Part shown: positions 1-64,000 of the stretch, piece by piece
Numbering within the stretch: the stretch's first letter is position 1
How the letters are laid out: the number at the start of each line of letters is the position of its first letter
Source: Shigella phage ESh15
Direction: 5' to 3' (one strand)
DNA: 64,000 nucleotides
Sequence record: ON528725
Notes under the pieces: generated by a model
What the model saw: only the letters and a program-made list of their open reading frames with translations
The model's database searches: none
What the model was told of the DNA's origin: nothing
Made by a program: the position numbers and the translations under genes

Positions 1-417
1 ATTAACTGACAACATATCGGTTTTTAAGAATTCGTCAATATAAAAACGTGGTTTATTAGGGTCTGCAGTGATATTGAAATTGAATTCTACATCAAAAGCG
101 CCGCCATAACCAGTGATATCTGTGATTAGAAAATCACAATCATAATAATCAATTAATGAATCAACCACAAATTCATTTTCAGACCAGAAATATTTACGAG
201 TGTTATACGCGTTATCTTTATACCATAATGGAACAAACTTAAATTCCGGGAAAAGACGTTCACATTCTTTAATATCAGATGCATTACGTGGATATGTAAT
301 CACATCACCTGGATTAGCACGGTGCAAATGAAGTTGGAAGTTGCCATCCTTAAGGATAGCATACTGTCCAGTTTCATAAGACCGCATACTCAAGATTGGT
401 ACGCGGAAAATAGCCAT
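1..417 (-). CDS. hypothetical protein, N-terminal part only (gene runs past window start); occupies the position where T4 has beta-glucosyltransferase
   Basis: ATG at 417..415 overlaps gene 42 stop (TAATG); open frame to window edge (MAIFRVPILSMRSYETGQ...); not in ORF track because it has no stop in window; no family recognised. Confidence 0.45.
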   Translation of the reverse strand, partial: MAIFRVPILSMRSYETGQYAILKDGNFQLHLHRANPGDVITYPRNASDIKECERLFPEFKFVPLWYKDNAYNTRKYFWSENEFVVDSLIDYYDCDFLITDITGYGGAFDVEFNFNITADPNKPRFYIDEFLKTDMLSVN

Positions 418-1133
418 TAGTCAAGGAATCCTTTAACATAATCAAAATCACGTTCAAACACATGGGCACTTACCATGGTATGAGTATAATCACCAACTTC
501 TACACCGCATTCGTTAGCGATATAATGAAGTAATTTTCCTTGGAGATAAAAATCCAACTGCATAACAACAGCACAGTTCTGAGAACGCATATGACAGTGT
601 GTATAAAGCTTACCATCACGAATATAATAAGTCACTGAGTCAGTACATGGATATTCAAGCGTTTCGTCTGAATCAAGCAAAGCCTGATCAGAACTTTCTA
701 GAATTTGGAACACAACTCTTCGAGAGTTAGGCTTCTCTTTAAGTTCTTTTAGAAGAGCTGGTAATTGAGCCGCAATGCGAGGACCATAGAAAGTGTTGAA
801 GTTCGCAGGCAAAGCATCTGATTTTGGTTTAGAAATAAATTTAGCGACATTAGGATATGCCTTAAACGCTTCTTCTGCATCAGTACCACCAGAAATCATA
901 AACTTCCAGAAGTCTTCGGCATATTCATAAGAGATGCGGTTAATACGTGGGTCGGTCATTTTGAATGATGATGGAGTGTCAACAACTACTGTCATAGACC
1001 CAATTTCATTACAACGTCCAATACGAGAATCAGTTACGAATTCCGGGTTTTCTAAAATTTCACGATTGACTGCTTTAAATGCGGTTTGAAAATCTGCGGC
1101 TTTGATATATTTCATTGTGTTATGTTTTCCCAT
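417..1133 (-). CDS. 42: dCMP hydroxymethylase-like protein (thymidylate synthase superfamily)
   Basis: 238 aa; active-site-like P-C-T-x-x-V-x-Y-x-I-R and SRR motifs; position equivalent to T4 gene 42. Confidence 0.6.
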   Translation of the reverse strand: MGKHNTMKYIKAADFQTAFKAVNREILENPEFVTDSRIGRCNEIGSMTVVVDTPSSFKMTDPRINRISYEYAEDFWKFMISGGTDAEEAFKAYPNVAKFISKPKSDALPANFNTFYGPRIAAQLPALLKELKEKPNSRRVVFQILESSDQALLDSDETLEYPCTDSVTYYIRDGKLYTHCHMRSQNCAVVMQLDFYLQGKLLHYIANECGVEVGDYTHTMVSAHVFERDFDYVKGFLD

Positions 1134-1175
1134 GTTTACCTCAATACAATTTATTATATACTCAATTCGTAAAGC

Positions 1176-1415
1176 TTATTTGAATTTCTTGACAATGTTG
1201 ATATAACGTAAAGCTTCAGCATCGATACTTCCAAGAACACTATGAAGGAATGCATCAGTGTAGTATTCCAATTGAACCGGTTCTTTAATCACTTTAGCCG
1301 CTTTGGTTTCAAACAGGCCCATAAGGGCCTTTTTAAGAATTTGTTCGTTAGTGTTCAGTTTTATAGTCAAAATCTCTTCATTAAGTTTATAATTAAAAGT
1401 TTTTCTAGAAATCAT
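1176..1415 (-). CDS. hypothetical protein (79 aa)
   Basis: ORF with 4-nt overlap to upstream gene; hydrophilic, so not an Imm-like membrane protein. Confidence 0.45.
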   Translation of the reverse strand: MISRKTFNYKLNEEILTIKLNTNEQILKKALMGLFETKAAKVIKEPVQLEYYTDAFLHSVLGSIDAEALRYINIVKKFK

Positions 1416-2572
1416 TCCGGGTACCTCAAAGCGTCATCAGAGTTAGTTATATCAATAATAGATATGGAGTTTTCTGCTAACCCGTTTTTAGATAATTGAC
1501 GTTTATAATATCTTTCACAATATGTACACGTTGACCCACAGATTTCATTGGCACAATCAAAATCCGGATGTCTGAACCACCTTTTTTCTAAAAAGCCATC
1601 TAACAAAGAGGTTTCAATATTTACTGTATGTGAAAACTCAGTCTCATTTTCAAGAGTGAAAATAGTCTCTAAAGGCTTCCACAGTTCTAACAAATTACCT
1701 TCAAACTTTTCAGAAGCGTATGCTTCAAGAACTTTCAAAATGTAGTCTGTGCTACCTGTACGTCCTGAAACTTTGAATTGAGTGATACCAATATCATTAT
1801 AAAGTTTCAAATCTTGAGGACGAACAAAACGAGTTCTCAACCAGTTAAATGGGTCCGTATCACGAGCTTTAATGCAGTGTTGCATTGGATATCCATTTAA
1901 GGATTTAGCATCATCAGCTGTAACATCAGTACTATGGAAAATATAGCAAGAGTCACGATAGCTACAATGTGTTGTATACCCTTTACCAGCATTAGAACAG
2001 AACTCATTTACAAGAACTTCAAATATTATATTGTTCTTATTGCAAAACTCTGCTGCACGCTTCAGGAAAGAAACTGAACGGTTCTTATGAATTCCGCAAC
2101 AGACTTTTTTGATGTTATATTGGTCGTGCAAGTATTTGATTTGAGTTACGGCATCAACATGTAGAATTGTTGAAACTTCAATCTCAATATCTTTATTGAC
2201 TTCACGAACAATTTCCATAACAACAGGGTTAGCGATAGTAATACGCCATACGCCTATTGACCAAAGATACTGAACATAATCCTGAATAGCTTTCTTCTTC
2301 CACTCAACTAGTTCTCTTTTTGAACCAGGATTTATCGTGTTGAGTGTATAGTTAAAGCAAATACCTAATTCATTACAACGTTTAACATAGTCTTCTAACA
2401 TCTTTTTGTCAACGTCAGGAAGCCTAAAATCAGGTCTGGCTGCTACAAAAGCCATTTCTCTTGTAGAGCCGTATACTTCATTTATCAAGCTATTAGGATA
2501 AGTTTTATTGAGCTCTACGATTTTATCAAGAAGAGCTAAATCAAAATTCGTTCCGATTTTAAAAGTATTCAT
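1412..2572 (-). CDS. Cys-rich protein with C-terminal CxxxCxxC cluster, possible Fe-S enzyme; fold unassigned
   Basis: 386 aa; C-terminal C-x4-C-x3-C-x2-C (DFDCANEICGSTCTYC) plus several other Cys; weak resemblance to U32-type TIM-barrel proteins (FNYTLNTI segment). Confidence 0.6.
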   Translation of the reverse strand: MNTFKIGTNFDLALLDKIVELNKTYPNSLINEVYGSTREMAFVAARPDFRLPDVDKKMLEDYVKRCNELGICFNYTLNTINPGSKRELVEWKKKAIQDYVQYLWSIGVWRITIANPVVMEIVREVNKDIEIEVSTILHVDAVTQIKYLHDQYNIKKVCCGIHKNRSVSFLKRAAEFCNKNNIIFEVLVNEFCSNAGKGYTTHCSYRDSCYIFHSTDVTADDAKSLNGYPMQHCIKARDTDPFNWLRTRFVRPQDLKLYNDIGITQFKVSGRTGSTDYILKVLEAYASEKFEGNLLELWKPLETIFTLENETEFSHTVNIETSLLDGFLEKRWFRHPDFDCANEICGSTCTYCERYYKRQLSKNGLAENSISIIDITNSDDALRYPE

Positions 2573-2630
2573 TTTTGCATCTCGCGTTAATTGATGCGAT
2601 GGGTTTTTTTTGCAGGTCTTACTTAAATTA

Positions 2631-3032
2631 TTATAGATTCGGTTTATACGATTTAAATGTTTCGAATTCGCCTTTATTCATAAGAGCTTTGAATTCGTCA
2701 GGACGCATAGCTTTGTCGTCGATAATCCAATCATATACTGGTTTATGTGTTAGCAAATTATGGTACTTCAAACCAATGTTTTCCAAGTTCTGAATCAGAC
2801 TTGGGAGAATGTCAATTGCTATACGACCAGGACCTACTGACTTCATACCACGAGCAGTGTAAAGCGTTATGGTATGCCCTGCATCATACAGGGCATTAAT
2901 GGCAGACACCATTTCGACGTCTGGTTTGAAGTTCACGTAATCACGATTGTTATTCCATTCCGTGATGCAATCATCGACATCAAAACAAAGATTAAGCATG
3001 TTTTCTACACGGTGCATTAGATTCGTTCCCAT
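2631..3032 (-). CDS. HAD-like phosphatase (small, KdsC-like)
   Basis: 133 aa; motif I-like FDVDDCIT, TARG, C-terminal WIIDDKA acidic motif; alternative start at 3017 overlapping upstream stop (TAATG). Confidence 0.5.
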   Translation of the reverse strand: MGTNLMHRVENMLNLCFDVDDCITEWNNNRDYVNFKPDVEMVSAINALYDAGHTITLYTARGMKSVGPGRIAIDILPSLIQNLENIGLKYHNLLTHKPVYDWIIDDKAMRPDEFKALMNKGEFETFKSYKPNL

Positions 3033-4705
3033 TGATGAGTGATATCGCCACCGATTGGACGATAGGAAACACCAGTTTCTTTATCAGTTAGTACCCATTT
3101 ACCAGGATTTTTTGTAATCAGAGTAGCCGTTACAGGTTCTGCTACGTCATAACTAATAGAGCCGTCTTGAAGTACACGACCCATGTTACGTAATTGCTTA
3201 GTCAGAAGTTCCATACCTTTATAATATGCTGCTACCGCTTTAAGTGGATTATTCTTGAAATAACCACCTAATGCAATCCAGATAATTGCTACTGCCAAAT
3301 GATGATACTCGTTAAACGAACTCATCTTTCCATATTTGTAAACTAGTGGATTGATGTTAATAGTCACATTACAAGTTGTTTCATCAATAATAAACTGGCC
3401 CCAGGTCGGATTAGCGTTGAATTCATCATAACCTGAAACAGCATAAAGCACTTTAGCTTCATCATACAATTTTGGCCCGTAAATCTTGGTTTCACCAAAA
3501 TATCCACGAGGGTCGATAAACTTGACTTCGCCGTTATCAGTAATCATGGTATTACTGAAGTTCGGGTCACCGTGAATAACAGAGTACTGTCCCTGAGAAC
3601 GGTTATGATAGCGAATAAGATGTTCTAAAGCTTGTTTCAACATTGGCTTCAGATGTCCAATCTTAGTGTAGTTCACGTGTGTGATTTTACCAAATGAATC
3701 AATCAATGGCTGAATGCTTTCACAACGATCAATAACTTTCGTATAGAATTCTTTAGTGAAATCACGACGAACAGTTTCAGGACTTACAAAATAAGTGTCT
3801 GTGCTGAATTTCAGTGCATCTAAAATTACATCAACAATTTGTGGACGAGCAAGACTTGATTTGGATTTAATATATTCAAATGCTGGCTTACCTTTAATAC
3901 GTTCCATAATAAAGTGGCCGCCAGGATGATAACTTACAATCTGTGGAACTGAATCTGATTTAACTTTCTTATACCAATTGACTTCATCTTTTTGAAGTGC
4001 AACGCCCTGTTCTGTTAAAGCAATCTTTGTTACCGTTTCTTCGCCAATTTCAACTGCATTAAAACTACGATTAAGTTCACGAACTTCATGAGCTTTTTCA
4101 AGTTTAGGCATATCACCAAGGTCGATGATATTCATAAGCTCTGATTTATTGAATGCGCCGCTGTAAAGGAATTCTACGAAATCACGTCCTTTGCAGTATT
4201 CATGAATTTCCTCATCAGTAGAACCCATATAGAATTCCCAGTCTTTGAACTGATAAATTCCTACAACATTACCACCTGTTGAACCTACGTTAGTGATATT
4301 TTCACCGTCGAAATTATATCGACATTCGTCACCCTTAACATAGATTGCGTTAACATTCCAAGACCATGAACCAAAATCAGGAATAATATCGCACCAGTTA
4401 ACAACTACGTTATGGCCGTCTAAATCTTTATGTAATTTAGCAAGAGCATAAGCAGAACCATACGCTTCATCAACTGTACGAATAGTCACATTGAACCCTT
4501 CTTGCTCACAATAAGCTCGAACAGTTTCAGCAAATTTTGAATGAACTACTACAATAATTTCATCTGCACCAAGGTCAGAATAAATTGTATACAAATTGCT
4601 CAGAATAGTGTCTTGTTTATAGTTCACAAGAACTTTTGGAATATGGTGAGTAATTGGATATAAACGAGTTGCCAATCCAGCACCAAGAATAACAGCTTTT
4701 TTCAT
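3017..4705 (-). CDS. bifunctional sugar-1-phosphate nucleotidyltransferase (N-terminal) / APH-ChoK-type sugar kinase (C-terminal)
   Basis: 562 aa; N-terminal ILGAGLATRLYPIT resembles RmlA/GalU G-x-G-T-R-L-Y-P-I-T; C-terminal HGDPNFSN (H-x-D-x4-N kinase catalytic motif) and FIDPRG. Confidence 0.7.
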   Translation of the reverse strand: MKKAVILGAGLATRLYPITHHIPKVLVNYKQDTILSNLYTIYSDLGADEIIVVVHSKFAETVRAYCEQEGFNVTIRTVDEAYGSAYALAKLHKDLDGHNVVVNWCDIIPDFGSWSWNVNAIYVKGDECRYNFDGENITNVGSTGGNVVGIYQFKDWEFYMGSTDEEIHEYCKGRDFVEFLYSGAFNKSELMNIIDLGDMPKLEKAHEVRELNRSFNAVEIGEETVTKIALTEQGVALQKDEVNWYKKVKSDSVPQIVSYHPGGHFIMERIKGKPAFEYIKSKSSLARPQIVDVILDALKFSTDTYFVSPETVRRDFTKEFYTKVIDRCESIQPLIDSFGKITHVNYTKIGHLKPMLKQALEHLIRYHNRSQGQYSVIHGDPNFSNTMITDNGEVKFIDPRGYFGETKIYGPKLYDEAKVLYAVSGYDEFNANPTWGQFIIDETTCNVTININPLVYKYGKMSSFNEYHHLAVAIIWIALGGYFKNNPLKAVAAYYKGMELLTKQLRNMGRVLQDGSISYDVAEPVTATLITKNPGKWVLTDKETGVSYRPIGGDITHQWERI

Positions 4706-4746
4706 GTTGAAGTCCTCATTGGTAAGTAGATGTATTGTACACTATT

Positions 4747-4890
4747 CTAGTTAAAGCATTCATACTTTGCCTGTAGACCAATCATAATCCATCCAATTAC
4801 AAGTGTTGGAATCATTACTGGAACCGTTAAGCTCCAGTAGATAGTCATGACAAGCATCAATAGTAAAAGTCCTATTGTTATTGCTTTCAT
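4747..4890 (-). CDS. small hydrophobic membrane peptide (47 aa), below ORF-track cutoff
   Basis: ATG overlaps stop of SIS gene (ATGA); translation MKAITIGLLLLMLVMTIYWSLTVPVMIPTLVIGWIMIGLQAKYECFN; coordinates approximate. Confidence 0.35.
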   Translation of the reverse strand: MKAITIGLLLLMLVMTIYWSLTVPVMIPTLVIGWIMIGLQAKYECFN

Positions 4891-5522
4891 TGTTCGCCTC
4901 GTAACATGGCACCTAGTGCACCGCCAGGGTGGAACTTAAGGAAGTCATTAGAGGTAAATCCACGTTCAGACGAAAGGTTGATAGCGAACGTATCGATAAG
5001 CGCTAACAACAATGTAGTGGACATGGTCGGAGCTAAAGAGTTCTCGTCAACTTCTACCGCGATACCAGTACAGAACGTATAATCAAAAAGAGCTTCGTAT
5101 TCTTGTGGAATGTCAGGGTTACAATGTAACAGAATCTGTTTAACCTGAGGACGAATCATACGAAGATGTTTAGCAACACCTATCATTTCTTCAGTCTTAC
5201 CAGAACGACTAATATGAATCAACACATCATTAGGCGCAATGAATCCTGCATCACCGTGAGAATAATGCCCAGTGTTCAAGTACATACTCGGGATACCGAG
5301 TGAAGCAAATGTCTCAGAAGCTTTAGTTGCAATATTAGCATTCTTACCAACACCTGTAATAATTACTCGGCTTTCATAATTACTAAGTCCAGGGCGTCGA
5401 AGAGTTTCTAGAATAGCATTATAACGAGCAGGGTTTTGACTAATTACTTTGGCCATGGTGGCAAGAGATGAAGCTTGTTTTACGATTGCGTCAATAGCGA
5501 TAGTGATTGGTGTAGTTTTCAT
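4887..5522 (-). CDS. SIS-domain sugar-phosphate isomerase (arabinose-5-phosphate isomerase KdsD/GutQ-like)
   Basis: 211 aa; VIITGVGKNANIATKASETFASLGIPSMYLNTGHYSHGD resembles the KdsD SIS core (GxGKS...HGD); no CBS domains. Confidence 0.7.
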   Translation of the reverse strand: MKTTPITIAIDAIVKQASSLATMAKVISQNPARYNAILETLRRPGLSNYESRVIITGVGKNANIATKASETFASLGIPSMYLNTGHYSHGDAGFIAPNDVLIHISRSGKTEEMIGVAKHLRMIRPQVKQILLHCNPDIPQEYEALFDYTFCTGIAVEVDENSLAPTMSTTLLLALIDTFAINLSSERGFTSNDFLKFHPGGALGAMLRGEQ

Positions 5523-5562
5523 ATTTCTCTCATTTAATTAGTTGGCCGTCCTTGGCATTATA

Positions 5563-8274
5563 TCAAAAATCGAACATATCGAACAGAGATGCTTTCTTCT
5601 CGTAATCGAGTTTCGCTGCTGATGTGAATCCTTCAAGTGGTTTAATAAATGTCTTCTCAAGGAGAACAGTGTAGTCCATCCAATGAAGTACGTCGTCTTT
5701 AATTAAATCTGTGATTTCAGTACCAGAAGGCCATGCGATACATTTATCACCGAATGGGTTTCCATCACGTAAAGGCAGAACGTATACCTTTTCGCCTTCT
5801 ACAACTTGTGGAGCATCAATATTACCTTTGATAGCTCGGTTATATGTCAGAATTCCACGAATATGGAACGGACATTTAGGACCAGGGAATCCACCAACAT
5901 CATATTTAGCAATGTTATTCGCAGAAGATACCGACGCGATGCTAATATAATTCAATTGACGGAATTCTTTTTCAAACTCTTTAAAATATTCTTGTAATGA
6001 TTCTTCACCTTCTTGAAGCATACGACGAATACATTCTTTAAGAGCTTTCTGTACTGCTTTAGGGGTCGAAGATTTCTGAGTCTCTAGACCCATGATTTTG
6101 AGTTTAGGCTCAGCGTAACGAGTACCTTCCATATCCCACACGTTTAATGCGTAACGTTTCTTACCAGTCCAGAATCCACCAATACCTTTAGAACCGAGCG
6201 GAGGACCAGCGATAGCTTCTCGGTCCATGAACATTAAGTGTTGTTTATTGTTCATGTATTCACACATTTCACGGAAACCTCTATCAATAGCAGGTTCCAT
6301 ACGTTCACGAGCGAACTTATCTAAGAAGTCTACCCAATGGTTGGTATCACGGAATTTAGATTCACCAACCTTATCAATAATTTTATCTGCAGATACATAA
6401 ATGGAGTCTGTATCACCATATAGAACGAAAGCTTCACCTTCTGTACCACAAACTTCGTTCAGATATTCATTAACTTTACGTTCAATCCACTGTAAAGCCA
6501 TTTGACCAAATGTTGTGATTGCAGTAGCATTACGCAAATCGTAATAACGGAACCAAACGTTTCCAAGTGCACCATAAAGCGAGTTGATGAGCAATTTACG
6601 GTTAATCTGTGCAGTCATACCTGCAACTTCAGTACGTTGAGCTCTAAACAACATTTCATTAAGAGATTTAGCAGACAACTTTTTAATCTTTTCTTTAATC
6701 TCGTCAGTGAAGTCGAAACGATAATCAACATCTAATGGTTCGTCAACAGAAAGATTAGGATTATGCAACGCCTCTTTAATTATTTCACCATTACGTTGAG
6801 CTGCAAGCATGTAACCTTTATGTTCTTTACGTTGATTAAAGACCTTAGTGATTTCAGTTGGAACTACACCGTCACGGTCTTTATAATACATCATGCCGTT
6901 AGGAGAGCAACTGTACACATCTGAAGGACGTTCAGCGATTGCGTTAATATAATCATGCAATGGAGCTACTTTAAACGTTCCTGCTATTGTTTCTGGGCTA
7001 ATATTCACTTGGCGAATAATACTTGGATACAGAGATGTAAGGTCGAAACTCATTACGTATTTGTATCGATTTGGAATAGGTTCCTTAACAAAAGCGCCAG
7101 GATAAGGTTGAACCGGGTGAGAACGACCTTGTGGAATCACCTTGTTCTGCTCTTTAAGGCTATTAAAAATAATAGCATCCCATGTTTTAATTGGGCTAAA
7201 CACAGATTGAATCTGTATCTTAGCATAATAACCCATGTCCAAACTCAAGTTGATGAACTGACGCTTAGCATCAATTTGCAATACACGATACACGTCGATA
7301 ATGTTATAAGAAATATATCGTTGGTGATTGCTTTCACGAAGCTTAGAAATAGGGCCGTCATATTTCAGTTTACCAACGTTCAATTCAAATTCTGAAATGT
7401 AATCCAGAGAATACGACGGTTGATTGGTAAAAGAGAATTTTTTGTAAAGGTCAATGTAATCAAGAACAGAGATACCGAACAATGTAATGATTTCACGAGA
7501 ACCATACATGTTTTCGATAACTTTAACACGAGTTTTACGATGTGGTGATAAACGTTTCGCAGTAGATTCGCCAAAAATATTCTTGATTCGGTTATACACA
7601 TATGGAATATCAAATGACTCAACGTTCCATCCAGTCAAAATGACAGGAGTTTTCTGTTGCCAGAAGTTGAGATATTCCATCAACAATTCTTTTTCGTTAT
7701 CGAACGGCATATAAACGATTTTGTCGATAATTTCGGATGGAACTTCATCACCACCTTGTTCTTGAAGCTTAGCAGCGATTTCAATAGACCATTCTTCTAC
7801 ATTACCATATGGAGAATTCAATAGATCAAATACGTAGAACCTGTCGTCAATTGAGTCATAATGGGTGATAGCATCAATCGGATGTTTTGCTTGTGACGGC
7901 TCAGGGAACCCATCCGGAGATGTTACTTCGATGTCGAAGTTAGCCACACGAATTTTTGTATGGTCGTATTTGATTTCATAGTTATAAGTGTCAGACAAAT
8001 ACGCCAATTTGAAATCGTCCATGCCAAGTGCTTCAAGTCCGATATCTTCCATGCGTTTAATCCATTGGGAGGCATCACGCATATTAGCGAACAACTTACG
8101 AGTACACGGCTTACCGTAGATATCGAAATATTTCGTAGCCTGACTTTCTGGACAATGAGCAAACAGTGATGGTTTATATTCTACTTCACGAGTACGTTCA
8201 CGGCCATTAGAATCGATGTAACGTTCAAAAATTGAATCACCAATCTGTTCAACCGTTAAGTAAAATTCTTTCAT
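5563..8274 (-). CDS. 43: DNA polymerase (family B), RB69-type
   Basis: 903 aa; exonuclease FDIE motif, polymerase YGDTDS motif; N-terminus MKEFYLTVEQIGDSIFERYIDSNGRERTREVEYKPSLFAHCPE as I recall for RB69 gp43. Confidence 0.97.
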   Translation of the reverse strand: MKEFYLTVEQIGDSIFERYIDSNGRERTREVEYKPSLFAHCPESQATKYFDIYGKPCTRKLFANMRDASQWIKRMEDIGLEALGMDDFKLAYLSDTYNYEIKYDHTKIRVANFDIEVTSPDGFPEPSQAKHPIDAITHYDSIDDRFYVFDLLNSPYGNVEEWSIEIAAKLQEQGGDEVPSEIIDKIVYMPFDNEKELLMEYLNFWQQKTPVILTGWNVESFDIPYVYNRIKNIFGESTAKRLSPHRKTRVKVIENMYGSREIITLFGISVLDYIDLYKKFSFTNQPSYSLDYISEFELNVGKLKYDGPISKLRESNHQRYISYNIIDVYRVLQIDAKRQFINLSLDMGYYAKIQIQSVFSPIKTWDAIIFNSLKEQNKVIPQGRSHPVQPYPGAFVKEPIPNRYKYVMSFDLTSLYPSIIRQVNISPETIAGTFKVAPLHDYINAIAERPSDVYSCSPNGMMYYKDRDGVVPTEITKVFNQRKEHKGYMLAAQRNGEIIKEALHNPNLSVDEPLDVDYRFDFTDEIKEKIKKLSAKSLNEMLFRAQRTEVAGMTAQINRKLLINSLYGALGNVWFRYYDLRNATAITTFGQMALQWIERKVNEYLNEVCGTEGEAFVLYGDTDSIYVSADKIIDKVGESKFRDTNHWVDFLDKFARERMEPAIDRGFREMCEYMNNKQHLMFMDREAIAGPPLGSKGIGGFWTGKKRYALNVWDMEGTRYAEPKLKIMGLETQKSSTPKAVQKALKECIRRMLQEGEESLQEYFKEFEKEFRQLNYISIASVSSANNIAKYDVGGFPGPKCPFHIRGILTYNRAIKGNIDAPQVVEGEKVYVLPLRDGNPFGDKCIAWPSGTEITDLIKDDVLHWMDYTVLLEKTFIKPLEGFTSAAKLDYEKKASLFDMFDF

Positions 8275-8334
8275 TTAATTTCCTTTAGACGAGTTATTGT
8301 CTTTTGTTTGTTGATGAACTTATTATACTCCAAA

Positions 8335-8350
8335 TGGGACCGAAGTCCCA
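8335..8350 (-). terminator. UUCG-tetraloop hairpin between regA and gene 43 (terminator or RNA stability element)
   Basis: minus-strand UGGGAC-UUCG-GUCCCA then UUUGG, followed by TATAAT-like element about 40 nt before the gene 43 RBS. Confidence 0.4.
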
Positions 8351-8355
8351 TTGCT

Positions 8356-8724
8356 TTAATTACCAATTGTATATTTTGCTTTCAAAGTCCAGTCATCTTT
8401 CTGTTTAAAAGAGATAACACGGAAGTTATTAGTCAGGCCAAACAGATCTTCACGAGCAGAGTCTTCAATAACAATTAATCCCCAGTCTTCAAGCAACTGA
8501 GCAATCGAATCACGTCGCTGATAGTCTTCACCATCAATATCAACCTGACGTCCGTCCATACGCAGCATTTCTTTAAAGTGGACGATGTAATATTTACCTT
8601 GCTTTTGGAGGATATGACAGGACTGATAAAGGATTTTATCCTTGTTATTAGCGATGCCCATACGGGTTAGAGTCTCTTTGACTTTCAGAAAATCTTCAGG
8701 GTTCTTCAATTTAATTTCAATCAT
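8356..8724 (-). CDS. regA: translational repressor RegA
   Basis: 122 aa from MIEIKLKNPEDFLKVKETLTRMGIANNKDK, near-identical in pattern to T4 RegA; ORF-track start at 8733 is probably over-extended. Confidence 0.9.
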   Translation of the reverse strand: MIEIKLKNPEDFLKVKETLTRMGIANNKDKILYQSCHILQKQGKYYIVHFKEMLRMDGRQVDIDGEDYQRRDSIAQLLEDWGLIVIEDSAREDLFGLTNNFRVISFKQKDDWTLKAKYTIGN

Positions 8725-8726
8725 TT

Positions 8727-9290
8727 TTACCATTCCAATGCTAATTTTTTAAATTGTTTTTGTTCTTTCACATTTTTTGTAACTTCTTTGAGAAACTCAT
8801 CAGTGACCATGGCCTTCAGTTCTTTAAGGACTATTGGCAACTTGTTATTTTTTTCAAGGAGCCGCTTATACTCGGTAGCATCATTCATGTTGATTGTGTA
8901 ATGTTTCATCAACAGTTTGATAACTAGTAACTCTGAAGTGTCTTCGACTAGTTTAGCCCATTTAGAGAATCGACGACCACGCGGAATTGCCGCCATCATA
9001 TAGTTGAAGTGCGCTTCATCACTTAATTCAGAACCGACTAAGTTCATCATGTAAACGGCTGGCATACATTCTGGGAACTGGGATAATGAGTTCTCAACCA
9101 TAAATTTTGAGTAGTCGACCTGAGCAATTGACATAGATTTCTTTTCATTAATAGCATTAATGATTTTAAAGAATTCATTCTCAGGTTTTTCTTTAAACAT
9201 ATCAGCACATTTTTGAATCGCATCAGCGTCATTAGACTTCCATGCAATTTGGTGCTCGTTAAGCTGGACGTCATCATCGAATAAGTTCAT
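8727..9290 (-). CDS. 62: clamp loader small subunit
   Basis: 187 aa, same length and N-terminal pattern as T4 gp62; synteny regA-62-44-45. Confidence 0.9.
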
Positions 9291-9291
9291 A

Positions 9292-10254
9292 TTATTTCCA
9301 AGTCAGTTCACAGGTCAGTTGAAGAAGCATATACATAACATGTAATTCAATATTACTTGCTAGTCCATGAAACTTATTATTTTCGCCTGCAATTTCGTAA
9401 AGCGAAATAATACTTTTACCAGGTGCAACTTGGTCATAACATTCTGAAACTAATTTATCGATGAACCACGAATAATCTGCAGCATATTTTGGAGCTAATG
9501 CACGAAGCTGTTTGATATCTTTGTTCTTCATTGCTTCGATAACATCAGAGACTGTGCCACGGTCATTAGTTACGATAGACAGAATACCTGCATCAAGAAC
9601 ACCTTTAGACGAGTACTGGTCTAATTGGCCGATTGTGCGACGAAAGTCTGGGAAGTTCTTTTTAACCAGAGCTGCAACAACTTTCATATCAGCGATTTCG
9701 ATATTTTCGTTCTTACAGATTTCAACCATACGATGAATCATTTTCTTCATCATCGAGATTTTATCTTCTTCAGTCGGACGACCGAATTCGATAACTCGAC
9801 AACGGCTACGTAATGGTTCAATAATTCCGTCAATATTGTTAGCAGTGATAATAATAGAGCAATTACTAGAGAATTCTTCCATAAACGTACGAAGGTGACG
9901 TTGTGATTCAGCGAGGCCACTACGGTCAAATTCATCAATAACAATAACTTTAGGCTTGCCTTCCATTGAGACTGAACGAGCGAATGCAGTTAACGGACCG
10001 CGTACAAAATCAATTTTACAATCAGAACCGTTGACGAACATCATTTCAGCATTGATATCGTTACATAATGCTTTTGCTACGGTTGTTTTACCTGTACCAG
10101 GAGAAGGAGAGTGCAAAATAATATGAGGAAGTTTTCCTTTAGATACTAAAGACTTGAATGTTTCATGGTCATATGCAGGCAGAATACATTCGTCAATGGA
10201 AGAAGGACGATATTTCTGTTCTAGAATGTGTTCTTTGGAATTGATAGTAATCAT
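9292..10254 (-). CDS. 44: clamp loader large subunit (AAA+ ATPase)
   Basis: 320 aa; Walker [11 protein letters not shown], Walker [12 protein letters not shown] motif; GAGGA RBS. Confidence 0.95.
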
Positions 10255-10329
10255 GTAATTTTCCTCATTATCATTAATCTGGAGGATTTCTCCTCCATAA
10301 TCGTACTACATTAAACGTAAAGCTTTGAC

Positions 10330-11016
10330 TTAGAAGTCGTGAGTAGAATCGGCTTCCATTGCAATAACATAACTTACTTGAGAGCTTTCAAACTTAGCTG
10401 CAACTTTATCACCAGCTCCCCACAACATTACTTTATAGTTACCTGGCTGGATTTTCATATTAGCCATATTGATTACGAAGTTAAAGTTATTAGAACCATC
10501 ATAATCGGTAAGAGTCAAAGAATACTTAGGACGAGTTAGTCCAGAGTCTTCAACTTTATTATAACCATTGATAACAATTTTACCATCTTTATTTGTAATA
10601 GCAATTGTATCAATCTGGAGACCACGTGAAACTCGAAGCAATTGTTGAAGGTCTTCAGCTTTAATTTCAGTAATAACGGAAGCTACTGGGAACTGAATTG
10701 GCTTATTAGGGAACACTATAGTGCTCTTGTCAGCAGCAGGCCAATAAACTGTGGAACGTGTATCTGCAATTTTAATATTGCCATCGGTGTGCATTGAAAT
10801 TTCAGCATCATCAGACACTAGACTCAAAATGCTTAAGAAGCTATTCAAATCATAAAGTGCTACATCAAAATCAATTTCATCAGAGATATTTGCTTCCGCA
10901 TAAGTGGTGCCATTAACCGCACGGGTCATAATAAATTTACCTTGACTCAACAGAATGCCGGAGTTAATAGAGGCAAAGTTTTTCAGAATAGCGATAGTAT
11001 CTTTAGACAGTTTCAT
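10330..11016 (-). CDS. 45: sliding clamp
   Basis: 228 aa from MKLSKDTIAILKNFASINSGI, matches T4 gp45 length and N-terminus; ORF-track start at 11031 over-extended. Confidence 0.95.
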   Translation of the reverse strand: MKLSKDTIAILKNFASINSGILLSQGKFIMTRAVNGTTYAEANISDEIDFDVALYDLNSFLSILSLVSDDAEISMHTDGNIKIADTRSTVYWPAADKSTIVFPNKPIQFPVASVITEIKAEDLQQLLRVSRGLQIDTIAITNKDGKIVINGYNKVEDSGLTRPKYSLTLTDYDGSNNFNFVINMANMKIQPGNYKVMLWGAGDKVAAKFESSQVSYVIAMEADSTHDF

Positions 11017-11056
11017 TTTATTTCCTTTCAAGACAATTCAAAGTTTAAAAAATTTA

Positions 11057-11473
11057 TTATGCAGCAACCATCTGCTTTTTAATAGCTTCAGGCAGTGATT
11101 CAATATATTCTGGAATTTTAGAAGCAACAATTTCACCAGCTGCAATTAGTTGTTCGTCGGCATCAACACAATAGAAATCTTCCAGGCGCTCAGAACCATC
11201 TTTATCAAGAACGATTTTTCCACCAGCTTCAATAGAATCTTTATAGTGCTTACGCATCAGATGAATCCACATATCAGATACATCGTTATCAATAAAACCA
11301 TAAATCATAAAACGAGTTTCTTGTGGCAAAGATTGAAGCTTTTTAGCACTTGCGTCATCACAATGCAGGACCCATGCTTTACGAACACGATTATGGTTAT
11401 GCGGGTTAGCGTCAGTACGGATAGAAGTAACTTTCAGATCAGCAGCAGTGAAACCTTTAGCAGTAGTAAACAT
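11057..11473 (-). CDS. rpbA: RNA polymerase binding protein RpbA-like
   Basis: 138 aa ORF in the T4 rpbA position between 45 and 46; call by synteny only. Confidence 0.5.
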   Translation of the reverse strand: MFTTAKGFTAADLKVTSIRTDANPHNHNRVRKAWVLHCDDASAKKLQSLPQETRFMIYGFIDNDVSDMWIHLMRKHYKDSIEAGGKIVLDKDGSERLEDFYCVDADEQLIAAGEIVASKIPEYIESLPEAIKKQMVAA

Positions 11474-11485
11474 ATTATTTCTCTC

Positions 11486-11686
11486 TTATTCGTAGAAGTC
11501 AGTAACTGTCCATGCGGAATTGCGATTAGACATTATTTTATTATACTCATCTTTAAAAGCAGATTTGAGCATTTGTTCAGTAACAATATGTTCTTCACCT
11601 GAAAACGTATTGGTCAAAACATATTTTTTAATTTCAGGGACAACGAGAAGATGTTGACCGGTTGAATACTCCATGTTGTTCTCCAT
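11486..11686 (-). CDS. hypothetical protein (45.2 position)
   Basis: 66 aa ORF, synteny. Confidence 0.45.
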   Translation of the reverse strand: MENNMEYSTGQHLLVVPEIKKYVLTNTFSGEEHIVTEQMLKSAFKDEYNKIMSNRNSAWTVTDFYE

Positions 11687-11728
11687 TTAATTTGATGTGG
11701 TCATTATAACCACATCGTGTTAAAGCGT

Positions 11729-13417
11729 TTATGAAACAGTCATCACAGTAAATCGTCCAACTTTGCTCATCCGAAGATGTTGTCCATAAGCTTGTGGGTC
11801 ATGGTCTCTGTGACTAATTATAAACACGTTTGCATCGGTTAGAGAGTTAAGAATTGTTGAAATAGCTTTAATACCTTCAGAATCAGTCGCGGAATCCATG
11901 ACTTCGTCCATAATTAATGTATTGATTCTAACACCAGAAACCTTTTCAGCAATATCTCGCCATGTAAACAACAATGCGATATCGATACGTGCCTTTTCAC
12001 CTTGACTAAATGAAGCATAACTAAAATCTTCACGGCCACGGGATTTTATAGATTCATTGAATTCTTCGTCAATAGAAAACACGTAATCAGCTTCCATGAT
12101 TTTAAGATAATGGTTAATCTGCTTGTTGAACAGAGGCACATATTTTTTAATGATAGCACCTTTAATACCAGAATCTTTTAACATATCTGTGATAATACCA
12201 CGATGGTATTTTTCAAGAACGATATCTGATTTTGTTTTAATGATTTTATCAAGTTCTTTTTGAAGCAAAGCTATCTCATCGGCATGGTCGATAAATTCCG
12301 CCGAGGCTTGCTCTATTGCAGCTTTAACTTTCTTAGCTTTATCAATAGTGGCAATCATTGCTTGTTTCTTGGTACGGATATCGGATGCAAGGTCCTGTTT
12401 AGTCTTAACATTAGCTCGATATTCGTCCACTAGGACACTCAGATTATCTCTGTGGCAGGTAAGTTGCTCGAATGAGTGATTACATTCATGAAGCTTATCG
12501 GTAATCTTAGAGACAATAGGGTCACCCTGGTGCAACTGTGATGCACAAGTAGGACATGTGCCACCGTCATGATACATCTTAATAACTTTGTTATATGAGT
12601 CAATTTTAGATTTAATCAAGAATGCTTCTTGTCCTATCTTGTTGAATGCCTCAGTAGGGTCTTCGTCAAGAACAATATTAAGTAGACGCTCGTTAGCTTC
12701 TTCGATTTCTGCTTTTAATGAACGAGCTTCTTTGGCTAGGTCGTCATACATATTCTGTAGACGCGCTACATTATCACCAGATAATTTCTTTTGACGTTCG
12801 ATATTCTCGTTATAAATCTTAATTTGTTGGATAATACCATCTTTCTTGGCATCGAGAACTTGTCCCTGGGAATTAAGTTCGCGAACTTGAGACTTATTGA
12901 TTTTATCCATTTCAGCAAGTGTGCCGACTTCTAAAAGGTCTTCGACAAGTTTTCTACGAGCAGGGGTGCTAAGAGCCATGAAAGGGGTATACCCTGCCGT
13001 CCCAAGCACAACGATTTGTTTAAAAGACGCATATGACATTCCGATGCTACGTTCAAATTCTTCTTGGAAGTCGCGACTGCTGGCAGATTCATCAAGACGA
13101 ACACCGTCAACGGAGATTTCGAAAATATTGGGCTTTTGGCCACGTTTAATGAAGTATTTTTTATCATCGAATTCCATCCAAAGCTCAACTAAGAGCTCTT
13201 TCTTGTTCGTGCTATTAATGATTTGTCCTTTCTTAACATCACGAAATGGTTTACCGAAAAGTCCGAAAGTAATGGCTTCTAACATCGTAGATTTACCACC
13301 ACCATTTTTACCAGTGATTAATGTCTTTTGGACTTTATCTAATTGGATATCGATAGGATTCCCACCTACCGACATGATGTTTTGATAACGAACACGATTT
13401 AATTTAAATGATTTCAT
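11729..13417 (-). CDS. 46: recombination nuclease subunit (Rad50/SbcC-like ATPase)
   Basis: 562 aa; Walker A GKNGGGKST, coiled-coil middle with CPTC zinc hook-like motif, C-terminal signature/Walker B region. Confidence 0.95.
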   Translation of the reverse strand: MKSFKLNRVRYQNIMSVGGNPIDIQLDKVQKTLITGKNGGGKSTMLEAITFGLFGKPFRDVKKGQIINSTNKKELLVELWMEFDDKKYFIKRGQKPNIFEISVDGVRLDESASSRDFQEEFERSIGMSYASFKQIVVLGTAGYTPFMALSTPARRKLVEDLLEVGTLAEMDKINKSQVRELNSQGQVLDAKKDGIIQQIKIYNENIERQKKLSGDNVARLQNMYDDLAKEARSLKAEIEEANERLLNIVLDEDPTEAFNKIGQEAFLIKSKIDSYNKVIKMYHDGGTCPTCASQLHQGDPIVSKITDKLHECNHSFEQLTCHRDNLSVLVDEYRANVKTKQDLASDIRTKKQAMIATIDKAKKVKAAIEQASAEFIDHADEIALLQKELDKIIKTKSDIVLEKYHRGIITDMLKDSGIKGAIIKKYVPLFNKQINHYLKIMEADYVFSIDEEFNESIKSRGREDFSYASFSQGEKARIDIALLFTWRDIAEKVSGVRINTLIMDEVMDSATDSEGIKAISTILNSLTDANVFIISHRDHDPQAYGQHLRMSKVGRFTVMTVS

Positions 13418-13662
13418 ATGTATTCTCTTCGAATGAAGTCCTCTACATATTTTAACATGTCATCTCTATCAGCAAAATATTCATCTAGTTCTGCATACAT
13501 AACAACACCTGGTGCATACTCACAGGTAACATACATTGTTCCAAAGAAACGAGGAGTTGTCTCCTCGTAATTCTCAGTCCATTCAACGATACCAATATAA
13601 CCGTCACCAATACTAAATTCGTGACGATGGATTTCATAGTCAGTCTTCGTCATTATACGCAT
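13414..13662 (-). CDS. hypothetical protein (46.1 position)
   Basis: 82 aa ORF, 4-nt overlap with gene 46. Confidence 0.45.
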   Translation of the reverse strand: MRIMTKTDYEIHRHEFSIGDGYIGIVEWTENYEETTPRFFGTMYVTCEYAPGVVMYAELDEYFADRDDMLKYVEDFIRREYI

Positions 13663-13897
13663 CCTCGATACATGCTTCAGCCATTTTAAGAATAGAGCCA
13701 GGAGTATCGTTGTCCATTATATTAAAGCTAAATTCAATAGCCCAGTCGGTACAGACATGAACGGCTTTAACTTCATTGCCTTCAACGCGTAATGGCTCAA
13801 TCCAATACTTGATAGTGTTCTCGAATCCATCATCATCTTTAACGTCTATTTCAACTTCAAGTCCGAGCCCAGCATTGTTAAATTCATCTAAAGTCAT
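13640..13897 (-). CDS. hypothetical acidic protein (46.2 position)
   Basis: 85 aa ORF overlapping neighbours. Confidence 0.45.
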   Translation of the reverse strand: MTLDEFNNAGLGLEVEIDVKDDDGFENTIKYWIEPLRVEGNEVKAVHVCTDWAIEFSFNIMDNDTPGSILKMAEACIEDAYNDED

Positions 13898-14913
13898 TGT
13901 GTTGCCTCAATATAAAGTTCGTTAGAATATTTGACCAGCGCTTCTCTGTCTTCGTCTGAGATATCTGGAATCGCGTCAATATATTCTTTAATGATATCTT
14001 GAAGTGATTTAATCTCGATTTCCTGGTCGTCATCAGATTCAACACTGTTATCAACTTTAGAAACCATACGAAGAGAGTGAACTACTTTTTCAAGTTCAGA
14101 TTCAAACTTAGTCAACTCTGAATCAATTTCTGATACTATAACACGTACGGCTAGATTAGTATAATCAGAATAATTGATTTTGCCTTTAAATGGATAAGTG
14201 ATTCGTCGATGCCACGTTGTTTCATTAGGAATAAATTCCATACGTTCAACATCAGTGTCAAATACCCAGAATCCGCGAGGATCATTCTCGTCACCTGCAG
14301 TAAGGGTCCATGGTGTCCCAATATATTTGACGTTAGCAGCTTCAGAGATTGTGTGGAAGTGGCCGGACCAGACTTGTTTATAGGTCTTTAAGAAATCAGG
14401 TTCAAGCCCATGAGACTTCATTCCTTTATAGAAATAAAAGCCATTCAGTTCCCAGTGACCAACACAATACGCAGCAGAAGAAGTCTTGATGTGCTCTAAG
14501 ATTTCACCTGTATTTTCTTCACACATCCATGGAACGATATCAATCAGACATCCGTCAAAATCTACAGTAGTTGGATGTTCGTAAATAGTAAAGTTTTCAA
14601 ATTGAGTTAACAATTCAGAAACAGTGTTAGGTGTTATTGTATTCTTAAACGCCATGTCATGGTTTCCTATCGTGACATGAACGTGAATGCCTGCTTTAGA
14701 AATCATATCAACGATTTCACGATTGAATTCCATTGTACGATGTGTGATTGCTTTACGGACGTCGAACCAATCACCGTACTGAATCCAAGTTTTAATCCCG
14801 TGTTTCTTAGAGTATTCAATTGCTTGACGAATACCATCACGTTGAATATCTTGAACCCATGGGTCATCTTGTTTGACTCCGATATGGAAGTCGCCTAAGT
14901 GCAAAATTTTCAT
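13894..14913 (-). CDS. 47: recombination nuclease subunit (Mre11/SbcD-like phosphoesterase)
   Basis: 339 aa; MKILHLGDFH, GNHD and HWELNG phosphoesterase motifs; matches T4 gp47 length. Confidence 0.95.
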   Translation of the reverse strand: MKILHLGDFHIGVKQDDPWVQDIQRDGIRQAIEYSKKHGIKTWIQYGDWFDVRKAITHRTMEFNREIVDMISKAGIHVHVTIGNHDMAFKNTITPNTVSELLTQFENFTIYEHPTTVDFDGCLIDIVPWMCEENTGEILEHIKTSSAAYCVGHWELNGFYFYKGMKSHGLEPDFLKTYKQVWSGHFHTISEAANVKYIGTPWTLTAGDENDPRGFWVFDTDVERMEFIPNETTWHRRITYPFKGKINYSDYTNLAVRVIVSEIDSELTKFESELEKVVHSLRMVSKVDNSVESDDDQEIEIKSLQDIIKEYIDAIPDISDEDREALVKYSNELYIEATQ

Positions 14914-14959
14914 ATTATTTCCTCATTAGTTAATTCATTCTATCATCCGTTTATAAAGC

Positions 14960-14983
14960 AAAAAAGGAACTCCGAAGAGTTCC
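14960..14983 (-). terminator. rho-independent terminator
   Basis: minus-strand GGAACUC-UUCG-GAGUUCC followed by UUUUUU. Confidence 0.6.
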
Positions 14984-15156
14984 TATCCACATAGTACACC
15001 GTACAGAGGCTCATTTGAACTTTTAAATCGAATGGGCTTGTACGTAATAGTTCCTTCGGCTTTAGCTTTATCATAAGACTCTTTAAAACATCTCATTCTT
15101 TCTGCTTTGCCTTTACGGATTTTATCGAAATTTTCAGAAGTCGGGATGTTCGTCAT
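14983..15156 (-). CDS. small hypothetical protein (57 aa), below ORF-track cutoff
   Basis: ATG with GAGAGGTG RBS; MTNIPTSENFDKIRKGKAERMRCF...; ends at the terminator. Confidence 0.4.
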   Translation of the reverse strand: MTNIPTSENFDKIRKGKAERMRCFKESYDKAKAEGTITYKPIRFKSSNEPLYGVLCG

Positions 15157-15195
15157 GCATAAGCACCTCTCAGAAAATGCCTAAATCGATTTCTC

Positions 15196-15417
15196 TCATC
15201 GTTTCCACCATTTCTTAACTTGAAATGAATCAACCCACACGAGTTGTTTTGGGTCTGCCTTTACAATAGGCGGACAAATTTCTGTAATAGAACCGTCGTG
15301 ATATTCCTTTTCGGAAATTTTAACACAAAGAGGACCACCCAATTTAATGGTGAACCCTGCGTTCAGCTTCAGACGTTTAAACTTTGTTTGAACTAGCGCC
15401 ATTAATGATGTCCTCAA
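15196..15417 (-). CDS. hypothetical protein
   Basis: 73 aa ORF; note that no alpha-glucosyltransferase-sized gene lies between 47 and 55. Confidence 0.4.
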   Translation of the reverse strand: MRTSLMALVQTKFKRLKLNAGFTIKLGGPLCVKISEKEYHDGSITEICPPIVKADPKQLVWVDSFQVKKWWKR

Positions 15418-15700
15418 TAGCCTGACGAGTAGTAATCCACTGGATTTTAATTAACTTGTCATTATATGGTTGTCGTAGAATATCCCGAGATTTCTTAATA
15501 GCATATTCGTAAGCTTCGAAGTTGTTTTGAATTGCTGCTTCTTGAGCATGAGCATAAAGTCGATTTAGTTCAAAACGATTCTTTTTAAGAATCTTTTCGG
15601 ATTTTTTACGTGCTTCAGCTTCATTTTTCTTTTGTATTTCTTGTAGCATTTTAGCTACTGCATCTTCTGCTTCTTTATTTTCAATAATCTCGGTAGTCAT
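15377..15700 (-). CDS. hypothetical coiled-coil protein
   Basis: 107 aa ORF. Confidence 0.45.
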   Translation of the reverse strand: MTTEIIENKEAEDAVAKMLQEIQKKNEAEARKKSEKILKKNRFELNRLYAHAQEAAIQNNFEAYEYAIKKSRDILRQPYNDKLIKIQWITTRQAIEDIINGASSNKV

Positions 15701-15701
15701 A

Positions 15702-15917
15702 TTATCTCATTAAATTAAAATAAAAACGTCCGTCCTCTTCAATACAGAACTCGTACTCAACTGGAGTCCCATTTATCGAAAATGACACGTCATGTGGGTT
15801 CAAAGGGTCGATGTCAAAATTAATTTTAAATTCTCGACCCAACAGTTTTACCAAATAAGGGATTGCTTCGTCAAAAGGTTCTTCTAAGTAGTTAGAGATG
15901 TCAATTGTCGTCCTCAT
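15702..15917 (-). CDS. hypothetical protein
   Basis: ORF-track 15702..15995; likely start at internal Met 15917 to limit overlap with gene 55. Confidence 0.4.
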
Positions 15918-16458
15918 ATAAAAAATCCAAACTAGGCGAATCGCTAACAACTTCCTTCTTTTCAGCCCCAGGAGCTTTATAAGCGGATTCTTCATAATGC
16001 GTCATTTTATCGTAGATGTCTTGAATAAACGTTTCATCTACCAACGCTACCATATCATCGTCATGACTGTCGTAGACATTATGAACGAAGTAACTATATT
16101 TCTTTGCAACTTCCTTACGTTCTTTTTTGATACGTTGGACAAAAGCATTAAAACAAGCTCGAGTTATGTATGCATGTGGGTTATTGTACTTAGTTTCGTC
16201 GAAATTATGAAGTCCCTTAATAGAGGCTTCAATCCCATCTGCAATCATCTCCTGCTTCCAAGACTGGGTATATCCTGAAAAGTTGAAACGTTTGGACAGG
16301 CCTTCGGCGATAAGCATAATTGCTAAACCGATGGTATCATTCTGACGAATAATTTTGTTTGGGTCTTTATTATTTAAGAGCTCCTTTTTCCACTCGATTA
16401 TAGCGGCGAGAAGCTCTTTATTATTCACATAGTTATTTTTAGGTTTTTGTTCAGTCAT
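15901..16458 (-). CDS. 55: late-transcription sigma factor
   Basis: 185 aa; [10 protein letters not shown]...[52 protein letters not shown] matches T4 gp55. Confidence 0.95.
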
Positions 16459-16613
16459 AAGTACCTCTTAGCTCAATTCATAGGTCTATTATATCATAAT
16501 ATTTAGAGACCTATCTTAAAGCACGAGATACTATCAAAGATACATAACTTTTATAAAGTTGACGACTTAAAATTCACCAAACTTTTCTTCGGTTATAGCA
16601 ATTCGAGATAGTT

Positions 16614-16841
16614 TCATTCTAATTCCTTTGCTGCAAATAAGGCAGCATCCAACGAATCAAATTGGTCAACGAAATCAATATTCAACGCATCGTCAACCGT
16701 AGCATATAACCACCACTGTTTGAATTCATATTCTAGGATAAATCCAGGCCCTTCAATCTGAGGAAGACCTAGACTATTTGTACCAACTTCGTAACCAGCT
16801 AGACGCAGGTCATTAATCAAAGTTTCTGTTAATACACTCAT
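16614..16841 (-). CDS. hypothetical protein
   Basis: 75 aa ORF. Confidence 0.45.
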   Translation of the reverse strand: MSVLTETLINDLRLAGYEVGTNSLGLPQIEGPGFILEYEFKQWWLYATVDDALNIDFVDQFDSLDAALFAAKELE

Positions 16842-17170
16842 TTTACCGCCTTAACAATTTTCAGGTCAACGAATTTTTTCTTACGTTGATTTTTCATACG
16901 ACGGATAGTCTTTTCAGAGATTTCATGTTTCTGATAAGCTTTAGATTCAACACCAAATGCAGCAACGTCAAATTCAGAAAGAATATATTGTACTAGAATT
17001 TCGCGAATAGAATTACGTCCAATTTTCTGGTCGTGTTTTTGCATGATTTCATAAAGACGGAATTCCCACGCGTCAAGAACTTGAGGAGTAACAATATTGC
17101 CGGATTCCAGAAGAGCAACAACTTTATCGAAAGCGAAAGAATTAACTACGTTTTTGATTTTAGTAGACAT
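16838..17170 (-). CDS. hypothetical protein
   Basis: start at internal Met with GAGGAAAATAAT RBS; ORF-track start 17218 runs into the promoter region. Confidence 0.45.
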   Translation of the reverse strand: MSTKIKNVVNSFAFDKVVALLESGNIVTPQVLDAWEFRLYEIMQKHDQKIGRNSIREILVQYILSEFDVAAFGVESKAYQKHEISEKTIRRMKNQRKKKFVDLKIVKAVK

Positions 17171-17207
17171 ATTATTTTCCTCGGTTATTTTATTATCCAA
17201 CGAGAGA

Positions 17208-17236
17208 ATTATACTCATCTCTCAAGAGTTGTATAT
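17208..17236 (-). promoter_or_regulatory. sigma70-type promoter-like element with palindrome-flanked -10 (repeat copy 1)
   Basis: minus-strand TATAAT flanked by GAGAGA/TCTCTC inverted repeat; about 40 bp near-identical to the element at 47360..47400. Confidence 0.4.
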
Positions 17237-17475
17237 TATTTTTTAAGCATGAAAAGTAAGTAATTTGTATCACGTGGAGTAATATCAACACCCATATCAA
17301 AGATGCCTTTATAGATTGGGTATTTGTTTTCGGTTGTATCGAAGCTGAAACTATTTCCATCACAACTAACAGTAATAGCATCTGTTAAAATGTCATACTC
17401 AATCCTAACAATTGAATTCCCAATTTTAACGTCGAGGTGTTTTTTGAATTTGATAAAATCTAATTCTTGGGCCAT
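17236..17475 (-). CDS. hypothetical protein
   Basis: 79 aa from internal Met with GAGGAAAATATC RBS. Confidence 0.45.
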   Translation of the reverse strand: MAQELDFIKFKKHLDVKIGNSIVRIEYDILTDAITVSCDGNSFSFDTTENKYPIYKGIFDMGVDITPRDTNYLLFMLKK

Positions 17476-17537
17476 GATATTTTCCTCATTTAAGACGATA
17501 GGAAGATAATAACATGTCTTCCTATCGTTGTACATTA

Positions 17538-17750
17538 TTAACCGAACTTTTTAGCGCCTTTCCAGCCTTCGTACATAGCTGCACAAGTCAGTAGTACAGC
17601 GTGCTGGCATTCTTTGTATTTGTAAATCCAGAACCAGCGTAAAAAGTCTTCATCCTCAACACCATTGAGTTTCATGTTGGCAAAGAATTCTGCACGTTCT
17701 TCACGAAGTTGCCATGACACAATATTTTCAGGATTCATTTTATATTCCAT
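17538..17750 (-). CDS. hypothetical protein
   Basis: 70 aa ORF. Confidence 0.4.
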   Translation of the reverse strand: MEYKMNPENIVSWQLREERAEFFANMKLNGVEDEDFLRWFWIYKYKECQHAVLLTCAAMYEGWKGAKKFG

Positions 17751-17962
17751 GCCCCATTTTCATCGATGAACTTAATCCAGTCATTTACGGACCATTTAGT
17801 TGTATCACCCTTTGGATTAACATTTAAAGTATATAATCCCTGCTTAAAAAGCATTCGTTTGATATTCATAATTTCCTCAACTGTAACGATAACATTCGTT
17901 AGCTTTACGTTTGGCTTCAGTATGAGAAGTATTATAATCATAATCTTCTTTACTGTAAACAT
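17735..17962 (-). CDS. hypothetical protein
   Basis: 75 aa ORF. Confidence 0.4.
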   Translation of the reverse strand: MFTVKKIMIIILLILKPNVKLTNVIVTVEEIMNIKRMLFKQGLYTLNVNPKGDTTKWSVNDWIKFIDENGAWNIK

Positions 17963-18170
17963 CTTTTTTCAACTTACGAACTTCTTTGCGGAGTTGTCGA
18001 TTCATTTCGTTCTTGACTTCAGAATCAACGCCTTTCATACGTTTCCATTTATCTGAGCGGAAGATGTTTTCAACCATGTCTTTGTGGCTAACACCATCAG
18101 GAGCTTTACGCTTACCAAAATAGTCGTAATCGCGAACTTTCAAATCTTTACGACGATATGTTTTACCCAT
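17877..18170 (-). CDS. hypothetical basic protein
   Basis: start at internal Met with GAGGTA RBS. Confidence 0.4.
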   Translation of the reverse strand: MGKTYRRKDLKVRDYDYFGKRKAPDGVSHKDMVENIFRSDKWKRMKGVDSEVKNEMNRQLRKEVRKLKKDVYSKEDYDYNTSHTEAKRKANECYRYS

Positions 18171-18177
18171 AAGTACC

Positions 18178-18426
18178 TCAGAGGTTGATTGATACAATGC
18201 GTTTGATAAAATTCACTTCACTTACTGAAAGGTTTTTAAGACCGATTGATTCTAAACGCTGAGTAAGCGTCAACATCGGGATATAATCCCAATGAGTTTT
18301 ATTTGCTTGATAAGTACGAACGCCATTAGCAATTTCAACATGCAAATCTGAAATGGTAATGAATACCAGACGCTCATCATTAACTTTAAGGGTTAGAACA
18401 ACTTTCTTTGAATCTAAACTAATCAT
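18178..18426 (-). CDS. hypothetical protein
   Basis: 82 aa ORF. Confidence 0.4.
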   Translation of the reverse strand: MISLDSKKVVLTLKVNDERLVFITISDLHVEIANGVRTYQANKTHWDYIPMLTLTQRLESIGLKNLSVSEVNFIKRIVSINL

Positions 18427-18605
18427 AGTTTAATTTCCTTCGCGATTGAACAGAAGATACCACGGTCACAAAGCAGTTCACCAATTTCTGGATATTTGAT
18501 TGAACGATACCAAACATCCAGGCTTGAAATTCTGGTTATCCGTACTGCATTACCGTTGACAGAATAGTACTGGTCAACCTTAATTTCTTTATCTTCAATT
18601 GTCAT
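18423..18605 (-). CDS. hypothetical protein (60 aa)
   Basis: internal Met with GAGGAAAATAAA RBS; GTTTAC -35-like element just upstream. Confidence 0.4.
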   Translation of the reverse strand: MTIEDKEIKVDQYYSVNGNAVRITRISSLDVWYRSIKYPEIGELLCDRGIFCSIAKEIKL

Positions 18606-18740
18606 TTTATTTTCCTCTATAGTAGTTGGTTTAATCTTAACACATCTATTGAGGATGTAAACTGTTTTATGAAAATATTTTTGATTTGAGAGGGGCACAA
18701 GGAGATAGTGAAGTGAAGATTCCAATGGATTATATTAGAA

Positions 18741-18772
18741 ATGAGATAAAGAAGACCAGGCGGCACCTGGTC
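18741..18772 (-). terminator. rho-independent terminator
   Basis: GACCAGG-UGCCG-CCUGGUC perfect 7-bp stem followed by U-rich tract; overlaps stop of upstream gene. Confidence 0.55.
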
Positions 18773-19094
18773 AATCTTCTATGATATCAGAGTCGTATCC
18801 TAATGAAATCAAGGACTTTTTAAACTCTGCAATATTCTTTTGTTTCTTATCATTTAAAAATATGACAGGATAACGAATATTAAGTGAAGTGAATCCTGCA
18901 CGTTTAGCAAGAGATACGATTAAAGGACGGTCATATTCAATCTTACCATTATTAGTGAGGACTTTATAAAATGTATAAGGAGCATTGAGCTCCTTTAAAA
19001 GTTTTGTAACAGTATAACATCCTGGACAACGTCCAACTTCTTCAGGGATGCCATAAATTTCAATCTTGTTCTTTAAGTTCGAGTTTTGTTCCAC
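18771..19094 (-). CDS. glutaredoxin-like protein (NrdH-type)
   Basis: IEIYGIPEEVGRCPGCYTVTKLL redox CxxC motif; probable GTG start; overlaps end of 19060..19377 ORF in another frame. Confidence 0.5.
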   Translation of the reverse strand: MEQNSNLKNKIEIYGIPEEVGRCPGCYTVTKLLKELNAPYTFYKVLTNNGKIEYDRPLIVSLAKRAGFTSLNIRYPVIFLNDKKQKNIAEFKKSLISLGYDSDIIED

Positions 19095-19377
19095 GAGAAA
19101 TAATTCCTTGGTAAGCCCAATAAGGAGGATTAACAGAATCCTCACCAGAGTTTTCTTCAGGAAAATAAACCTGGATAACAAATCCAGATGCATCAAAGGT
19201 AAAATAAACCGTAGGCAGTTCACCTAACAATTCGGCACGAGCGTTAATTTCTTCGAGATCTCGTTCACGTCCAGCCCAAAAACTAGGATTTAGACTACAT
19301 TCGTAAAAATAATAGTCATTACCGAACATATCAAACCCCTTCCAACTCTCTACCACGTACTGCTCAAAACTAATCAT
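19060..19377 (-). CDS. hypothetical acidic protein
   Basis: 105 aa ORF. Confidence 0.45.
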   Translation of the reverse strand: MISFEQYVVESWKGFDMFGNDYYFYECSLNPSFWAGRERDLEEINARAELLGELPTVYFTFDASGFVIQVYFPEENSGEDSVNPPYWAYQGIISRGTKLELKEQD

Positions 19378-19379
19378 AA

Positions 19380-19595
19380 TTAAGCCTTTTTATCAAGAAC
19401 AGAATTCAGTTTGTTAGTAATTTTGTCCAGACGCTCATTGAACTCACTAGAAGATAAGCCCTTTTCTGGAGAAATTAAACTAATCACGAAAAATACACCA
19501 GTAAAAGGAATAAGAAAAATAGCTCCAACTGCCATAAACAAAAAGAACGTTACAGTTGTAAGAAAATCAGCTAAACCTTTACGAAATTTATACAT
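19380..19595 (-). CDS. small membrane protein
   Basis: 71 aa; long hydrophobic segment FLFMAVGAIFLIPFTGVFFVISLI. Confidence 0.5.
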   Translation of the reverse strand: MYKFRKGLADFLTTVTFFLFMAVGAIFLIPFTGVFFVISLISPEKGLSSSEFNERLDKITNKLNSVLDKKA

Positions 19596-19706
19596 ATTTA
19601 CCCTTAATTAATTAACCAAGCATTGATAAGCAAACCATATTGCGAATAAAATTCTGGACCAAAATGAAAAATCATATCATTTATAGTATCCATAATATAA
19701 TTCAAT

Positions 19707-20177
19707 TTAATCATGTTTCCACACCCCATCGGTATTTGACCAAAGTCGCTGATTATCTGATCCTCGCCACAGCTTTTTGGTCGGAAGATTCTTCTCATAC
19801 TTCCCATCAATAATAACATCAACATATTTAAGCATTTCTAGTTGTTTAATATCTTCAAAATTATATCCTGTCCACAACCAAATGCTTTTATTGGGATAAA
19901 GATTTTTAATAGTTTGAACCACAGAGTGAATCACATCTCTGTTATCAGGATAGAGAGGGTCTCCTCCAGTTATAGTCAATCCTTCTATATAATCATTATT
20001 CAAACATTCAATTAATTGTTCTAGTGTTTCACCAGTGAATGGAATACCATTTCTAGCATTCCATGTTGATTTATTATAACACCCTTCGCATTTATGCAAA
20101 CACCCTGTAACGAAAAGAACAACCCTACAACCAGGGCCGTTCACAAAATCGCAAGGATAAAATCTATCATAATTCAT
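19707..20177 (-). CDS. nrdG: anaerobic ribonucleotide reductase activating protein (radical SAM)
   Basis: 156 aa; Cys-rich N-terminus CDFVNGPGCRVVLFVTGCLHKCEGC. Confidence 0.9.
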   Translation of the reverse strand: MNYDRFYPCDFVNGPGCRVVLFVTGCLHKCEGCYNKSTWNARNGIPFTGETLEQLIECLNNDYIEGLTITGGDPLYPDNRDVIHSVVQTIKNLYPNKSIWLWTGYNFEDIKQLEMLKYVDVIIDGKYEKNLPTKKLWRGSDNQRLWSNTDGVWKHD

Positions 20178-21991
20178 TGGTGTTTAACCCTATGCATGAT
20201 TTCTTTATTTTTACCGAGATTAAATCCGCGTTCGTTAGGATTTCCCAAATAACCGCAGGTCCTTCTTATAGTGTTCATCTTTTTAGGATCAGTTTCTCCA
20301 CAAACTGAACAAACAAATCCATTTTCAGTAGGAGTCATTTCATGAGTACTTCCGCATGTAAAACATTTATCCACTGGCATATTAACACCAAAATAATCTA
20401 AATGTTGCGCAGCATAATCCCAGACAGCCTCAAGTCCCTTTAAATTGTTTTTCATATCTGGAAGTTCAACATAAGAAATGTGACCACCTGTCGCAATGAA
20501 ATGATACGGCGCTTCACGAGAAATCTTTTCAAACGGAGTAATATTTTCTTCTACTGAAACATGGAAACTATTAGTGTACCAGCCTTTATCGGTAACATCT
20601 TTTACGCTTCCATATTTTTCAGTATCAAGTTTACAGAAACGATAACAAAGGTTTTCAGCAGGAGTAGAATATAAACTAAAAGCAAATCCAGTTCTTTCGG
20701 TCCACTGTTTAAGATGAGCATTCATTTTAGTTAAAATTTCTTGTCCAATATCACGACCAACAAGAATATTCAATTCATGAATACCAATGTATCCTAAAGA
20801 CACTGAACTTCTACCGTTTTTAAATAACTCAATTATATCGTCGTCAGGTTTAAGACGAACCCCAAATGCACCTTCTTGGTAAAGAATAGGAGCAACAGTA
20901 GCTTTAACTCCTTTTAAGGAACTAATTCTACACATCAAGGCTTCAAAGCACAGATCCATTCGTTCATTAAATAATTCGATAAATTTCTGTTCATTGAACT
21001 GTGTTCCAATATAAGAATCTAATGCGATACGAGGAAGATTCAGTGTTACAACACCGAGATTATTACGTCCATCAAGAATTTCATTACCAGTCGAATCTTT
21101 CCATACGCTCAAGAAACTACGGCAACCCATTGGAGAAACTGGAACTGAAGAACCGGTAATAGCTTTATTATTCTTAACAGAAATAATGTCAGGATACATT
21201 CTTTTGCTTGCACACTCTAGAGCGAGTTGCTTAATATCATAGTTCGGATCATCTTTATAAAGATTAACACCCTCTTCAACAAACATAACAAGTTTAGGAA
21301 AAATAGGAGTTATTCCATCACGGCCGAGACCTTTAATACGATTTTTCAGAATTGCTTTCTGAATCATTCGTTCAGTCCAATCGGTTCCTGTCCCAAATGT
21401 TATAGTAACAAAAGGAGTTTGACCGTTTGAACTAAAAAGAGTATTTACTTCATATTCATAAGCTTGGAATGCGTCATAGACATCTTTTTCTGTTTTAGAT
21501 TGAGCATAATTCAGAATGTCTGGTATTTGCCATTTTTCTGCATCTTCAACATGTTTAGCGTATGTACGTTTAACATAAGGAGAAAGAACTTTATCGACAT
21601 TTGCAAATGTAGTTCCGCCATACTGATGTGAAGCAACCTGTGCAGTAATTTGTGCCATAATTGCAGTAGCAACACCAATCGATTTAGGCGTTTCAATTTG
21701 AGCATTGCCTAATTTAAATCCATTCTCAAGCATCCCCTTTAAATCGACTAAACAACAATTAGTAAACGGAAGAGCAGGAGAATAATCAATATCATGCATG
21801 TGGATAATTCCACTTTCATGCGCATTCATAATAAAAGACGGGACCATATTTTTGGCAATGTGCTTAGACACAATACCAGCCATAAGGTCCCGTTGAGTTG
21901 GAAAAACACGAGAATCTTTATTAGCATTCTCGTTCAAAAGATCTTTATTAGTTTTATAAATTAATCCTTCAATTTCTTTTTCAATTTTCAT
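20174..21991 (-). CDS. nrdD: anaerobic ribonucleoside-triphosphate reductase (class III)
   Basis: 605 aa continuous ORF; C-terminal glycyl radical motif RRTCGYLG and Zn-ribbon cysteines CFTCG...CSVCG. Confidence 0.92.
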   Translation of the reverse strand: MKIEKEIEGLIYKTNKDLLNENANKDSRVFPTQRDLMAGIVSKHIAKNMVPSFIMNAHESGIIHMHDIDYSPALPFTNCCLVDLKGMLENGFKLGNAQIETPKSIGVATAIMAQITAQVASHQYGGTTFANVDKVLSPYVKRTYAKHVEDAEKWQIPDILNYAQSKTEKDVYDAFQAYEYEVNTLFSSNGQTPFVTITFGTGTDWTERMIQKAILKNRIKGLGRDGITPIFPKLVMFVEEGVNLYKDDPNYDIKQLALECASKRMYPDIISVKNNKAITGSSVPVSPMGCRSFLSVWKDSTGNEILDGRNNLGVVTLNLPRIALDSYIGTQFNEQKFIELFNERMDLCFEALMCRISSLKGVKATVAPILYQEGAFGVRLKPDDDIIELFKNGRSSVSLGYIGIHELNILVGRDIGQEILTKMNAHLKQWTERTGFAFSLYSTPAENLCYRFCKLDTEKYGSVKDVTDKGWYTNSFHVSVEENITPFEKISREAPYHFIATGGHISYVELPDMKNNLKGLEAVWDYAAQHLDYFGVNMPVDKCFTCGSTHEMTPTENGFVCSVCGETDPKKMNTIRRTCGYLGNPNERGFNLGKNKEIMHRVKHQ

Positions 21992-22461
21992 TTTAAACTC
22001 TTTCTAAGCTGCTTTTTGAATGAAGCTATTAATTGTGTTTTAGTATCAGATTCATTATATTCAAATCCTCTTTGAAGCATCTCGGTCATCATTTCCTCTT
22101 TACCTAGTCTTGAGAACTCTTTAGTTTTGTCTGGAACAAAATTAGGATGGATATTATTATCAGAATAATCTTGTTTCAAATAAGCAAGAAGAGCTTCAAG
22201 CCATTCGAGGTAATCAACGTTTTGACCTTTCAAACCGGAACGGTTGAACTTATGCTTCATTTGACCTTCTGCTGCGTTGCACAGATTACAGAGTAATCCA
22301 CGAACTCTACCGGCTTTTGGCCCGTTTAATTCATGGTCGTGGTCAAGATGGTTACCTTGAACATCAGGGTCTAATTCACGGTGGCAAATAGGACACTTAC
22401 CGTTCTGTGCATCATAAAATTTTTGTTTTTCTTCTTTATATTTTGCGCCTGATAATAACAT
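21988..22461 (-). CDS. 49: endonuclease VII (Holliday junction resolvase)
   Basis: 157 aa; CPICHREL...HLDHDHELNGPKAGRVRGLLCNLCN Zn-binding His-Cys box. Confidence 0.9.
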   Translation of the reverse strand: MLLSGAKYKEEKQKFYDAQNGKCPICHRELDPDVQGNHLDHDHELNGPKAGRVRGLLCNLCNAAEGQMKHKFNRSGLKGQNVDYLEWLEALLAYLKQDYSDNNIHPNFVPDKTKEFSRLGKEEMMTEMLQRGFEYNESDTKTQLIASFKKQLRKSLK

Positions 22462-22496
22462 GATAAACCCTTACCTTAAATAGATAAGGGTATTTA

Positions 22497-22910
22497 TTAA
22501 CTTAAACGTCTTTCTAAATATTCAATGTATTCTGCGGCTGCTTGCATCAGGTTACCTTCATAGCCGTCGTTATTTTCTTGTCCGGCTAATTTAGCTAATG
22601 CATAAGAAATTCGTTCACCTTCGAATTCGCCAAGTCCACCATCACAAACTACTTGGTCAATTTCTTCGAGTTCATCTATTGAATGGGATTCCCAGAAGCA
22701 CCAAAGAGAAGTATCACGGTCATAGATGCAAAGTTTCTCACCTGTGTTCAACATCACTTCGATAATGCCATGGTCGCCATAACCATCTTCGGTAGTAGTA
22801 CCAATTACCTTGATGATTGTTCCTTTCTTTAATTCAGGAAACTTGACTTGTAGTTCTTCGTCTTCTTTAACAATCTTGAACCATTTACCGCGAGTTTCAG
22901 AAATATTCAT
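22497..22910 (-). CDS. hypothetical protein
   Basis: 137 aa from internal Met; ORF-track extension to 23048 unlikely. Confidence 0.4.
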   Translation of the reverse strand: MNISETRGKWFKIVKEDEELQVKFPELKKGTIIKVIGTTTEDGYGDHGIIEVMLNTGEKLCIYDRDTSLWCFWESHSIDELEEIDQVVCDGGLGEFEGERISYALAKLAGQENNDGYEGNLMQAAAEYIEYLERRLS

Positions 22911-22911
22911 A

Positions 22912-23082
22912 TCAATATTCTCTATAAAAGTTACGATGAGAACGTTTAGCTTTGCGAAGCTGACGTTTAGTAGGACGAACTGTAAATGGTTGTCCAGAGA
23001 AAAAATTCGGATCGGTTTTAATAAGCAAATACCAATCATGCTTGCCATTTTTTAATAAACGGTACAATAATTTAACTTGCAT
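22912..23082 (-). CDS. small basic hypothetical protein (56 aa)
   Basis: ATG start with purine-rich upstream; ORF-track used a TTG further upstream. Confidence 0.3.
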   Translation of the reverse strand: MQVKLLYRLLKNGKHDWYLLIKTDPNFFSGQPFTVRPTKRQLRKAKRSHRNFYREY

Positions 23083-23210
23083 AATAATCTCTTCCCATTT
23101 CCATATCAATTAATTCATTTATTGAAGGTTCATCATAACATGGTTCTTCGTCGTTGTAAACAGTTTCGACGTCTGGCTCGACAGTCTCCCATCGAGCAGA
23201 ATACCACGGT

Positions 23211-23567
23211 TTAACCCCGGAGTTTATTGAGCTCTTCATAATCAATCCAGGATTCTAGCCCTGACGGAAGGTCACATTCAATGTTCCACAGAAGCTCTTC
23301 AATGGCTTGCAGGCGATTATATTCTTCAACGGTAATGGTAACCATTGGTGCAACCGGTTCTGCCTTTTTAACCATCATATCGTTCATAAGGACGTAAAGG
23401 TCATCACGAACGACGGTGTCGTTCCAACCCCATGATTTGGCTTCGTAAGCTAATGATGAAGGGAGCACATTTAAAACTTCAATAATAGTTGGAGCATCAG
23501 GACCAAGTTCATTGGCACAAACTTCGTATACATCTTGGAAATCTTTAAGATTTAATGAATATGTCAT
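23211..23567 (-). CDS. hypothetical protein
   Basis: 118 aa ORF. Confidence 0.45.
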   Translation of the reverse strand: MTYSLNLKDFQDVYEVCANELGPDAPTIIEVLNVLPSSLAYEAKSWGWNDTVVRDDLYVLMNDMMVKKAEPVAPMVTITVEEYNRLQAIEELLWNIECDLPSGLESWIDYEELNKLRG

Positions 23568-23827
23568 TTAAAATATTCTCGTAGTTGGTCAAATCCACCA
23601 ATATGACTTCCATCAGGAGCAAATACTTGAGGCATAGTCAATCCAACTTGTGATTCACGTCCAAGCTTAACCAGAAGCTCAGCAATTTTCTCATCATCGA
23701 ACACACCTTTTTCTGGCATCACGTTAATGAATTCGAACGGCTGTTTCTTAACAGTCAACAATCGTTTCGCATTATCACAATAAATGCATTTATGAATAGT
23801 AGAGTCATACCCGTACACTTTAAACAT
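23564..23827 (-). CDS. nrdC: glutaredoxin/thioredoxin
   Basis: 87 aa from MFKVYGYDSTIHKCIYCDNAKRLL, CxYC active site; matches T4 NrdC pattern. Confidence 0.85.
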   Translation of the reverse strand: MFKVYGYDSTIHKCIYCDNAKRLLTVKKQPFEFINVMPEKGVFDDEKIAELLVKLGRESQVGLTMPQVFAPDGSHIGGFDQLREYFK

Positions 23828-24233
23828 TATTTTTCCTTTCATCGATTAAATATGCAACGCCAAATACAATACATGTAATAAAACCTGTGATACAGATAGA
23901 AACCAACAACACTGTACCAAAGAACCAAATGATGTTATCTCGAGTATTTTGCTGAATATCCATCTCACGAATTTCTATAGCTATAGTATCACCTTTATTC
24001 AGAAGCGTATAAAACGATGGTGATACATGCCTGTCAAAAACTCGTCCTTGCTCATCTTTATAGACTGCAATAAATTCTAATTTAGAATATTTTCCTGTAG
24101 ATTGACCTGAGATTAATTCCACTACCTCCACAGGAATTACTTTAGTTTCCATGTAAGTATTCTGGCTGTTCCAAATGAATGGAATAATAGCAAAAACTAA
24201 AGCTGCGATAAAACAACGAAGGCTATATCTCAT
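23820..24233 (-). CDS. membrane protein
   Basis: 137 aa; N- and C-terminal hydrophobic segments. Confidence 0.45.
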   Translation of the reverse strand: MRYSLRCFIAALVFAIIPFIWNSQNTYMETKVIPVEVVELISGQSTGKYSKLEFIAVYKDEQGRVFDRHVSPSFYTLLNKGDTIAIEIREMDIQQNTRDNIIWFFGTVLLVSICITGFITCIVFGVAYLIDERKNNV

Positions 24234-24508
24234 TATAATGTTCTCTCAAATTTGTGGAAGCATTTACGGCATTTCAATTTCAAGTTATCACTAGTCCAGT
24301 TAACCAATTGGACTTGGATAGTTCCACATTCCGGACACGGGTGTTTTGCTGCCGATTTGGCAGCATTTTCACGTCGTTCAACCATTTTCATTATTTCGTT
24401 CCATGCAGGAGGAACGAACTCTTCTTCACCGTGGATTTTATCTCGCTGAACAAATTCAATCTTTGAACTATCATCAATAAACTTAACTAAGCCATGATTA
24501 GTGCTCAT
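24233..24508 (-). CDS. zinc-ribbon protein
   Basis: CPECG...CRKC pair; start at internal Met with GAGGA RBS. Confidence 0.45.
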   Translation of the reverse strand: MSTNHGLVKFIDDSSKIEFVQRDKIHGEEEFVPPAWNEIMKMVERRENAAKSAAKHPCPECGTIQVQLVNWTSDNLKLKCRKCFHKFERTL

Positions 24509-24537
24509 ATCAATATCCTCTAGAAGACGTAGGTTCA

Positions 24538-25479
24538 TTATAACACCTCAATGGCATTTCGTAAACCATCCGCTTTCGCATTCAGAGCTTTTAACGATTT
24601 AGTTTGTTCTGCAATCTGGGCTTCGACTTCTTTCAGACGAGATTTGAGGTACTCACGTTCTTCGCTCAGGTTATCAACCTTTTCAACTTTAGGTTCTTTA
24701 GGCTTATACTCGTTAGGGTTCTTCAGTTTAATTTGAATTCGAGAACTGAATAACATTGAACCGGTATCTTCGGTTTCGTCATACATTTCTACCACGTCCA
24801 TGATTCTTAACATCATGCGAAGTTTATAAGACAGCGAACGAACGGTTTTATTGTGCTTCTTAATTTCTTCAGCTTTCATGGTGCCAAGATTACGTGAGTA
24901 ATAATAAGGAACCTGGATATCAATTGATAATGATGCGTTACCATTACCTGTTGGTTTGAATACTGCAGTAACCCAATCTTTAACATGAACTTTATTTGTA
25001 CGATCATCACCGCCTGTGAATAATTTACATGAATGTTTAAAAAGCATATTCACTTGGTTATTGAATTCACAAGCAAATTTATCAGCAAATTTAGTTTCAG
25101 GAATGGTAGATAACCAATCAGCCAAATGAGTCTTTTTAACATCATTAACAATAGTGAATTCAACCAAATCTGTTTTAGATGTCACAGATTTAATAAAGCT
25201 CGGCTTCATAAAGTTTTTAATGTTATCGCGAGCTACAGTAGAAGATAATAAACGAGAACGTTTGAACCATTGAAGCAGTGTCCCTAATGAATGAGAATAT
25301 GCATTTTGAGTATCTTTACAGATATGATTTTCTTGGCCTGTGTATGTACCAAAATCGCGAAGAATACCACTTACTACAACTCGGTGTGGAACATCAAATC
25401 CTAGTGCGCCAGTAGCGCGCTGAGCATGAACGTTAGCGATAAGACCGGCAAAGTATTCAATGTAATGTGAACGTGTCAT
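24538..25479 (-). CDS. hypothetical protein with C-terminal coiled coil
   Basis: 313 aa ORF. Confidence 0.5.
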   Translation of the reverse strand: MTRSHYIEYFAGLIANVHAQRATGALGFDVPHRVVVSGILRDFGTYTGQENHICKDTQNAYSHSLGTLLQWFKRSRLLSSTVARDNIKNFMKPSFIKSVTSKTDLVEFTIVNDVKKTHLADWLSTIPETKFADKFACEFNNQVNMLFKHSCKLFTGGDDRTNKVHVKDWVTAVFKPTGNGNASLSIDIQVPYYYSRNLGTMKAEEIKKHNKTVRSLSYKLRMMLRIMDVVEMYDETEDTGSMLFSSRIQIKLKNPNEYKPKEPKVEKVDNLSEEREYLKSRLKEVEAQIAEQTKSLKALNAKADGLRNAIEVL

Positions 25480-25541
25480 AATATTTTCCTCTCGTTAAGA
25501 TAGATTCATTATACTCCAACCATCCTTGGTTGTAAACTGAT

Positions 25542-26498
25542 TTATGATTTTAATGCATTCATTGCGTTAAAAAGTTTAGAGTACTGCAACTGGAGATTGG
25601 TCACCACCTGTTGAGCATCACGAAGCTTAGCTTGTGCCTTATCAAGTTCAGCAGACAGTTGGTCTACAGTAGCCTTGATTTGATTGTAATGATAATCTTC
25701 AGCCGGAAGAAGGTCATTAGAAACATTTAGTTTTACTGCCGACAGTTTGCACACATTTGGCGAACCTTTAAACATACCAGATTGTGCTGGAGAATATGCG
25801 CCTAGAACCTCTGCATTACCGACTGGTGTTGCTGTGATATTGCCTTCAAACAATGCATTTTCCTTTTTAAGATTTTGATAGTATTCAGAGTCTTTGTGCC
25901 ACCATGGTGCAGGAACCTTTTTACCAATAGATACACGAGCCTGGATAGCGATATGGCCCTTATTCTTGATAACGTCGATAATATTAAGCTCACGAGAATA
26001 AATTGCTTTAATCTCGTGGATATTATCACCTAAAACTTCCAACGCTTGGTGGAATACACGAGCAACGTTATCATTCTTAGGTTTATACGTAAGAGTGAAC
26101 TCATTCTCACTGATAACCATGATTTCTAACTTATCGTAAGTATATTTCAAATGTTTCATGTTAATTGCTTGAGGACGAATACGAGAAGCAATGGCCATCA
26201 GATTGTTAAGGTTATTCCGGAACTGCTTAGCGAAATATTGTCCTTCACCGCCAATACAAAAATTACGAAGTTTCTGTTTAGCCAGTAAACGACTGAACTC
26301 ACCGTTTTTAATGAACTCTTTAACTGGTGTGTTAGTAACGCATTCGAATTGAGTAAACTTACGAGAAGTAATCCCGTAATATGAACAGATTTCCTCAATC
26401 TCTTCAGGAGTCTTTACAGGCATACGGATAGGATTAGGTCCTGGAGTATATGCGTTCGAGGTAAATTCTTTGATAAGTTCTCTACGTGTAATAGCCAT
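25542..26498 (-). CDS. hypothetical protein with C-terminal coiled coil
   Basis: 318 aa ORF; upstream motif TTATACTCCAACCATCCTTGGTTGTA shared with next gene. Confidence 0.5.
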   Translation of the reverse strand: MAITRRELIKEFTSNAYTPGPNPIRMPVKTPEEIEEICSYYGITSRKFTQFECVTNTPVKEFIKNGEFSRLLAKQKLRNFCIGGEGQYFAKQFRNNLNNLMAIASRIRPQAINMKHLKYTYDKLEIMVISENEFTLTYKPKNDNVARVFHQALEVLGDNIHEIKAIYSRELNIIDVIKNKGHIAIQARVSIGKKVPAPWWHKDSEYYQNLKKENALFEGNITATPVGNAEVLGAYSPAQSGMFKGSPNVCKLSAVKLNVSNDLLPAEDYHYNQIKATVDQLSAELDKAQAKLRDAQQVVTNLQLQYSKLFNAMNALKS

Positions 26499-26553
26499 TT
26501 TATATTCCTCATGTTGAAAAATTTATTATACTCCAACCATCCTTGGTTGTACA

Positions 26554-27549
26554 TCATTCCTTAAGAAGTTTTACTACTTGAATAAGATTAGCTCGTTCTG
26601 TTTTATTTTTACCGTTTAAGCCTGCTAATCGTGAGATTTCATCGTCAGTCTGTTGAATAGTTACATTAAGTTCGTTAATCAAAGTTTCAAAGTATTTGAT
26701 TTGCTCAGCATGTTTTGATTCAAATTTCTGAACAGGAATAACGTCTTGGTTTAGTTCGTCAATAAGGTCTTTAAGAGCATCTTCTTGGTTTATATCATAT
26801 TCAACTTCTTTTATTTCTTCAACGAGCTCGTCTTTATATCTAACGTCTTTTAGTCCTGGAGCTGGTCCTGAAATCTCTTCTTTAAGAGTACAAACATACC
26901 CAATACGGTATCCAATGCCGTCTCGCTTGATATCAACTTCGTCGATAAATCCACAATGTTTAAGTCCAGAGCCGATTATGTCAAAATATCCTTGACGTCG
27001 TCCTTCAAACGTTACACGAACTACTAATACAGTTTTGCCACCAACCTTTTGAAGCTCACATTTATAAAAGTTTGTTGAACCTGAATAACGCGGATGAGTT
27101 TTAAAGTTCATCTGACGATCTAGGCCCATTTGTAAACGTGCTGTTACAGCCATAAAACGTGTTTGGTTCTCGTTAAGATGAGCAACAATCCATTTCAAAG
27201 GCATTTTACACTGTTCACGACCGAACAAGTCAGTACGTCCTAGATTACGCAGGATGTTGTTAGAGTTAATCATCGACAGAACGTTAAGTTTATTCAGCGC
27301 GCTGAAGATTCCATCAGCCATTGATTTTCCATAACCTTTACACGCTTTAATAAGTGCTCGTGGCAGATTAGTATAGATTTCAGACGGCATATGAAAATCA
27401 AATTTACTAGTCAGTAATTGATGAACTTGGATAGCGATTTGCTCATAATTAAGTGCTCTGCGATCATTATGGTCTTTAAACCACACTTTAATCTGTGAAG
27501 CACATAAACCGTTAATTTCATGTTTTACCGCATCAGATGTAATACTCAT
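26554..27549 (-). CDS. hypothetical protein with C-terminal coiled coil
   Basis: 331 aa ORF. Confidence 0.5.
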   Translation of the reverse strand: MSITSDAVKHEINGLCASQIKVWFKDHNDRRALNYEQIAIQVHQLLTSKFDFHMPSEIYTNLPRALIKACKGYGKSMADGIFSALNKLNVLSMINSNNILRNLGRTDLFGREQCKMPLKWIVAHLNENQTRFMAVTARLQMGLDRQMNFKTHPRYSGSTNFYKCELQKVGGKTVLVVRVTFEGRRQGYFDIIGSGLKHCGFIDEVDIKRDGIGYRIGYVCTLKEEISGPAPGLKDVRYKDELVEEIKEVEYDINQEDALKDLIDELNQDVIPVQKFESKHAEQIKYFETLINELNVTIQQTDDEISRLAGLNGKNKTERANLIQVVKLLKE

Positions 27550-27611
27550 AACTATTTCCTCAGATTGAATTGGAACTCAAAACCATTATAACCCTTCCTT
27601 GGGTAAAGCGT

Positions 27612-28139
27612 TTATGCGTGAACCGTCTTTAAACGTTCTTCAAATTTCCGAAGAGTACTAATACGTTCTGCTTTCTGTTTTGTATAGTTTGCAATACGTT
27701 CTGAAGTGAGAGCGTATCGTTCGTTTACTGTTTCTTTCATGAAGTCAGGGATTTCACGAGAAGCTTTAATTTCATCAAACTTATCAAGTACTGCCTGATC
27801 TTCAGCGATTAAATTTTCGTACATCTCGATATCTTTCTTGATGAAGTCGATATCTTCCTGGGTTACTTTGGATAAACGAGATGCTTTATCCTTTTTGTAC
27901 TGCTCGTTAGTTTCACGAGACCAGAATAATGTACGTTTTTTGTTAGTGTTTTTGTAGACTTCCACAATTCCAACTGAATCGATGATAACAATCCAATTCC
28001 AGCGAGATTTGAAAATCTGACCTCCATCCACGGTAATCTCGTTACCATAAGCAACATCGTTAAAGAACTTGCTTTGTGCTTCAGATTTAAATTTACCGTC
28101 GTTATAATTTACCAGGTTGAAAATATCTTTAGCGTTCAT
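27612..28139 (-). CDS. hypothetical protein with C-terminal coiled coil
   Basis: 175 aa ORF. Confidence 0.5.
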   Translation of the reverse strand: MNAKDIFNLVNYNDGKFKSEAQSKFFNDVAYGNEITVDGGQIFKSRWNWIVIIDSVGIVEVYKNTNKKRTLFWSRETNEQYKKDKASRLSKVTQEDIDFIKKDIEMYENLIAEDQAVLDKFDEIKASREIPDFMKETVNERYALTSERIANYTKQKAERISTLRKFEERLKTVHA

Positions 28140-28166
28140 GTTTTACCTCCAGTAGTTGATAGGTCT

Positions 28167-28195
28167 ATAATAACATAACCATAGACCTTGTAAAC
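28167..28195 (-). promoter_or_regulatory. T4 early-type (sigma70) promoter
   Basis: minus-strand GTTTAC-N17-TATTAT; inverted repeat AGGTCTAT/ATAGACCT around the -10. Confidence 0.5.
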
Positions 28196-28197
28196 AA

Positions 28198-28485
28198 CTA
28201 AAAGAAACTTTTTTCGGTATTTTTTCCACTGAACCAAACAGACTTCGGGATTTTTTGTAATTTTTCAGATTTAAGTTTCTCTTCCTGTTCTTTCTTATAT
28301 ACACCCTTGTCGTACTGGAGCATCTCTATGGCATTCTTTTGCAAACGATCTAAGGTAATTAAGGCTTTAGTTTTTCCTTTCAAGGAAGAGTCCTGGCGAA
28401 CCTCCTCGCTATATTGCATAGTAGAACTAACCATACGATGAGCATAGAGTTCGACTGCGGCTTTAATTTTTTGCATAAAATCCAT
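28198..28485 (-). CDS. hypothetical protein
   Basis: 95 aa, AGAGGA RBS. Confidence 0.45.
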   Translation of the reverse strand: MDFMQKIKAAVELYAHRMVSSTMQYSEEVRQDSSLKGKTKALITLDRLQKNAIEMLQYDKGVYKKEQEEKLKSEKLQKIPKSVWFSGKNTEKSFF

Positions 28486-28623
28486 AACATATCCTCTTTA
28501 ATTTGTACATCATTATTTTTAAATATTTCTATGCCCTCAGTAGGTTCCTGGTGTCCTTCTTTGAGATAAGCCATATGATTATTCATCTTTATGGCTTTTG
28601 TTACCTCAGGACTTCCTGTAAGC

Positions 28624-29616
28624 TTATTTCAGTAAAGTTACTTCGGAGATTTCCTCCCAACCATCTTTATCAGTTGAAATAAAATCTGCTACATAAAGAG
28701 CCGTACGTAATGATACATTGCGAAGACGAGATACGTTAGTCTTCATCCAGGACAATGCTTTATACGTTTCAGCATCAGTCAGACCACGTTTCTGCATCAT
28801 GTCAGTAGATAATATTACATCTTCAACTCGAACCATAATCTCTTCATTAGAGTGTACTCCAAGGTCCAAATAAACTGAACGAGATACTAAAGCTTGAAGG
28901 TGTGGAGCAAGTTTCGAACCACGTTCTAACTCTTTATCGATATCAACGTTTGTAATGAAAACGATAGTACCTTCAAACTCAAATTCTTTATCGATACCCT
29001 TATCATCAAGATAAGATGATGCAGTGCTCCAGCAAACTTTGCGTTTATCACCGGTATCTAATGCTGCTTTAAGAAGGTTCAGGATGTCCATATCTGAGAA
29101 TACGTCAACGTCGTCGATTAAGAGAACGCTGTCTGCATCACGGTTGAGCCAAAGTTGTTCGTAAAGGCCAATACCAGAGATTTTACCATTAATGCTTTTG
29201 TATTTGATGAAACCATTATCATTAGCATTATTAAGTGCTTTATCCAGAGAATACGTCTTACCAATACCAGCTGCACCTGAAATAATGAGTGAACGAATTT
29301 TGCCATCGATAATGCCATTCGTCATCATGTTCATTACTTTAAAGCGTTTGTTGATACGAGTTTTCATATCTTCAGTGCTTTCAACAACTGCAACTGGAGA
29401 TGTTTCAACTCCTTCCATTACGATGTCTGATTTGAAGACCCATACTCCACGTTCAGAACCATCAATCATAACGAAAATTTTACCATCACCTAAGTGGGAA
29501 CATTCAGGATTAAGCTTTGCCGGGAACCATGTCTTTGTGGCAACATAAGAACCAGAAATTTCGTTATTGCGATAGATACCTTTTTTGATTTGAACGTTGA
29601 ACATTTTATTCTCCAA
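28624..29616 (-). CDS. P-loop ATPase (AAA-like)
   Basis: 330 aa; Walker A GAAGIGKT, Walker B VLLIDDVD. Confidence 0.55.
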   Translation of the reverse strand: MENKMFNVQIKKGIYRNNEISGSYVATKTWFPAKLNPECSHLGDGKIFVMIDGSERGVWVFKSDIVMEGVETSPVAVVESTEDMKTRINKRFKVMNMMTNGIIDGKIRSLIISGAAGIGKTYSLDKALNNANDNGFIKYKSINGKISGIGLYEQLWLNRDADSVLLIDDVDVFSDMDILNLLKAALDTGDKRKVCWSTASSYLDDKGIDKEFEFEGTIVFITNVDIDKELERGSKLAPHLQALVSRSVYLDLGVHSNEEIMVRVEDVILSTDMMQKRGLTDAETYKALSWMKTNVSRLRNVSLRTALYVADFISTDKDGWEEISEVTLLK

Positions 29617-29643
29617 ATTTACTCATTTCGTTTCGATAGGTCT

Positions 29644-29672
29644 ATAATAACATGTTTAAAGCAAAAGTAAAC
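29644..29672 (-). promoter_or_regulatory. T4 early-type (sigma70) promoter
   Basis: minus-strand GTTTAC-N17-TATTAT upstream of the ATPase gene. Confidence 0.5.
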
Positions 29673-29674
29673 AA

Positions 29675-29893
29675 TTATTTGCGACGAGATTTTTTGGTAA
29701 GAGGTTGAAAGAACACTGCTTTACCGGCCGGGGTTAAGGTGACCCGTAATGCATTACCGATTCCTAAGGATGCTTTAACTAGACCTTTAGCTTTCAGTTC
29801 ACCGAATGCTTGACGTTGGTCTGCATCACGAGTGTTAACCATAAGACCTTTATCACCTGCTTCACGAATCATTTCTAACATTTTGGTTTTCAT
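29675..29893 (-). CDS. hypothetical protein (72 aa)
   Basis: start at internal Met with GAGGAGAA RBS; ORF-track start runs through the promoter. Confidence 0.45.
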   Translation of the reverse strand: MKTKMLEMIREAGDKGLMVNTRDADQRQAFGELKAKGLVKASLGIGNALRVTLTPAGKAVFFQPLTKKSRRK

Positions 29894-29921
29894 TTTGTTC
29901 TCCTCTTGTTTTGATAGGTCT

Positions 29922-29950
29922 ATAATAACATATCCTAAAAGCATGTACAC
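29922..29950 (-). promoter_or_regulatory. early-type promoter-like element
   Basis: minus-strand GTGTAC-N17-TATTAT. Confidence 0.4.
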
Positions 29951-29972
29951 TACTTTTTAAAAATATTTTAAC

Positions 29973-29998
29973 CCCCTAAAGGGACCCGAAGGTCCCCA
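29973..29998 (-). terminator. UUCG-tetraloop hairpin (terminator/processing element), repeat family member
   Basis: minus-strand GGGACC-UUCG-GGUCCC-UUUAGGGGG; near-identical to the element at 48291..48316. Confidence 0.45.
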
Positions 29999-30001
29999 CA
30001 T

Positions 30002-30268
30002 TTACTTATCGCACTTAGCAACATAATTAGGCATATCACAGAATACAGAGCGAGTAACTACTCGACCCTTTGACCATGCTTCAGTTGCTTGTCCTGCCGT
30101 GCTATTAATATAGCTTGATTTAATGTTCTCAATACCCTGAGAATGTGATGCATTTACCGAACCGTTGGAAGGTGCAGAAGACTGGTTACCACCAGCTCCT
30201 GTACCTGTGGTAGCACCAACAGAGAATGCCATCATTACTGCGAATAAACCAATTGCTAATTTTTTCAT
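30002..30268 (-). CDS. secreted small protein
   Basis: 88 aa; signal peptide MKKLAIGLFAVMMAFSVGA, two Cys near C-terminus. Confidence 0.5.
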   Translation of the reverse strand: MKKLAIGLFAVMMAFSVGATTGTGAGGNQSSAPSNGSVNASHSQGIENIKSSYINSTAGQATEAWSKGRVVTRSVFCDMPNYVAKCDK

Positions 30269-30299
30269 ATTTACCTCAAGTTAAGGGTTATTTATCTAC

Positions 30300-31289
30300 T
30301 TATTTATAGTAAGAATTATGATTTTCGAGATAGACTTGCTCAAGGAAATCATCCCAGAAACTCATATCTACTTTTTGTTGCATACCATTCTTGGTAGCTT
30401 GTTCTGATGCATGTTCAACTTGGTCAACGATATCTTCTAGGAATTCTTGTACAGTTTTAAATGTATGTTTACCAAGCTTAACATCGAGAATAAATGGAGC
30501 GTCCTGAAGCGGGTAAACTAGGTCGCCGGTTTTGTAAATTTCCAATAATTGAAGTCCACCACGACATGCATGACTCAATGCTTTCCAGTCAATACCTTCG
30601 TTAGCTTCTGCCTTACGAGCACGTTCACCATAGTTCTCTTCCAGTTTAACCAGGATAGCATTGAACTCTTTATTGGTTAACGTGTCTTGGAATTTACGGT
30701 CTAACAGACTATAGAATGTTTGCTTACCTGTTTTCTCGTTTTCGGTTTCAACCCATGAAGCAAATTCACCTACAGGCAGAACATTCTTCATATGTGATAA
30801 ACGAATTACTGCACCATTATCAAAGTATTGTCCCCATTCATTAGAACGTTTAAGGGCTTGTCGAAGAACAGCCAGTCGAGAACCCTTGACACCGTATTTA
30901 GAAGCTTGCTTACGGACATACCCTAAATAAGATTTCATGTTAGTGGTATAGAAACGAGACCTGTTATCTTGAATATACTTCCATACATCAGGCAAATCAG
31001 ATTTAACTACTAGACTTTGTGGAGTGTGAAGCATATCTAATGCGACAGTTTCACCATCTGCAGCTAGTTTAAAGAAATATTTGAGACTATACAACTCATG
31101 GTCCACGTCGTCTTTTGTGTTCTTAGAAGATGTGTTATTCGTGTTCTTGCTCATATGTTCTTTAACGTTACCGGTCAAAATATCACGAGCATGAGGGACA
31201 TAAATTTCTTTAAAATCGACGTCAGATTCAGGAGTAGACGTTCCATAAAGGTGGCTACCAAAGTAGCCTTTCATAATTGTTTTCATCAT
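30300..31289 (-). CDS. nucleotidyltransferase-fold protein (Pol-beta superfamily)
   Basis: 329 aa; N-terminal GSHLYGTSTPESDVD fits G-S-x10-D-x-D. Confidence 0.45.
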   Translation of the reverse strand: MMKTIMKGYFGSHLYGTSTPESDVDFKEIYVPHARDILTGNVKEHMSKNTNNTSSKNTKDDVDHELYSLKYFFKLAADGETVALDMLHTPQSLVVKSDLPDVWKYIQDNRSRFYTTNMKSYLGYVRKQASKYGVKGSRLAVLRQALKRSNEWGQYFDNGAVIRLSHMKNVLPVGEFASWVETENEKTGKQTFYSLLDRKFQDTLTNKEFNAILVKLEENYGERARKAEANEGIDWKALSHACRGGLQLLEIYKTGDLVYPLQDAPFILDVKLGKHTFKTVQEFLEDIVDQVEHASEQATKNGMQQKVDMSFWDDFLEQVYLENHNSYYK

Positions 31290-31759
31290 TTAGCCTTATA
31301 TTCAAGAGTAGGACAGACTTTTTCTTTACGAGCTTTAAGGTATTCACCTATTAATGATTTCTTACGTTCAATAGGCTCAAGTCCATTTTTAATTCGTTCT
31401 TGGTTTTGTGCAATGAGCTCAACTTCTTTATAATACTTCCGCTCTCTGTATAAGTCGATTAGCCACGGTATGCCTAATACTAAAACTATAGAAATACCAA
31501 CACATAATGCAATGAATAAAACACCTACACCAATTGAGGCCGGAACTAATGTCCATAAACTACTAAAGACAAAGAATTTAGTTAAAATTTCCTGGCCAAT
31601 GATTGTGGCTGCTGCTAAAATCGCAAATCCAATAATCGAAACAAACAATACTGGGAGAAACGTTTTCCAAAAATAAACACACAACGTTTTCGGACGATTC
31701 CATGTACTATTGAACGCGGCATAAATTTTAAAATGCCAAGAGTTTTCATTGATAATCAT
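31286..31759 (-). CDS. membrane protein
   Basis: 157 aa with several hydrophobic helices. Confidence 0.5.
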   Translation of the reverse strand: MIINENSWHFKIYAAFNSTWNRPKTLCVYFWKTFLPVLFVSIIGFAILAAATIIGQEILTKFFVFSSLWTLVPASIGVGVLFIALCVGISIVLVLGIPWLIDLYRERKYYKEVELIAQNQERIKNGLEPIERKKSLIGEYLKARKEKVCPTLEYKAK

Positions 31760-31768
31760 AATAATTCC

Positions 31769-32299
31769 TTATTTCAAAGTTGGGATAATGGAATCAAGAT
31801 AAGCTTTAAGAGCAACTGCTTCATCTTTGTCTAATGTAATGATATGTTGACGAAGGTCATCAATTTGGCGAATAACTACGACATCGCCGTCTTCATAAGA
31901 AGGATTAACGCTCAGGACCGTTGTAGAGTCAGGGTTGACCAGATTTGTAATAAAAGCATTACGGCATTTAGACCATTGAAGTTTGGCCTTTTTGACTGTT
32001 TCAGATTCCATGAATTCTTTCACCTTAGTGACGAATGTTTTCCAATTATTAATAGAAAAACATTCGTCTTCAGTTTCGATATTAACCCCACTATAAAGCC
32101 CGTGATAAAAACGAACTTGAAGGTCTTCGTCAATGTTAATTACAGATGCATGGCCCGGTGGATTGAGCTTCAAAATCTTGTCCAGTTCCATAGGAAGAAT
32201 AGTAACAGCATCATCTTCTTGTGTCAGAACGTAAGCGTAACCACGTTTTTCGATACATAAATCACCAAACAACTCAGTTGTTTCAATTACAGTTTTCAT
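31769..32299 (-). CDS. hypothetical protein
   Basis: 176 aa from ATG with GGTGA RBS; ORF-track start is TTG. Confidence 0.45.
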   Translation of the reverse strand: MKTVIETTELFGDLCIEKRGYAYVLTQEDDAVTILPMELDKILKLNPPGHASVINIDEDLQVRFYHGLYSGVNIETEDECFSINNWKTFVTKVKEFMESETVKKAKLQWSKCRNAFITNLVNPDSTTVLSVNPSYEDGDVVVIRQIDDLRQHIITLDKDEAVALKAYLDSIIPTLK

Positions 32300-32644
32300 A
32301 TTATTCACCAATTAAAGTTTCAACAAAATTCACCAAATCATTCAGACAAGCATCAACCTGATTTTCATAAAAGTCTTCGTTATCATTTACCGCATGATAA
32401 GCTACATCATTCAAATCTGAATCGGCTTCACGTAAGTTACGGATAAGTTCCATCAGTTTATTAGCTTGTTCACGGGTCATTTTACCATACTCGTTTCAAT
32501 AAGATTCACTATGCCGTTTACCATGTTATAAGTAAACATCGGATAATTGTATTGTACTACAACATAAGCGATAAGCAAAAGTTTCATTTTGTTCTCCGTT
32601 TGTTTTGATAGGACTACTATAACATAGTCCTACCAAGATGTAAA

Positions 32645-32878
32645 CTACCGATTGTGTTTTAAATGTTGATAAAGTTCTTCAACTTGTTTAGGGTCCAAAA
32701 CAATTAAGTCATTTTCTTGGCGAAGATAAATCCATCCCTTATCCCCAGGACCATTTTTACAAAACATCACCACCATATCATCATCTTCAGCGCTTTCAGG
32801 TAAAAGTTCAAGTACACCGTCTTCAGATTTTCCAGTATAATCGTAAAGCATAATGTCCTCACATAATCTCGTTAACAT
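32645..32878 (-). CDS. hypothetical protein
   Basis: 77 aa ORF. Confidence 0.4.
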   Translation of the reverse strand: MLTRLCEDIMLYDYTGKSEDGVLELLPESAEDDDMVVMFCKNGPGDKGWIYLRQENDLIVLDPKQVEELYQHLKHNR

Positions 32879-33038
32879 ACATTTGCAATTCGGTGTGGGC
32901 GTCGGCCATCTTTTTCATAGCTCTGTTAATGTCGATGTCTCCATCTTCGCAACCATGAGCATTTTCCCAATCGGATACAGAATTAGCATACTCTTCAATC
33001 AAAAACATCAACTTAGAAATCTTTTCTTTACGTGTCAT
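32859..33038 (-). CDS. hypothetical protein (59 aa)
   Basis: internal Met with GAGGAGAA RBS. Confidence 0.4.
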   Translation of the reverse strand: MTRKEKISKLMFLIEEYANSVSDWENAHGCEDGDIDINRAMKKMADAHTELQMYVNEIM

Positions 33039-33042
33039 AACG

Positions 33043-33094
33043 TTCTCCTCTAGTAAGTAAAGACTACTATAACACAACCTGAGGAGAAGTAAAC
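33043..33094 (-). promoter_or_regulatory. promoter enclosed by SD/anti-SD inverted repeat
   Basis: minus-strand GTTTAC then TTCTCCTC ... 8-bp perfect partner GAGGAGAA that is the downstream gene's Shine-Dalgarno. Confidence 0.5.
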
Positions 33095-33139
33095 TGATAG
33101 ATGCCAAAAAGCCCCAACCATAAGGAAGGGGCTAGTAAA

Positions 33140-33442
33140 TTAGATAGATGTAGGCTCTAATTTTATTTTCATGAACTCAGCAAATTGTCTGGCAGTTTTT
33201 ATGCCTTGTTCATGACATTCAAATGCATCATCACAGGGGCTATTTTTGTAATGCTTTGCCATATACTTATAGAATTTTTCAGAATTCTCGACATTTTGAA
33301 TTTCAAACAAAGTATATACGTTTTTAATCCCTGATTCCATAAAGTTATCAAAATATGGGTCAATATGTGCAGTACCAACGATAGGAGTTGTTGCTGCAAA
33401 AAACCCCAGCATCGCTATGACAGCTATCGCTCTTAAGGCCAT
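33140..33442 (-). CDS. rI: lysis inhibition regulator, periplasmic
   Basis: 100 aa; signal peptide plus DPYFDNFMESGIKNVYTLFE...CDDAFEC pattern as T4 RI. Confidence 0.8.
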   Translation of the reverse strand: MALRAIAVIAMLGFFAATTPIVGTAHIDPYFDNFMESGIKNVYTLFEIQNVENSEKFYKYMAKHYKNSPCDDAFECHEQGIKTARQFAEFMKIKLEPTSI

Positions 33443-33454
33443 ATAGGCCTCCTG

Positions 33455-33667
33455 TTAATTTTGGCCAGTATTTATTTTTCGCCTTTGGACGGCCTTAACA
33501 TCTGCGAGGTATTTTTCCAGCTTGCGCTTGCGTGTATAATCAGCTTTAGAACCAGTTTGACGGATATCCTCGTTTAAATGAGAAATAGAATGTCCTAATT
33601 CTCTTCGGATTTCATCCAATTGGGTTACAGTAAGATTACGAAGTTGTCTTTCGTTTAATTGCTGCAT
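33455..33667 (-). CDS. hypothetical protein
   Basis: 70 aa ORF between tk and rI. Confidence 0.45.
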
Positions 33668-33694
33668 ATATACCTCTTGGTTAGATATTAGTAT

Positions 33695-34276
33695 TTATAA
33701 CAACCCTGTCAAATCATTCCAATGCTTCCGGCATAATGACACGTATCTATCGGTATCACCAATTTCAATTTGACTGCCATCTGTAATTGGAAGTCCGTCT
33801 TCCGTGACTCTAGCTACCATTGTGGCCTTTTTACCACAATGACAGACACCTTTAAGTTCAACAAGCTTATCGGCAATAGCCATTAATGCTTGAGAACCTT
33901 CAAATAGATTACCTTTAAAATCTGTTCGTAGTCCATATGCCATTACTGGCACATTGTATACGTCAACAATACGACTAAGTTGATACACCTTTTCAGTAGT
34001 TAAGAACTGAGCTTCGTCAACAAATACACAGTGAATATCCTTTTGTGCCGCAGCCCATTTATAGAATTCAAAGACATCCATATCTTCGGTAATTATATTG
34101 GCATCCTGACGAATACCAATACGAGAGACTATTTCACCTTTTGAATCACGAGTATCAATAGCCGGTTTAAGAACTAATACACCCATGCCACGTTCTTTAT
34201 AGTTATGTGCGGCAGTAAGTAATGAAGCAGACTTACCAGCGTTCATAGCGGCATAGGTAAAAATTAAACTAGCCAT
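33695..34276 (-). CDS. tk: thymidine kinase
   Basis: 193 aa; P-loop YAAMNAGKSASLL, C-terminal CHCGKKA...CRKH zinc motif. Confidence 0.92.
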   Translation of the reverse strand: MASLIFTYAAMNAGKSASLLTAAHNYKERGMGVLVLKPAIDTRDSKGEIVSRIGIRQDANIITEDMDVFEFYKWAAAQKDIHCVFVDEAQFLTTEKVYQLSRIVDVYNVPVMAYGLRTDFKGNLFEGSQALMAIADKLVELKGVCHCGKKATMVARVTEDGLPITDGSQIEIGDTDRYVSLCRKHWNDLTGLL

Positions 34277-34285
34277 AAGAGTCCC

Positions 34286-34468
34286 TTATAGTGAATTCAC
34301 ATAGTCAATGAGTTCTTGTTCTTTCCTGTCAAATGATTCCAACAATGCTTGATATTCTTCATCTGTTAAAGGAGCATATTCATCGTACGCATTGGTGGCT
34401 GCTTGCTCATCCAATAGGTCATGGATAAGTTCGAACAGTTTAGCTTTTTCTTCTTTAGTCAATTTCAT
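34286..34468 (-). CDS. hypothetical acidic protein
   Basis: 60 aa ORF. Confidence 0.4.
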   Translation of the reverse strand: MKLTKEEKAKLFELIHDLLDEQAATNAYDEYAPLTDEEYQALLESFDRKEQELIDYVNSL

Positions 34469-34959
34469 TTAGGTTCCCAATCAACAATCACAATTTCTAG
34501 TTTAGTGGAATACGTATCTAAAATCTCTTCGATGACATCCCAGTTTCCACCACCAATACCTGCACCAATTCTTGGCATATAAATTACAGGCTTTGTTATC
34601 TTATTCTTTCCGAATTTATTTAATTCTATTATACAATTCATTAAAGCAGAGTACTCAAAATTAGGTCCCGGCTCAAACTGTGTATAAAGATTAAAGCAAT
34701 AAGCTTTATGGGTCTTAAAATATTTTTCATAAACCGAATAAGACCCGAGTTTAGACTCGTCTCCGAATTCGGTTTGAAGTTTATCGGCTTCCAGAATTTT
34801 TGGATAAGCCTTTGCTAATTGACCTGCTACACCAGCGCCCATTGTATGAAAACAATTACACCCATGAGCAATATTATTACCTTTAGAAAACAGGGCGACA
34901 ATATCGCCCTTGATATAGTTTTTAATCACTTGCTGCAAGTCCTCTAGTATAAGAGTCAA
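34465..34959 (-). CDS. possible macro-domain-like protein
   Basis: 164 aa; Gly-rich segments HGCNCFHTMGAGVAGQ and GAGIGGGNWD; assignment tentative. Confidence 0.3.
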   Translation of the reverse strand: MTLILEDLQQVIKNYIKGDIVALFSKGNNIAHGCNCFHTMGAGVAGQLAKAYPKILEADKLQTEFGDESKLGSYSVYEKYFKTHKAYCFNLYTQFEPGPNFEYSALMNCIIELNKFGKNKITKPVIYMPRIGAGIGGGNWDVIEEILDTYSTKLEIVIVDWEPK

Positions 34960-35269
34960 CTAGACGGTCCACCATAGAATTGCATGCTGCCTTATCTTTA
35001 GGTTCCGCCACCGAGCATTCTAATATTTGCCATTTTTTATAGTATCTTTTAATTAAGGTAGACGCCTTGAACCTACTAGACGCCCCATCTTTTTCTCCGT
35101 CTTTATATGCGTATAACAATTTTTGTGAAAAATCTACTTTACACTCTTGACTTTTACCACAATAATCAGACGCCGTTCTGTTTGTATACTCCGTTACATC
35201 AGTATATGTAGTATTAGCAAGAGCGTTAAATGAAACCAAGCCAACTATTAAAGCTAACATTTTGGTCAT
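34922..35269 (-). CDS. secreted hypothetical protein
   Basis: 115 aa with N-terminal signal peptide. Confidence 0.45.
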   Translation of the reverse strand: MTKMLALIVGLVSFNALANTTYTDVTEYTNRTASDYCGKSQECKVDFSQKLLYAYKDGEKDGASSRFKASTLIKRYYKKWQILECSVAEPKDKAACNSMVDRLVDSYTRGLAASD

Positions 35270-35808
35270 TCTTTTATTTCCAGTAGTTTATTTGATTTAA
35301 GGTAATTAGCCTTTTCTAGGACTTCAGAAGCATATTTACTTCCAGCACTTGTCTTCCATCCCGCATTATATGAGGATATGGCTTTCCTTATATCCCCGTT
35401 ATGTATATTTAACCAATAAGAAAATTCGATATAAGCCCATCTTGCTGAATTAGACCGCTTAGATAGCATTTTCTTAATTTGGGCATCAGTCATATTATAA
35501 CCAAGCTGGTTAATTCTTGCCCTCATTGTTGGTAGATAGTTTTGGAACATTCCATACGCATGGTGACCTTTCTTATCTTTAAGATTAATACCGGCGGATG
35601 ATTCTTGCCATAGTATTGCGGCCATTATGTATCCAAGTCCTTTCTTATGCATATTTTCATGCGTTTTAAATTTTCCGTCCTTAGAAAACTGTTCCCCAAA
35701 CTGATAAGCATAATTCAAGTTATCGAGTTGGACATTACTAAAAGTATGCTCGGAGCTATGTGCTGATAACGAAAGAGCAAATAGACCAGCGAGTAGTGCT
35801 TTTCTCAT
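35266..35808 (-). CDS. secreted lytic transglycosylase-like protein
   Basis: 180 aa; signal peptide; WQESS ... YGMFQ motifs typical of SLT-type domains. Confidence 0.5.
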   Translation of the reverse strand: MRKALLAGLFALSLSAHSSEHTFSNVQLDNLNYAYQFGEQFSKDGKFKTHENMHKKGLGYIMAAILWQESSAGINLKDKKGHHAYGMFQNYLPTMRARINQLGYNMTDAQIKKMLSKRSNSARWAYIEFSYWLNIHNGDIRKAISSYNAGWKTSAGSKYASEVLEKANYLKSNKLLEIKE

Positions 35809-35816
35809 GTTTACCT

Positions 35817-36275
35817 CTAGATTTTAATCACTGCTTTAGAAGCTTTTCCTGGTAGTCGTTTACTGTTAATAATAGCCATTCTGCATTGAAGAGTCTTCAT
35901 TTTGAATGCCGGATTTTCGCGACAAACTGTAAGTCCTAACCAAAGATTTCCATCAGTTATTTCTAAACGGCCTGGGCGATATTCGACACCTTCGACAAAA
36001 TCTTCATCAACATCTGGACGTGCCGGCATTGATAAAAATTCTGCAACTTCTTTAACATGATTTTTTACTTTATGAAATAATTCAAAAACGTAATTCTCAT
36101 CTATTTCTCTCTGGATGGCACGATCTAAGAGATGTTGAGAATACTTGATATGAAAGCCTGGTAGTCCAAGAGACTTTGCAGCATCTTTTATACCGGCATT
36201 TATTTTGCGGAACTCCGTTTCAAAGATTCGACGGAGTTTATTACGACGGATAAAAACTTCCGAATTGATAGTCAT
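35817..36275 (-). CDS. regB: sequence-specific endoribonuclease RegB
   Basis: 152 aa; MTINSEVFIRRNKLRR...YSQHLLDRAIQREIDE matches T4 RegB. Confidence 0.85.
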   Translation of the reverse strand: MTINSEVFIRRNKLRRIFETEFRKINAGIKDAAKSLGLPGFHIKYSQHLLDRAIQREIDENYVFELFHKVKNHVKEVAEFLSMPARPDVDEDFVEGVEYRPGRLEITDGNLWLGLTVCRENPAFKMKTLQCRMAIINSKRLPGKASKAVIKI

Positions 36276-36281
36276 TTTGAT

Positions 36282-36332
36282 TTCTCCTCTAGTTGACAGG
36301 TCTATAGTAACACAACTAGAGGAGAAGTAAAC
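36282..36332 (-). promoter_or_regulatory. promoter enclosed by 13-bp perfect SD/anti-SD inverted repeat upstream of regB
   Basis: minus-strand GTTTAC-TTCTCCTCTAGTT-(19 nt with TACTAT)-AACTAGAGGAGAA-ATCAAA-ATG. Confidence 0.55.
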
Positions 36333-36336
36333 TACT

Positions 36337-36546
36337 TTATTCTTGGAACGGTGTGAGTTTTCCAGCTATCGAACAAATTTCTACCATCGCAGGATAAAAC
36401 TCTTTCACTTGTTCAAGGCGCTGGACAGCGTACCGCATTTCGCCTTCTTCAAGACAAGCCGCCTGGTCATCGAGCAAATATTTGTGGTAACCTGTACAGG
36501 CTTCGCTAATGATACGTTGGAATTCTTGCAAACTTTCAATTTTCAC
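36337..36546 (-). CDS. hypothetical protein
   Basis: 69 aa, apparent GTG start. Confidence 0.35.
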   Translation of the reverse strand: MKIESLQEFQRIISEACTGYHKYLLDDQAACLEEGEMRYAVQRLEQVKEFYPAMVEICSIAGKLTPFQE

Positions 36547-36812
36547 TAGTATTTTTCCTCGGGTCTAAATACTGCACGACAGGCCCACATGCTGGCTTCT
36601 TTTAGATGTTGCTTAGCGTACTTAAGAGCCTGCACTGCATCCATATCTTCTTTGGTTTGTTGCTCTGTTTCATTTTCTTTCAAGATATATGCTTCTTCAA
36701 TCAGAGCATCAAACATCAATCCAAGACGGACTTCAGCATCTTTAATAGCGTTCACTTTACTAATTTTATCATCGGTATGCGGCTTGTAGCCTTTGATGTC
36801 TTCAATTGACAT
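36546..36812 (-). CDS. hypothetical protein
   Basis: ORF-track 36546..36980; start likely at an internal Met (MSIEDIKGY...), coordinate approximate. Confidence 0.35.
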   Translation of the reverse strand: MSIEDIKGYKPHTDDKISKVNAIKDAEVRLGLMFDALIEEAYILKENETEQQTKEDMDAVQALKYAKQHLKEASMWACRAVFRPEEKY

Positions 36813-37026
36813 AAGGAATTTCCTCATCGGTGGCAAGGTCATATTCGACCAATTGGATAGGCTCATTAATACCATATCCACGTACAGTGATATCAGTTGT
36901 CGGATAGTTTCCAGTAATATCACCCATTCTAAATGCTTCAATGAATGATTGCTCGCCTGAGCAACTAAACCAGGCGGCAAAACATTTTAAAACATCTTCA
37001 GACCCTTCTATAATCAATTTAGCCAT
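36802..37026 (-). CDS. hypothetical acidic protein
   Basis: 74 aa ORF. Confidence 0.4.
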   Translation of the reverse strand: MAKLIIEGSEDVLKCFAAWFSCSGEQSFIEAFRMGDITGNYPTTDITVRGYGINEPIQLVEYDLATDEEIPYVN

Positions 37027-37388
37027 TATAGACTCTCAGTAAAGGTACGAGCGATAACGTCGCGCTGCTGTTCCGGAGTCAGAGAGTTAAAGCGAACTGC
37101 ATAACCGGATACACGGATGGTCAGTTGCGGATATTTTTCCGGATGCTTAACTGCATCTTCCAGAGTTTCGCGACGCAGAACGTTAACGTTCAGGTGTTGA
37201 CCACCTTCAATTTTAACTTTAGGTTGATGTTCAATTTCAATTTCACGGGCATTCAAACCGTAGAAAATTTCCGGGTCTACAATAGCGTCTTCTTTAAAAG
37301 TCTTAGAGACAATAATCCGGGCTTGAGTACCGTCTTCAAAATAAATAGTGCCTTTGTGTGTGCCTTCAAGAATTTGATATGCTTTCAT
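37026..37388 (-). CDS. autonomous glycyl radical cofactor (GrcA/YfiD-like)
   Basis: 120 aa; C-terminal glycyl radical domain ...[32 protein letters not shown]. Confidence 0.8.
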
Positions 37389-37394
37389 ATAACC

Positions 37395-37703
37395 TCAATT
37401 AGAAAATAAATTTATCCAAGTTTTTTCTTTAATCAAAAATGGGTCGGAATTAAACGCCATTAAACTTTGAGTGGTTAATCCCTTAAATGGCCCATCAATA
37501 AATTCCATTTTGAAATGCGGAATACTAGTCATCAACCGTGCATTAGGAGCAGTACAAAGAACCTGCTGCCCTGCGAACGGACCTTTAGTCAAACGATATC
37601 GTTTAGGTTTAAAATGGTAAATCTCGTAATTTTCTACAAGAGCCCTTTTATTGCATACTGGGCTGTTATAACAATACTCAAAAACTTCAATAGTGGTCAT
37701 CAT
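37395..37703 (-). CDS. hypothetical protein
   Basis: 102 aa ORF. Confidence 0.45.
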   Translation of the reverse strand: MMTTIEVFEYCYNSPVCNKRALVENYEIYHFKPKRYRLTKGPFAGQQVLCTAPNARLMTSIPHFKMEFIDGPFKGLTTQSLMAFNSDPFLIKEKTWINLFSN

Positions 37704-38239
37704 TGCATTCCAATCACAAAAAATTGAGGACGAGCATTACCGCCTATGCAATATTTGCTTTTGCAACAGTGTTGGACTGTTTTAATATGTACATTGTAAA
37801 TCTTATCCATATCAGGAGCTTTAATAGGCTCGTCAATTATATACAGAATACGAGAAAGCGTTAATCCACGGAATTTAGAACCTTCATTGCCAATAAAACT
37901 ACGAACAGAATCAGTAAATAAACGGAATCGAATATCGTCGCTAGAATAACGAGAAAATTCTTTTTTAATGTTGCCAACAGAAATTTTAGCATAAGCTGAA
38001 GTATTAGAAAGAACAATAACTGTTCCACCATCATACAGCCAATTAACAGCGAAATTAGTTACTGCGGTCGATTTACCTGATTGTCTGCCGCCGTCTAAAC
38101 GAAGTGTACAGTACTGCTTGAGTACGTCTTCAAATGGTGGGACATAACCGTTCTTACAAATTTCTTCTACTCTAGCATCAGAATGGTGTGTAAAAGCATT
38201 CATCAGGGATAGATAAGGTCCAGTTAAAAATGTTCTCAT
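37700..38239 (-). CDS. P-loop NTPase (possible small kinase)
   Basis: 179 aa; Walker A GGRQSGKST. Confidence 0.45.
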   Translation of the reverse strand: MRTFLTGPYLSLMNAFTHHSDARVEEICKNGYVPPFEDVLKQYCTLRLDGGRQSGKSTAVTNFAVNWLYDGGTVIVLSNTSAYAKISVGNIKKEFSRYSSDDIRFRLFTDSVRSFIGNEGSKFRGLTLSRILYIIDEPIKAPDMDKIYNVHIKTVQHCCKSKYCIGGNARPQFFVIGMQ

Positions 38240-38412
38240 TTAGTTTCTCTTAAGGTTGGGGCCATTCCGTGGCACATGTTAGGTCCTTCGACTCGCTATG
38301 TAAACCCATTACCGCACTTGGGCTCGACCTTATTACAGGTTGGAAAAGGTACATCACTCAGAGGACTCGACGTTCGTGAGGAGAGGTTGCGTTTCCCTTT
38401 ATTAGGCAAGAA

Positions 38413-38742
38413 TTATACTCTAGGCTTTTGAGCTTGTTTGGTATTGGATTCCCACGCTGCTTTAGTAATTTTGTTAGCGGCATAGCCAAAGGCATTAGAT
38501 AGAACACCTTTAGAGTTGAATACATCCAATCCAATAAGTACACCGGCTGCGTTAAATTTAGGAGCAAAGTATGCATTAGTTTTAGAAAGAGCTTTTTTCA
38601 ATTCAGGGTCTTGAACCAAGCCATCAAAAACGCCTTTACCATTTACTTTATATGTTACTTTAGGATTTTTACCTTCTTCGATAGCAGCTTTCTGTTCCGC
38701 AGATAATGTAACTTCAGTGATAAATTCTTGATACGTTTTCAT
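38413..38742 (-). CDS. internal protein with capsid-targeting sequence
   Basis: N-terminus MKTYQEFITE matches the T4 internal-protein targeting sequence. Confidence 0.7.
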   Translation of the reverse strand: MKTYQEFITEVTLSAEQKAAIEEGKNPKVTYKVNGKGVFDGLVQDPELKKALSKTNAYFAPKFNAAGVLIGLDVFNSKGVLSNAFGYAANKITKAAWESNTKQAQKPRV

Positions 38743-38783
38743 ATGTTTCCTTTAAATGTAAATAGGCCTAAGTATAGGCCTTA

Positions 38784-39362
38784 TTAATTACCACGGGCCG
38801 CATTAGCGACGGCGTAAGCGTACTGAACATTAGCGTCTTTAAACGTACCTTTAGATGTATCTATTTCTGCCTTAAAGCCACCTTTAGCCATAACATCGGC
38901 AAATTCTTTACGGAAAGCCATTGCATCAAGACCTTTCCATGATGATTTATGCTTGGCAAATTCAAGACCAGCGTAGTTGACAGCTTTAGCTAATTTATTA
39001 TCAATAACCCATTTACCGGCTTTAGGCACAAACTTCGGGCCTTTTTGTTTAGAGAACAGTTTTAAATTCCAGCGACGAAGGTCACTGTCGGCTTTAACAA
39101 AAGCTGCGTCTAAGTTACTAGCAACAACATCTTCAATATGAGCAAATTTAAGTCCGTCAACTTCAATATTTAGATCGTTACGCCAGCGTAGTCCTTCCCA
39201 AGCGAAGGCTTTAAAATCAGAAGCCTTTGTAGCTAAGTACCGTTCAATAGGAGCTGTTTTAGGGTCAAAGCCGTTTCCGCCACGATAATTCCACTCGTCC
39301 TTATTAATGCCTTGAGCTTTTCCTGCAAAGGCCTCGGCGATAAATTCTTTATATGTTTTCAT
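38784..39362 (-). CDS. internal protein with capsid-targeting sequence
   Basis: N-terminus MKTYKEFIAE. Confidence 0.7.
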   Translation of the reverse strand: MKTYKEFIAEAFAGKAQGINKDEWNYRGGNGFDPKTAPIERYLATKASDFKAFAWEGLRWRNDLNIEVDGLKFAHIEDVVASNLDAAFVKADSDLRRWNLKLFSKQKGPKFVPKAGKWVIDNKLAKAVNYAGLEFAKHKSSWKGLDAMAFRKEFADVMAKGGFKAEIDTSKGTFKDANVQYAYAVANAARGN

Positions 39363-39388
39363 TTTTGTTCCTATTCTTTTAATTTATG

Positions 39389-39703
39389 TTATTCTTTAGG
39401 GAAGTTTTTAGAGTATGCGTCATAAAGTTTATTACCGATGCGACGGAAGACTTTAGCTGCAAAACGGTTTTCAGGGTTTTTAATCATGATTTGCATCATG
39501 TAAGTTCCTGCATCCGAAAGAGCTTCTTCATAGTACCCGTTAATTTCTTTAAGAGTCCTACGTTTACCACCAGGACCATCAACAGTAATTTTCCATTTAC
39601 CTGTAGAAGTGCGGCTCGGTGGCTCAACTTGTTCAATCCAAATATAACCACCTTCAACGCGTTGGTTGGCGGATTCTGCAATAAATTCTTTATACGTTTT
39701 CAT
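39389..39703 (-). CDS. internal protein with capsid-targeting sequence
   Basis: N-terminus MKTYKEFIAE. Confidence 0.7.
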   Translation of the reverse strand: MKTYKEFIAESANQRVEGGYIWIEQVEPPSRTSTGKWKITVDGPGGKRRTLKEINGYYEEALSDAGTYMMQIMIKNPENRFAAKVFRRIGNKLYDAYSKNFPKE

Positions 39704-39766
39704 TTTTGTTTCCTTGTTTGTTTTGATAGAGTAATTATACCATATTAATACTTAAGCGTAAACAAT

Positions 39767-40027
39767 TTAAGCTTTACCGCCAGAAATAATTCCGAAGTTG
39801 TTAAAATCGTATCCAATATCGTCAACATCTACTTTAGGACTTGCTACAACATAAGCAATTTCACTACGTTTTGCATAGGTGTTGATTTCTTTACCATCGC
39901 CACCTAAGAAAGAATACCCATTACGTTTTAATGAGCCAAAGTCTTCCTCATCACCAATGAAAGCTTTAACTTTAAATTTTGGGTCTTTGGCATCTGCTTC
40001 AGTGATAAATTCTTGATACATTTTCAT
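39767..40027 (-). CDS. internal protein with capsid-targeting sequence
   Basis: N-terminus MKMYQEFITE. Confidence 0.65.
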   Translation of the reverse strand: MKMYQEFITEADAKDPKFKVKAFIGDEEDFGSLKRNGYSFLGGDGKEINTYAKRSEIAYVVASPKVDVDDIGYDFNNFGIISGGKA

Positions 40028-40033
40028 TTTTCC

Positions 40034-40447
40034 TTAGTAAATTGATTTACCATAGTATTTGTACCAAGTCGGACGTTGAGCAATTTTTTCATCTAAGCGT
40101 GCTTGACTTATCGCAATGGACGCTTCGGACGGGACATAATTATTACGAAATTCGGCAGGGATGTCGGAAATATCCTGGACAGTCGTGTCCTTGATTTTGA
40201 AACCACGTTTCAAACATTCAGCGATTAGCTCGATTTGGCGTAAACGTAAAAATTCGAGTTTGTCGTAAAAGAATGTTACGTGACCCTTGCCTAAGATAAA
40301 TGTTGGAGAGATTTTAAAATCCTTTACACGTTTACCGTTTTGAACATGTTTACGGACTGCACCAAATACGCGTGGTAATTCACGATACTCAGCCATAAGA
40401 TGTTGGTCGGTCAGTTCAGAAACAAGTGTTAAATTGATACGAGTCAT
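40034..40447 (-). CDS. denV: endonuclease V (pyrimidine dimer DNA glycosylase)
   Basis: 137 aa from [34 protein letters not shown], matches T4 DenV. Confidence 0.92.
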
Positions 40448-40450
40448 AAT

Positions 40451-40504
40451 TTCCTCCAAGTAGTTGATGAATGTATAGTATCAAAACCCTTGGAGGAAGT
40501 AAAC
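40451..40504 (-). promoter_or_regulatory. promoter enclosed by 10-bp SD/anti-SD inverted repeat upstream of denV
   Basis: minus-strand GTTTAC-TTCCTCCAAG ... CTTGGAGGAA-ATT-ATG. Confidence 0.5.
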
Positions 40505-40505
40505 A

Positions 40506-40787
40506 CTATTTTTCTGAAGCGCCTGAAATATATTTTTCAAGACGTTGTTTCATCAGCGAGCCGTTCTTAGCGATTTCTTCCGGTTTATCGCACATACGCA
40601 ACAACGCTTCAAGCTTAACGATATCACTGGTGCGCTCAAATTTGCGAGTATCTATCTTACTGGCAAGTTCAGAAATACGTGCTAATAGACTTTCAGCTTC
40701 GACCAAAGCTGCACCTAGCTTAGTTGCAAATGTGTCAGTAGCTTCGTTAAGAATAGATTCTGATAAAAATTCACTATATGTTTTCAT
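40506..40787 (-). CDS. internal protein with capsid-targeting sequence
   Basis: N-terminus [10 protein letters not shown] from internal Met; ATGA overlap with lysozyme stop. Confidence 0.65.
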
Positions 40788-41272
40788 ATATACGCTTTCC
40801 AAGTTCCTGTTTTAAATGTTGAGATTACGCGTTTCGCGCGATTAGGTGTCTGACGATACCATTTAGATTGGGCTAGATTTACTGCCGCTTCGTCCCAACG
40901 TTTCTGTTGAAGCATACGAAGAGAATTAGTAAAACCGGCGACGCCTGCTACACCCATTTGGAAGACCATATTGACTAATGCACATCGACGAACTGCGTCT
41001 AAAGAATCATATACCGGTTTAAGTTTAGCATTACCCAAGATTCCGCGAACGGCTTTATCAACATCTTCATTAAATAGCTTTTCAGCCTCATCAAGGGTAA
41101 TTGTACCGTTGCATTTACGACCGATCATTCTGTCAAGTTCAGTTTTAGCTACGGCTAAAGACGGGTTCTTTGTTACCAAATGGCCTATGCCAATAGTCCA
41201 AAAGCCTTCGGTGTCTTTGTATAAAGTCAGTCTAAGACCTTCGTCATTACGAAGCATTTCAAATATATTCAT
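40784..41272 (-). CDS. e: lysozyme (endolysin)
   Basis: [33 protein letters not shown]4 lysozyme catalytic E11/D20/T26 context. Confidence 0.95.
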
Positions 41273-41273
41273 A

Positions 41274-41299
41274 ATACCTCCCACGTTTATAGGAGGTAT
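41274..41299 (-). promoter_or_regulatory. RBS-sequestering hairpin upstream of lysozyme with late-promoter-like loop
   Basis: minus-strand AUACCUCC-UAUAAACGUG-GGAGGUAU then ATG; loop carries TATAAA. Confidence 0.55.
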
Positions 41300-41306
41300 T
41301 TATTAC

Positions 41307-41765
41307 TTATAGGAGGGTAGTGAGCACCTTATATAATGATTTGCCCATCACATATTCCCATTGAGAAGGTTTAATTAAAGCGAATGCATCAAATTCAGGA
41401 ATTTGTCGTCCGTCTGGGAATGTATGATAGGAATTACAAACACTGTTTCTGAATTGCTCGTGCTCTACAGGGATGGTATATAGGAACAGATGAATATTCT
41501 TATTGTCTGAGTAATGATGTTCACCTAGGTCTTTCAGGAAGGCAGGGTCATATTGTGTAAACCCAGTTTCTTCTTCGCATTCACGAATAGCGGCTTCGAT
41601 AGGAGATTCGCCGGGTTCGACACGGCCTTTAGGAATATCCCACCGATGAGCTAAAGAACCTTTAGGACGAGAACCAGTTACACGCCCCATGAATAACTCT
41701 TTATCTTTTGTCATGAAGATAATACCGGCTGATAGTTCTTTCACTTTATTTTTCTTACTCATCAT
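41307..41765 (-). CDS. nudE: Nudix hydrolase
   Basis: 152 aa; Nudix box GRVEPGESPIEAAIRECEEETG. Confidence 0.85.
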   Translation of the reverse strand: MMSKKNKVKELSAGIIFMTKDKELFMGRVTGSRPKGSLAHRWDIPKGRVEPGESPIEAAIRECEEETGFTQYDPAFLKDLGEHHYSDNKNIHLFLYTIPVEHEQFRNSVCNSYHTFPDGRQIPEFDAFALIKPSQWEYVMGKSLYKVLTTLL

Positions 41766-42006
41766 CTCGGTCCCATGATTTGGCCATTAATTCGGACATA
41801 AATTCTTCAATGCGCGTTTCTTTAGATGGACTTTCACTATTAGAGACCGCAAGTTTGTAATCTGCAATAGGACTGAACAAATCAAGGTCCATATTAAGAT
41901 CGTCTTTGATTTTTTCTTCTGACACATCTTTATCATATGTGTACAGATAACTATCACATGATTCTGATTTAATGTAAATTGCTATACTCATCTCAAATTC
42001 CTGCAT
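41755..42006 (-). CDS. hypothetical acidic protein
   Basis: 83 aa ORF. Confidence 0.4.
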   Translation of the reverse strand: MQEFEMSIAIYIKSESCDSYLYTYDKDVSEEKIKDDLNMDLDLFSPIADYKLAVSNSESPSKETRIEEFMSELMAKSWDRDDE

Positions 42007-42479
42007 TCGGTAATAAAACGTTCAACTTCATTATTCTTGGCCTTTATCTTGTCTTTACGTTCCTGTAAACTACTTTTAACAAGATTAATAATGATGCCTA
42101 TAGTACCTCCACCAATAATACCACCAATAATACTTACGATAGTAGATGCTAATAAGATAGCGATAATATCTGGTATGGCAAAGGCGCTTACTTTAGTACT
42201 AAAAAACCATACCGATGGTACAAATATAATCCATCCTGTTATCCATTGGCACTTATTGAAAAACTTTTCAAGCTCAGCTTGAGTTGTTCGTATTACTTCA
42301 TCGATAGGTTGATATCCATTAATGTATCTGTTCACAATAATACCTGCTGGCTGGTCGATTTTAAATTCTTGGCAAATACGTTTCACTAAGTAGGATGGAC
42401 ATCCTGTCCAATCCACTGAATAGTACGAAATACCTTCGTTGCCGTCGTCAATATTAGACCAATATGTTTTGTTAATCAT
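41988..42479 (-). CDS. membrane-anchored hypothetical protein
   Basis: 163 aa; C-terminal hydrophobic Gly/Ile-rich segments. Confidence 0.45.
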   Translation of the reverse strand: MINKTYWSNIDDGNEGISYYSVDWTGCPSYLVKRICQEFKIDQPAGIIVNRYINGYQPIDEVIRTTQAELEKFFNKCQWITGWIIFVPSVWFFSTKVSAFAIPDIIAILLASTIVSIIGGIIGGGTIGIIINLVKSSLQERKDKIKAKNNEVERFITECRNLR

Positions 42480-43165
42480 TACCAGCCTTCCATAGGGAAT
42501 TCCAGATAAACTTGAGCATTGACACGAATTTCATTAGTAATCTTTTTAACTCGGTCTGTATTACGAGATACACGTCCGAACCAACGCCATCCGTTACTAA
42601 TTGCACGAGAACCAGTGTGCCATGTTTGCCAATCAAACTGAAGAAGAGTACGGTCTGGAGCTTCCCATTTCTCTAGTTCACCTTTTTCAATTTTTTCGAG
42701 GACTTCTTTGTGCCACTGGCGATAGATAAGTTCGCCATCAGGAATCTGACTGAACTCTGCAGTTCCTGTTGCAAAATGAGTAGGACACACGTCAGCGTTA
42801 ACAAGACCAAGAATATGTTCAGAATGGTAACGAGGGTTGTCATAGTCAGGTTGTCCTGCAGTAATAAAGTGTTGACCAACCGGAATATCCGGGCGTGGTA
42901 CATCGTCATGGTGATAACCTGGTATAGCAGGGTACCAACCAGGCATCAGCATATGAACCCGAGAATCAAATACAACCTGGTCGGTGTTCCAATCATCTGG
43001 CAAGTTCATGATGAAGCTGCGAGTAATAGGACCGCCGTTATTATAAGCAAATTCTAAACTACAGTTGAAGAACATAGGCTCGTTCTTGATTTTATCATTA
43101 GAAATACCGCCGGCAAAACCACCTACTGCACGAGCTTGACTATTAAACACTTTAGAACTATTCAT
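42479..43165 (-). CDS. hypothetical protein
   Basis: 228 aa ORF, His/Asp-rich patches; no firm family. Confidence 0.45.
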   Translation of the reverse strand: MNSSKVFNSQARAVGGFAGGISNDKIKNEPMFFNCSLEFAYNNGGPITRSFIMNLPDDWNTDQVVFDSRVHMLMPGWYPAIPGYHHDDVPRPDIPVGQHFITAGQPDYDNPRYHSEHILGLVNADVCPTHFATGTAEFSQIPDGELIYRQWHKEVLEKIEKGELEKWEAPDRTLLQFDWQTWHTGSRAISNGWRWFGRVSRNTDRVKKITNEIRVNAQVYLEFPMEGW

Positions 43166-43166
43166 A

Positions 43167-43472
43167 TTATTTTCCTCGACATTCTTTAATGAAATTTTCT
43201 AGATTGGTAGATTCAATAGCTTTTTTACGAGCTTCTGCATGTTCTTCTTCAGACAATTTACATTTATAATTAACCCAGACGTTATGGTCAAAACTAGTCG
43301 TGGCATATAATAACAAAGCCCCGACGAATAATAAAAACGGTGATAAGAATACAAAACCAGGAACACCATCCATATCGTAAGCCTTTTGTAATACTGCAAC
43401 AGAAAGAGTTGCGTAAAAAGGTGATGCAAATATTGTTAAAAGACCAATTCGGTTGGTTTCTGTTAATTTCAT
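43167..43472 (-). CDS. membrane protein
   Basis: 101 aa, two hydrophobic helices, GAGGAGAA RBS. Confidence 0.5.
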   Translation of the reverse strand: MKLTETNRIGLLTIFASPFYATLSVAVLQKAYDMDGVPGFVFLSPFLLFVGALLLYATTSFDHNVWVNYKCKLSEEEHAEARKKAIESTNLENFIKECRGK

Positions 43473-43542
43473 AATATTCTCCTCATGTTTTAATAGGACT
43501 ACTATAACATAGTCCTATAATTGTGTAAACAGTTTTGTGAAG

Positions 43543-44499
43543 TTATTTGAAAGGTTTTACCATATGGAAATTTTGTTTGAAACGTTTTACATAATCGTCA
43601 TGTCCTAAGCTTTGGTACATACTTACAACTTTGCTGTAGTTTTCCCAAGCGTATTCACGGAACCAGCCTGACGTGATTGAAGTACAGACCTTTTCAAGAG
43701 CCATCATAAAACTATCACGTGGATGGATTTTAAAGTCATTAGGAATCTGAGAACGTTCTAATGCTAGTACACATGATTCTTCGTATACACCGGCCAATTT
43801 GACCATTTCTGGTAATGATTCGAACTTCTCGCGTGAGGTCATGACTTCAGAACCATCTTTCATGTAAAACGTATAAGCAGGGCGGTCTGTTAGTGCAATG
43901 GCTTCGTGAATAGTATCATGATCGTATGTGTAGATGTCATCTTTAAAGAATGCGCTTTTAGAAGTGTCAAGAACCGGGTGAGCATAGTTCAATGTTTCTT
44001 TCTGGCGTTTAAGCATAATTTCAGTAAGTTCATCGTTCAGTGTAACACCTTTACCACGAAGATACTGAATATGGTTCATAGTCTTTAAAAAGAATGGATT
44101 ATTTTTCTTGAAACGATGAGACATCTTAATTGCAAGACACATCTCAGGAGTTGCCCAGTAAAACCCGTTCAAACGATCTTTAGTCAAATTTTTCTTGGCG
44201 TATTTTAAAAGGTCATAAGAAGACGTGAAATCTTCAGGAGTGAGTTCACCAACTAATTCACGGACATTAGTGATTGCCGGAACAATATATGCTTCAAAAT
44301 GAGTTTCGCGTCCATTATGGAAGCATTTGAAAACTTGGACATCAGGGTTATCTTGGTGAACATATACACCCATCATTTGATTTTTGAATGCATTCCAAGA
44401 ACCTTGGTCCGCAATAAAGTCCCAATCACTATTTTTGATAGCGCTAGAATCAATAAGGCCGTGATAGTGAAGTGCACGAGAACCAATAACTAACATCAT
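43543..44499 (-). CDS. hypothetical protein
   Basis: 318 aa ORF. Confidence 0.5.
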   Translation of the reverse strand: MMLVIGSRALHYHGLIDSSAIKNSDWDFIADQGSWNAFKNQMMGVYVHQDNPDVQVFKCFHNGRETHFEAYIVPAITNVRELVGELTPEDFTSSYDLLKYAKKNLTKDRLNGFYWATPEMCLAIKMSHRFKKNNPFFLKTMNHIQYLRGKGVTLNDELTEIMLKRQKETLNYAHPVLDTSKSAFFKDDIYTYDHDTIHEAIALTDRPAYTFYMKDGSEVMTSREKFESLPEMVKLAGVYEESCVLALERSQIPNDFKIHPRDSFMMALEKVCTSITSGWFREYAWENYSKVVSMYQSLGHDDYVKRFKQNFHMVKPFK

Positions 44500-44524
44500 A
44501 ATAATTTCCTCAAATTTAGATTAC

Positions 44525-44776
44525 TTAAATTTCACGACATGCGATATTATATTCATCCCAGAGGTCATCATGTGAAGCCTCTACCAATGGAACGATTGTA
44601 CCATTTATGTCTTCATTATAAGGACAAATTGTACAGTGCGCATCTTCGAATCGGATGCCTTTGTGTTCAGATTTTTTATAACGCATATCGAATATCTTTG
44701 CAAACTTTTCACGAGTAATAGTTTTAGCAACTACTTCGGTTCCGATACTTTCGTAATAAATCATTGTGGACTCCAT
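44525..44776 (-). CDS. hypothetical protein
   Basis: 83 aa ORF. Confidence 0.4.
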   Translation of the reverse strand: MESTMIYYESIGTEVVAKTITREKFAKIFDMRYKKSEHKGIRFEDAHCTICPYNEDINGTIVPLVEASHDDLWDEYNIACREI

Positions 44777-44827
44777 TTAATTTGATAGGACTACTATAAC
44801 ATAGCCCTATCTTGTTGTAAACTGTTT

Positions 44828-45025
44828 TTAGCAAGAATAACTAGATGATACCCAGCCTTGAACAGTAATACTATTATTTGATAACGAGATCGCGTCCTGG
44901 AGATTCAGACCTGCGTTATCTTCAATCCATAATGTAACTTCTTCGCGTTCTTCTGTTGCAATTTGGAACAGGTTTTCCAGAGCAGCTACTGCCGTACGTA
45001 CAGCACAATCTAATTCACGAGACAT
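44828..45025 (-). CDS. small protein, paralog family with C-terminal WVSSS..C
   Basis: 65 aa ending GWVSSSYSC. Confidence 0.45.
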   Translation of the reverse strand: MSRELDCAVRTAVAALENLFQIATEEREEVTLWIEDNAGLNLQDAISLSNNSITVQGWVSSSYSC

Positions 45026-45034
45026 ATTGTTTCC

Positions 45035-45307
45035 TTAGCAAGTGTGAGAAGATGCAACCCAACCGCCATCTTCAAGGCTCAGGTTGTAGTCGTATTGGTA
45101 AACGTCAGCCCATTCAGCATAGCCGTTTTTTGTACAACGTTCAAGATCGGCTTTAAGATGTCCTGGTGAATGATAGGTTCCACCCATACCATAAGCTGGA
45201 TACAAGTCAAATGTTGTGTTTTGTTTATTGGCAATTTCTTTGGCTGCCTCAATAGCTGCATAGATTTTTGCTACGGCTTCAGCCAGTTCGGTTTGTTCTT
45301 TAGACAT
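45035..45307 (-). CDS. small protein, paralog family with C-terminal WVSSS..C
   Basis: 90 aa ending GGWVASSHTC. Confidence 0.45.
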   Translation of the reverse strand: MSKEQTELAEAVAKIYAAIEAAKEIANKQNTTFDLYPAYGMGGTYHSPGHLKADLERCTKNGYAEWADVYQYDYNLSLEDGGWVASSHTC

Positions 45308-45316
45308 AATGATTCC

Positions 45317-45622
45317 TTAGCACAATGCAGAAGACGAAACCCAAGCACCTTCAGTAATAACGTAACCATTACCTTCACGCTTAACGTCGCCACCATTATT
45401 TTCAATTTCATTTTTCATCCACTGGGATACGATTTCACCCTTAGGATAATAAGTACGACCGCTACCATAATCACCTACAGAAAATGATACAGCATATTGG
45501 TCTGCGATCTTTGTTGCTTCTTCTTCGATACGTTCAGCTTGATTCAGAAGTTTATAAATTGCATCTGAAGCGGATTTGGCATCATTAAACTCTGGCACTT
45601 TAATTTCAATAATCTTACTCAT
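45317..45622 (-). CDS. small protein, paralog family with C-terminal WVSSS..C
   Basis: 101 aa ending GAWVSSSALC. Confidence 0.45.
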   Translation of the reverse strand: MSKIIEIKVPEFNDAKSASDAIYKLLNQAERIEEEATKIADQYAVSFSVGDYGSGRTYYPKGEIVSQWMKNEIENNGGDVKREGNGYVITEGAWVSSSALC

Positions 45623-45720
45623 TTTCTACATTCCTTAATAAAGTTTTCGATTGTTTCATTTTCACGTCTAGCTAGGAGTTCATTATAACTAATCATTTGA
45701 GAAGCGTAAACAGCATAAAT

Positions 45721-46143
45721 TCAGTTAAGGCTTTTGCATCTTATCTCCTTAACGAATTCCATGGCTTCATTGTATTCATACTTTTTAACAGCTTCATCAT
45801 ACTGAGCTTGGGCTTTTGCGCACTGAACTTTCCATTCTCTTAATCGGGCTCTGTGATGACGGCCTTGGTGCCAATATCCTGCCCAATTAATAGGCATTAA
45901 TAAAAACGGTACAATAAGTGGTGCGACGAACATTAATGAAAATGCTGCATCAGACGATATAACTTCACTAGAATCTAAAACAGCTCCTATAATCATAAAG
46001 ATTAAAAATGCTAAAGCTAAAATAGGACCAAACAACACCTCATTAGGAATTAATTTACGTTTGTATTCGTATGCCCAGGGCTTAATTGGCATGTACAGGG
46101 TTGGCTTTGACATATTCTCTACATTCCATAATAAATTGCTCAA
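45721..46143 (-). CDS. membrane protein
   Basis: 140 aa ORF; true start probably an internal Met (about 46092-46113) given overlap with upstream gene. Confidence 0.4.
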   Translation of the reverse strand: MSNLLWNVENMSKPTLYMPIKPWAYEYKRKLIPNEVLFGPILALAFLIFMIIGAVLDSSEVISSDAAFSLMFVAPLIVPFLLMPINWAGYWHQGRHHRARLREWKVQCAKAQAQYDEAVKKYEYNEAMEFVKEIRCKSLN

Positions 46144-46705
46144 GGATTAAATTGTTAGTGAAATTAGGACTAACAACCATAGTTTCATAAAGCGCATCAA
46201 TAGCACTTAAAGCATCAACTCTTTTAAGCAAAGGCTTGCCTTCATACATAGTTTCAGAATCTACGATTAGCGTAAAGTAATATTTTTTATTATCGACTAG
46301 AACTTCAGTATCGATATAAAACATGTTAGACCTTAAAAGCTTATCTCTAAAACCATAATAATCTTCAGAGCGTTCGCTGATATATTCCCATTCAGTGTTT
46401 AAACAACAAACAGACCATGTAGGAGCAACGAAATCAGTGAATCTAATATCATGGTCTGCAACTAGTTTAGCAATAGCTCCGATATCATGAATCATAATAC
46501 CTGGGGCTAATAAAGATTTTCTGCTATGGCTAGCCGTTTTCTCAGTAGTCTCATAAGAAGACGACCAGTACCATTTACGTCCGGTTGCAACATATCGTAA
46601 TGAATCAACTAAAGACGTAGGTGGATTTACCTTATCTCGGAACTCTTCGAACATTGAGTCAATATCATTATTTTGGTTTCGCATGTTAACTCCTTTATTA
46701 TCCAA
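46082..46705 (-). CDS. hypothetical protein
   Basis: 207 aa ORF. Confidence 0.5.
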   Translation of the reverse strand: MDNKGVNMRNQNNDIDSMFEEFRDKVNPPTSLVDSLRYVATGRKWYWSSSYETTEKTASHSRKSLLAPGIMIHDIGAIAKLVADHDIRFTDFVAPTWSVCCLNTEWEYISERSEDYYGFRDKLLRSNMFYIDTEVLVDNKKYYFTLIVDSETMYEGKPLLKRVDALSAIDALYETMVVSPNFTNNLILEQFIMECREYVKANPVHAN

Positions 46706-46735
46706 AAAAGGAGGACCGGAGTCCTCCGTATTATT

Positions 46736-47329
46736 TTATTTCAAAGAGTTAATATATTCTTGTACATCAGCAGAAGTTGTTTCGACACCAGCTGGAGTGC
46801 CATTGAATGTTTCAACACGAGTCAGAGTGTCTTCGATATCAACCTTAGTCAGTGCAGCAATTTCGATTACATCATCGGCCGTAGAGATACCAAGGGCATT
46901 GGCTGCTCGAGTTTCACGAATGTATTCGAGTTTGATTGCCAGATTCTGACGAGCATCATCAAGTTCAACCACCTTACGAGCAATTTCAATTCGCATAGCG
47001 GCGTACCCGTCAGCTTTTGTATTAAGTTGTTCGGCTGTTCGACGATACAGAAGTCCAAGCTTAGCATGCATGGTAACATCTTGTCCTTCAGCCAGGAGCT
47101 TACGAATTTCACGTTCTTTAGAAGCGGCTTGCTTGTTCTTTTCATTAACAAGTTCGCGAATACGTTTTTCTTCATTAATAGATTTAACAGAAGCCGTTTT
47201 TAGTTCTTTGATTTGGGTAATCAACTTATCTGCGGCTGCGTTATACTGTTCTTCGACAGTCAGATTTTTAGCCATAGCAGTACCCAGTTTAGTGCGGATG
47301 AATTCAACAAGTTTCTTCAGTGTGTTCAT
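46736..47329 (-). CDS. coiled-coil protein (PspA/IM30-like pattern, tentative)
   Basis: about 197 aa from internal Met; long heptad-rich helices. Confidence 0.35.
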
Positions 47330-47370
47330 ATTATTACCTTTCAATTGGTGGTTTATTATCCAACGAGAGC

Positions 47371-47400
47371 ATTATACTCTGCTCTCAAGAGTTTGTAAAT
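47371..47400 (-). promoter_or_regulatory. sigma70-type promoter with palindrome-flanked -10 (repeat copy 2)
   Basis: minus-strand ATTTAC-N18-TATAAT; GAGAGC/GCTCTC inverted repeat around the -10. Confidence 0.45.
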
Positions 47401-47627
47401 TATTTTTTAATCAAATTGACATAAAACTTAGCGTCTTCAGGGTGCATGCCTTCGCAGTATTCTTCAACCATGAACTTCTTAACAGCTTCATAAGGACCAC
47501 TCAGATTAAGCTCAGTTGTCCAAAACTTGGAATCTTGGGCTGAATCGATATGAACTTCAGGGTGTCGGTTGCGAATAACTTCTTCGGTGTATTCATAATC
47601 AACGACATCAATACTAACTTTAGCCAT
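47400..47627 (-). CDS. hypothetical protein
   Basis: 75 aa ORF. Confidence 0.45.
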   Translation of the reverse strand: MAKVSIDVVDYEYTEEVIRNRHPEVHIDSAQDSKFWTTELNLSGPYEAVKKFMVEEYCEGMHPEDAKFYVNLIKK

Positions 47628-47906
47628 TTTGTTTTCCTCTTGATTTGATGTGATTACTATAACATAAACTTACTTAGATGTAAATTATTTCAACGTCACC
47701 TTTAGCTGCTTTATAACCTTCAGCCCAAGATATAACAGAGTTTTTATCTGAGGATTCAAATTCAGGCATTGGACTTTCACCAATATTCACACAGTATGTT
47801 TCTTCATTTTCATCGAACCAAATAATTAAAGTAGTCATTTTGTTTACTCCACTGTAGTTGATAAGTCTATAGTATCACCATCCTTGGTGCTTGTACATCA
47901 TTATTT

Positions 47907-48212
47907 TTAATTTTTCCAACTTAACAACTTGTAGTGTCCTTCATTCATACGTGGTTTATCCCAAGAAATACTAATATATGATTCGCTGTCAATAGAAGTC
48001 GCCGGGTTTTTCTCTACCGTAAGACCTTCACTTTCTAACCATTCAATAGTGTTTGCGCATAAATCTGAAGAACACCTCATCGGAAACTGGCAAGATTTTT
48101 CACCTTTAGCTGCAGTGTTATACATCTTTTCTAAAATACGCTTTTGCACGTTTTTAAAAATAGTTTCAGCAGATTCTTCAGATTTTTTATTCAGTTCAGT
48201 GTAAAGACTCAT
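47907..48212 (-). CDS. hypothetical protein
   Basis: 101 aa ORF. Confidence 0.45.
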   Translation of the reverse strand: MSLYTELNKKSEESAETIFKNVQKRILEKMYNTAAKGEKSCQFPMRCSSDLCANTIEWLESEGLTVEKNPATSIDSESYISISWDKPRMNEGHYKLLSWKN

Positions 48213-48290
48213 AATATTCTCCTCATGTTTTGATAGGTCTATAATAACACATCTATGGAAGAAGTAAACAACTTTTTCAGTAAGTTATAG

Positions 48291-48316
48291 ACCCCCTAAA
48301 GGGGACCGAAGTCCCC
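48291..48316 (-). terminator. UUCG-tetraloop hairpin (terminator/processing element), repeat family member
   Basis: minus-strand GGGGAC-UUCG-GUCCCC-UUUAGGGGG directly after the stop of the 48322..48942 gene. Confidence 0.45.
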
Positions 48317-48321
48317 ATTCT

Positions 48322-48942
48322 TTACTTACGAGTTTTTGCATACTGAGCAGCGTCAGCAGCCAAACGACCTGCCTGACGAAGTTTTTCTTTAATCTCATCA
48401 TGAAGTGGTTGAGTATACTTCAAACCTTCGATAGTCAAATAAAGACGATAAAGGTCTGGGGTATCAAGGTTGTTGATATGTTGGCCATTACGAAGAATAT
48501 TAAATTCACGAACGAGTGAAGATGTATCGGATTCAATATCACGAACAAGCGAAGATAGTTGTTTATATTTTTTTTCCAGGCTAGAAGTATCAAACTTAAG
48601 AGCAGGAGCTTTAGGAGTTGCTTTTACTTCCGGCTTAGGCTCAGGTTTTGCTTTAGGGGTCGTAGGTTTAGGAATGGTAGGAGCAGGTTTTACTTTAGGC
48701 GAACCAGATTTAGCAGAAACACCACCACTAACAATATCTTTGAATGCTTTAGAAGCTCTGTAATATTCTTTTTGGCTGGAAGTGTCGATACCGTACATGG
48801 CTTGAACGTTTTTGAAAAACTCTGTACTAGTTTTTGTACCAGAAATAGCATCGTAAGCAGCTTGCCATTTCTCTTTTGTCATACGTACACCGGCTTCGGT
48901 GATTACTTCCGTTTCGGCTAAAAATTCATTAAAAGTATACAT
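48322..48942 (-). CDS. internal-protein-like with capsid-targeting sequence
   Basis: N-terminus MYTFNEFLAE; Pro/Lys-rich linker. Confidence 0.55.
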   Translation of the reverse strand: MYTFNEFLAETEVITEAGVRMTKEKWQAAYDAISGTKTSTEFFKNVQAMYGIDTSSQKEYYRASKAFKDIVSGGVSAKSGSPKVKPAPTIPKPTTPKAKPEPKPEVKATPKAPALKFDTSSLEKKYKQLSSLVRDIESDTSSLVREFNILRNGQHINNLDTPDLYRLYLTIEGLKYTQPLHDEIKEKLRQAGRLAADAAQYAKTRK

Positions 48943-48977
48943 TGATGGTCCTTAGAAAGTAGGTTTATTGTTTACTA

Positions 48978-48985
48978 TATTTATA
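48978..48985 (-). promoter_or_regulatory. T4 late promoter TATAAATA
   Basis: exact TATAAATA on minus strand about 35 nt upstream of the 48942 start. Confidence 0.6.
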
Positions 48986-48990
48986 CAAAA

Positions 48991-49014
48991 AAGCCCCAAC
49001 CTTTCGGAAGGGGC
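48991..49014 (-). terminator. rho-independent terminator
   Basis: minus-strand GCCCCUUCC-GAAA-GGUUGGGGC followed by UUUUUU. Confidence 0.6.
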
Positions 49015-49020
49015 TATATA

Positions 49021-49318
49021 CCTTGTCGGGGTTTCCACCTACTAAGGCAAGTGTTTGTACGAAACGCCGGGACTCGAACCCGGTTATTAAGCAGTTGACG
49101 CTACTCAATATTTTTAAAAGGCCATATCTCGACCATATCCGAACGTTCCGTCAAAAACGCTACTCGGCTTACGGCAAAGATATTTCCTCGAATCGATAAT
49201 TCGGTGCGCCGTTTCTGCTGTGATGTAAGGGGATATTAACGAATCATAAAGATTTATTAAGACCAGTCCTTACTCAGGGAACATCAGTCCGACGTCTTGC
49301 CGGTAGCGACCCGGCTTC
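49021..49318 (-). ncRNA. non-coding region with tRNA-like elements (degenerate tRNA remnant and/or small stable RNA)
   Basis: no ORF; minus-strand CCGGG-TTCGAGT-CCCGG T-arm with an acceptor-like CGGAACG/CGTTTCG pairing but no canonical cloverleaf or CCA; several other stem-loops. Confidence 0.35.
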
Positions 49319-49663
49319 TTATTTTGGCATATCATCAATTTGTTCTCGACGCCGACGCCATAGATTAATCGCTTCATTGGCACATTCTGCGTTTGGTATA
49401 TGACGGCAATAATATAATGATTCGCGTTTCTGGAACCGATGTTGCAATGGAATTTCGTTTAAAAGGTCTTTACGGTCAAAGTATTCAAAACTAGTTAACC
49501 CAGAACGGTTTTTAAGAAACTTCCAATGTCCGAATTCATTTTGAAAATAAACGTAATCAGCGTGTTGATATAACGAATTAATCAACCGGTCGGAAATAAC
49601 TGTATCCTGTTCGTTAAAATAAAACGTTAAATCATGAACTACCAAATAAATATTGCCTTTCAT
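49319..49663 (-). CDS. hypothetical protein
   Basis: 114 aa from internal Met with GAGGAAAAT RBS; begins 18 nt after tRNA-Arg. Confidence 0.45.
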   Translation of the reverse strand: MKGNIYLVVHDLTFYFNEQDTVISDRLINSLYQHADYVYFQNEFGHWKFLKNRSGLTSFEYFDRKDLLNEIPLQHRFQKRESLYYCRHIPNAECANEAINLWRRRREQIDDMPK

Positions 49664-49681
49664 ATTTTCCTCACTTGAAGT

Positions 49682-49758
<77 letters not shown>

Positions 49759-49761
49759 GAT

Positions 49762-49836
49762 TGGTGACCCTGGCTGGTTTCGATCCAGCTACCTATCAGT
49801 TATGAGCTGACAGCTCTCCCATTGAGCTACAGGGCC
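49762..49836 (-). tRNA. tRNA-Met or tRNA-Ile2 (anticodon CAU)
   Basis: hand-folded cloverleaf: acceptor GGCCCTG/CAGGGTC, D-arm GCTC-AATGGGA-GAGC, anticodon loop CTCATAA, T-arm GCTGG-ATCGAAA-CCAGC, encoded CCA. Confidence 0.8.
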
Positions 49837-49915
49837 TAAATAACTTTCTATTATGAAAGGCACTTTATAGCACCTTTGGTAATAGAGGGTATGAATTAAT
49901 AATAACACATAATTC

Positions 49916-50431
49916 TTAAAGCAAATCAATCATTTTAACAGTCGGCAAAACAATTTCTTCTTCAATATAAGCGAATTCAACACGTTCAACTACACGCAAG
50001 AAATCGTAATCATAGTATTCAGAAGCATAGCCAAGAATATCAATAAGTCCTTGAGATATCTCATCGCCTTTCACAAAGAACAGGTCGAATACGCGGGCTT
50101 CGTCTTCTTCAGATTTATCACCAAGGTCTACTTCGATACCAAAGACCTTTTTAATAAATTCCGGTTGGAGTTGGTCTGAGAACAGTCCTTCAACCAAGTA
50201 TTCATAGATTAAAAGCGAGCAATCACTGAATGGTGTATTGCCACAGTAACGTTCAGCTTTAGTGCTGGAATGTCGGCTCTTAAATTTCTTCAAGAGGTAT
50301 TTGAACTGTTGGAGCTCATGCTCTCCCACTTCAAACAATGTTTTGGTTTTATAGTTGTCACCATCATTTTCATAGGTAGTGACATCAATTACGTAGCCCT
50401 TAGGAATTGTACTGCCTAAACAAATATTCAT
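49916..50431 (-). CDS. hypothetical protein
   Basis: 171 aa ORF. Confidence 0.5.
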   Translation of the reverse strand: MNICLGSTIPKGYVIDVTTYENDGDNYKTKTLFEVGEHELQQFKYLLKKFKSRHSSTKAERYCGNTPFSDCSLLIYEYLVEGLFSDQLQPEFIKKVFGIEVDLGDKSEEDEARVFDLFFVKGDEISQGLIDILGYASEYYDYDFLRVVERVEFAYIEEEIVLPTVKMIDLL

Positions 50432-50435
50432 TTAC

Positions 50436-50726
50436 TCACCGTACCATATTAATGTAATTATATTCAATGCAACGTAATTTCAAAGGATTCTTGAAAATAT
50501 CATATTCAAGAGGGCCTTTTTCTGTTTCAATAAAGAAATCAAAGTTCACACTATTAAATTTGCGGTCTTCCCAAAGTAATTTAACTTGCGAAGATGAACG
50601 GTCGATATAAACCTTTTCAACCTCAAAGTTAGTCAGAATACCGTAGTCATCGACTAGTGCTTTAGCTGCACGTTGATCGCTTTCATATCCATTCTCAACG
50701 GATTTTACCTTAGCATAAAGAATCAT
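50436..50726 (-). CDS. hypothetical protein
   Basis: 96 aa ORF. Confidence 0.45.
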   Translation of the reverse strand: MILYAKVKSVENGYESDQRAAKALVDDYGILTNFEVEKVYIDRSSSQVKLLWEDRKFNSVNFDFFIETEKGPLEYDIFKNPLKLRCIEYNYINMVR

Positions 50727-51103
50727 GAGTGTTCCACCATTTCAAAGGTATGAGCATCAACAATATGATACCAGTCAAAATTTTCTTCTGCTTTTTTATA
50801 AATTTCGCGAAGAGCCTCAACAGTTTTTCCTGTAGCAACAAGGTCGTTAATACCGCCAAGAGGATAACAGTCGTAACCGGCAAACAGAAGGAAATTAATA
50901 GTTTCTGTAGGGGCCGGATGCAGTGTACCATTGTCATCGACTACTTCAAAGAACATATAACCAGGCGATTTAGATTTAATCCAAGCCCATGCTTGAGCTG
51001 CTGAATCAAATGGTCTGCGTATCAAACGACAATCAGGGTCTTTAGAAGGATTTGCTTCAAAATCCGCATATACATGATATTTCATTTTACTCACCTTTTG
51101 CAA
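50723..51103 (-). CDS. hypothetical protein
   Basis: 126 aa ORF. Confidence 0.45.
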   Translation of the reverse strand: MQKVSKMKYHVYADFEANPSKDPDCRLIRRPFDSAAQAWAWIKSKSPGYMFFEVVDDNGTLHPAPTETINFLLFAGYDCYPLGGINDLVATGKTVEALREIYKKAEENFDWYHIVDAHTFEMVEHS

Positions 51104-51272
51104 TTTTATCCATAACGATAGCGATTAAGCCGATTAGAAATGCTACTACCAATGAGATAGAATTTTCTGTTGTTGTCAGTAGTCCACAAATGAATCCTAC
51201 AAACATCGAAAAACTAAAAGCCATTGAAGCAATTACTACAGCAACATTACGAATCAGTTCAGCGCGTTTCAT
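51087..51272 (-). CDS. small membrane protein
   Basis: 61 aa, hydrophobic. Confidence 0.4.
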   Translation of the reverse strand: MKRAELIRNVAVVIASMAFSFSMFVGFICGLLTTTENSISLVVAFLIGLIAIVMDKIAKGE

Positions 51273-51341
51273 TTTATTCTCCTCAGTAGTTGATAGGGTA
51301 ATAGTATCACTACCCTATCTAAAAGTAAACGGTTTTATAAA

Positions 51342-51650
51342 CTATTTTATTCCGCGTGATGCAATCGTATTCTGCCGTTTAACGCCAGTTTGTTTAAAGT
51401 TATGATTGTCGAGTTGATCGGTACGAGCAACTCCGAATGATGATTTAATCTTAGCTTTAGATCCTTTAGTTATAGAAATAAACATCTCGGGAGCCCCTTT
51501 CTTAAAGTCCGAAGCAATTACTTCAACACCGTTCTTAGCAAGTGACCTCAGAATTGCTTCCGCATACTCATCATCAAGACCCGCTTGAGTATGAATAACG
51601 AATGTCTTTGGTGCAGCTGCTTCACAGATAAATTCTTTAAATGTTTTCAT
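51342..51650 (-). CDS. internal protein with capsid-targeting sequence
   Basis: N-terminus MKTFKEFICE. Confidence 0.65.
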   Translation of the reverse strand: MKTFKEFICEAAAPKTFVIHTQAGLDDEYAEAILRSLAKNGVEVIASDFKKGAPEMFISITKGSKAKIKSSFGVARTDQLDNHNFKQTGVKRQNTIASRGIK

Positions 51651-51713
51651 TTTATTTTCCTAATTAATTTTGATAGGACTACTATAACATAGTCCTATCA
51701 GCATGTAAACTAC

Positions 51714-52001
51714 TTACAGAAGAGTTTTTGCAATAATTTTAAGCTGAGCTACAGAAATATGCTTAGCTTTAAACAGTGCAGTCTCTTCAGCTGGAGAGAT
51801 AACAATAGTAGCGCCATCTTTCTTAGCAGACCATCCATCACCTAAGTAAACAGTACCTTTTACTTCTTCGCCGTCAACCAGACTAATCATTGGTTTACCC
51901 TCACGTCCTTTATTTGCTTTAATAACTTCGGAAGTAAGGGTTGCTTCAGTCAGAGTAGAAACGTTAGCAACAGGTGATATAAATTCTTTATAGGTTTTCA
52001 T
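51714..52001 (-). CDS. internal protein with capsid-targeting sequence
   Basis: N-terminus MKTYKEFISP. Confidence 0.6.
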   Translation of the reverse strand: MKTYKEFISPVANVSTLTEATLTSEVIKANKGREGKPMISLVDGEEVKGTVYLGDGWSAKKDGATIVISPAEETALFKAKHISVAQLKIIAKTLL

Positions 52002-52078
52002 TTTATTTCCTTGAGGTCGTTTATTTGATAGGATGATAGTATCACACCGTCATCCTTATGTAAACTGTTTTGTGAAAA

Positions 52079-52764
<686 letters not shown>

Positions 52765-52768
52765 TTTA

Positions 52769-53503
52769 TTACCTTAAGATTGTTTCAATTTTAGAATAAA
52801 GCTCTTCTAAAGAGCCGTCGTTTGTAATAACTAAATCGCCTTCTTCAATAGGCAACCCAGCTTCTGTAATATGTTTATCTGTGGATTCCATACCGGAGCG
52901 AACCACATGAATAACTGTAGCACCCATCGCTCTAGCGGTTTCCATTTCATGGACTTGACGTGTATCGGTTACGACATAGTAATCGAAATCACTTCCAATA
53001 TAATCCATATAGTTTAATGCAAAAAGCTTAACCCAATACATACGGTCAAATAAATTAACGACAACATCCGTACCGAGGGCTTGCATAAGACGGCGGATTG
53101 ACCATGTGTCGTTGATATTATTTATAGCTTCACGCAGGGCTTCATATGGTTTAATATCTAGATATGAATATCCACCTTCTAACGATGATAATACTTTAAC
53201 ATTATTAATTGGTAAATATTGACTTTGTAAATAAATTAGCGTTTCTTCCAATAATTCAATAACATCCAACTTATTGAGATTTAATGGTGTTTCACGATCG
53301 TATCCAACACCTTCAAAGTATTCGTATTTCAACTCGGTGAATACATCAGGGTTTTCAGCATGTTTACGACCCCAGGCTATTGCTAGAGCGTCTTTAATCG
53401 GATATGCTAATTGATATTTTACAGATTTAAAGTTTGAATTGATGTAATCAGCAGTAGTGTCTTTACCACTACGTTTGATGCCACTTAAAAAGATTAGCTC
53501 CAT
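52769..53503 (-). CDS. 1: deoxynucleoside monophosphate kinase
   Basis: 244 aa; P-loop FLSGIKRSGKDTTADY; C-terminus matches T4 gp1 pattern. Confidence 0.9.
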   Translation of the reverse strand: MELIFLSGIKRSGKDTTADYINSNFKSVKYQLAYPIKDALAIAWGRKHAENPDVFTELKYEYFEGVGYDRETPLNLNKLDVIELLEETLIYLQSQYLPINNVKVLSSLEGGYSYLDIKPYEALREAINNINDTWSIRRLMQALGTDVVVNLFDRMYWVKLFALNYMDYIGSDFDYYVVTDTRQVHEMETARAMGATVIHVVRSGMESTDKHITEAGLPIEEGDLVITNDGSLEELYSKIETILR

Positions 53504-53556
53504 AGGTTTTCCTCATATAATTTATGAGCGATTATAACATACGGAGCTAGAAGCGA

Positions 53557-54141
53557 TTAACGCAAGGAAGGGTGTCTAGAAATGGATTTAGATTCGACCG
53601 CTTGACGTGGTTGTTGAGATACAATGACTTCACCATCTTTTTCTATCGTCATATACGCGAAGTGAATAGTTGCTACGCACGTAACGGCAGGGTCAGAGTC
53701 TTCAGTGTAACTAAATTCAATTTCGCTCAAATCGGAAATCCATGGTTTATAGAAATTTGCCGTCAAAACGACTTCTGTCTTATTGTTGTTTAAAATGTGC
53801 AAAGTAACAAACTCAGGACCATCGGCATGGGCCGTATTATGACCTGTTATATAGTTATTAGTGCTGAGCATCCATTTATACATGTTCATCCAGGACGTCA
53901 TGTCTTCATCAACTATAAATCGTACAATAAAAGGGTCATATTCAAATGTAGTGCCTGCACGCATTGCACGTCCTAACCCCATTGTGCCCGTCACAGTTTC
54001 AACAACAGGAATTCTCACACCAGGTAATGGAGCCGTTTGGGCATTGAGCACAAAACCTGAAGTTCGTGTACTATCCGGGATATCCACAACAAAGTTTGTT
54101 ATATTTGTTTGGTTAAAAATCTGTCTCGCTGGACGAGTCAT
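53557..54141 (-). CDS. 3: tail completion / sheath stabilizer protein
   Basis: ATG with GAGG RBS (ORF-track start is GTG 6 nt upstream); synteny 1-3-2-4. Confidence 0.6.
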   Translation of the reverse strand: MTRPARQIFNQTNITNFVVDIPDSTRTSGFVLNAQTAPLPGVRIPVVETVTGTMGLGRAMRAGTTFEYDPFIVRFIVDEDMTSWMNMYKWMLSTNNYITGHNTAHADGPEFVTLHILNNNKTEVVLTANFYKPWISDLSEIEFSYTEDSDPAVTCVATIHFAYMTIEKDGEVIVSQQPRQAVESKSISRHPSLR

Positions 54142-54243
54142 AAGCACCTCAAAAACGCTTTAATAAAAATGCAGTATAATGGTTTTAGGTCTCTTCCATT
54201 AATCCGGTTCAACAGAATATCAGAAGAACGGAAGAGAATAGAA

Positions 54244-55065
54244 TTAAGATTTCCAAACAGTATTCGCAGAGAAACGTTTTCCTTTTGACATAAACTGCTG
54301 AGTAGGTAACATGATTATGTTAGCCCAGTCTTTAGGAGCTATTTCTGTTATTGTTCCTCTAATGTGGCCTGGCAGGTATGCTTTAATCATTTTGTCAGCA
54401 CCTTGAAATCCTTTCACCTTGCTCCAGTCTATCTTCAACTTTGTGTTATTAGTAATTGTAGTTGTGCTAGCATATTGCTTCAGCAATTCTTCAAGAAACT
54501 GTTGACGTGCTTTAGGCGGGATATAGTGCAAGTTTAACCCATACATCAAATTATGTTTACCTAATCCTAAATAAATAATCAAAGGATATCGGTCCCAATA
54601 TGGCAGAGTATCTTTATGTTTAGCATCATACACGTAAGTATAAATTTTGCCTGGCGTAGGCTTGACTACTTTATGACCTTTTACACTTTTCTTAATTGTT
54701 TCAACAAACCACTTAGTTGATTTGTTGTTTACTGCTGCGCCTTCATTTCTAATCTTTTCTCGTATTGAACTGCGAAACGAGTTTATCATCAGAAGTTGAC
54801 GTTCTTGTTTATTGAGTTTATTTTTAGGTTTAGATTCAAGCGTTTCAATTTTCTGTGCAGTCTTAATAGATGATGCATATCTAGACATTGCAGATGTAAA
54901 AGACGAGTATTTTATTCCTTTTGATTCTGCAAATGCTTTTGCAGTGATTCCTTTCTCTTTAGCTTTCTTGTATTCTAATCCTATCTCAATCCATTTTCTT
55001 TCATTCATAGACTGAGCAATCTTAGGGGCTTGTACGCCTTCAGATATAATTTGGAATATGCTCAT
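54244..55065 (-). CDS. 2: DNA end protector protein
   Basis: 273 aa, basic; synteny and length as T4 gp2. Confidence 0.75.
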
Positions 55066-55067
55066 AA

Positions 55068-55517
55068 TTACCCCTTGTATCCGAGTTTCCTAAGTCCGTC
55101 TTCGGTTAGAACTCGAAATTTTATATTTCTCTTTTCAGCAACAGCTGAAGCAGCTTTCCATTTGTCACAGTTCACAGACCAGGTATATATTTCATTCATA
55201 TAACGTTTCTTTGCTGCGGTAGTAAGATTTGCAGGCTTAATAGGTGGTTGAGTTTCTTTCTTTGGTTTTATTTCTACAAAAAACTCTTGACCTGATGCAT
55301 CTTTCATCCATATGTCCATATAGTATCGACGTTTCTTACCTTCAGCATTACAAAAATATGGAATTACTGCTGTTTCACTACCCCATGCAATAATTTCTGG
55401 ATTTTTATCCAACCATTCGAAAAAGAATTTTTCCCAGTTTGAACGATACGTTATTTTGGTATGGTCTCCACGGTATTTTTTTAAATTTTTTGGGACCCAT
55501 TTACCAGAGTAGGCCAT
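55068..55517 (-). CDS. 4: head completion protein
   Basis: 149 aa from [11 protein letters not shown] with AAGGAGG RBS; ORF-track 5' extension unlikely. Confidence 0.8.
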
Positions 55518-55528
55518 GTTGTCCTCCT

Positions 55529-55536
55529 TATAAATA
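55529..55536 (+). promoter_or_regulatory. T4 late promoter TATAAATA for baseplate operon
   Basis: exact TATAAATA about 43 nt upstream of gene 53 start. Confidence 0.65.
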
Positions 55537-55543
55537 GTATTAT

Positions 55544-55551
55544 TATTTATA
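55544..55551 (-). promoter_or_regulatory. T4 late promoter TATAAATA for gene 4 (divergent)
   Basis: exact TATAAATA on minus strand about 27 nt upstream of gene 4 ATG. Confidence 0.6.
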
Positions 55552-55578
55552 CCAATTTCATATTGGAAGGAGACTATT

Positions 55579-56154
55579 TTGTTATTTACATTCTTCGACC
55601 CAATAGGATATAGTGCTAAAACAGTTGATAAGAATGCACCTACTATTCCTATGACAGACATATTTCGTAACTATAAAGAGTACTTTAAGCGTGTTGCTGC
55701 CAATTATAGATTACGTTCTTATTATATTAAAGGCTCTCCGCGTCCTGAAGAACTAGCAAACATAATTTATGGCAACCCTCAATTATACTGGGTCCTTTTG
55801 ATGTGTAATGATAACTATGACCCATATTATGGTTGGATTACATCTCAGGAAGCAGCGTATCAAGCTTCTATTCAGAAATATGCAAATGCTGGCGGAGACC
55901 AAATTCTTTATCATATTAACGAGAACCGTGAGAAATTTTACAATTTAGTTTCATATCCAGACGAGCCTTTAGTGTGGTACGATAAAGGTGACGAAGCTCG
56001 CAAATATCCGCAATATAAAGGGCCTTTAGCTGCTGTAGATACTTATGAAGCGGCAGTATTAGATAATGAAAAACTTCGTAAAATAAAAATTGTTGCAAAA
56101 GAAGATATAAACTCGTTTATTACTGATTTGATTCGTGAGATGGAGATTGCATAA
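55579..56154 (+). CDS. 53: baseplate wedge protein
   Basis: 191 aa; MLFTFFDPIGYSAKTVDKNAPTIPMTDIFRNYK matches T4 gp53; apparent TTG start codon with AAGGAG RBS. Confidence 0.9.
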   Translation: MLFTFFDPIGYSAKTVDKNAPTIPMTDIFRNYKEYFKRVAANYRLRSYYIKGSPRPEELANIIYGNPQLYWVLLMCNDNYDPYYGWITSQEAAYQASIQKYANAGGDQILYHINENREKFYNLVSYPDEPLVWYDKGDEARKYPQYKGPLAAVDTYEAAVLDNEKLRKIKIVAKEDINSFITDLIREMEIA

Positions 56155-57887
56155 TGGAAATGATTAGTAGTAGCCTTAATTGGTTCGTGGGTGTTGTCGA
56201 GGACAGAATGGACCCATTAAAACAAGGGCGAGTTCGAGTTCGAGTCGTTGGTCTTCATCCGGCACAGAGAGCACAAGGTGATGTGCAAGGTATTCCTACA
56301 GAAAAACTTCCATGGATGACTGTTATTCAACCTATTACGTCTGCATCAATGTCAGGTATTGGTGGTTCTGTTACAGGTCCTGTTGAAGGAACTCGAGTAT
56401 ATGGTCATTTCTTAGACAAATGGAAAACAAACGGAATTGTACTTGGTACATATGGCGGAATCGTACGTGAAAAGCCTAATAGACTTGAAGGTTTTTCAGA
56501 CCCGACAGGCCAGTATCCACGACGTTTAGGTAATGATACGAACGTATTAAACCAAGGTGGTGAAGCTGGTTATTATTCAAACTCTAACGTAATTCAAGAT
56601 AACAACTTAGATTATGGTATAAACCCAGATGATACAGATTTAGCAAATATTCCAGAAGATGATGACCCTAATTTTACAATAACAGAAATGTTACGTCGTG
56701 ACGAAGGTCTTCGTGATAAAGTGTATTGGGACCATCTCGGATATCCTACAGTAGGTATTGGACACCTTATCGTAATGGAAAAGACCCGAGATATGTCTCG
56801 AATTAATAAATTGTTATCTGATCAAGTAGGGCGTGAAGTAACAGGAAATCCAGGAACTATTACATTAGAAGAAGCAACAGCGTTATTTGAGAAAGACCTT
56901 GCTAAGATGCAGAAAGACATTCGTTCTAATTCTAAAGTAGGTCCTGTTTATGCTAAAATGAACAGATCTCGTCAAATGGCATTAGAAAACATGTGCTTCC
57001 AAATGGGCGTTGGTGGTGTAGCAAAATTCAATACTATGCTTAAAGCAATGGCCACAGGTGATTGGAAAACTGCATACAAATCTGGGCGCGATTCATTATG
57101 GTTCCAACAGACTAAAGGACGTGCTTCACGCGTAACAACAATTATTTTAACTGGTAACATGGAATCATACGGTGTTCCTGTTAAAACACCACCTTCACCA
57201 GGAGTTGGTGCCGATTTAGTTACTAGAAATACCGATTCAGAAGACCCAGCCGGTCCTCCTGTTCCATTAGATTCACGTATCCTTTTTAAAGAACCGGAAT
57301 CAAGTTATCGCGGTGAGTATCCGTATGTTCATGCTATGGAAACAGAAAGTGGTCATATCCAAGAATTTGACGATACTCCAGGTAATGAACGTTATCGATT
57401 AGTTCATCCAACAGGGTCATATGAGGAAGTTTCTCCATCCGGGCGTCGTACTCGTAAAACTGTAGAAGACCTTTTTGACATCACTAATGGTGATGGGAAC
57501 TTCTTGATTTCTGGTGATAAACTTGTTAACGTTGGTGCTAATGAAATATATTATAACATGGCAGACCGCCTCCATCAAATAGACGGCAATGACACAATCT
57601 TTATTCGTGGTAACCAAACTAAAACTGTTGAAGGCGATGGAACTCTTTACGTTAAGGGTAATATCAAAATAGTTGTTGACGGAAATGCAGATATTCTTGT
57701 TAAAGGTGATGCTAAAACTCAGGTCGAAGGGAATCATGATTACACCGTCAACGGAAACGTTAAATGGACTGTTAATGGTAATGTTGATATGACTGTTGCC
57801 GGGGATTGGGCAGAAACAATGTCTACAATGAGCTCAGTAGCTTCAGGACAATACACTGTTGACGGATCTCGTATTGATATTGGGTAA
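56154..57887 (+). CDS. 5: baseplate hub subunit and tail lysozyme
   Basis: 577 aa; OB-fold N-terminus, lysozyme domain (FTITEMLRRDEGLRDKVYWDHLGYPTVGIGHL), C-terminal beta-helix repeats (VxGxxxxx). Confidence 0.95.
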   Translation: MEMISSSLNWFVGVVEDRMDPLKQGRVRVRVVGLHPAQRAQGDVQGIPTEKLPWMTVIQPITSASMSGIGGSVTGPVEGTRVYGHFLDKWKTNGIVLGTYGGIVREKPNRLEGFSDPTGQYPRRLGNDTNVLNQGGEAGYYSNSNVIQDNNLDYGINPDDTDLANIPEDDDPNFTITEMLRRDEGLRDKVYWDHLGYPTVGIGHLIVMEKTRDMSRINKLLSDQVGREVTGNPGTITLEEATALFEKDLAKMQKDIRSNSKVGPVYAKMNRSRQMALENMCFQMGVGGVAKFNTMLKAMATGDWKTAYKSGRDSLWFQQTKGRASRVTTIILTGNMESYGVPVKTPPSPGVGADLVTRNTDSEDPAGPPVPLDSRILFKEPESSYRGEYPYVHAMETESGHIQEFDDTPGNERYRLVHPTGSYEEVSPSGRRTRKTVEDLFDITNGDGNFLISGDKLVNVGANEIYYNMADRLHQIDGNDTIFIRGNQTKTVEGDGTLYVKGNIKIVVDGNADILVKGDAKTQVEGNHDYTVNGNVKWTVNGNVDMTVAGDWAETMSTMSSVASGQYTVDGSRIDIG

Positions 57888-57890
57888 TAT

Positions 57891-58406
57891 ATGGCACAAA
57901 TACTTCCTTTAAATACCGACTTAGGAGAAGACATGGAAGGGGCGTCTATTGACGTCCTTTTTACTCCACAGTTAGAAACAACCGAAACTTTAGTGTCAAT
58001 AAATATAATAGATTATGAACCGACACAAGGCATTACGGTAGATGGTAATCATTTATATGGAACATATGAAAGTGTATTTAGCTTTTCTTCAGACGCATTG
58101 AAATATCGATTAAATGATGATTTTAAAACTGCATCTTCATGGGATGATTTACCGAAAGATGAATCCACACAGTTATATTTGTGGAGAGCTCCTCAGAATC
58201 TTCGTAAAGTGTTTAGTTATACGGTTGAAATGATTTATAACTACCAAGAAGAAAGTTCATCAGGCGGTTCTAGAAGTGACTCTGGTACAGAACCTCCACC
58301 GGCTCCAGTACAAAAAACTCTTACTAAGGTTTATACAAAAACTATAGTAGGAAATTGGAGCAAATGGGCACAACAATTACGAAACTATGTTTATATGAGG
58401 CCATAA
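57891..58406 (+). CDS. 5.1: hypothetical protein (5.1 position)
   Basis: 171 aa ORF, synteny. Confidence 0.6.
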
Positions 58407-58408
58407 AA

Positions 58409-58702
58409 ATGTCTGGCTTAAGTTACGACAAGTGCGTTACAACAGGTCATGAAGCATGGCCTCCTACTATAATAAATGCTTCCCAATCTAAAGTGTTCAC
58501 CGGCGGTATTCCTGTTCTTGTGGCAGGAGACCAAATAACACCTCATACAGAAATTAAAAAACCATACGAGACTCATGGAGGTGTTACTGAACCTCGTACA
58601 TCTAAAGTATATGTCACCGGTAAAAAAGCCGTTCAAATGGCTGACCCAATTTCATGCGGGGATACTGTTTCTCAGGCCTCGTCAAAAGTCTTTATAAAAT
58701 AG
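58409..58702 (+). CDS. 5.4: PAAR-repeat spike tip protein
   Basis: 97 aa from [19 protein letters not shown]; same length as T4 gp5.4. Confidence 0.8.
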
Positions 58703-58710
58703 GAATTAAA

Positions 58711-60684
58711 ATGGCAAACACTCCTGTAAATTATCAGTTAGTCAGAACAGCGAATGCTATTCCCGAGATTTTTATCGGGGGCACATTTGCCGAAATCAAA
58801 CAAAACATTATCGAATGGCTCAATGGACAGAACGAATTTCTTGATTATGATTTTGAAGGTTCACGCTTAAACGTATTGTGCGACCTTTTAGCATATAACA
58901 CTCTTTACATCCAACAGTTCAGTAATAGTGCAGTGTATGAAAGTTTTATGCGTACTGCAAACTTGCGTAGTTCTGTTGTACAAGCGGCTCAAGATAACGG
59001 ATATCTGCCTTCATCTAAATCAGCAGCGCAAACAGAAATTATGCTCACATGTACAGATGCATTAAATAGAAACTATATCACCATTCCACGTGGTACTCGT
59101 TTCTTAGCATATGCTAAAGATACTTCTGTTAACCCGTATAACTTTGTTTCTACTGAAGATGTCATTGTAGTTAAAGACAAAAATAACCAATATTTTCCAC
59201 GTCTTCGATTAGCTCAAGGACGTATTGTTCGCACTGAATTAACATTTGATAGATTAAAACCTATCATTATTCGTGATAAGAATATTGACCGTAATTTGGT
59301 TAAGTTGTATGTTGACGGAGCAGAATGGATTAACTGGACTCGTAAGTCGATGGTTCATGCTGGTTCTACATCAACAATCTATTATATGCGTGAAACTGTT
59401 GATGGTAACACCGAATTTTATTTTGGTGAAGGCGAAATCTCTATTAACACATCAGAAGGTGCGTTAACATCTAACTATATTGGTGGCCTTAAACCTGTTC
59501 AGGGTTCTAAAATCGTAATTGAGTATATTTCTACTAATGGCGCAGATGCTAACGGTGCTGTAGGATTTTCTTATGCTGATACATTAGCTAATATCACGGT
59601 AATCGATATTAATGAGAACCCTAGCAATAACCCAGACTTTGTCGGGGCTGATGGTGGCGGTGACCCTGAAGATATTGAACGTATTCGAGAATTAGGCACA
59701 ATTAAACGCGAAACTCAACAACGTTGTGTAACCGCTTCCGACTATGACACATTCGTCTCTGAGCGGTTTGGTTCTATTATTCAAGCAGTTCAAACATTCA
59801 CAGATTCATCTAAACCAGGGTACGCATATATTGCTGCTAAGCCTAAATCTGGATTGTATTTGACTTCTGTTCAACGCGACGACATCAAAAACTATTTAAA
59901 TGATTATAACTTAGGGACTATTACTCCTGTTGTTATTTCGCCTGATTATTTGTTTATCAAAATGAATATCAAAGTTACATACGCGTTGAATAAACTCCAA
60001 GAATCAGAACAATATCTTGAAGGGCAAATTATTAATAAAATTGACCGTTATTATATTGAAGATGTAGAAATTTTTAACTCATCATTTGCAAAATCTAAAA
60101 TGCTAACTTATGTCGATGATGCAGATATTTCTATTATTGGTTCTTCGGCTACTATTCAAATGGTTCGCGAAGTACAGAACTTTTATAAAACGCCTGAGGC
60201 CGGTATTAAATACAATAATCAGATTAAAGATAGATCGATGGAATCTAATATATTCTCGTTTGATTCGCACAGACCTAATCCAGAAAATGCAAACGAAACT
60301 ATTAAATACGGTGTTCGCATAGTATCTTCCGACCGTAATGACCGTGGCATAGGTCAAGTTATTATTGGTCCATTTGCAGACGGTGATGTTGTTGAAAACG
60401 AAAATATACAACCTTATACAGGTGATGATTTTAATAAACTTACTGTTACTGACGGACGAAACAAATACTATTCAATTGGTGAAGTGAATTATCCTGCCGA
60501 TTCGATTTATTGGAACATTGCTAAAATTGACCTCACTTCAGATCGTTTTGAAGTTCAAACAATTGAACTTTATTCAGACCCTGCAGATGATATTATTTTT
60601 ACAAAGGATGGTTCTTTAATCGTATTCGAAAATGACTTACGTCCTCAGTACTTAACTATAGATTTGGAGCCTATTTCACAATGA
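58711..60684 (+). CDS. 6: baseplate wedge subunit
   Basis: 657 aa from MANTPVNYQLV with AGGAA RBS; synteny. Confidence 0.9.
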   Translation: MANTPVNYQLVRTANAIPEIFIGGTFAEIKQNIIEWLNGQNEFLDYDFEGSRLNVLCDLLAYNTLYIQQFSNSAVYESFMRTANLRSSVVQAAQDNGYLPSSKSAAQTEIMLTCTDALNRNYITIPRGTRFLAYAKDTSVNPYNFVSTEDVIVVKDKNNQYFPRLRLAQGRIVRTELTFDRLKPIIIRDKNIDRNLVKLYVDGAEWINWTRKSMVHAGSTSTIYYMRETVDGNTEFYFGEGEISINTSEGALTSNYIGGLKPVQGSKIVIEYISTNGADANGAVGFSYADTLANITVIDINENPSNNPDFVGADGGGDPEDIERIRELGTIKRETQQRCVTASDYDTFVSERFGSIIQAVQTFTDSSKPGYAYIAAKPKSGLYLTSVQRDDIKNYLNDYNLGTITPVVISPDYLFIKMNIKVTYALNKLQESEQYLEGQIINKIDRYYIEDVEIFNSSFAKSKMLTYVDDADISIIGSSATIQMVREVQNFYKTPEAGIKYNNQIKDRSMESNIFSFDSHRPNPENANETIKYGVRIVSSDRNDRGIGQVIIGPFADGDVVENENIQPYTGDDFNKLTVTDGRNKYYSIGEVNYPADSIYWNIAKIDLTSDRFEVQTIELYSDPADDIIFTKDGSLIVFENDLRPQYLTIDLEPISQ

Positions 60685-63600
60685 CAGTAAAAGCGCCAGC
60701 AGTCACAAGTCTCAGAATATCCAAGTTGTCCGCTAACCAAGTTCAAATACGCTGGGATGACGTTGGTGCTAATTTCTACTATTTTGTAGAAATCGCTGAG
60801 ACTAAAACGGCAGACGGGGAAATAATTCCCCCTGCCAGCTATAGATGGATAAATTTAGGATATACTCCTAATAGCAACTGGTTCGAAAGTAGCTTAGACC
60901 CATTAACTTCTTATATTATTCGTGTATCAACTGCCGCCGAAGGCTTCGAGAGATCTGATTGGGTATATACCGAAATATTTGAATCATTTCAGACTAACGC
61001 GTATACATTTCAACATATGATTGAAATGCAATTGGCCAACACTTTTATTAGAGAAAAATTTACAAATAACAACATGGCTTATGTCGATTTTAATAACGAC
61101 ACTATAATGGCAGCTCTAATGAATGAATCGTTCCAATTTAGCCCTGCTTATGCGGATATTTCATCTATTAAAAATTTCATTATTGGCGAAAATGAGTATC
61201 ATGAAATTCAAGGTTCGATTCAACAGGTGTGTCATGATATAAACCGTGTTTATTTGATGGAATCTGAAGGAATTCTTTATTTGTTTGAACGGTATCAGCC
61301 TGTGGTTAAAGTCTCTAATGATAAGGGACAAACCTGGAAATCGGTTAAATTGTTTAATGACCGTGTAGGGTACCCTGTATCAAGAACAGTGTATTACCAG
61401 ACAGATTACACCACGTATGTTCTTGGGTATGATAAATTATTTTACGGCCGTAAATCAACTGACGTTCGTTGGTCTGCTGATGATGTGAGATTTAGTTCTC
61501 AAGATATAACATTTGCTAAAATTGGTGATCAGTTAAATTTAGGATTTGATGTAGAAATATTTGGTAACTACGCATCATTACCTGCTAACGTATCACGTAT
61601 TGCAGAAGCTATCGTTTGTAATGATGATTATGTATATGTTGCTGCTCGAGATAAAGTTCGGTTTATTAAAACTAGTAATGCCCCTATTGATTCAGACCCG
61701 TTATCTCCAACATATTCCGAACGTTTGTTTGAACAAGAAACATTTAACATCACAGGTAACCCTAAGGCAGTTTGTTATAAAATGGATTCTGTCGGTGGTA
61801 AAATATTTGCACTGATTATCGGTGAAGTTGTTAATCTTAACGATGACCCGAGGACTACTCCTATTGTTGATTCTGCTGATAAGGGTATTTACGTTCTAGA
61901 CCATGATGCTGGCACATTTAAACGTGTGTTTGGTAATACTGAAGAAGAACGCCGTCGTATTGAACCAGGGTACACCAGTATGTCTACTGATGGTGTTGAG
62001 TTATCTATTTCATCTAGTAATTTTAAATTTCTAGAATCGGATATTGTTGATGACCAAAAAACACAAGTCAAGTACGGTTTAATCGGTGCTGTTAAATATG
62101 AGTATCCTCGTGAATGGCTGGCTGATAAACATTATCATATGATGGCATTTATTTCAACTGAAGACTCTCAATGGGAATCGTTCACTCCCCAACCAATGGA
62201 ATACTATGCTGAGCCATTCTTTAGTTATTCTAGAAAGTCTGGTACTCGTTGTTGGATTAATAACTCAGACAAGGCCGTTGTAATTTATTCTGATTTACTT
62301 TACACTAAGGTTATTGAGAATCATCCACTTAGTTCTTCAGACCGTGAAGTTCATGAATATTGGAAGGACGGTGACTGTACAATAGTGATGCCTAACGTAG
62401 ATTTCACTGGATTTAAAAAATATGCTTCCGGTATGATTTTCTATAAATCATCAGGTGAGATTATTTCTTATTATGATTTTAGTTATCGTGTTAGAGATAA
62501 TGTTTCTATAATTTGGAAGCCTACTAATATATTCTTAACAGCATCATTACAAAACCAAGAAAAAGATACCACATGGACTCCTGTAGAAGAGAACGGTATT
62601 GCAGACCCGGATTTACGACCATTGCTCACTACAATGATGCCAGAGTCTTATCTTTTAGATAATACAAACTTTGAAGCATTCTGCGAGGCTTATATTCAGT
62701 ATCTTTCTGACGGTTATGGGACCCATTATAACAACCTTTTAAATCTTATTAAAAATCAATATCCGCGAGAAGAACATGCGTGGGAATACTTATGGTCTGA
62801 GATTTATAAACGAAACATTTACTTAAACGCCGAAAAACGCGATTTAGTGTCTCGTTTCTTTGAATCAAGAAGTTATGACTTCTATTCAACTAAAGGAACT
62901 GAAGCATCATATAAATTCTTGTTTAAAGTGCTTTATAACGAAGATGTTGAAATTGAAATTGAATCTAGTTCCGGGACCGAATATGATATCATCATTGAAT
63001 CTGATTCGTTGACAGAAGATTTGGTCGGACAAACCATATACACCGCGACAGGACGTTGTAATGTGACGTATATCGAGAGAAGTTACTCTAAAGGTAAATT
63101 ACAATGGACCGTAACAATTCACAACCTCTTAGGTCGTTTAATCCAAGGACAGGAAGTTAAAGCTGAAAGACTCCCTGGTTTTGAAGGTGAAATTGTTCGT
63201 GGTATTAAAGGTAAAGAGCTTTCTCAGAACAACATCGATTATATAAATCGTGGTAGAGCATACTACGTAATGAAGATTAAATCTAAACTTCCATCGTCTC
63301 GTTGGAAATCAGACGTATTACGTTTTGTTCATCCGGTTGGATTTGGATTTATCGCAATTACCCTTCTCACAATGTTTATTAACACCGGATTAACACTTAA
63401 ACATGTTGAAACCATTATTAATAAATACAAAAACTATAAGTGGGATTCTGGATTACCGACTAAATATGCAGACCGAGTGGCTAAATTAGACCCACAAGGA
63501 AATGTTGAGTTTGACCCTATTACAGGTAAAGCGATATATGAAATAGGCCCTATGGCTGGTCAAGATTATCCATTGCCTGAAGATTATAACGCTGAAAACA

Positions 63601-63779
63601 ATAACTCCATATTTCAAGGTCAACTTCCATCGGAACGACGTAAACTGATGAGCCCATTATTTGATGCGTCCGGAACAACATTCTCTAGATTTAGAGATTT
63701 AGTTGAACAACGGTTAATCGATAATGTAGGAAATCCAAGAGACCCCGTGAATCCACCACAGGTTAAATTAGATGAATGA
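60681..63779 (+). CDS. 7: baseplate wedge initiator
   Basis: 1032 aa, same length as T4 gp7; 4-nt overlap with gene 6. Confidence 0.9.
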   Translation: MTVKAPAVTSLRISKLSANQVQIRWDDVGANFYYFVEIAETKTADGEIIPPASYRWINLGYTPNSNWFESSLDPLTSYIIRVSTAAEGFERSDWVYTEIFESFQTNAYTFQHMIEMQLANTFIREKFTNNNMAYVDFNNDTIMAALMNESFQFSPAYADISSIKNFIIGENEYHEIQGSIQQVCHDINRVYLMESEGILYLFERYQPVVKVSNDKGQTWKSVKLFNDRVGYPVSRTVYYQTDYTTYVLGYDKLFYGRKSTDVRWSADDVRFSSQDITFAKIGDQLNLGFDVEIFGNYASLPANVSRIAEAIVCNDDYVYVAARDKVRFIKTSNAPIDSDPLSPTYSERLFEQETFNITGNPKAVCYKMDSVGGKIFALIIGEVVNLNDDPRTTPIVDSADKGIYVLDHDAGTFKRVFGNTEEERRRIEPGYTSMSTDGVELSISSSNFKFLESDIVDDQKTQVKYGLIGAVKYEYPREWLADKHYHMMAFISTEDSQWESFTPQPMEYYAEPFFSYSRKSGTRCWINNSDKAVVIYSDLLYTKVIENHPLSSSDREVHEYWKDGDCTIVMPNVDFTGFKKYASGMIFYKSSGEIISYYDFSYRVRDNVSIIWKPTNIFLTASLQNQEKDTTWTPVEENGIADPDLRPLLTTMMPESYLLDNTNFEAFCEAYIQYLSDGYGTHYNNLLNLIKNQYPREEHAWEYLWSEIYKRNIYLNAEKRDLVSRFFESRSYDFYSTKGTEASYKFLFKVLYNEDVEIEIESSSGTEYDIIIESDSLTEDLVGQTIYTATGRCNVTYIERSYSKGKLQWTVTIHNLLGRLIQGQEVKAERLPGFEGEIVRGIKGKELSQNNIDYINRGRAYYVMKIKSKLPSSRWKSDVLRFVHPVGFGFIAITLLTMFINTGLTLKHVETIINKYKNYKWDSGLPTKYADRVAKLDPQGNVEFDPITGKAIYEIGPMAGQDYPLPEDYNAENNNSIFQGQLPSERRKLMSPLFDASGTTFSRFRDLVEQRLIDNVGNPRDPVNPPQVKLDE

Positions 63780-64000
63780 TTCAAGTGTTATCTATCGTGC
63801 AATAGTTACATCAAAATTTAGAACAGAGAAAATGCTGAATTTTTATAATTCAGTCGGGGATGGAGATGATAAGAACTCCATTTATATTACGTTTGGACGT
63901 TCAGAGCCTTGGGCGTCAAATGAAAATGAGGTGGGCTTCGCCCCACCTTATCCTACAGATTCTGTTCTTGGTGTTACTGATATGTGGACCCATATGATGG
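63772..64000 (+). CDS. 8: baseplate wedge subunit, N-terminal part (runs past window end)
   Basis: MNDSSVIYRAIVTSKFRTEKMLNFYNS matches T4 gp8 N-terminus; start overlaps gene 7 stop. Confidence 0.9.
   Translation, partial: MNDSSVIYRAIVTSKFRTEKMLNFYNSVGDGDDKNSIYITFGRSEPWASNENEVGFAPPYPTDSVLGVTDMWTHMM

Follow-up and report, generated by a model that had tools for sequence, protein, structure and literature searches.

Stem-loops within or overlapping early promoters have been published as PeSL (promoter-early stem-loop) cassettes, with proposed roles as attenuators and recombination linkers (Arbiol 2010; Comeau 2014). A PeSL comprises a UP region, an early promoter, a stem-loop located between −35 and −10 or overlapping −10, a Shine-Dalgarno sequence, and an ATG; it is intergenic, occupies hyperplastic regions, and is associated with places where close relatives differ by insertion, deletion, or replacement. 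The T4 early promoters (Pe), and those predicted for RB69 in 2006 (PMC1524935), combine an A-rich UP element, a −35 GTTTAC, a 17–18-nt spacer, TGn, and TAnnnT, with C preferred at −3 to −1, and serve early genes on the coding strand from gene 55 to the ipI region.

Two other kinds of RNA hairpin are relevant. Those of the T4 genes e, soc, 49, and I-TevI sequester the ribosome-binding site: the 5′ arm lies upstream of the transcription start and the 3′ arm includes the Shine-Dalgarno sequence, so that long transcripts are predicted to be untranslatable and promoter-proximal ones translatable (PMC3014915). Intrinsic (Rho-independent) terminators also form stable intergenic RNA hairpins.

The DNA analyzed here, a 64,000-nt stretch (the window) of Shigella phage ESh15 (record ON528725), is 96% identical to genomes of Mosigvirus (RB69-like T-even phages). 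The favored reading, at a probability of about 0.8, is that σ70 early promoters of a T4-like phage are packaged as PeSL cassettes with hairpins in read-through RNA. Both the promoters and the stem-loop cassettes are already known.

Early promoters of the window

The initial annotation described a recurrent minus-strand intergenic motif as an early promoter, and both parts of that description hold. A scan of the window finds eight exact matches to GTTTAC-N17/18-TATWAT, all on the minus strand, against 0.10 expected. Relaxing the −10 to TAnnnT yields 22–24 sites, far above chance and again all minus-strand and nearly all intergenic, from ~17.2 to 52.1 kb. (The span first given, 17186–47400, begins correctly at ~17.2 kb but is slightly short, as sites reach 52.07 kb.) In most sites (A/T)nCCTATC comes next. 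The window scan finds nine matches to AGWCCTATC against 0.53 expected: on the minus strand at 28158, 29635, 29913, 32607, 44784, 48232, and 51672; and on the plus strand two mirror copies, one at 16507 and one at 51691, where it forms the 5′ arm of the 51.7-kb dyad. The example given initially near 43490, AGTCCTATT, differs from this sequence by one mismatch. A looser motif scan returns ~20 minus-strand sites. Finally, a position weight matrix trained on T4 promoters alone recovers 22 minus-strand sites and no plus-strand site, where random sequence gives ~0.1 per strand.

The window consensus reads aaaAaA.tGTTTAC...TaTGt TATaAT agaCCTATCaAaa...ggagAa...ATG. On the coding strand, the motif precedes the Shine-Dalgarno sequence and ATG of genes of the early region, and ~45 T4 sites have identical architecture. 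Judged by sequence, the motif is the strong σ70 early promoter of T4-like phages, without essential difference from those of T4 and RB69. This genome prefers TATAGT or TATTAT followed by AG(A/T)CCTATC, whereas T4 prefers TACTAT followed by ACAACTATC. Host RNA polymerase would recognize the A-rich UP element, the −35 GTTTAC, the TGn extended −10, and the −10 TAnnnT. Transcription is predicted to start ~7 nt past the −10, mostly at the A of CCTATC; this placement follows the usual 7-nt rule and one promoter name in the T4 record, Pe133295, which corresponds to the seventh nucleotide past the located −10. Each promoter, together with its Shine-Dalgarno sequence and start codon, would constitute an intergenic cassette of ~60 bp.

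All the cassettes are on the minus strand. About eight of the 24 lack a convincing hairpin, which shows that a cassette can do without the stem-loop. There is no hairpin in the cassette upstream of an internal-protein-like gene (39701..39763; motif and T4-trained matrix), that of the frd.3 homologue (47625..47685; −35 ATTTAC; T4-trained matrix), or an early-promoter-like site with a long leader (45620..45711), which the T4-trained matrix misses at 14 bits. The nrdC.2 promoter-like site (24506..24566), overlapping the nrdC.3 3′ end, is weak (14.9 bits) and lacks a clear hairpin. The nrdC.10 early promoter (29602..29672), followed by AGACCTATC, has no dyad; the cassette at 29891..29950 (−35 GTGTAC, then AGACCTATC) has one of only 4 bp; and that at 47836..47898 (−35 ATGTAC; −10 TACTAT, 47874–47869; 27.1 bits with the T4-trained matrix) shows weak pairing only. 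The sole palindrome of the nrdC.3 early promoter (25477..25537) lies within the spacer (CCAAGGATGGTTGG), and the nrdC.5 promoter (26496..26554; −35 ATGTAC) is a 92% copy of this 25.5-kb cassette core.

Two classes of dyad

The palindromes remarked on initially do exceed chance. In the window, duplexes between a spacer and its own downstream sequence have an energy of −10.5 kcal/mol, whereas permuted partners give −7.3 ± 0.58 (0 of 20,000 permutations); the T4 values are −11.4 and −7.0 (0 of 20,000). Each spacer, which contains the 5′ arm, is thus complementary to its own downstream sequence and not to those of other promoters. Predicted RNA folds of the hairpins range from −13.5 to −21.6 kcal/mol, with z < −2.5 in five of eight tested.

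Class A comprises 10 sites, at which the dyad extends across the −10 and the 3′ arm is the −6 to +4 region. The cassette of an internal-protein gene (51999..52065; −35 GTTTAC, 52065–52060; −10 TACTAT, 52041–52036; ATG, 52001) has the dyad GGATGA/TCATCC (arms 52057–52049 and 52037–52029). That of an ipI-like gene (51648..51710; −10 TATAGT, 51686–51681) has GATAGGACTA/TAGTCCTATC (arms 51701–51688 and 51682–51670; −18.3 kcal/mol; RNA fold −17.7 kcal/mol, z −4.2); the inverted repeat quoted in the initial annotation is exact here, at 51699–51671. Further examples are the tRNA.4 homologue (51270..51330; GATAGGGTAGT/ATTACCCTATC, −16.6 kcal/mol); the cassettes at 44762..44822 (GATAGGGCTA/TAGTCCTATC, one sense-strand G·U pair, −16.6 kcal/mol) and 43470..43530 (ATAGGACTA/TAGTCCTAT, −13.3 kcal/mol); a mobD.2-like small ORF (32585..32645; GGTAGGACTA/TAGTCCTATC, −18.6 kcal/mol); nrdC.8 (28137..28195; AGGTCTAT/ATAGACCT, −11.1 kcal/mol, with the register shifted 3 nt upstream relative to the other sites); and the cassette at 17473..17535 (−35 ATGTAC, 17535–17530; −10 TATTAT, 17511–17506; CGATAGGAAG/CTTCCTATCG, 17527–17518 and 17505–17496, −18.1 kcal/mol).

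Two motB-type cassettes complete the class: one upstream of the e.6 homologue (47327..47400; −35 ATTTAC; −10 TATAAT, 47376–47371; GAGAGC/GCTCTC), the other upstream of the gp55.2 homologue (17168..17236; −35 ATATAC, 17236–17231; −10 TATAAT, 17213–17208; GAGAGA/TCTCTC, 17223–17218 and 17207–17202). They contain the two near-identical ~40-bp copies noticed at first, which are 93% identical without gaps (17189–17230 and 47352–47393).

In class B the spacer pairs with the Shine-Dalgarno region, at four clear sites and two weak ones. At regB (36273..36332) the spacer TTCTCCTCTAGTTG is perfectly paired to CAACTAGAGGAGAA, which includes the Shine-Dalgarno sequence (−23.2 kcal/mol); at denV (40445..40504), TTCCTCCAAG pairs with the Shine-Dalgarno-containing CTTGGAGGAA (−19.8 kcal/mol); at mobD.2a (33036..33094) the pair is TTCTCCTC/GAGGAGAA (−14.8 kcal/mol); and at gp55.6 (18603..18662; −10 TAAGAT) it is ATCCTC..ATAG/CTATAGAGGA (−11.1 kcal/mol). 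Weak pairing of this type, TTCTTCC/GAGGAGAA, occurs in the cassette at 48210..48269 (17-nt spacer; −10 TATTAT, 48246–48241, then AGACCTATC).

Could the symmetry simply follow from the promoter consensus, with TGT before the −10 and TATAgT/AG.CC after it happening to be self-complementary? The innermost pairs (−16/−7 and −15/−8) are conserved promoter bases, and column shuffles still pair ~53% of cells in the main register versus ~38% in other registers, so the consensus itself accounts for some of the class A symmetry. However, the observed fixed-register pairing (58.2% of cells, versus 52.9 ± 1.2%) exceeds all 2000 shuffles, just as the spacer energies exceed all partner permutations; long perfect stems have non-consensus sequence (14 bp at regB, 12 bp at T4 57966); and the arms show compensatory changes. 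This explanation, in which the dyads have no function of their own, is largely rejected by the permutations, shuffles, and covariation, and is very improbable.

Covariation of the arms

Pairing is retained even though the arm sequences vary from site to site and between the orthologues of T4 and of RB69-like phages. Between window and T4 orthologues, own pairing is −12.0 and cross-pairing −7.8; for denV, where the T4 arms are CTCCTGTAG/CTACAGGAG, own pairing is −19.8 and −17.8 versus −8.6 and −12.6 across species. The T4 nrdC.8 orthologue is class B (GTTCCTC/GAGGAAC). The T4 e.6 promoter is unrelated to that at 47327..47400, but a homologous cassette stands at T4 motB with arms GGGACC/GGTCCC; six arm variants of this motB-type family all pair, including the compensatory change between the two ~40-bp copies, whereas six chance matches do not. 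At regB the GGAG is fully paired in seven of eight lineages, with lineage-specific distal stems. In three sister phages the G·U pair at 32585..32645 becomes G-C, through TATC to TACC; among sister phages that are 95% identical, some substitutions disrupt a pair with no compensating change, as in RB69 (GATAAGACTA) and phi25-307 (AATCCTACC). Pairs other than Watson-Crick are G·U, on the sense strand only. Stability favors the sense strand at 43 sites and the antisense strand at 14 (p = 1e-4), a bias that is partly compositional (cross-pair control, −7.0 versus −6.25).

These patterns bear on the suggestion, made initially, that a dimeric regulator could use the palindromes as operators; one candidate would be the factor responsible for T4 early-promoter shut-off. 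The dyads do overlap the −10 and start site, a location suited to a repressor; GATAGGACTA/TAGTCCTATC is common to five or six sites; and T4 early promoters are shut off by a still-unknown mechanism (PMC2988021, PMC3014915). Yet the window contains at least eight unrelated arm sequences (GATAGGACTA, GATAGGGTA, GGATGA, AGGTCTAT, GAGAGC, CGATAGGAAG, TTCTCCTCTAGTTG, and TTCCTCCAAG), the symmetry center lies anywhere between a point 2.5 nt upstream of the −10 and the Shine-Dalgarno region, a dyad is missing from a third of the promoters, and cassette copying explains the shared GATAGGACTA subset. The arms also show compensatory changes between paralogues and orthologues. An operator is thus not supported, and is very improbable. 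Covariation with retained pairing, and G·U pairs confined to the sense strand, instead fit an RNA hairpin in read-through transcripts.

Cassette exchange and read-through RNA

A role in recombination, proposed for PeSL elements in earlier literature, was also raised for these palindromes, and is backed in part by cassette swaps. Sister phages have different cassettes before the same gene: RB69 and phiC120 before the identical CDS at 51270..51330 (homology break at 51282), and RB69 before the CDS matching that at 51999..52065 (there with GATAGGACTA/TAGTCCTATC). In RB69, the half of the 47625..47685 cassette downstream of −10 is swapped for AGTCCTATC. One crossover falls within a −10: homology to three sister phages stops exactly at 48246. 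RB69 and phi25-307 carry a 250-bp insertion that begins at 45711, the first −35 base; in LF82-5, a replacement begins at 36336, by the regB cassette, and a deletion at 29653, just upstream of the nrdC.10 −10. Cassette junctions show an excess of indel breakpoints (10 of 17, against 15 of 68; OR 5, p = 0.006), a comparison made with wider windows at the junctions and crude gene calls.

Conceivably, the dyads are selected as DNA, as recombination or cleavage hotspots where phage nucleases (endonuclease VII or gp46/47, for instance) recognize cruciforms or single-strand hairpins, and the RNA hairpin is a by-product. PeSL mini-circles were shown in RB49/phi1 (PMC2839356), and the T4 record mentions a past report of the 14-nt loop of Pe133295 in inverted form. 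However, 28 of 40 breakpoints lie more than 30 nt from any cassette, others fall at non-palindromic repeats (the 5′ ends of internal-protein genes), and homologous exchange depends on how alike two cassettes are and not on the internal symmetry of either. Selection on DNA also leaves unexplained the Shine-Dalgarno pairing, the regB conservation across genera, and the sense-strand G·U bias, and is unlikely. In the favored reading, the likeness of the cassettes to each other also makes them homology patches for gene exchange between phages.

The favored reading takes the dyad to be the stem-loop part of the PeSL cassette. A transcript from the cassette's own promoter would start within or beyond the partner region of the 3′ arm, and would therefore lack the 5′ arm and remain unfolded; regB RNA from its own promoter is predicted to be unstructured. 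RNA from an upstream promoter would contain both arms and presumably fold, and may be marked or attenuated at each cassette.

The PeSL authors proposed that the stem-loops are terminators or attenuators, insulating cassettes from upstream transcription, a possibility that overlaps the favored reading and does not exclude it. An RB49 PeSL stem-loop lowered lacZ downstream of it to the same extent as rrnB T1 (PMC2839356), and the hairpins here, predicted to be stable, would form only in read-through RNA. Unlike intrinsic terminators, none of these hairpins is followed by a U tract (AUCAAAA comes next), which makes the published role doubtful for these stems; they are AT-rich and variable, not the GGGG/CCCC stems of RB49. 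Separate canonical terminators precede some cassettes (48983–49016, and the intrinsic terminator-like hairpin at 33101–33134, just upstream of mobD.2a), and T4 middle-gene expression relies on read-through of early units (PMC2988021). Termination as the function of the stem-loops is possible, if doubtful.

Class B suggests a further consequence. Pairing with the Shine-Dalgarno sequence, seen in six of 24 cassettes (two weakly), was not found described in the accessible parts of the PeSL papers. The internal promoter in the T4 e, soc, 49, and I-TevI cases is late, and the effect is delayed expression; here it is early, which by analogy would restrict expression to the early period. This is the sole, modestly new angle: with the ribosome-binding site hidden in read-through RNA, a class B gene would be translated only from its own promoter.

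A T4-type early promoter repeated along the minus strand

Between 27000 and 33000, the window shares about 96% identity with numerous genomes of coliphages and Shigella phages. One of these, phi25-307, is classed as a Mosigvirus, the RB69 group of T-even phages; the window's own identity to T4 is only 70-93%. Gene order follows RB69. The minus strand carries, in order, gene 43 through 55, 55.x, nrdH/G/D, 49, pin, nrdC.x, and mobD.x; then rI, tk, vs, regB, internal-protein genes, denV, e, and nudE; and finally e.x, two tRNAs, tRNA.x, and ipI-like genes. Late genes occupy the plus strand past about 55 kb. This places the motif sites in the classic hyperplastic early region of T-even genomes. Genes downstream of the promoters were identified from RB69 synteny. 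An Rfam scan of the window matched only the two tRNAs, both on the minus strand (49685-49758 and 49765-49836, the tRNA-Arg and tRNA-Met of RB69 and phi25-307), and nothing at the promoter cassettes.

The repeated motif is a T4-type σ70 early promoter; the initial annotation had already taken it for an early promoter. The pattern GTTTAC-N17/18-TATWAT has eight strict matches against 0.10 expected, without exception on the minus strand, and about 20 promoter sites appear when one mismatch is tolerated. The downstream element AGWCCTATC has nine matches against 0.53 expected: seven are minus-strand promoter sites; of the remaining two, one is the mirror arm in the palindrome at 51.7 kb and the other precedes gene 55. 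A weight matrix built from T4 promoters alone finds 22 minus-strand sites and no plus-strand ones, where random sequence yields about 0.1 per strand. Two more cassettes, at 17.5 and 17.2 kb and with weaker −35 boxes, came from repeat finding. The example sites named initially were all verified, but the one near 43490 reads AGTCCTATT. (A generic σ70 scan was uninformative, with 71 matches found against 71.9 expected; only the T4-specific consensus informs.)

Alignment of 18 sites on the −10 element gives the consensus aaat..t..aaaAaA.tGTTTAC-(17/18)-TaTGt TATaAT agaCCTATCaAaa...ggagAa...ATG. Its parts are an A-rich UP region, the T4-specific −35 GTTTAC, a TGn extended −10 (the TG flagged at most sites), the −10 hexamer, and a C-rich discriminator, with a Shine-Dalgarno (SD) sequence and start codon 20-35 nt beyond. 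The promoters sit 20-45 nt upstream of the SD and ATG of early-region genes, in the transcribed orientation, and the whole T4 genome holds about 45 minus-strand sites with the same architecture. T4 early promoters have been described as "uber" promoters that combine UP, −35, TGn, and −10 elements with extra conserved positions (PMC2988021), and 57 early promoters with a preference for C at −3 to −1 were predicted in RB69 (PMC1524935); the window motif agrees with both. The T4 RefSeq record annotates no promoter features, apart from one remark on Pe133295.

That remark bears on the transcription start. The coordinate in the name Pe133295 is the seventh nucleotide after a −10 hexamer located at 133307-133302. 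Because of this one named promoter and the usual −10 spacing, the start in the window is predicted to be the A of CCT-A-TC. A NAD-cap preprint describes 150 T4 start sites from dRNA-seq, 90 of them A, with the early −10 motif. The RefSeq remark itself concerns NC_000866 133300-133313 (33300-33313 of the T4 locus L004), noted as "inverted complement of previously reported sequence". This 14-nt stretch coincides precisely with the loop that the arms GGTAGAG and CTCTACC enclose. The discrepancy could be an old sequencing artefact at the hairpin or a genuine loop inversion.

Two near-identical copies of about 40 bp (17189-17230 and 47352-47393), singled out at the outset, are indeed 93% identical (repeat family D8). 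A middle, MotA-dependent promoter was considered for them and rejected: by eye there is no TGCTT box at −30, and a −35-like element, ATTTAC or ATATAC, is present instead. Three further consensus matches lie inside coding sequences on the minus strand, in gp55.5, nrdG, and the gp49.1 region (17931-17960, 20073-20101, and 23132-23161), and recur at the same places in T4 (41237, 42817, and 47428). No hairpin accompanies any of the three, which may be internal promoters or a result of coding constraint.

Predicted stem-loops with covarying arms

The palindromes reported around the −10 element also hold up. Each promoter's −35/−10 spacer was paired with the stretch from the −10 end to the start codon. 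Own pairs in the window average −10.5 kcal/mol, against −7.3 ± 0.58 for permuted partners; in T4 the values are −11.4 and −7.0 ± 0.40. Site-specific pairing beat all 20,000 permutations in both cases. The own-pair duplex reaches −7 kcal/mol or lower in 16 of 24 cassettes, and −9.9 or lower in 14. RNA folds of eight cassettes range from −13.5 to −21.6 kcal/mol, with z below −2.5 in five (−2.3, −1.9, and −1.0 in the others).

Two layouts can be distinguished. At ten class A sites (52.0, 51.7, 51.3, 47.4, 44.8, 43.5, 32.6, 28.2, 17.5, and 17.2 kb) the dyad straddles the −10 element, and the 3′ arm lies at about −6 to +4. In class B, the 5′ arm immediately follows the −35 box, the SD region of the gene serves as 3′ arm, and the predicted start falls between the two arms, in this subset only. 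Clear members precede regB (36.3 kb), denV (40.5 kb), mobD.2a (33.1 kb), and gp55.6 (18.6 kb); weak ones lie at 48.2 kb (48246) and 47.9 kb (47898). About eight cassettes have no convincing hairpin.

The nrdC.3 and nrdC.5 promoters (25499-25534 and 26516-26551) share a 92%-identical core with a small palindrome within the spacer (CCAAGGATGGTTGG), which fits the subclass of published promoter-early stem-loop (PeSL) elements with the stem-loop between −35 and −10. Upstream of gene 55 (16470-16535, minus strand), a dyad ATAGGTCT...AGACCTAT surrounds a TATAAT box that lacks a GTTTAC −35, so hairpins of this kind are not confined to early-type promoters. (Near this dyad, RB69 and LF82-5 carry a 184-bp insertion with an extra ORF, at 16535/16537.)

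Some of this symmetry comes from the consensus itself, whose TGn and −10 bases are complementary to one another. When 59 non-redundant promoters with 18-nt spacers are aligned without gaps, 58.2% of cells pair in the register centred on the −12/−11 step, against 28-49% in other registers. Column shuffles in the −12/−11 register give 52.9 ± 1.2%, and none of 2000 matches the observed value. Another part of the symmetry is true covariation.

The arms themselves differ from site to site, and include GATAGGACTA, GATAGGGTA, GGATGA, AGGTCTAT, GAGAGC, GAGAGA, CGATAGGAAG, TTCTCCTCTAGTTG, and TTCCTCCAAG. The motB-type family, which contains the two 40-bp copies, was collected from IMG/VR by a pattern that left the arms free. 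Its six arm variants all pair, by Watson-Crick or G·U pairs: GAGAGC/GCTCTC, GAGAGA/TCTCTC, GGGACC/GGTCCC, GGGACC/GGTCCT, GGGATC/GGTCCT, and GGGAGC/GTTCCC. None of six chance matches to the pattern in IMG/VR does so. At orthologous promoters of the window and T4, own arms average −12.0 kcal/mol, and cross-species combinations −7.8. Among the sister phages (95% identical) substitutions are few; some agree with pairing (at 32.6 kb, G·U becomes G-C), others disrupt it.

The regB leaders were compared across eight lineages (protein identity 40-98%) through per-lineage folds and arm-swap energies. In seven of the eight, the fold of the RNA from the −35 to the AUG has an energy between −14.5 and −22.4 kcal/mol, and every base of GGAG is paired. 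Distal stems differ by lineage: CUAGUUG/CAACUAG, CUUGACUG/CAGUUAAG, CUUUAUG/CAUAAAG, and UGUAAG/CUUACA. RNAalifold on a MAFFT alignment of these leaders recovers the 7-bp anti-SD core alone, because the lineages are out of structural register.

At 43 sites the hairpin is more stable on the sense strand, at 14 on the antisense (p=1e-4). Strong hairpins have values of −16.2 (sense) and −13.2 (antisense), since the non-canonical pairs are G·U rather than A·C; a cross-pair control shows a smaller difference, −7.0 versus −6.25. Together, arm covariation and sense-strand polarity point to a structure in single-stranded nucleic acid of sense polarity, RNA being the simplest case, and speak against an operator recognised by its sequence. 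The palindromic symmetry had initially suggested an operator for a dimeric regulator, but arm sequences and registers vary between sites, and no half-site is conserved.

The authors who defined the PeSL proposed attenuation or termination and demonstrated it for a GC-rich RB49 stem (PMC2839356). In the window, none of the promoter hairpins is followed by a U tract, and the reading as intrinsic terminators was rejected: no promoter dyad is among the terminator-like sites, and none has a T tail. A canonical terminator-like hairpin occurs separately as a repeat on the minus strand, at 33101-33134 and 48983-49016 (85% identical; GCCCC...GGGGC followed by TTTTT), and one copy immediately precedes the −35 at 33094.

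Exchange of cassettes, and apparently of internal-protein genes, between relatives

Among four sister Mosigviruses, one and the same coding sequence (5′-end identity of 95% or more) stands behind different cassettes, each with its own matched arms. Swaps are seen at 52.0 kb against RB69, at 51.3 kb against RB69 and phiC120, and at 48.2 kb against phi25-307; at 47.66 kb, the difference from RB69 is confined to the part downstream of the −10. Blocks of homology end at 48246 (inside the −10), 45711 (the first base of the −35), 36336, 51282, 51668, and 29653. Twelve of 40 distinct breakpoints lie within 30 nt of a cassette, while cassettes make up 4% of the region. Breakpoints fall at 10 of 17 gene junctions with a cassette versus 15 of 68 others (odds ratio 5, Fisher p=0.006), a comparison that uses crude gene calls and has wider windows at cassette junctions.

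Other breakpoints coincide with two repeat families: internal-protein gene 5′ ends and the terminator repeat, both copies of which are involved (33105/33133 and 48979-48983). Seven minus-strand genes share near-identical first 31-47 nt, coding for MKTYQ/KEFI... (38712-38742, 39332-39362, 39673-39703, 39997-40027, 40757-40787, 51620-51650, and 51971-52001), a match to the capsid-targeting sequence of T4 internal proteins. Breakpoints at 38712/38742, 39337-39369, 39674, and 51979 lie in these shared 5′ ends, so internal-protein genes appear to be shuffled through the repeats as well as through promoters.

In the window and in RB69, the promoter cassette of the e.6 homologue is homologous to that of T4 motB rather than that of T4 e.6 (window 47327-47400 compared with T4 69943 and T4 7191); relative to T4, the e.6 gene has acquired a motB-type cassette. 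The second motB-type copy precedes the gp55.2 homologue at 17.2 kb, and in LF82-5 this second locus bears the GAGAGC/GCTCTC arms of the e.6 cassette. Of the recombination hotspot initially suggested, the exchange has support, in cassette swaps and enriched breakpoints, but the dyad itself is unnecessary for it. A recombination-linker role for the cassettes is plausible, and has been published previously.

Indeed, the motif and its palindromes are already known elements. Arbiol et al. (2010) define the PeSL as an AT-rich region, a σ70-like early promoter, a stem-loop, an SD, and an ATG, and report promoter and terminator activity as well as inter-cassette recombination that yields mini-circles (PMC2839356). 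Comeau et al. (2014) add PeSLs of the T4/PST pair, whose promoter reads TTTACW-N17-TAYWAT and whose stems vary. Most of the window cassettes likewise have a stem-loop within or overlapping an early promoter, and the cassettes lie in hyperplastic regions with indels or replacements between close relatives. They are therefore an instance of the published element.

Read-through RNA and the anti-SD spacers

The predicted start would lie within or past the partner region of the 3′ arm, so that a transcript from the gene's own promoter would never include the 5′ arm. Folding would then be confined to RNA reading through from an upstream promoter; T-even early regions are overlapping read-through transcription units (PMC2988021). 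(Folds of regB RNA from the predicted start show no structure at all.) For class A, possible roles of such a hairpin are pausing, attenuation, RNA processing, or 3′-end protection.

In class B the fold would cover the ribosome binding site, and translation would come only from the gene's own early promoter. This suggests a model for a sizeable subset of T-even early genes, those with an anti-SD in their own spacer, in which upstream RNA hides the ribosome binding site and only RNA from the early promoter is translated. We put it at a little over one chance in three; it gains credibility because of the regB covariation. The genes concerned here are regB, denV, mobD.2a, and 55.6, and in T4 regB, denV, alc, nrdC.8, motB.2, ndd.4, and 30.8. 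In T4 e, soc, 49, and I-TevI, a late promoter lies inside a hairpin that sequesters the ribosome binding site (PMC3014915). The logic is the same, but the inner promoter is early here and late there. A review section on regB regulation makes no mention of translation restricted to the gene's own promoter.

Much of this is textbook T4 biology, here confirmed for an RB69-like genome, and PeSL stem-loops were already tied to modular gene shuffling. For annotation, the cassettes mark about 24 early transcription units where most genes lack a name. The sequence data alone settle one point: the palindromes show the pattern of an RNA-level structure with covarying arms rather than of a protein operator.

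The anti-SD subset, the sole part of possible specialist interest, would, if real, bear on the unsolved early shut-off in T4. If the model is true, synthesis of those proteins would stop automatically once the early promoters are silenced, despite ongoing read-through, and the principle of genes e, soc, 49, and I-TevI would extend from late to early promoters. It would partly explain how certain early proteins, and in particular RegB, a nuclease under tight control, cease to be made while their genes are still transcribed.

Follow-up and report, generated by a model that had tools for sequence, protein, structure and literature searches.

The window, a stretch of 64,000 nucleotides from Shigella phage ESh15 (ON528725), belongs to a Mosigvirus, an RB69-type T4 relative, and the cassette genes under study lie on its minus strand. 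Early promoters at the genes with a masked Shine-Dalgarno sequence (SD) are of the strong T4 type, with a GTTTAC -35 element, a 17-18 nt spacer, a TGn motif and a -10 element. Four inverted repeats had been predicted from the sequence, at regB, denV, an ORF starting at 33038 (the 33038 ORF) and the lysozyme gene e, and we find all four where they had been placed on the minus strand. The cassette anatomy described for regB, denV and the 33038 ORF is also as predicted: the 5' arm adjoins the GTTTAC -35, the TGn and -10 elements are in the loop, and the SD is the 3' arm. In regB, the GTTTAC -35 of T4 early-promoter type (36327..36332; minus strand, as for all features below) is followed directly by the 5' (anti-SD) arm TTCTCCTCTAGTTG (36313..36326), which fills the spacer, and the -10 element TACTAT (36304..36309), extended by a preceding TGT, lies in the hairpin loop. 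The 3' arm CAACTAGAGGAGAA (36282..36295) contains the SD and its GGAG, and the ATG is at 36275-36273. The start site, predicted from the consensus near 36297, would be 16 nt downstream of the end of the 5' arm. This repeat is perfect, as claimed, but 14 bp long rather than 13 bp. In a second example, denV has a GTTTAC -35 (40499..40504), the 5' arm TTCCTCCAAG in the spacer (40489..40498), a -10 element TACTAT with TGA upstream in the loop (40475..40480), the 3' arm CTTGGAGGAA, which is the SD (40451..40460), and an ATG at 40447-40445; here the claimed perfect repeat of 10 bp is exactly what we find.

The significance of each fold was assessed against 200 dinucleotide shuffles of the read-through RNA, and that of each arm pairing against 1000 arm shuffles per site. 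The regB read-through fold has z = -3.2, with 1/200 dinucleotide shuffles and 0/1000 arm shuffles as good; for denV, z = -3.1, with 3/200 and 20/1000, respectively. The read-through RNAs of these two genes are predicted to fold at -19.5 to -21.9 kcal/mol, and the predicted own-promoter leaders are unstructured (-1.6 to -2.5 kcal/mol). Opening the region from SD to AUG costs 15.2 kcal/mol more in the read-through than in the own-promoter RNA for regB and 8.1 kcal/mol more for denV. Given that neither hairpin has a U tract, they are not intrinsic terminators. The ESh15 regB cassette is 84% identical to the T4 denV cassette and 71% identical to the T4 regB cassette, and its helix differs from that of T4 denV by a compensatory C:G to G:C change. 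The stop codon of the upstream ORF is 10 nt (regB), 7 nt (denV) or 6 nt (e) from the 5' arm, and a ribosome terminating at this distance could partly open the helix.

The e site is orthologous to the lysozyme hairpin already known in T4. Its 5' arm, AATACCTCC(UAU) or equivalently AAUACCUCC(UAU), is at 41289..41300, and its 3' arm, (GUG)GGAGGTATT or (GUG)GGAGGUAUU, at 41273..41284, runs from the SD up to the ATG (41272-41270). The stem has 9 Watson-Crick pairs, or 12 counting G.U, and the read-through fold has z = -5.0 (0/200 dinucleotide shuffles, 8/1000 arm shuffles). Three late-promoter-like boxes occupy 41284..41311, none of them a perfect TATAAATA: TATAAGTA (41311-41304); AATAAATA (41304-41297), which adjoins the 5' arm and is conserved among relatives; and TATAAACG (41291-41284), which covers the loop together with the final three bases of the extended 5' arm on one side and the first 3'-arm base on the other. 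A TATAAA late-like motif had been placed in the loop, and such a motif does span it, but the conserved box is the (N)ATAAATA next to the 5' arm. The window holds a second classic late-promoter hairpin beyond the four sites predicted, at gene 49 (endonuclease VII, 89% identical to T4; 22467..22498), with the late box AATAAATA (22498-22491), the 5' arm ACCCUUAUCU (22491-22482), the 3' arm AGGUAAGGGU (22476-22467) and an ATG at 22461 (MFE -13.5, z = -2.9). In T4, the e hairpin lowers translation about 100-fold (PMC3014915).

Two further early cassettes are weaker. The first precedes the 33038 ORF (mobD.2a-like, 59 aa) at 33043..33094, with the -35 at 33094-33089, the 5' arm TTCTCCTC at 33088-33081, the -10 element TATAGT at 33071-33066, the 3' arm GAGGAGAA at 33050-33043 and the ATG at 33038. 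The predicted 8-bp repeat is present and perfect, but on its own it does not exceed chance (z = -0.46; 61/200 dinucleotide shuffles fold as well, 114/1000 arm shuffles), and the difference in the cost of opening SD-AUG (ddG, read-through versus own-promoter RNA) is 4.3 kcal/mol. The cassette is 76% identical to that of regB, and because its relatives are all near-identical, the site has no independent support. Directly upstream of its promoter is an intrinsic-terminator-like hairpin, GCCCC...GGGGC with a T run behind it (33106..33132), read from the sequence; the scan did not pick it up because its loop exceeds 8 nt. This hairpin would limit read-through into the cassette. The other, absent from the original prediction, belongs to a gene 55.6 homologue (18613..18662), with the -35 at 18662-18657, the 5' arm TCCTCaATAG at 18655-18646, the -10 element TAAGAT at 18639-18634, the 3' arm CTATaGAGGA at 18622-18613 and the ATG at 18605. 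Its ddG is 6.1 kcal/mol and its significance marginal (20/200 dinucleotide shuffles, 79/1000 arm shuffles); relatives have a 13-bp version with other arm sequences.

Out of 150 SD-bearing ORF starts in the window, regB, denV, e and the 33038 ORF have the longest perfect stems that include the SD (14, 10, 9 and 8 bp), and most other starts have stems of 2-5 bp. The shuffles thus identify three of these four sites (regB, denV and e) as individually non-random. In the remaining 18 early cassettes of the window, ddG lies between -1.4 and +2.3 kcal/mol, and in the window alone SD masking is not significantly enriched at early cassettes (3/14 versus 7/84, p = 0.15). Enrichment appears only when T4 is included, where 10/20 cassette-preceded starts are masked versus 23/164 others (p = 5e-4); ddG is at least 5 in 13 of 36 early-type T4 cassettes, and the distribution is bimodal.

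Comparison across the Tevenvirinae adds evidence from evolution. SD pairing is kept, with different arm sequences, in at least five genera besides that of ESh15; the SD-type hairpin occurs at the same loci in Mosigvirus, Tequatrovirus, Gelderlandvirus, Moonvirus, Jiaodavirus and Winklervirus, and compensatory change across genera maintains pairing at regB, denV, e and 55.6. Relatives of regB (56-98% protein identity) and denV together provide 28 distinct arm pairs, in which the mean helix score is 10.9 with an arm's own partner versus 6.6 with a swapped partner. The two positions beside the CTCC:GGAG core are Watson-Crick in 16/16 cassettes, with 3 and 4 pair types. In an alignment that is register-locked and built from the helices themselves, and so leans towards structure, 87% of helix cells are paired versus 71% after shuffling (0/500 shuffles reach 87%) and 40-53% after sliding, 9 of 13 helix positions have changed on both sides, and the covariation score is 0.44 versus at most 0.09 when slid. 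The asymmetry between G.U and A.C that would prove selection at the RNA level is not significant (6 versus 3). The hairpin comes in two independent architectures, a spacer class in which the 5' arm ends at -16 to -25 and a -10/discriminator class in which it ends at -1 to +2, and in both the arm lies upstream of the predicted start or at it. The SD-masking arrangement is seen only in Tevenvirinae phages with regB-type early cassettes; it is missing from the most distant RegB relative and from the jumbo-phage denV loci.

Based on these data, we propose that several early genes have promoters that would themselves encode the arm masking the SD on longer, read-through RNA. In such a T4-type early-promoter/SD/ATG cassette, part of the promoter would double as the anti-SD arm, which is located in the spacer by the -35 or, as some relatives have it, spans the discriminator and the end of the -10. 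Transcription from the cassette's own promoter is expected to start about 7 nt after the -10, beyond the 5' arm, so that the leader would be short (about 21 nt) and unstructured and leave the SD free. Read-through RNA from upstream promoters would contain both arms, and a helix of 10-14 bp would bury the SD and, in some variants, the AUG too. Only immediate-early transcripts from its own promoter would then yield the gene product; their synthesis would cease within 2-3 minutes, and RegB would inactivate them by cutting their free GGAG. On later read-through RNAs, the cistron would be silent and its GGAG protected. In T4, regB does have an early promoter, which switches off at 2-3 min, and RegB cuts the SD of its own gene (PMC3014915). 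For ESh15, start sites, the presence and amount of read-through RNA, and the effects on translation and RegB cleavage are inferred from sequence. We give a probability of about 0.6 to this reading, in which the promoter of origin would decide whether an RNA is translated and the hairpin would also shield GGAG from RegB. If true, a trick known from late T4 genes such as lysozyme would extend to early genes.

The original interpretation is thus partly supported. Its claim that the SD is free on own-promoter RNA and buried on read-through RNA agrees with the predicted energetics and the covariation, but only weakly at the 33038 ORF; its claim of use at several genes is supported at regB and denV by significant folds and covariation, and at e as a known orthologue, but not at the 33038 ORF. 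The RegB-shielding role was not part of that prediction.

Several other explanations have to be weighed. Shielding from RegB may be primary, with the hairpin hiding the SD GGAG on long polycistronic RNA, thereby sparing delayed-early and middle transcripts from cuts at masked junctions, and silencing a side effect. The GGAG of the SDs masked at regB, denV and the 33038 ORF and the confinement of the arrangement to phages with regB-type early cassettes fit this idea, and sequence by itself does not separate such shielding from translational gating. However, the SD region has neither GGAG nor GGAU in the 55.6 homologue of the window and in 4 of 12 gated T4 cassettes (55.6, alt.-3, alc and rnh), so shielding cannot be the only role; many non-gated window cassettes leave a GGAG SD exposed; and the late versions (e and 49) share the design although a review reports that their RNAs are RegB-resistant anyway. 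We consider shielding as the primary role rather unlikely. A similarly low probability attaches to a generic stem-loop of mobile cassettes, of the PeSL (promoter-early stem-loop) type, that was selected for attenuation or termination upstream, stabilisation of upstream mRNA 3' ends or cassette recombination, with the SD overlap incidental. About 10 of 25 cassette-like sites have an equally strong hairpin (z ~ -3.5) bracketing the -10 with the SD free, so promoter-embedded hairpins must have some reason besides SD masking; covariation by itself is no proof that selection acted on the masking. Cassettes also swap loci, as the identities of the regB cassette illustrate, in five denV or regB relatives the SD helix is weakened or hairpins of both types occur, and the PeSL papers describe stem-loops that overlap promoters in T4-type phages (PMC2839356, PMC4122927). 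Against this, the regB and denV hairpins lack a U tract, SD pairing is kept locus by locus in six genera despite changed arms and a moved 5' arm, the 3' arm of the second architecture extends from the SD into the AUG, a layout difficult to account for other than through translation, and masked SDs are enriched at T4 cassettes relative to other starts.

Translational coupling, in which a ribosome terminating at the upstream ORF melts the helix base and frees the SD, would make translation of the downstream gene dependent on that of the upstream ORF. The 6-10 nt that separate stop codon and 5' arm at regB, denV and e are about the distance that a terminating ribosome covers. This is very unlikely to be the explanation, given that the 14-bp regB helix would keep at least 10 bp even with its base opened and that the T4 e hairpin is equally near the nudE stop, yet early transcripts are reported to be translated about 100-fold less (PMC3014915). 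Nor do we put much weight on accidental complementarity, another highly improbable reading, which would arise in some cassettes because promoter spacers are pyrimidine-rich and SDs purine-rich. The shuffle results at the 33038 ORF and the 18605 site and the lack of significant enrichment in the window alone fit it, but regB, denV and e are each significant, most cassette spacers lack CTCC, and own partners outpair swapped ones. At regB, denV and e, chance is ruled out by the compensatory covariation.

The proposed gating by promoter choice has relatives among known systems. With RegB target sites, the cassettes of regB, denV and the 33038 ORF share a GGAG in the SD, and structure is known to block RegB; unlike such sites, some gated SDs have neither GGAG nor GGAU, and the accessible literature does not attribute the fact that longer transcripts resist RegB to an early-promoter arm. 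PeSLs are mobile regulatory cassettes of T4-type phages (Arbiol 2010; Comeau 2014), with which the IP-locus repeats (Repoila 1994) are grouped as related cassettes. Like these, the ESh15 cassettes pack an early promoter, an SD and an ATG at fixed spacing, plus a stem-loop, into a compact unit that is present in many copies in variable early regions and exchanged between loci, and the 33038 cassette with its terminator directly upstream has the classic PeSL layout. Unlike the ESh15 arms, the PeSL stem-loop is given a terminator or attenuator role in the accessible text and a place upstream of the promoter or overlapping -35 to -10, and the SD figures only as a distinct 3'-end element; SD pairing and translational masking are absent from the accessible text of both PeSL papers, and 'sequester' and 'translation' have no matches in that of PMC2839356. 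The 'AGNA-loop-TCNT' stems reported for PST and T4 match the -10-bracketing hairpins and not the anti-SD/SD helices.

The closest systems are the late-promoter hairpins of T4 e, soc, 49 and I-TevI, and also of I-TevII, I-TevIII, segB and Aeh1 mobE. The e and 49 sites of the window are direct orthologues of T4 late hairpins, with arms that covary among relatives. In all of these, the SD and/or AUG is in the helix, the 5' arm is present only on RNA started upstream, and a promoter at or inside the 5' arm gives a shorter, translatable RNA. The genes known for this mechanism were all late in a 2010 review (PMC2988022). In contrast to the gp55-dependent TATAAATA of T4 late promoters, regB, denV, 55.6 and the 33038 ORF have a sigma-70 early promoter (GTTTAC, N17-18, TGn, -10), and their arm is within the promoter spacer or the -10/discriminator. 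The timing is also opposite: the early cassettes are predicted to be translated in the first minutes, whereas T4 late hairpins allow translation late in infection.

Four minus-strand genes of the window carry a Shine-Dalgarno (SD) sequence that forms the 3' arm of an inverted repeat, as the original prediction had claimed. They lie in an 8.4-kb region that is approximately 97% identical to T4-like phages, with the Mosigvirus (RB69 type) records APCEc01, phiC120, and mar005P1 as the nearest, and that retains the T4 order e, denV, regB, tk, rI, and mobD.2a-like, all on the minus strand; the RegB of the window and the T4-type protein share 78% identity. At regB, a perfect 14-bp helix pairs TTCTCCTCTAGTTG (36326-36313) with CAACTAGAGGAGAA (36295-36282). 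The corresponding helices measure 10 bp at denV (40498-40489 with 40460-40451) and 8 bp at a 59-aa mobD.2a-like ORF starting at 33038, hereafter the 33038 ORF (33088-33081 with 33050-33043). At e, AAUACCUCC (41300-41292) pairs with GGAGGUAUU (41281-41273), giving 12 bp once G.U pairs are counted. Across the 150 SD-bearing ORF starts of the two strands, these are the longest perfect SD-containing stems (14, 10, 9, and 8 bp); most of the other starts have perfect stems of 2-5 bp. As in promoter-in-hairpin gating, the SD is paired in the minimum-free-energy (MFE) folds of all four sites. Fold z-scores relative to dinucleotide shuffles are -3.2 for regB, -3.1 for denV, -5.0 for e, and only -0.46 for the 33038 ORF, and in arm-shuffle tests the observed score was reached by 0 of 1000 shuffles at regB, 20 at denV, 8 at e, and 114 at the 33038 ORF. 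By these shuffles, three of the four sites (regB, denV, and e) are individually non-random. The anatomy that had been proposed is also seen at regB, denV, and the 33038 ORF, which share a minus-strand layout of a GTTTAC -35 element, a pyrimidine-rich 5' (anti-SD) arm, TGn, a -10 hexamer, approximately 10-15 nt, the SD-bearing purine-rich arm, 3-6 nt, and ATG.

Approximately 22-25 such cassettes, that is T4-type early promoters joined to an SD and ATG, are present on the minus strand of the window, with a nearly fixed distance of 27-28 nt from -10 to ATG. As compact repeated units of early promoter, SD, and ATG they resemble the promoter-early stem-loops (PeSLs), the mobile regulatory cassettes of T4-type phages. 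We estimated masking as ddG, the energy of opening the SD-AUG region in read-through RNA relative to that in RNA beginning 7 nt after the -10. We find a ddG of +15.2 kcal/mol for regB, +8.1 for denV, +6.1 for the homolog of T4 gene 55.6 (the 18605 ORF), and +4.3 for the 33038 ORF, with the other 18 window cassettes between -1.4 and +2.3; the predicted opening cost at regB and denV is 11-18 kcal/mol. Over all 125 SD-bearing starts (median 1.2, 90th percentile 5.1, 95th percentile 8.1), regB has the highest ddG, denV and e lie close to the 95th percentile, and the 55.6 homolog lies close to the 90th, which the 33038 ORF does not reach. The 55.6 helix (TCCTCaATAG/CTATaGAGGA) is weak in the window; relatives have a 13-bp helix with other arms, TCTCCTCACGTGTT/AACACATGAGGAGA. 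In the window cassettes, 16-19 nt separate the end of the 5' arm from the downstream +1 predicted from consensus. A terminator scan called no terminator-like site immediately ahead of either the regB or the denV cassette, and co-directional early promoters are present upstream of both. Counting one start per ORF in the window alone, masked starts (those with the SD buried in read-through RNA) account for 3 of 14 cassette-preceded starts versus 7 of 84 others, which is not significant (p = 0.15). Searches with Rfam covariance models gave no relevant match, only two chance-level hits (E ~0.9).

The hairpins of e and gene 49, which are orthologs of established T4 promoter-in-hairpin cases, are associated with near-consensus late boxes (AATAAATA and TATAAACG; the late gp55 consensus is TATAAATA). 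Late-like boxes TATAAGTA, AATAAATA, and TATAAACG lie at 41284-41311 (minus strand) upstream of e and none is a perfect TATAAATA, versus two perfect late boxes in T4 e. The proposal that a late-like motif spans the e loop held for the window, where TATAAACG does so, but the late box kept in relatives is (N)ATAAATA adjoining the 5' arm, in most of them as (A/G)ATAAATA. The hairpin itself is kept in relatives with covarying arms, and in T4 it lowers translation approximately 100-fold (PMC3014915). Gene 49 (endonuclease VII, 89% identical to T4; start at 22461) was recovered by the ddG scan of SD-bearing starts. Its AATAAATA late-like box adjoins a 10-bp SD-masking hairpin, ACCCUUAUCU/AGGUAAGGGU, at 22456-22498 on the minus strand (z = -2.9). 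Gene 49 is one of the classic T4 late-promoter hairpin genes and had not been named in the original prediction.

Comparison across the Tevenvirinae, using regB and denV loci of relatives taken from IMG/VR, shows that the pairing outlasts the sequence of the arms. In T4, both genes have the layout seen in the window with different arms, UUUUCCUCUUGACUG/CAGUUAAGAGGAGAA (including two G.U pairs) at regB and UCUCCUGUAG/CUACAGGAGA at denV. All regB relatives down to 56% protein identity form a helix of 10-18 bp with the SD, its 5' arm lying in the promoter spacer, in at least five sequence versions; a relative at 40% protein identity has no SD helix. The denV relatives fall into two architectures, a spacer type (TTCCTCCAAG, TCTCCTGTAG, CTCCGTTTG, TCTCCTGTG) and a second type in which the 5' arm combines the last part of the -10 with the discriminator (for example, AUGAUGUCUUCC) and the 3' arm spans the SD into the AUG (GGAGGACAUCAU). 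Relative to the predicted +1, the 5' arm ends at -16 to -25 in the spacer type and at -1 to +2 in the second, so that from sequence both denV architectures appear to finish this arm at or before the predicted start. The helix variants come from Gelderlandvirus (STML-198), Moonvirus (Merlin), Jiaodavirus (KPV15), Winklervirus (CHI14), an Enterobacter phage (CIP9), Mosigvirus, and Tequatrovirus, and the regB and denV relatives together provide 28 distinct arm pairs. The mean helix score is 10.9 when a 5' half is matched with its own 3' half and 6.6 with the 3' halves of other cassettes. When the frame is anchored on the helix, Watson-Crick pairs occur in 16 of 16 cassettes at both positions that adjoin the CTCC:GGAG core on its loop side, one position using three pair types and the other four. 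Compensatory change is thus found in relatives, as in promoter-in-hairpin gating. A plain MAFFT alignment of the cassettes placed the SD out of register and was unusable for pair counts, and register-locked arm segments were used instead. In this formal count, whose register was built from the helices themselves and therefore leans towards structure, 87% of cells are paired versus 71% after shuffling (0 of 500 shuffles reach 87%) and 40-53% in slid registers; both sides change at 9 of 13 pairs, and the covariation score is 0.44 versus at most 0.09 in slid registers. We also tried the asymmetry between G.U and A.C as a test of RNA- versus DNA-level selection; symmetric scoring favored neither and neutral scoring gave 6 versus 3, and we dropped it as evidence.

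In T4 itself, 13 of 36 early-type cassettes have a ddG of at least 5. The gated cassettes precede motB.2, modB, 55.6, nrdC.8, regB, denV, e.8, alt.-3, 30.8, alc, rnh, and a start in the ndd.4 region. Because the other early-type cassettes lie between -3 and +3.5, the distribution is bimodal. With one start counted per ORF, 10 of 20 cassette-preceded T4 starts are masked versus 23 of 164 others (Fisher p = 5e-4). A search for T4 start-site datasets found none.

The covariation is proof that pairing is selected, but not that masking is, and other roles for these hairpins have to be weighed. Approximately 10 of 25 cassette-like sites have a different, equally strong hairpin around the -10 that leaves the SD free, for example UUGGUAGGACUAU-guuaua-GUAGUCCUAUCAA in the cassette with its -35 at 32645 (MFE -18.7, z = -3.5). 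In this class, a 7-13 bp inverted repeat has its 5' arm in the spacer and its 3' arm starting with the final 2 nt of the -10 and reaching approximately +5 (minus strand, -35 at 52065, 51710, 51330, 47400, 44822, 43530, 32645, and 28195); another example is TAGGACTAT-gttata-GTAGTCCTA, and folds in the class reach MFE values of -18.7 and -20.2 with z near -3.5. They are probably the "AGNA-loop-TCNT" stems of T-even PeSLs (PMC4122927). Since such SD-free hairpins exist, promoter-embedded hairpins must have some function besides SD masking. At regB, denV, and 55.6, masking is nevertheless the favored function because it is locus-specific, with SD pairing held across genera though the arm sequence and even its position shift, and because the 3' arm reaches the AUG in the second denV architecture.

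An intrinsic terminator at the regB and denV helices is ruled out, as these have no U tract, are followed by A-rich sequence, and received no call in the terminator scan. The terminator or attenuator of a PeSL is thus absent at both, and a separate upstream terminator is found only at the 33038 cassette, where a strong terminator-like hairpin (GCCCC...GGGGC and a T run; 33106-33132, minus strand) lies 11 nt upstream of the -35, a terminator-plus-promoter arrangement as in PeSLs. We also rejected the idea that the mirrored GAGGAGAA serves a plus-strand gene as SD: on that strand no start lies closer than a TTG approximately 16 nt off, and T4 transcribes this region leftward. Protection of the SD from RegB, which cleaves its own SD in T4 (PMC3014915), would be a further role for the helix; neither GGAG nor GGAU occurs in 4 of the 12 gated T4 cassettes, and therefore RegB shielding cannot be the only role.

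Other starts in the window have related structures. Upstream of the e.5 homolog (46684-46730, minus strand), a terminator-like hairpin, GGAGGAC-uccg-GUCCUCC followed by UUUUUU, is accompanied by a second hairpin in which the U run and neighboring bases can pair with the SD (AAAGGAG; MFE -15.4, z = -2.1). At gene 1 (dNMP kinase homolog; 53503-53545, minus strand), TATAAT is followed directly by a CUCAUA/UAUGAG hairpin that overlaps the SD, and the AUG is reached by a longer helix (MFE -14.3, z = -2.6); this may be a further case of promoter-linked start-site masking. At the start of gene 55, encoding the late sigma factor (16458-16520, minus strand), an upstream TATAAT lies inside an 8-bp repeat (ATAGGTCT...AGACCTAT), and ddG is high in the general scan (9.6).

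The simplest reading of the observed anatomy, energetics, covariation, and enrichment is that translation would be set by the promoter from which an RNA originates. We infer that transcripts from a cassette's own promoter would begin past the anti-SD arm, leaving the SD free, while transcripts entering from upstream would hold both arms and have the SD buried. The outcome would be a sharp pulse of immediate-early synthesis, after which the cistron would stay silent on read-through RNA. In T4, the regB early promoter is documented and is off after 2-3 min (PMC3014915). The e hairpin shares the design of the early cassettes, and its distance from the stop codon upstream is just as short. The promoter-dependent masking originally envisaged for all four genes is well supported by predicted energetics and covariation at regB and denV and was already known for e, but is unsupported at the 33038 ORF; it would extend to the 55.6 homolog. 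Taking the data together, we tentatively propose, with a probability of roughly 40%, a general and previously unformulated rule: one third to one half of Tevenvirinae early cassettes, depending on the mode of counting, would encode an anti-SD arm in the promoter, and the promoter of origin would set both translation and RegB cutting.

If true, this rule would confine a defined gene set to the immediate-early pulse and would help to account for the same GGAG being cut in early but not middle transcripts. T4 is the textbook example of timed gene expression, yet there is only a partial explanation of how early protein synthesis is confined to the first minutes and of why RegB spares most middle transcripts with the same GGAG. 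A 2022 omics study still counts the translational control of early mRNAs among the open questions. An anti-SD arm inside an early promoter would be a simple, mutation-testable mechanism linking promoter choice, translation, and RNase sensitivity, and it would allow the exclusively immediate-early genes to be predicted. It would also show how much regulatory information fits in a 60-bp mobile cassette, and provide a directly usable synthetic-biology part that is translated only if transcribed from its own promoter.

The PeSL papers, in the portions available, present these cassettes with their stem-loops as units of terminator and promoter that drive modular shuffling, and make no mention there of SD pairing. 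The window regB cassette (36282-36332, minus strand) is 84% identical to the T4 denV cassette versus 71% to the T4 regB cassette, with a compensatory C:G to G:C exchange relative to T4 denV that keeps the helix paired, a sequence relationship that suggests swapping of promoter/SD cassettes between loci. The abstract of Valerie 1986 reportedly noted potential stem-loops before regB and neighboring ORFs; therefore the bare stem-loop observation at T4 regB may be old, while its generalization and evolutionary support may not be. In the known gating of T4 e, soc, 49, and I-TevI, a late gp55 promoter (TATAAATA) drives a late gene, whereas regB, denV, 55.6, and the 33038 ORF have an early GTTTAC/TGn/-10 promoter and are therefore a variant rather than strict members of that type. 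We regard them as a putative early-promoter version of T4 promoter-in-hairpin control.

What the first reader, a model, noticed from the sequence alone, without database searches (positions are those of the whole stretch)
38413..52001. Expanded family of eight capsid-targeted internal-protein genes
Eight genes (38413..38742, 38784..39362, 39389..39703, 39767..40027, 40506..40787, 48322..48942, 51342..51650, 51714..52001) share the N-terminal sequence MKTY(K/Q)EFI(A/T)E, the T4 capsid-targeting sequence cleaved by the prohead protease. Their bodies are unrelated to each other. T4 has three such proteins, one of which inhibits a type IV restriction enzyme that targets glucosyl-hmC DNA. The enlarged and diverse set here is a plausible arsenal of injected anti-defence effectors.
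Basis: partly seen in the sequence, partly recalled or inferred. Interest (0 to 1): 0.6.

Follow-up and report, generated by a model that had tools for sequence, protein, structure and literature searches.

The report
Eight T4-type internal (injected) protein genes
An RB69-like T-even phage carries eight small genes with the known T4 capsid-targeting leader, a well-documented, cassette-like set of proteins packed into the head and injected to block host restriction enzymes, so the finding is correct but ordinary for this phage group.

Summary
Eight minus-strand ORFs at the stated coordinates start with a T4-type capsid-targeting sequence (CTS). A leader weight matrix scores them 24.7-37.2, the next ORF in the 64 kb scores 5.3, and the shuffle maximum is 18.3. 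With leaders removed, their bodies are unrelated by BLASTP and hhalign.

Only 3 of 8 match the quoted motif exactly. One gene (51714-52001) has a 19-residue leader, as T4 IPI does.

The window is a Mosigvirus (RB69-like). Two genes are orthologs of characterised T4 proteins: IPI (Pfam IPI_T4, E 1e-50; residues 20-95 match PDB 2JUB) and IPIII (94% identity). A third is Ip10, named in 1994. Three more are annotated internal head proteins in some records. Only two (38413-38742 and 48322-48942) are 'hypothetical' everywhere.

Eight is not an unusual expansion. At the same loci RB69 has 7, S143_2 has 8, phi25-307 has 7, and T4 has 3.

The idea of a diverse, CTS-tagged, injected anti-restriction arsenal is already published (Repoila 1994; Rao & Black 2010). 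Silas 2025 showed that all three T4 Ips inhibit distinct GmrSD enzymes.

Verdict: correct, already known, low interest.

The parts
38413..38742 (-). ipA: 109-aa CTS protein (leader MKTYQEFITE|V), basic body. Annotated 'hypothetical' in every public record; phrog_3966.
   Evidence: Its only distant homolog, P0146 (34% identity in the body), keeps the leader MKTYQQFITE.
38764..38781 (-). Terminator-like hairpin AGGCCTATACTTAGGCCT between ipB and ipA.
38784..39362 (-). ipB: ortholog of T4 internal protein III (192 aa, leader MKTYKEFIAE|A).
   Evidence: 94% body identity to T4 IPIII. phrog_5341 'internal virion protein', E 2e-117.
39389..39703 (-). ipC: Ip10 family (104 aa, leader MKTYKEFIAE|S).
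   Evidence: Its 90%-identity cluster contains 'Ip10 [Enterobacteria phage Pol]' CAA84455.1. It is 72% identical to Ip10 of Shigella phage SP18.
39734..39762 (-). T4-early-type promoter (TTTACG, 17 nt, TATAAT, with TG) directly 5' of ipC.
39767..40027 (-). ipD: 86-aa CTS protein (leader MKMYQEFITE|A) with a mildly acidic body (pI about 5). Its ATG lies 6 nt after the denV stop codon.
   Evidence: Annotated 'internal head protein' in RB69 and SHSML-52-1. The first Met is lost in p000v, mar005P1 and phi25-307.
40034..40447 (-). denV (endonuclease V). Context marker for the classical ipII/ipIII locus.
40506..40787 (-). ipE: 93-aa CTS protein (leader [10 protein letters not shown]|S, with a second site SILNE|A). 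Its ATG overlaps the stop codon of lysozyme gene e (ATGA).
   Evidence: phrog_3499 'internal head protein', E 1e-46. Corresponds to RB69ORF127c. Sequence context.
40784..41272 (-). Gene e (T4-type lysozyme). Context marker.
48322..48942 (-). ipF: 206-aa CTS protein at a third locus beside the tRNA genes. The leader MYTFNEFLAE is a drifted form; most homologs start MKTYNEFLNE. A second site, ..ITE16|A, has an invariant Glu. The protein has two helical domains joined by a Pro/Lys-rich disordered linker. 'Hypothetical' in every record.
   Evidence: (alignment A3). No informative fold match.
48978..48985 (-). Exact T4 late-promoter box TATAAATA, starting 43 nt upstream of the ipF ATG.
51342..51650 (-). 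ipG: 102-aa CTS protein (leader MKTFKEFICE|A) in the ipI locus.
   Evidence: phrog_2667 'internal head protein', E 6e-40. Shares an exact 25-nt run across the ATG with T4 ipI although the bodies are unrelated.
51681..51709 (-). T4-early-type promoter with an embedded hairpin, 5' of ipG.
51714..52001 (-). ipH: ortholog of T4/RB69 internal protein I (95 aa). The 19-aa leader is MKTYKEFISPVANVSTLTE|A.
   Evidence: Pfam PF11634 IPI_T4, E 1.3e-50, residues 20-95. PDB 2JUB chain residues 1-76 align to residues 20-95, E 6e-42. Body is 100% identical to RB69 IPI and 94% to T4 IPI.
52036..52064 (-). T4-early-type promoter with an embedded hairpin, 5' of ipH. T4 ipI has the same architecture.
52079..52534 (-). 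Gene 57B. Context marker for the classical ipI locus.
417..5522 (-). RB69-type cytosine-arabinosylation cluster (thymidylate-synthase-like, Peptidase_U32-like, NTP transferase, SIS isomerase) next to DNA polymerase. It indicates what kind of modified DNA the Ips accompany.
   Evidence: The RB69 gp45-55 pathway is described in PMC13326640.

Best explanation
These are eight internal-protein (ip) genes of a Mosigvirus.

Proposed mechanism:
1. Each protein is made with an N-terminal capsid-targeting sequence. This docks it onto the gp22-based scaffolding core while the prohead assembles.
2. The prohead protease gp21 cuts after the (I/L)-x-E motif. The cut falls at residue 10 in seven of the proteins, with possible further sites at 15-16 in ipE and ipF, and at residue 19 in the IPI ortholog. 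This frees the mature protein inside the head.
3. DNA is packaged around the proteins, and they are ejected into the next host together with the DNA.
4. There they act as pre-made, stoichiometric inhibitors of first-response defences. The main targets are GmrSD-family type IV restriction enzymes, which recognise the phage's sugar-modified cytosines.

The set is a cassette array. Unrelated bodies share a portable module of ribosome-binding site plus leader, and recombination within that module adds, removes or swaps cassettes between phages.

What is shown here: leader conservation, cleavage motifs, orthology of two genes to characterised inhibitors, cassette breakpoints at the leader, and presence of the protease/scaffold module in the lineage.

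What is inferred: packaging, cleavage, injection, and the targets of the six uncharacterised bodies.
For: Leader: eight leaders at ORF starts with a large gap to background. Residues 4, 7, 8 and 10 are conserved; these are the positions reported to govern targeting (4, 7) and processing (8, 10) in T4 IPIII (PMC9026906). Constraint acts at the protein level: Thr3 uses four codons and Ile8 three. The leader is also retained in distant family members, in ipF homologs at 49-69% identity and in the ipA homolog at 34%.

Orthology: ipH is IPI (body 100% identical to RB69 IPI), which is reported to protect RB69 from GmrSD (PMC6024577). ipB is IPIII (94%), which is needed to infect ECOR17 and inhibits its GmrS1/GmrSD2 system (PMC9391042; PMC12373910). 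ipC is Ip10.

Location and regulation: the loci are the same as in T4, and the promoter-plus-hairpin architecture matches T4 ipI, ipII and ipIII.

Cassette behaviour: presence and absence differ among 7 phages, with 11 body families in total. In RB69 and mar005P1 the ipB indel boundary lies in the leader. The 5'UTR/leader is exchanged between unrelated bodies.

Machinery: RB69 encodes gp20, 67, 68, the gp21 protease, gp22, gp23 and gp24.

Context: the window carries the arabinosylation cluster.
Against: There is no direct evidence in the sequence that any of the six uncharacterised proteins is packaged, cleaved or injected, or what it binds.

ipF's leader deviates at four positions. ipD and ipE are not basic, unlike the classical Ips. 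Several relatives show leader erosion: RB69 ipA has E10 changed to A, RB69 ipE starts MKTYMNFYQN, and ipD has lost Met1 in three phages. Some copies may therefore be decaying.

An exact late-promoter box was found only for ipF, so expression timing for the others is not established from sequence.

Gene 21 lies outside the window and was checked only in RB69.
Confidence: 0.85

Rival explanations
1. The proteins are mainly structural or architectural head components. They would help core assembly, DNA condensation or charge neutralisation inside the capsid, with anti-defence activity limited to the IPI and IPIII orthologs.
For: Five of the eight bodies are clearly basic (pI 9.6-9.9), and ipH is weakly basic (pI 8.2). 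T4 IPs bind DNA at low salt, and IPIII-negative and triple-IP-negative mutants show aberrant head assembly (PMC9026906). About 1000 IP molecules are embedded in packaged T4 DNA (PMC3012670).
Against: A structural role does not explain unrelated bodies or rapid cassette turnover between phages that are 96% identical. All three T4 Ips are non-essential, and each now has a specific GmrSD target (PMC12373910). IPIII works from a plasmid without its CTS (PMC9391042). ipD and ipE are not basic.
Confidence: 0.1
2. The shared N-terminus is kept by repeated gene conversion, or because the 5' end is a translation-initiation or mRNA element. On this view it is not a functional protein signal in all eight genes, and some are no longer packaged.
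For: The conserved block extends into the 5'UTR. ipA and T4 ipII share an exact 30-nt run from -22 to +8, and T4 ipII and ipIII share 47 nt. E6 and F7 are invariant even at the codon level. Leader erosion is visible in some relatives.
Against: There is synonymous variation at Thr3 (4 codons) and Ile8 (3 codons), and 26 of 85 pairwise codon differences are synonymous, which points to protein-level selection. The leader persists in homologs whose bodies have diverged to 34-69% identity. The CTS alone is experimentally sufficient to package foreign proteins in T4 (PMC9026906).
Confidence: 0.05

Closest known systems
[quoted passage not shown]
   Same: Same CTS leader, same (I/L)-x-E cleavage motif, same two genomic loci and same promoter/hairpin architecture. 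ipH and ipB are direct orthologs (94% body identity). An IPII ortholog is present in the sister phage phi25-307.
   Different: This phage has no IPII but has six other body families. It also has one CTS gene at a third locus beside the tRNAs. Its DNA is probably arabinosylated, not glucosylated.
RB69 (the Mosigvirus type phage) internal-protein set
   Same: Seven CTS-led genes at the same three loci. ipA, ipC, ipD, ipE, ipG and ipH all have RB69 counterparts at 64-100% identity.
   Different: RB69 lacks IPIII. At the third locus it has a 146-aa gene (ORF149c) that is only partly related to ipF. It also shows leader or body erosion in ipA, ipC and ipE.
Polymorphic ip1-locus proteins of T-even phages (Repoila et al. 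1994; Ip4-Ip13 nomenclature)
   Same: The same phenomenon: unrelated ORFs that share only the CTS and are exchanged as cassettes. ipC clusters with the deposited Ip10 of phage Pol. At least 10 such Ips have been reported (PMC12373910).
   Different: I could not read the 1994 paper, so a one-to-one mapping of the other bodies to Ip numbers was not made.
Anti-CRISPR and other anti-defence hotspots in phage genomes
   Same: Small, unrelated, fast-turnover inhibitor genes clustered at fixed loci. Silas et al. draw this analogy themselves.
   Different: Ips are delivered as pre-made protein with the DNA, through a packaging signal. Acrs are expressed after injection.

Membership tests
T4-type CTS internal proteins (Ip) | N-terminal leader of about 10 residues resembling MKTYQEFIAE, with an aromatic residue at position 4 and Phe at position 7 (the targeting determinants) | tested here: met
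   8 of 8 have Y/F at position 4 and F at position 7. Weight-matrix scores are 24.7-37.2, against 5.3 for the next ORF.
T4-type CTS internal proteins (Ip) | gp21 cleavage motif (I/L)-x-E at the end of the leader | tested here: met
   7 of 8 have I/L at position 8 and E at position 10. ipH has L-T-E at 17-19, exactly as T4 IPI has I-T-E. The solved mature IPI* begins at the residue equivalent to ipH A20.
T4-type CTS internal proteins (Ip) | Location in the hyperplastic ip loci (vs.8/denV/e, and tRNA/57B) | tested here: met
   7 of 8 lie in the two classical loci. ipF is at a third site between e.6/frd.3 and the tRNAs, and RB69 also has a CTS gene at that site.
T4-type CTS internal proteins (Ip) | The phage encodes the gp21 prohead protease and the gp22/67/68 scaffolding core | tested here: inconclusive
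   These genes lie outside the 64-kb window. They are present in RB69, which is the same genus.
T4-type CTS internal proteins (Ip) | Physically present in virions in processed form and ejected with the DNA | not testable with these tools
   Needs virion mass spectrometry or injection assays. I found no Mosigvirus virion proteome in the literature searches.
IPI (Pfam PF11634, nuclease inhibitor from phage T4) | Full-length match to the IPI* domain above the Pfam gathering score | tested here: met
   ipH scores 169.7 bits against a cut-off of 25. Residues 20-95 cover profile positions 1-76 of 76. PDB 2JUB matches at E 6e-42.
IPIII | Full-length sequence orthology to T4 IPIII | tested here: met
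   ipB is 94% identical over 178 aligned body residues, E 2e-125. phrog_5341 is covered over 1-192 of 192.
GmrSD (type IV restriction) inhibitors | Demonstrated inhibition of a GmrSD-family nuclease | not testable with these tools
   This is known for the T4/RB69 orthologs of ipH and ipB. There are no data for ipA or ipC-ipG. No structural similarity to anything informative was found for ipF.

The most novel reading that the evidence does not exclude
Six bodies have no known target (ipA, ipC/Ip10, ipD, ipE, ipG, and the two-domain ipF at a third, undescribed ip locus). They may be injected inhibitors of defences that specifically recognise arabinosylated cytosine DNA. Candidates include ara-specific GmrSD or other type IV nucleases, or DNA glycosylases, as opposed to the glucosyl-hmC-directed enzymes mapped so far. 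If so, the Mosigvirus Ip set would be a ready-made probe panel for discovering that immunity. ipA and ipF would also be newly recognised Ip families.
Probability: 0.3. Interest if true: 0.5.

Novelty: already known. Interest (0 to 1): 0.2.

Why it matters
As a discovery it matters little. CTS-tagged, hypervariable internal proteins of T-even phages have been described since 1994. Their anti-restriction role has been the accepted model since 2007-2010. By 2025 all three T4 proteins had assigned GmrSD targets. Every one of the eight protein sequences is already in public databases.

Three modest practical points remain:
1. Two families (ipA, phrog_3966; ipF, phrog_2280) are annotated 'hypothetical' or 'unknown function' everywhere. 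They carry a conserved CTS and could be re-annotated as putative internal proteins.
2. There is a third ip locus beside the tRNA genes.
3. Mosigviruses have arabinosylated DNA, so their Ip repertoire is a sensible place to look for inhibitors of defences against that modification.

Tried and rejected
- Structure of ipF. The AlphaFold2 model is moderate (pLDDT 72, with a confident C-terminal three-helix domain). Foldseek against the PDB gave no hit at E <= 0.001. The viral library returned only uncharacterised relatives from T4-like Yersinia and Serratia phages. No functional clue.
- Structure of ipC/Ip10. The pLDDT was 49 from a 4-sequence alignment, too poor to search with, so the last fold-search job was not spent on it.
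- Pfam on all eight. Only ipH hit a family above threshold. The weak sub-threshold hits (CsgH, AbiJ_NTD3, SIX1_SD) were disregarded.
- Exhaustive phmmer with the ipA body. This gave one close cluster and one real distant homolog (P0146). The remaining hits are multi-stretch matches to very long repetitive proteins, which I treated as spurious.
- PHROG co-membership of ipA+ipC and of ipD+ipG suggested hidden homology. BLASTP and hhalign with leaders removed do not support it, although the profiles are shallow.
- Rfam on 37.5-53 kb found only the two tRNAs, and nothing for the conserved spacer at 38240-38412.
- Repoila 1994, Bair 2007 and Rifat 2008 could not be read. Statements about them rest on how later open-access papers cite them.
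- I considered whether acidic ipD could be a DNA mimic. Its net charge is only about -2, so I rejected this.
- The source record could not be identified in the phage collection: the best hits were about 96% identical. Four exact protein matches point to Shigella phage ESh15.


Full report
**1. Observation**

The eight ORFs exist at the stated coordinates, all on the minus strand. I call them ipA to ipH:
- ipA, 38413-38742
- ipB, 38784-39362
- ipC, 39389-39703
- ipD, 39767-40027
- ipE, 40506-40787
- ipF, 48322-48942
- ipG, 51342-51650
- ipH, 51714-52001

Their first ten residues are [70 protein letters not shown] and MKTYKEFISP. All share M1, Y/F at 4, E6, F7 and I/L at 8, and seven share E10.

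The loose motif occurs eight times in the six-frame translation of the 64 kb, against 0.04 expected, and always at an ORF start. A weight matrix built mainly from leaders of other phages scores the eight at 24.7-37.2. The next ORF scores 5.3 and the maximum over 20 shuffles is 18.3.

**2. Are the bodies unrelated?**

Yes, as far as sequence methods can see. With the leader removed, the best pairwise BLASTP E-value is 0.4. The best hhalign probability between any two window families is 3.3%.

PHROGs lumps ipA with ipC, and ipD with ipG. I could not reproduce any similarity once the leader was taken off. The profiles used are shallow, so very deep homology is not excluded.

**3. What the genome is**

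The region is about 96% identical to Mosigvirus genomes, the RB69-like Tevenvirinae: Shigella phage SSE1, Escherichia phages moskry and p000v, and others. Four of the eight proteins are exact matches to Shigella phage ESh15.

Gene order is the T4 order: vs.8 | ipA ipB ipC ipD | denV | ipE | e | nudE ... e.6 ... | ipF | tRNA-Arg, tRNA-Met | tRNA.2-4 | ipG ipH | 57B | 57A | gene 1. Seven genes therefore lie in the two classical T4 ip loci. ipF lies at a third site next to the tRNAs.

**4. Identity of the individual genes**

- ipH is the ortholog of internal protein I. It matches Pfam PF11634 (IPI_T4) at E 1.3e-50, with residues 20-95 covering the whole 76-residue profile. The same residues align end to end with the solved mature IPI* (PDB 2JUB, E 6e-42). 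Its body is 100% identical to RB69 IPI and 94% to T4 IPI. Its leader is 19 residues...STLTE|A, as in T4 (...STITE|A).
- ipB is the ortholog of IPIII, with 94% body identity.
- ipC belongs to a 90%-identity cluster that contains 'Ip10' of phage Pol, a 1994-era deposit. It is 72% identical to Ip10 of Shigella phage SP18.
- ipD, ipE and ipG are annotated 'internal head protein' in some records.
- ipA and ipF are 'hypothetical' in every record I saw, and their PHROGs are 'unknown function'.

All eight exact sequences are already public.

**5. Is eight an expansion?**

Relative to T4 (three), yes. Relative to its own genus, no. At the same loci I counted CTS-led genes as follows:

| Phage | CTS-led genes |
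|---|---|
| window | 8 |
| S143_2 | 8 |
| phi25-307 | 7 (includes a 93% ortholog of T4 IPII) |
| RB69 | 7 |
| p000v | 6 |
| mar005P1 | 6 |
| T4 | 3 |

These seven phages hold eleven body families between them. The LF82 phages share the ipF + ipG + ipH arrangement. The canonical leader, searched as a DNA pattern, occurs in 69 stretches of IMG/VR, mostly on T4-like contigs of about 170 kb, with up to four copies in one 9-kb locus.

**6. Evidence that the leader is a functional protein signal**

The conserved positions are those reported for T4 IPIII: residues 4 and 7 for targeting, 8 and 10 for processing (PMC9026906). Thr3 is encoded by four different codons and Ile8 by three, so the constraint acts on the protein.

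The leader survives in distant family members. ipF homologs at 49-69% identity mostly begin MKTYNEFLNE, and they also keep an invariant Glu16 in an (I/L)-x-E|A context, a plausible second cleavage site. The only distant homolog of ipA (34% identity) begins MKTYQQFITE.

The protease and scaffold genes (20, 67, 68, 21, 22, 23, 24) are outside the window but present in RB69.

**7. Cassette behaviour**

In RB69 and mar005P1, which lack ipB, the upstream region of ipB is joined through a single leader directly to the body of ipA. One end of the indel therefore lies inside the leader (alignment A2).

The ribosome-binding site plus leader module is shared across unrelated bodies. ipA shares an exact 30-nt run (-22 to +8) with T4 ipII. 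ipG shares an exact 25-nt run (-3 to +22) with T4 ipI, although ipG is not IPI. Leader nucleotide identity between paralogs is 59-96%, against 20-43% in the next 60 nt. This fits recombination within the leader module as the way cassettes are gained, lost and swapped. Later papers attribute that idea to Repoila et al. 1994.

Some relatives show erosion. RB69 ipA has E10 changed to A, RB69 ipE has a degenerate leader, RB69 ipC is truncated, and ipD has lost its first Met in three phages.

**8. Expression signals**

ipC, ipG and ipH each sit directly behind a T4-early-type promoter: (G)TTTAC, 17 nt, then a TATAAT-like box with an extended -10, and a hairpin embedded in the spacer. T4 ipI, ipII and ipIII show the same architecture.

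ipF has an exact late box, TATAAATA, at -43. The ATG of ipE overlaps the stop codon of gene e, and ipD starts 6 nt after denV. I did not establish timing of expression.

**9. Mechanism**

The best explanation is the established T4 pathway. The CTS docks the protein to the scaffolding core. gp21 cleaves after (I/L)-x-E. The mature protein stays in the head with the DNA and is injected with it.

The published T4 evidence is as follows. Each T4 head holds about 360-370 copies of each IP (PMC9026906). T4 Ip1, Ip2 and Ip3 each inhibit a different GmrSD type IV enzyme, with no cross-protection (PMC12373910). IPIII is required on ECOR17 and works in the cytoplasm without its CTS (PMC9391042). RB69 IPI is reported to prevent GmrSD restriction of RB69 (PMC6024577).

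For ipH and ipB the function follows from orthology. For the other six it is inference by analogy.

**10. Context that changes the detail**

The first 5.5 kb of the window, beside the DNA polymerase gene, carries four genes: thymidylate-synthase-like, Peptidase_U32-like, NTP-transferase and SIS-isomerase. This matches the RB69 gp45-55 cytosine-arabinosylation pathway (PMC13326640). RB69 DNA was first described as arabinosyl-hmC (PMC6024577).

GmrSD from CT596 still acts on RB69 DNA.

**11. Comparison with what is known, and novelty**

[quoted passage not shown] The finding is therefore correct but already known. The small increments are that ipA and ipF are unannotated families with a conserved CTS, and that a third ip locus sits beside the tRNAs. 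RB69 carries a partly related 146-aa CTS gene there (hhalign probability 80%).

**12. What led nowhere**

- The ipF model has a flexible leader, a small helical N-domain, a disordered Pro/Lys-rich linker at 74-111, and a confident three-helix C-domain. It has no informative structural neighbour.
- The ipC model was too poor to use.
- Rfam found only the tRNAs.
- The key 1994 and 2007-2008 papers were not available to read.

**13. Verdict**

Novelty: already known. Interest: about 0.2.

Noticed in passing
window 44828-45025, 45035-45307, 45317-45622 (minus strand): Three tandem small ORFs (65, 90 and 101 aa) all end in the same C-terminal motif, G/A-W-V-S/A-S-S-x-x-C...QGWVSSSYSC...GGWVASSHTC...GAWVSSSALC. 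They fall in phrog_4882 and phrog_899, both of unknown function, and have no Pfam family.
   Followed up: partly
window 417-5522 (minus strand): A cluster of thymidylate-synthase-like, Peptidase_U32-like, NTP-transferase and SIS-isomerase genes next to DNA polymerase (5563-8274). It matches the RB69 gp45-55 cytosine-arabinosylation pathway, so this phage's DNA is probably arabinosylated.
   Followed up: partly
window 38240-38412: A noncoding spacer of about 170 nt between ipA and vs.8, richer in GC than its surroundings and conserved in all five Mosigviruses aligned. It contains a GTTTAC-17-TAACAT early-type promoter (38276-38304) that probably drives vs.8. The remaining 100 nt or so is unexplained, and there is no Rfam match.
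   Followed up: partly
L006 (RB69) 18551-18991, versus window 48322-48942: At the third ip locus RB69 carries a different-sized CTS gene, ORF149c (146 aa, leader MKTYAEFLTE). Its body is related to the N-domain and linker of ipF only at the profile level (hhalign probability 80%, E 1e-5). This suggests domain-level remodelling within the locus.
   Followed up: partly
L001, L002, L004 (ipD orthologs); L006 8450-8779, 8848-9120 and 9923-10204: Signs of Ip decay in relatives. ipD has lost its first Met and starts MYQEF... in p000v, mar005P1 and phi25-307. RB69 ipA has E10 changed to A, RB69 ipC is truncated to 90 aa, and the RB69 ipE leader has degenerated to MKTYMNFYQN.
   Followed up: no
window 43543-44499 (minus strand): A 318-aa protein with DUF7277 and DUF7275 domains (E 1e-27 and 5e-79), function unknown, in the hyperplastic e-tRNA region that separates the ip loci.
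   Followed up: no
IMG/VR loci L027, L029, L034, L035, L051 and others: Exact matches to the canonical CTS DNA pattern also occur on short environmental contigs (4-60 kb) from metagenomes, not only on coliphage-like genomes of about 170 kb. I did not check whether these are T4-like fragments.
   Followed up: no
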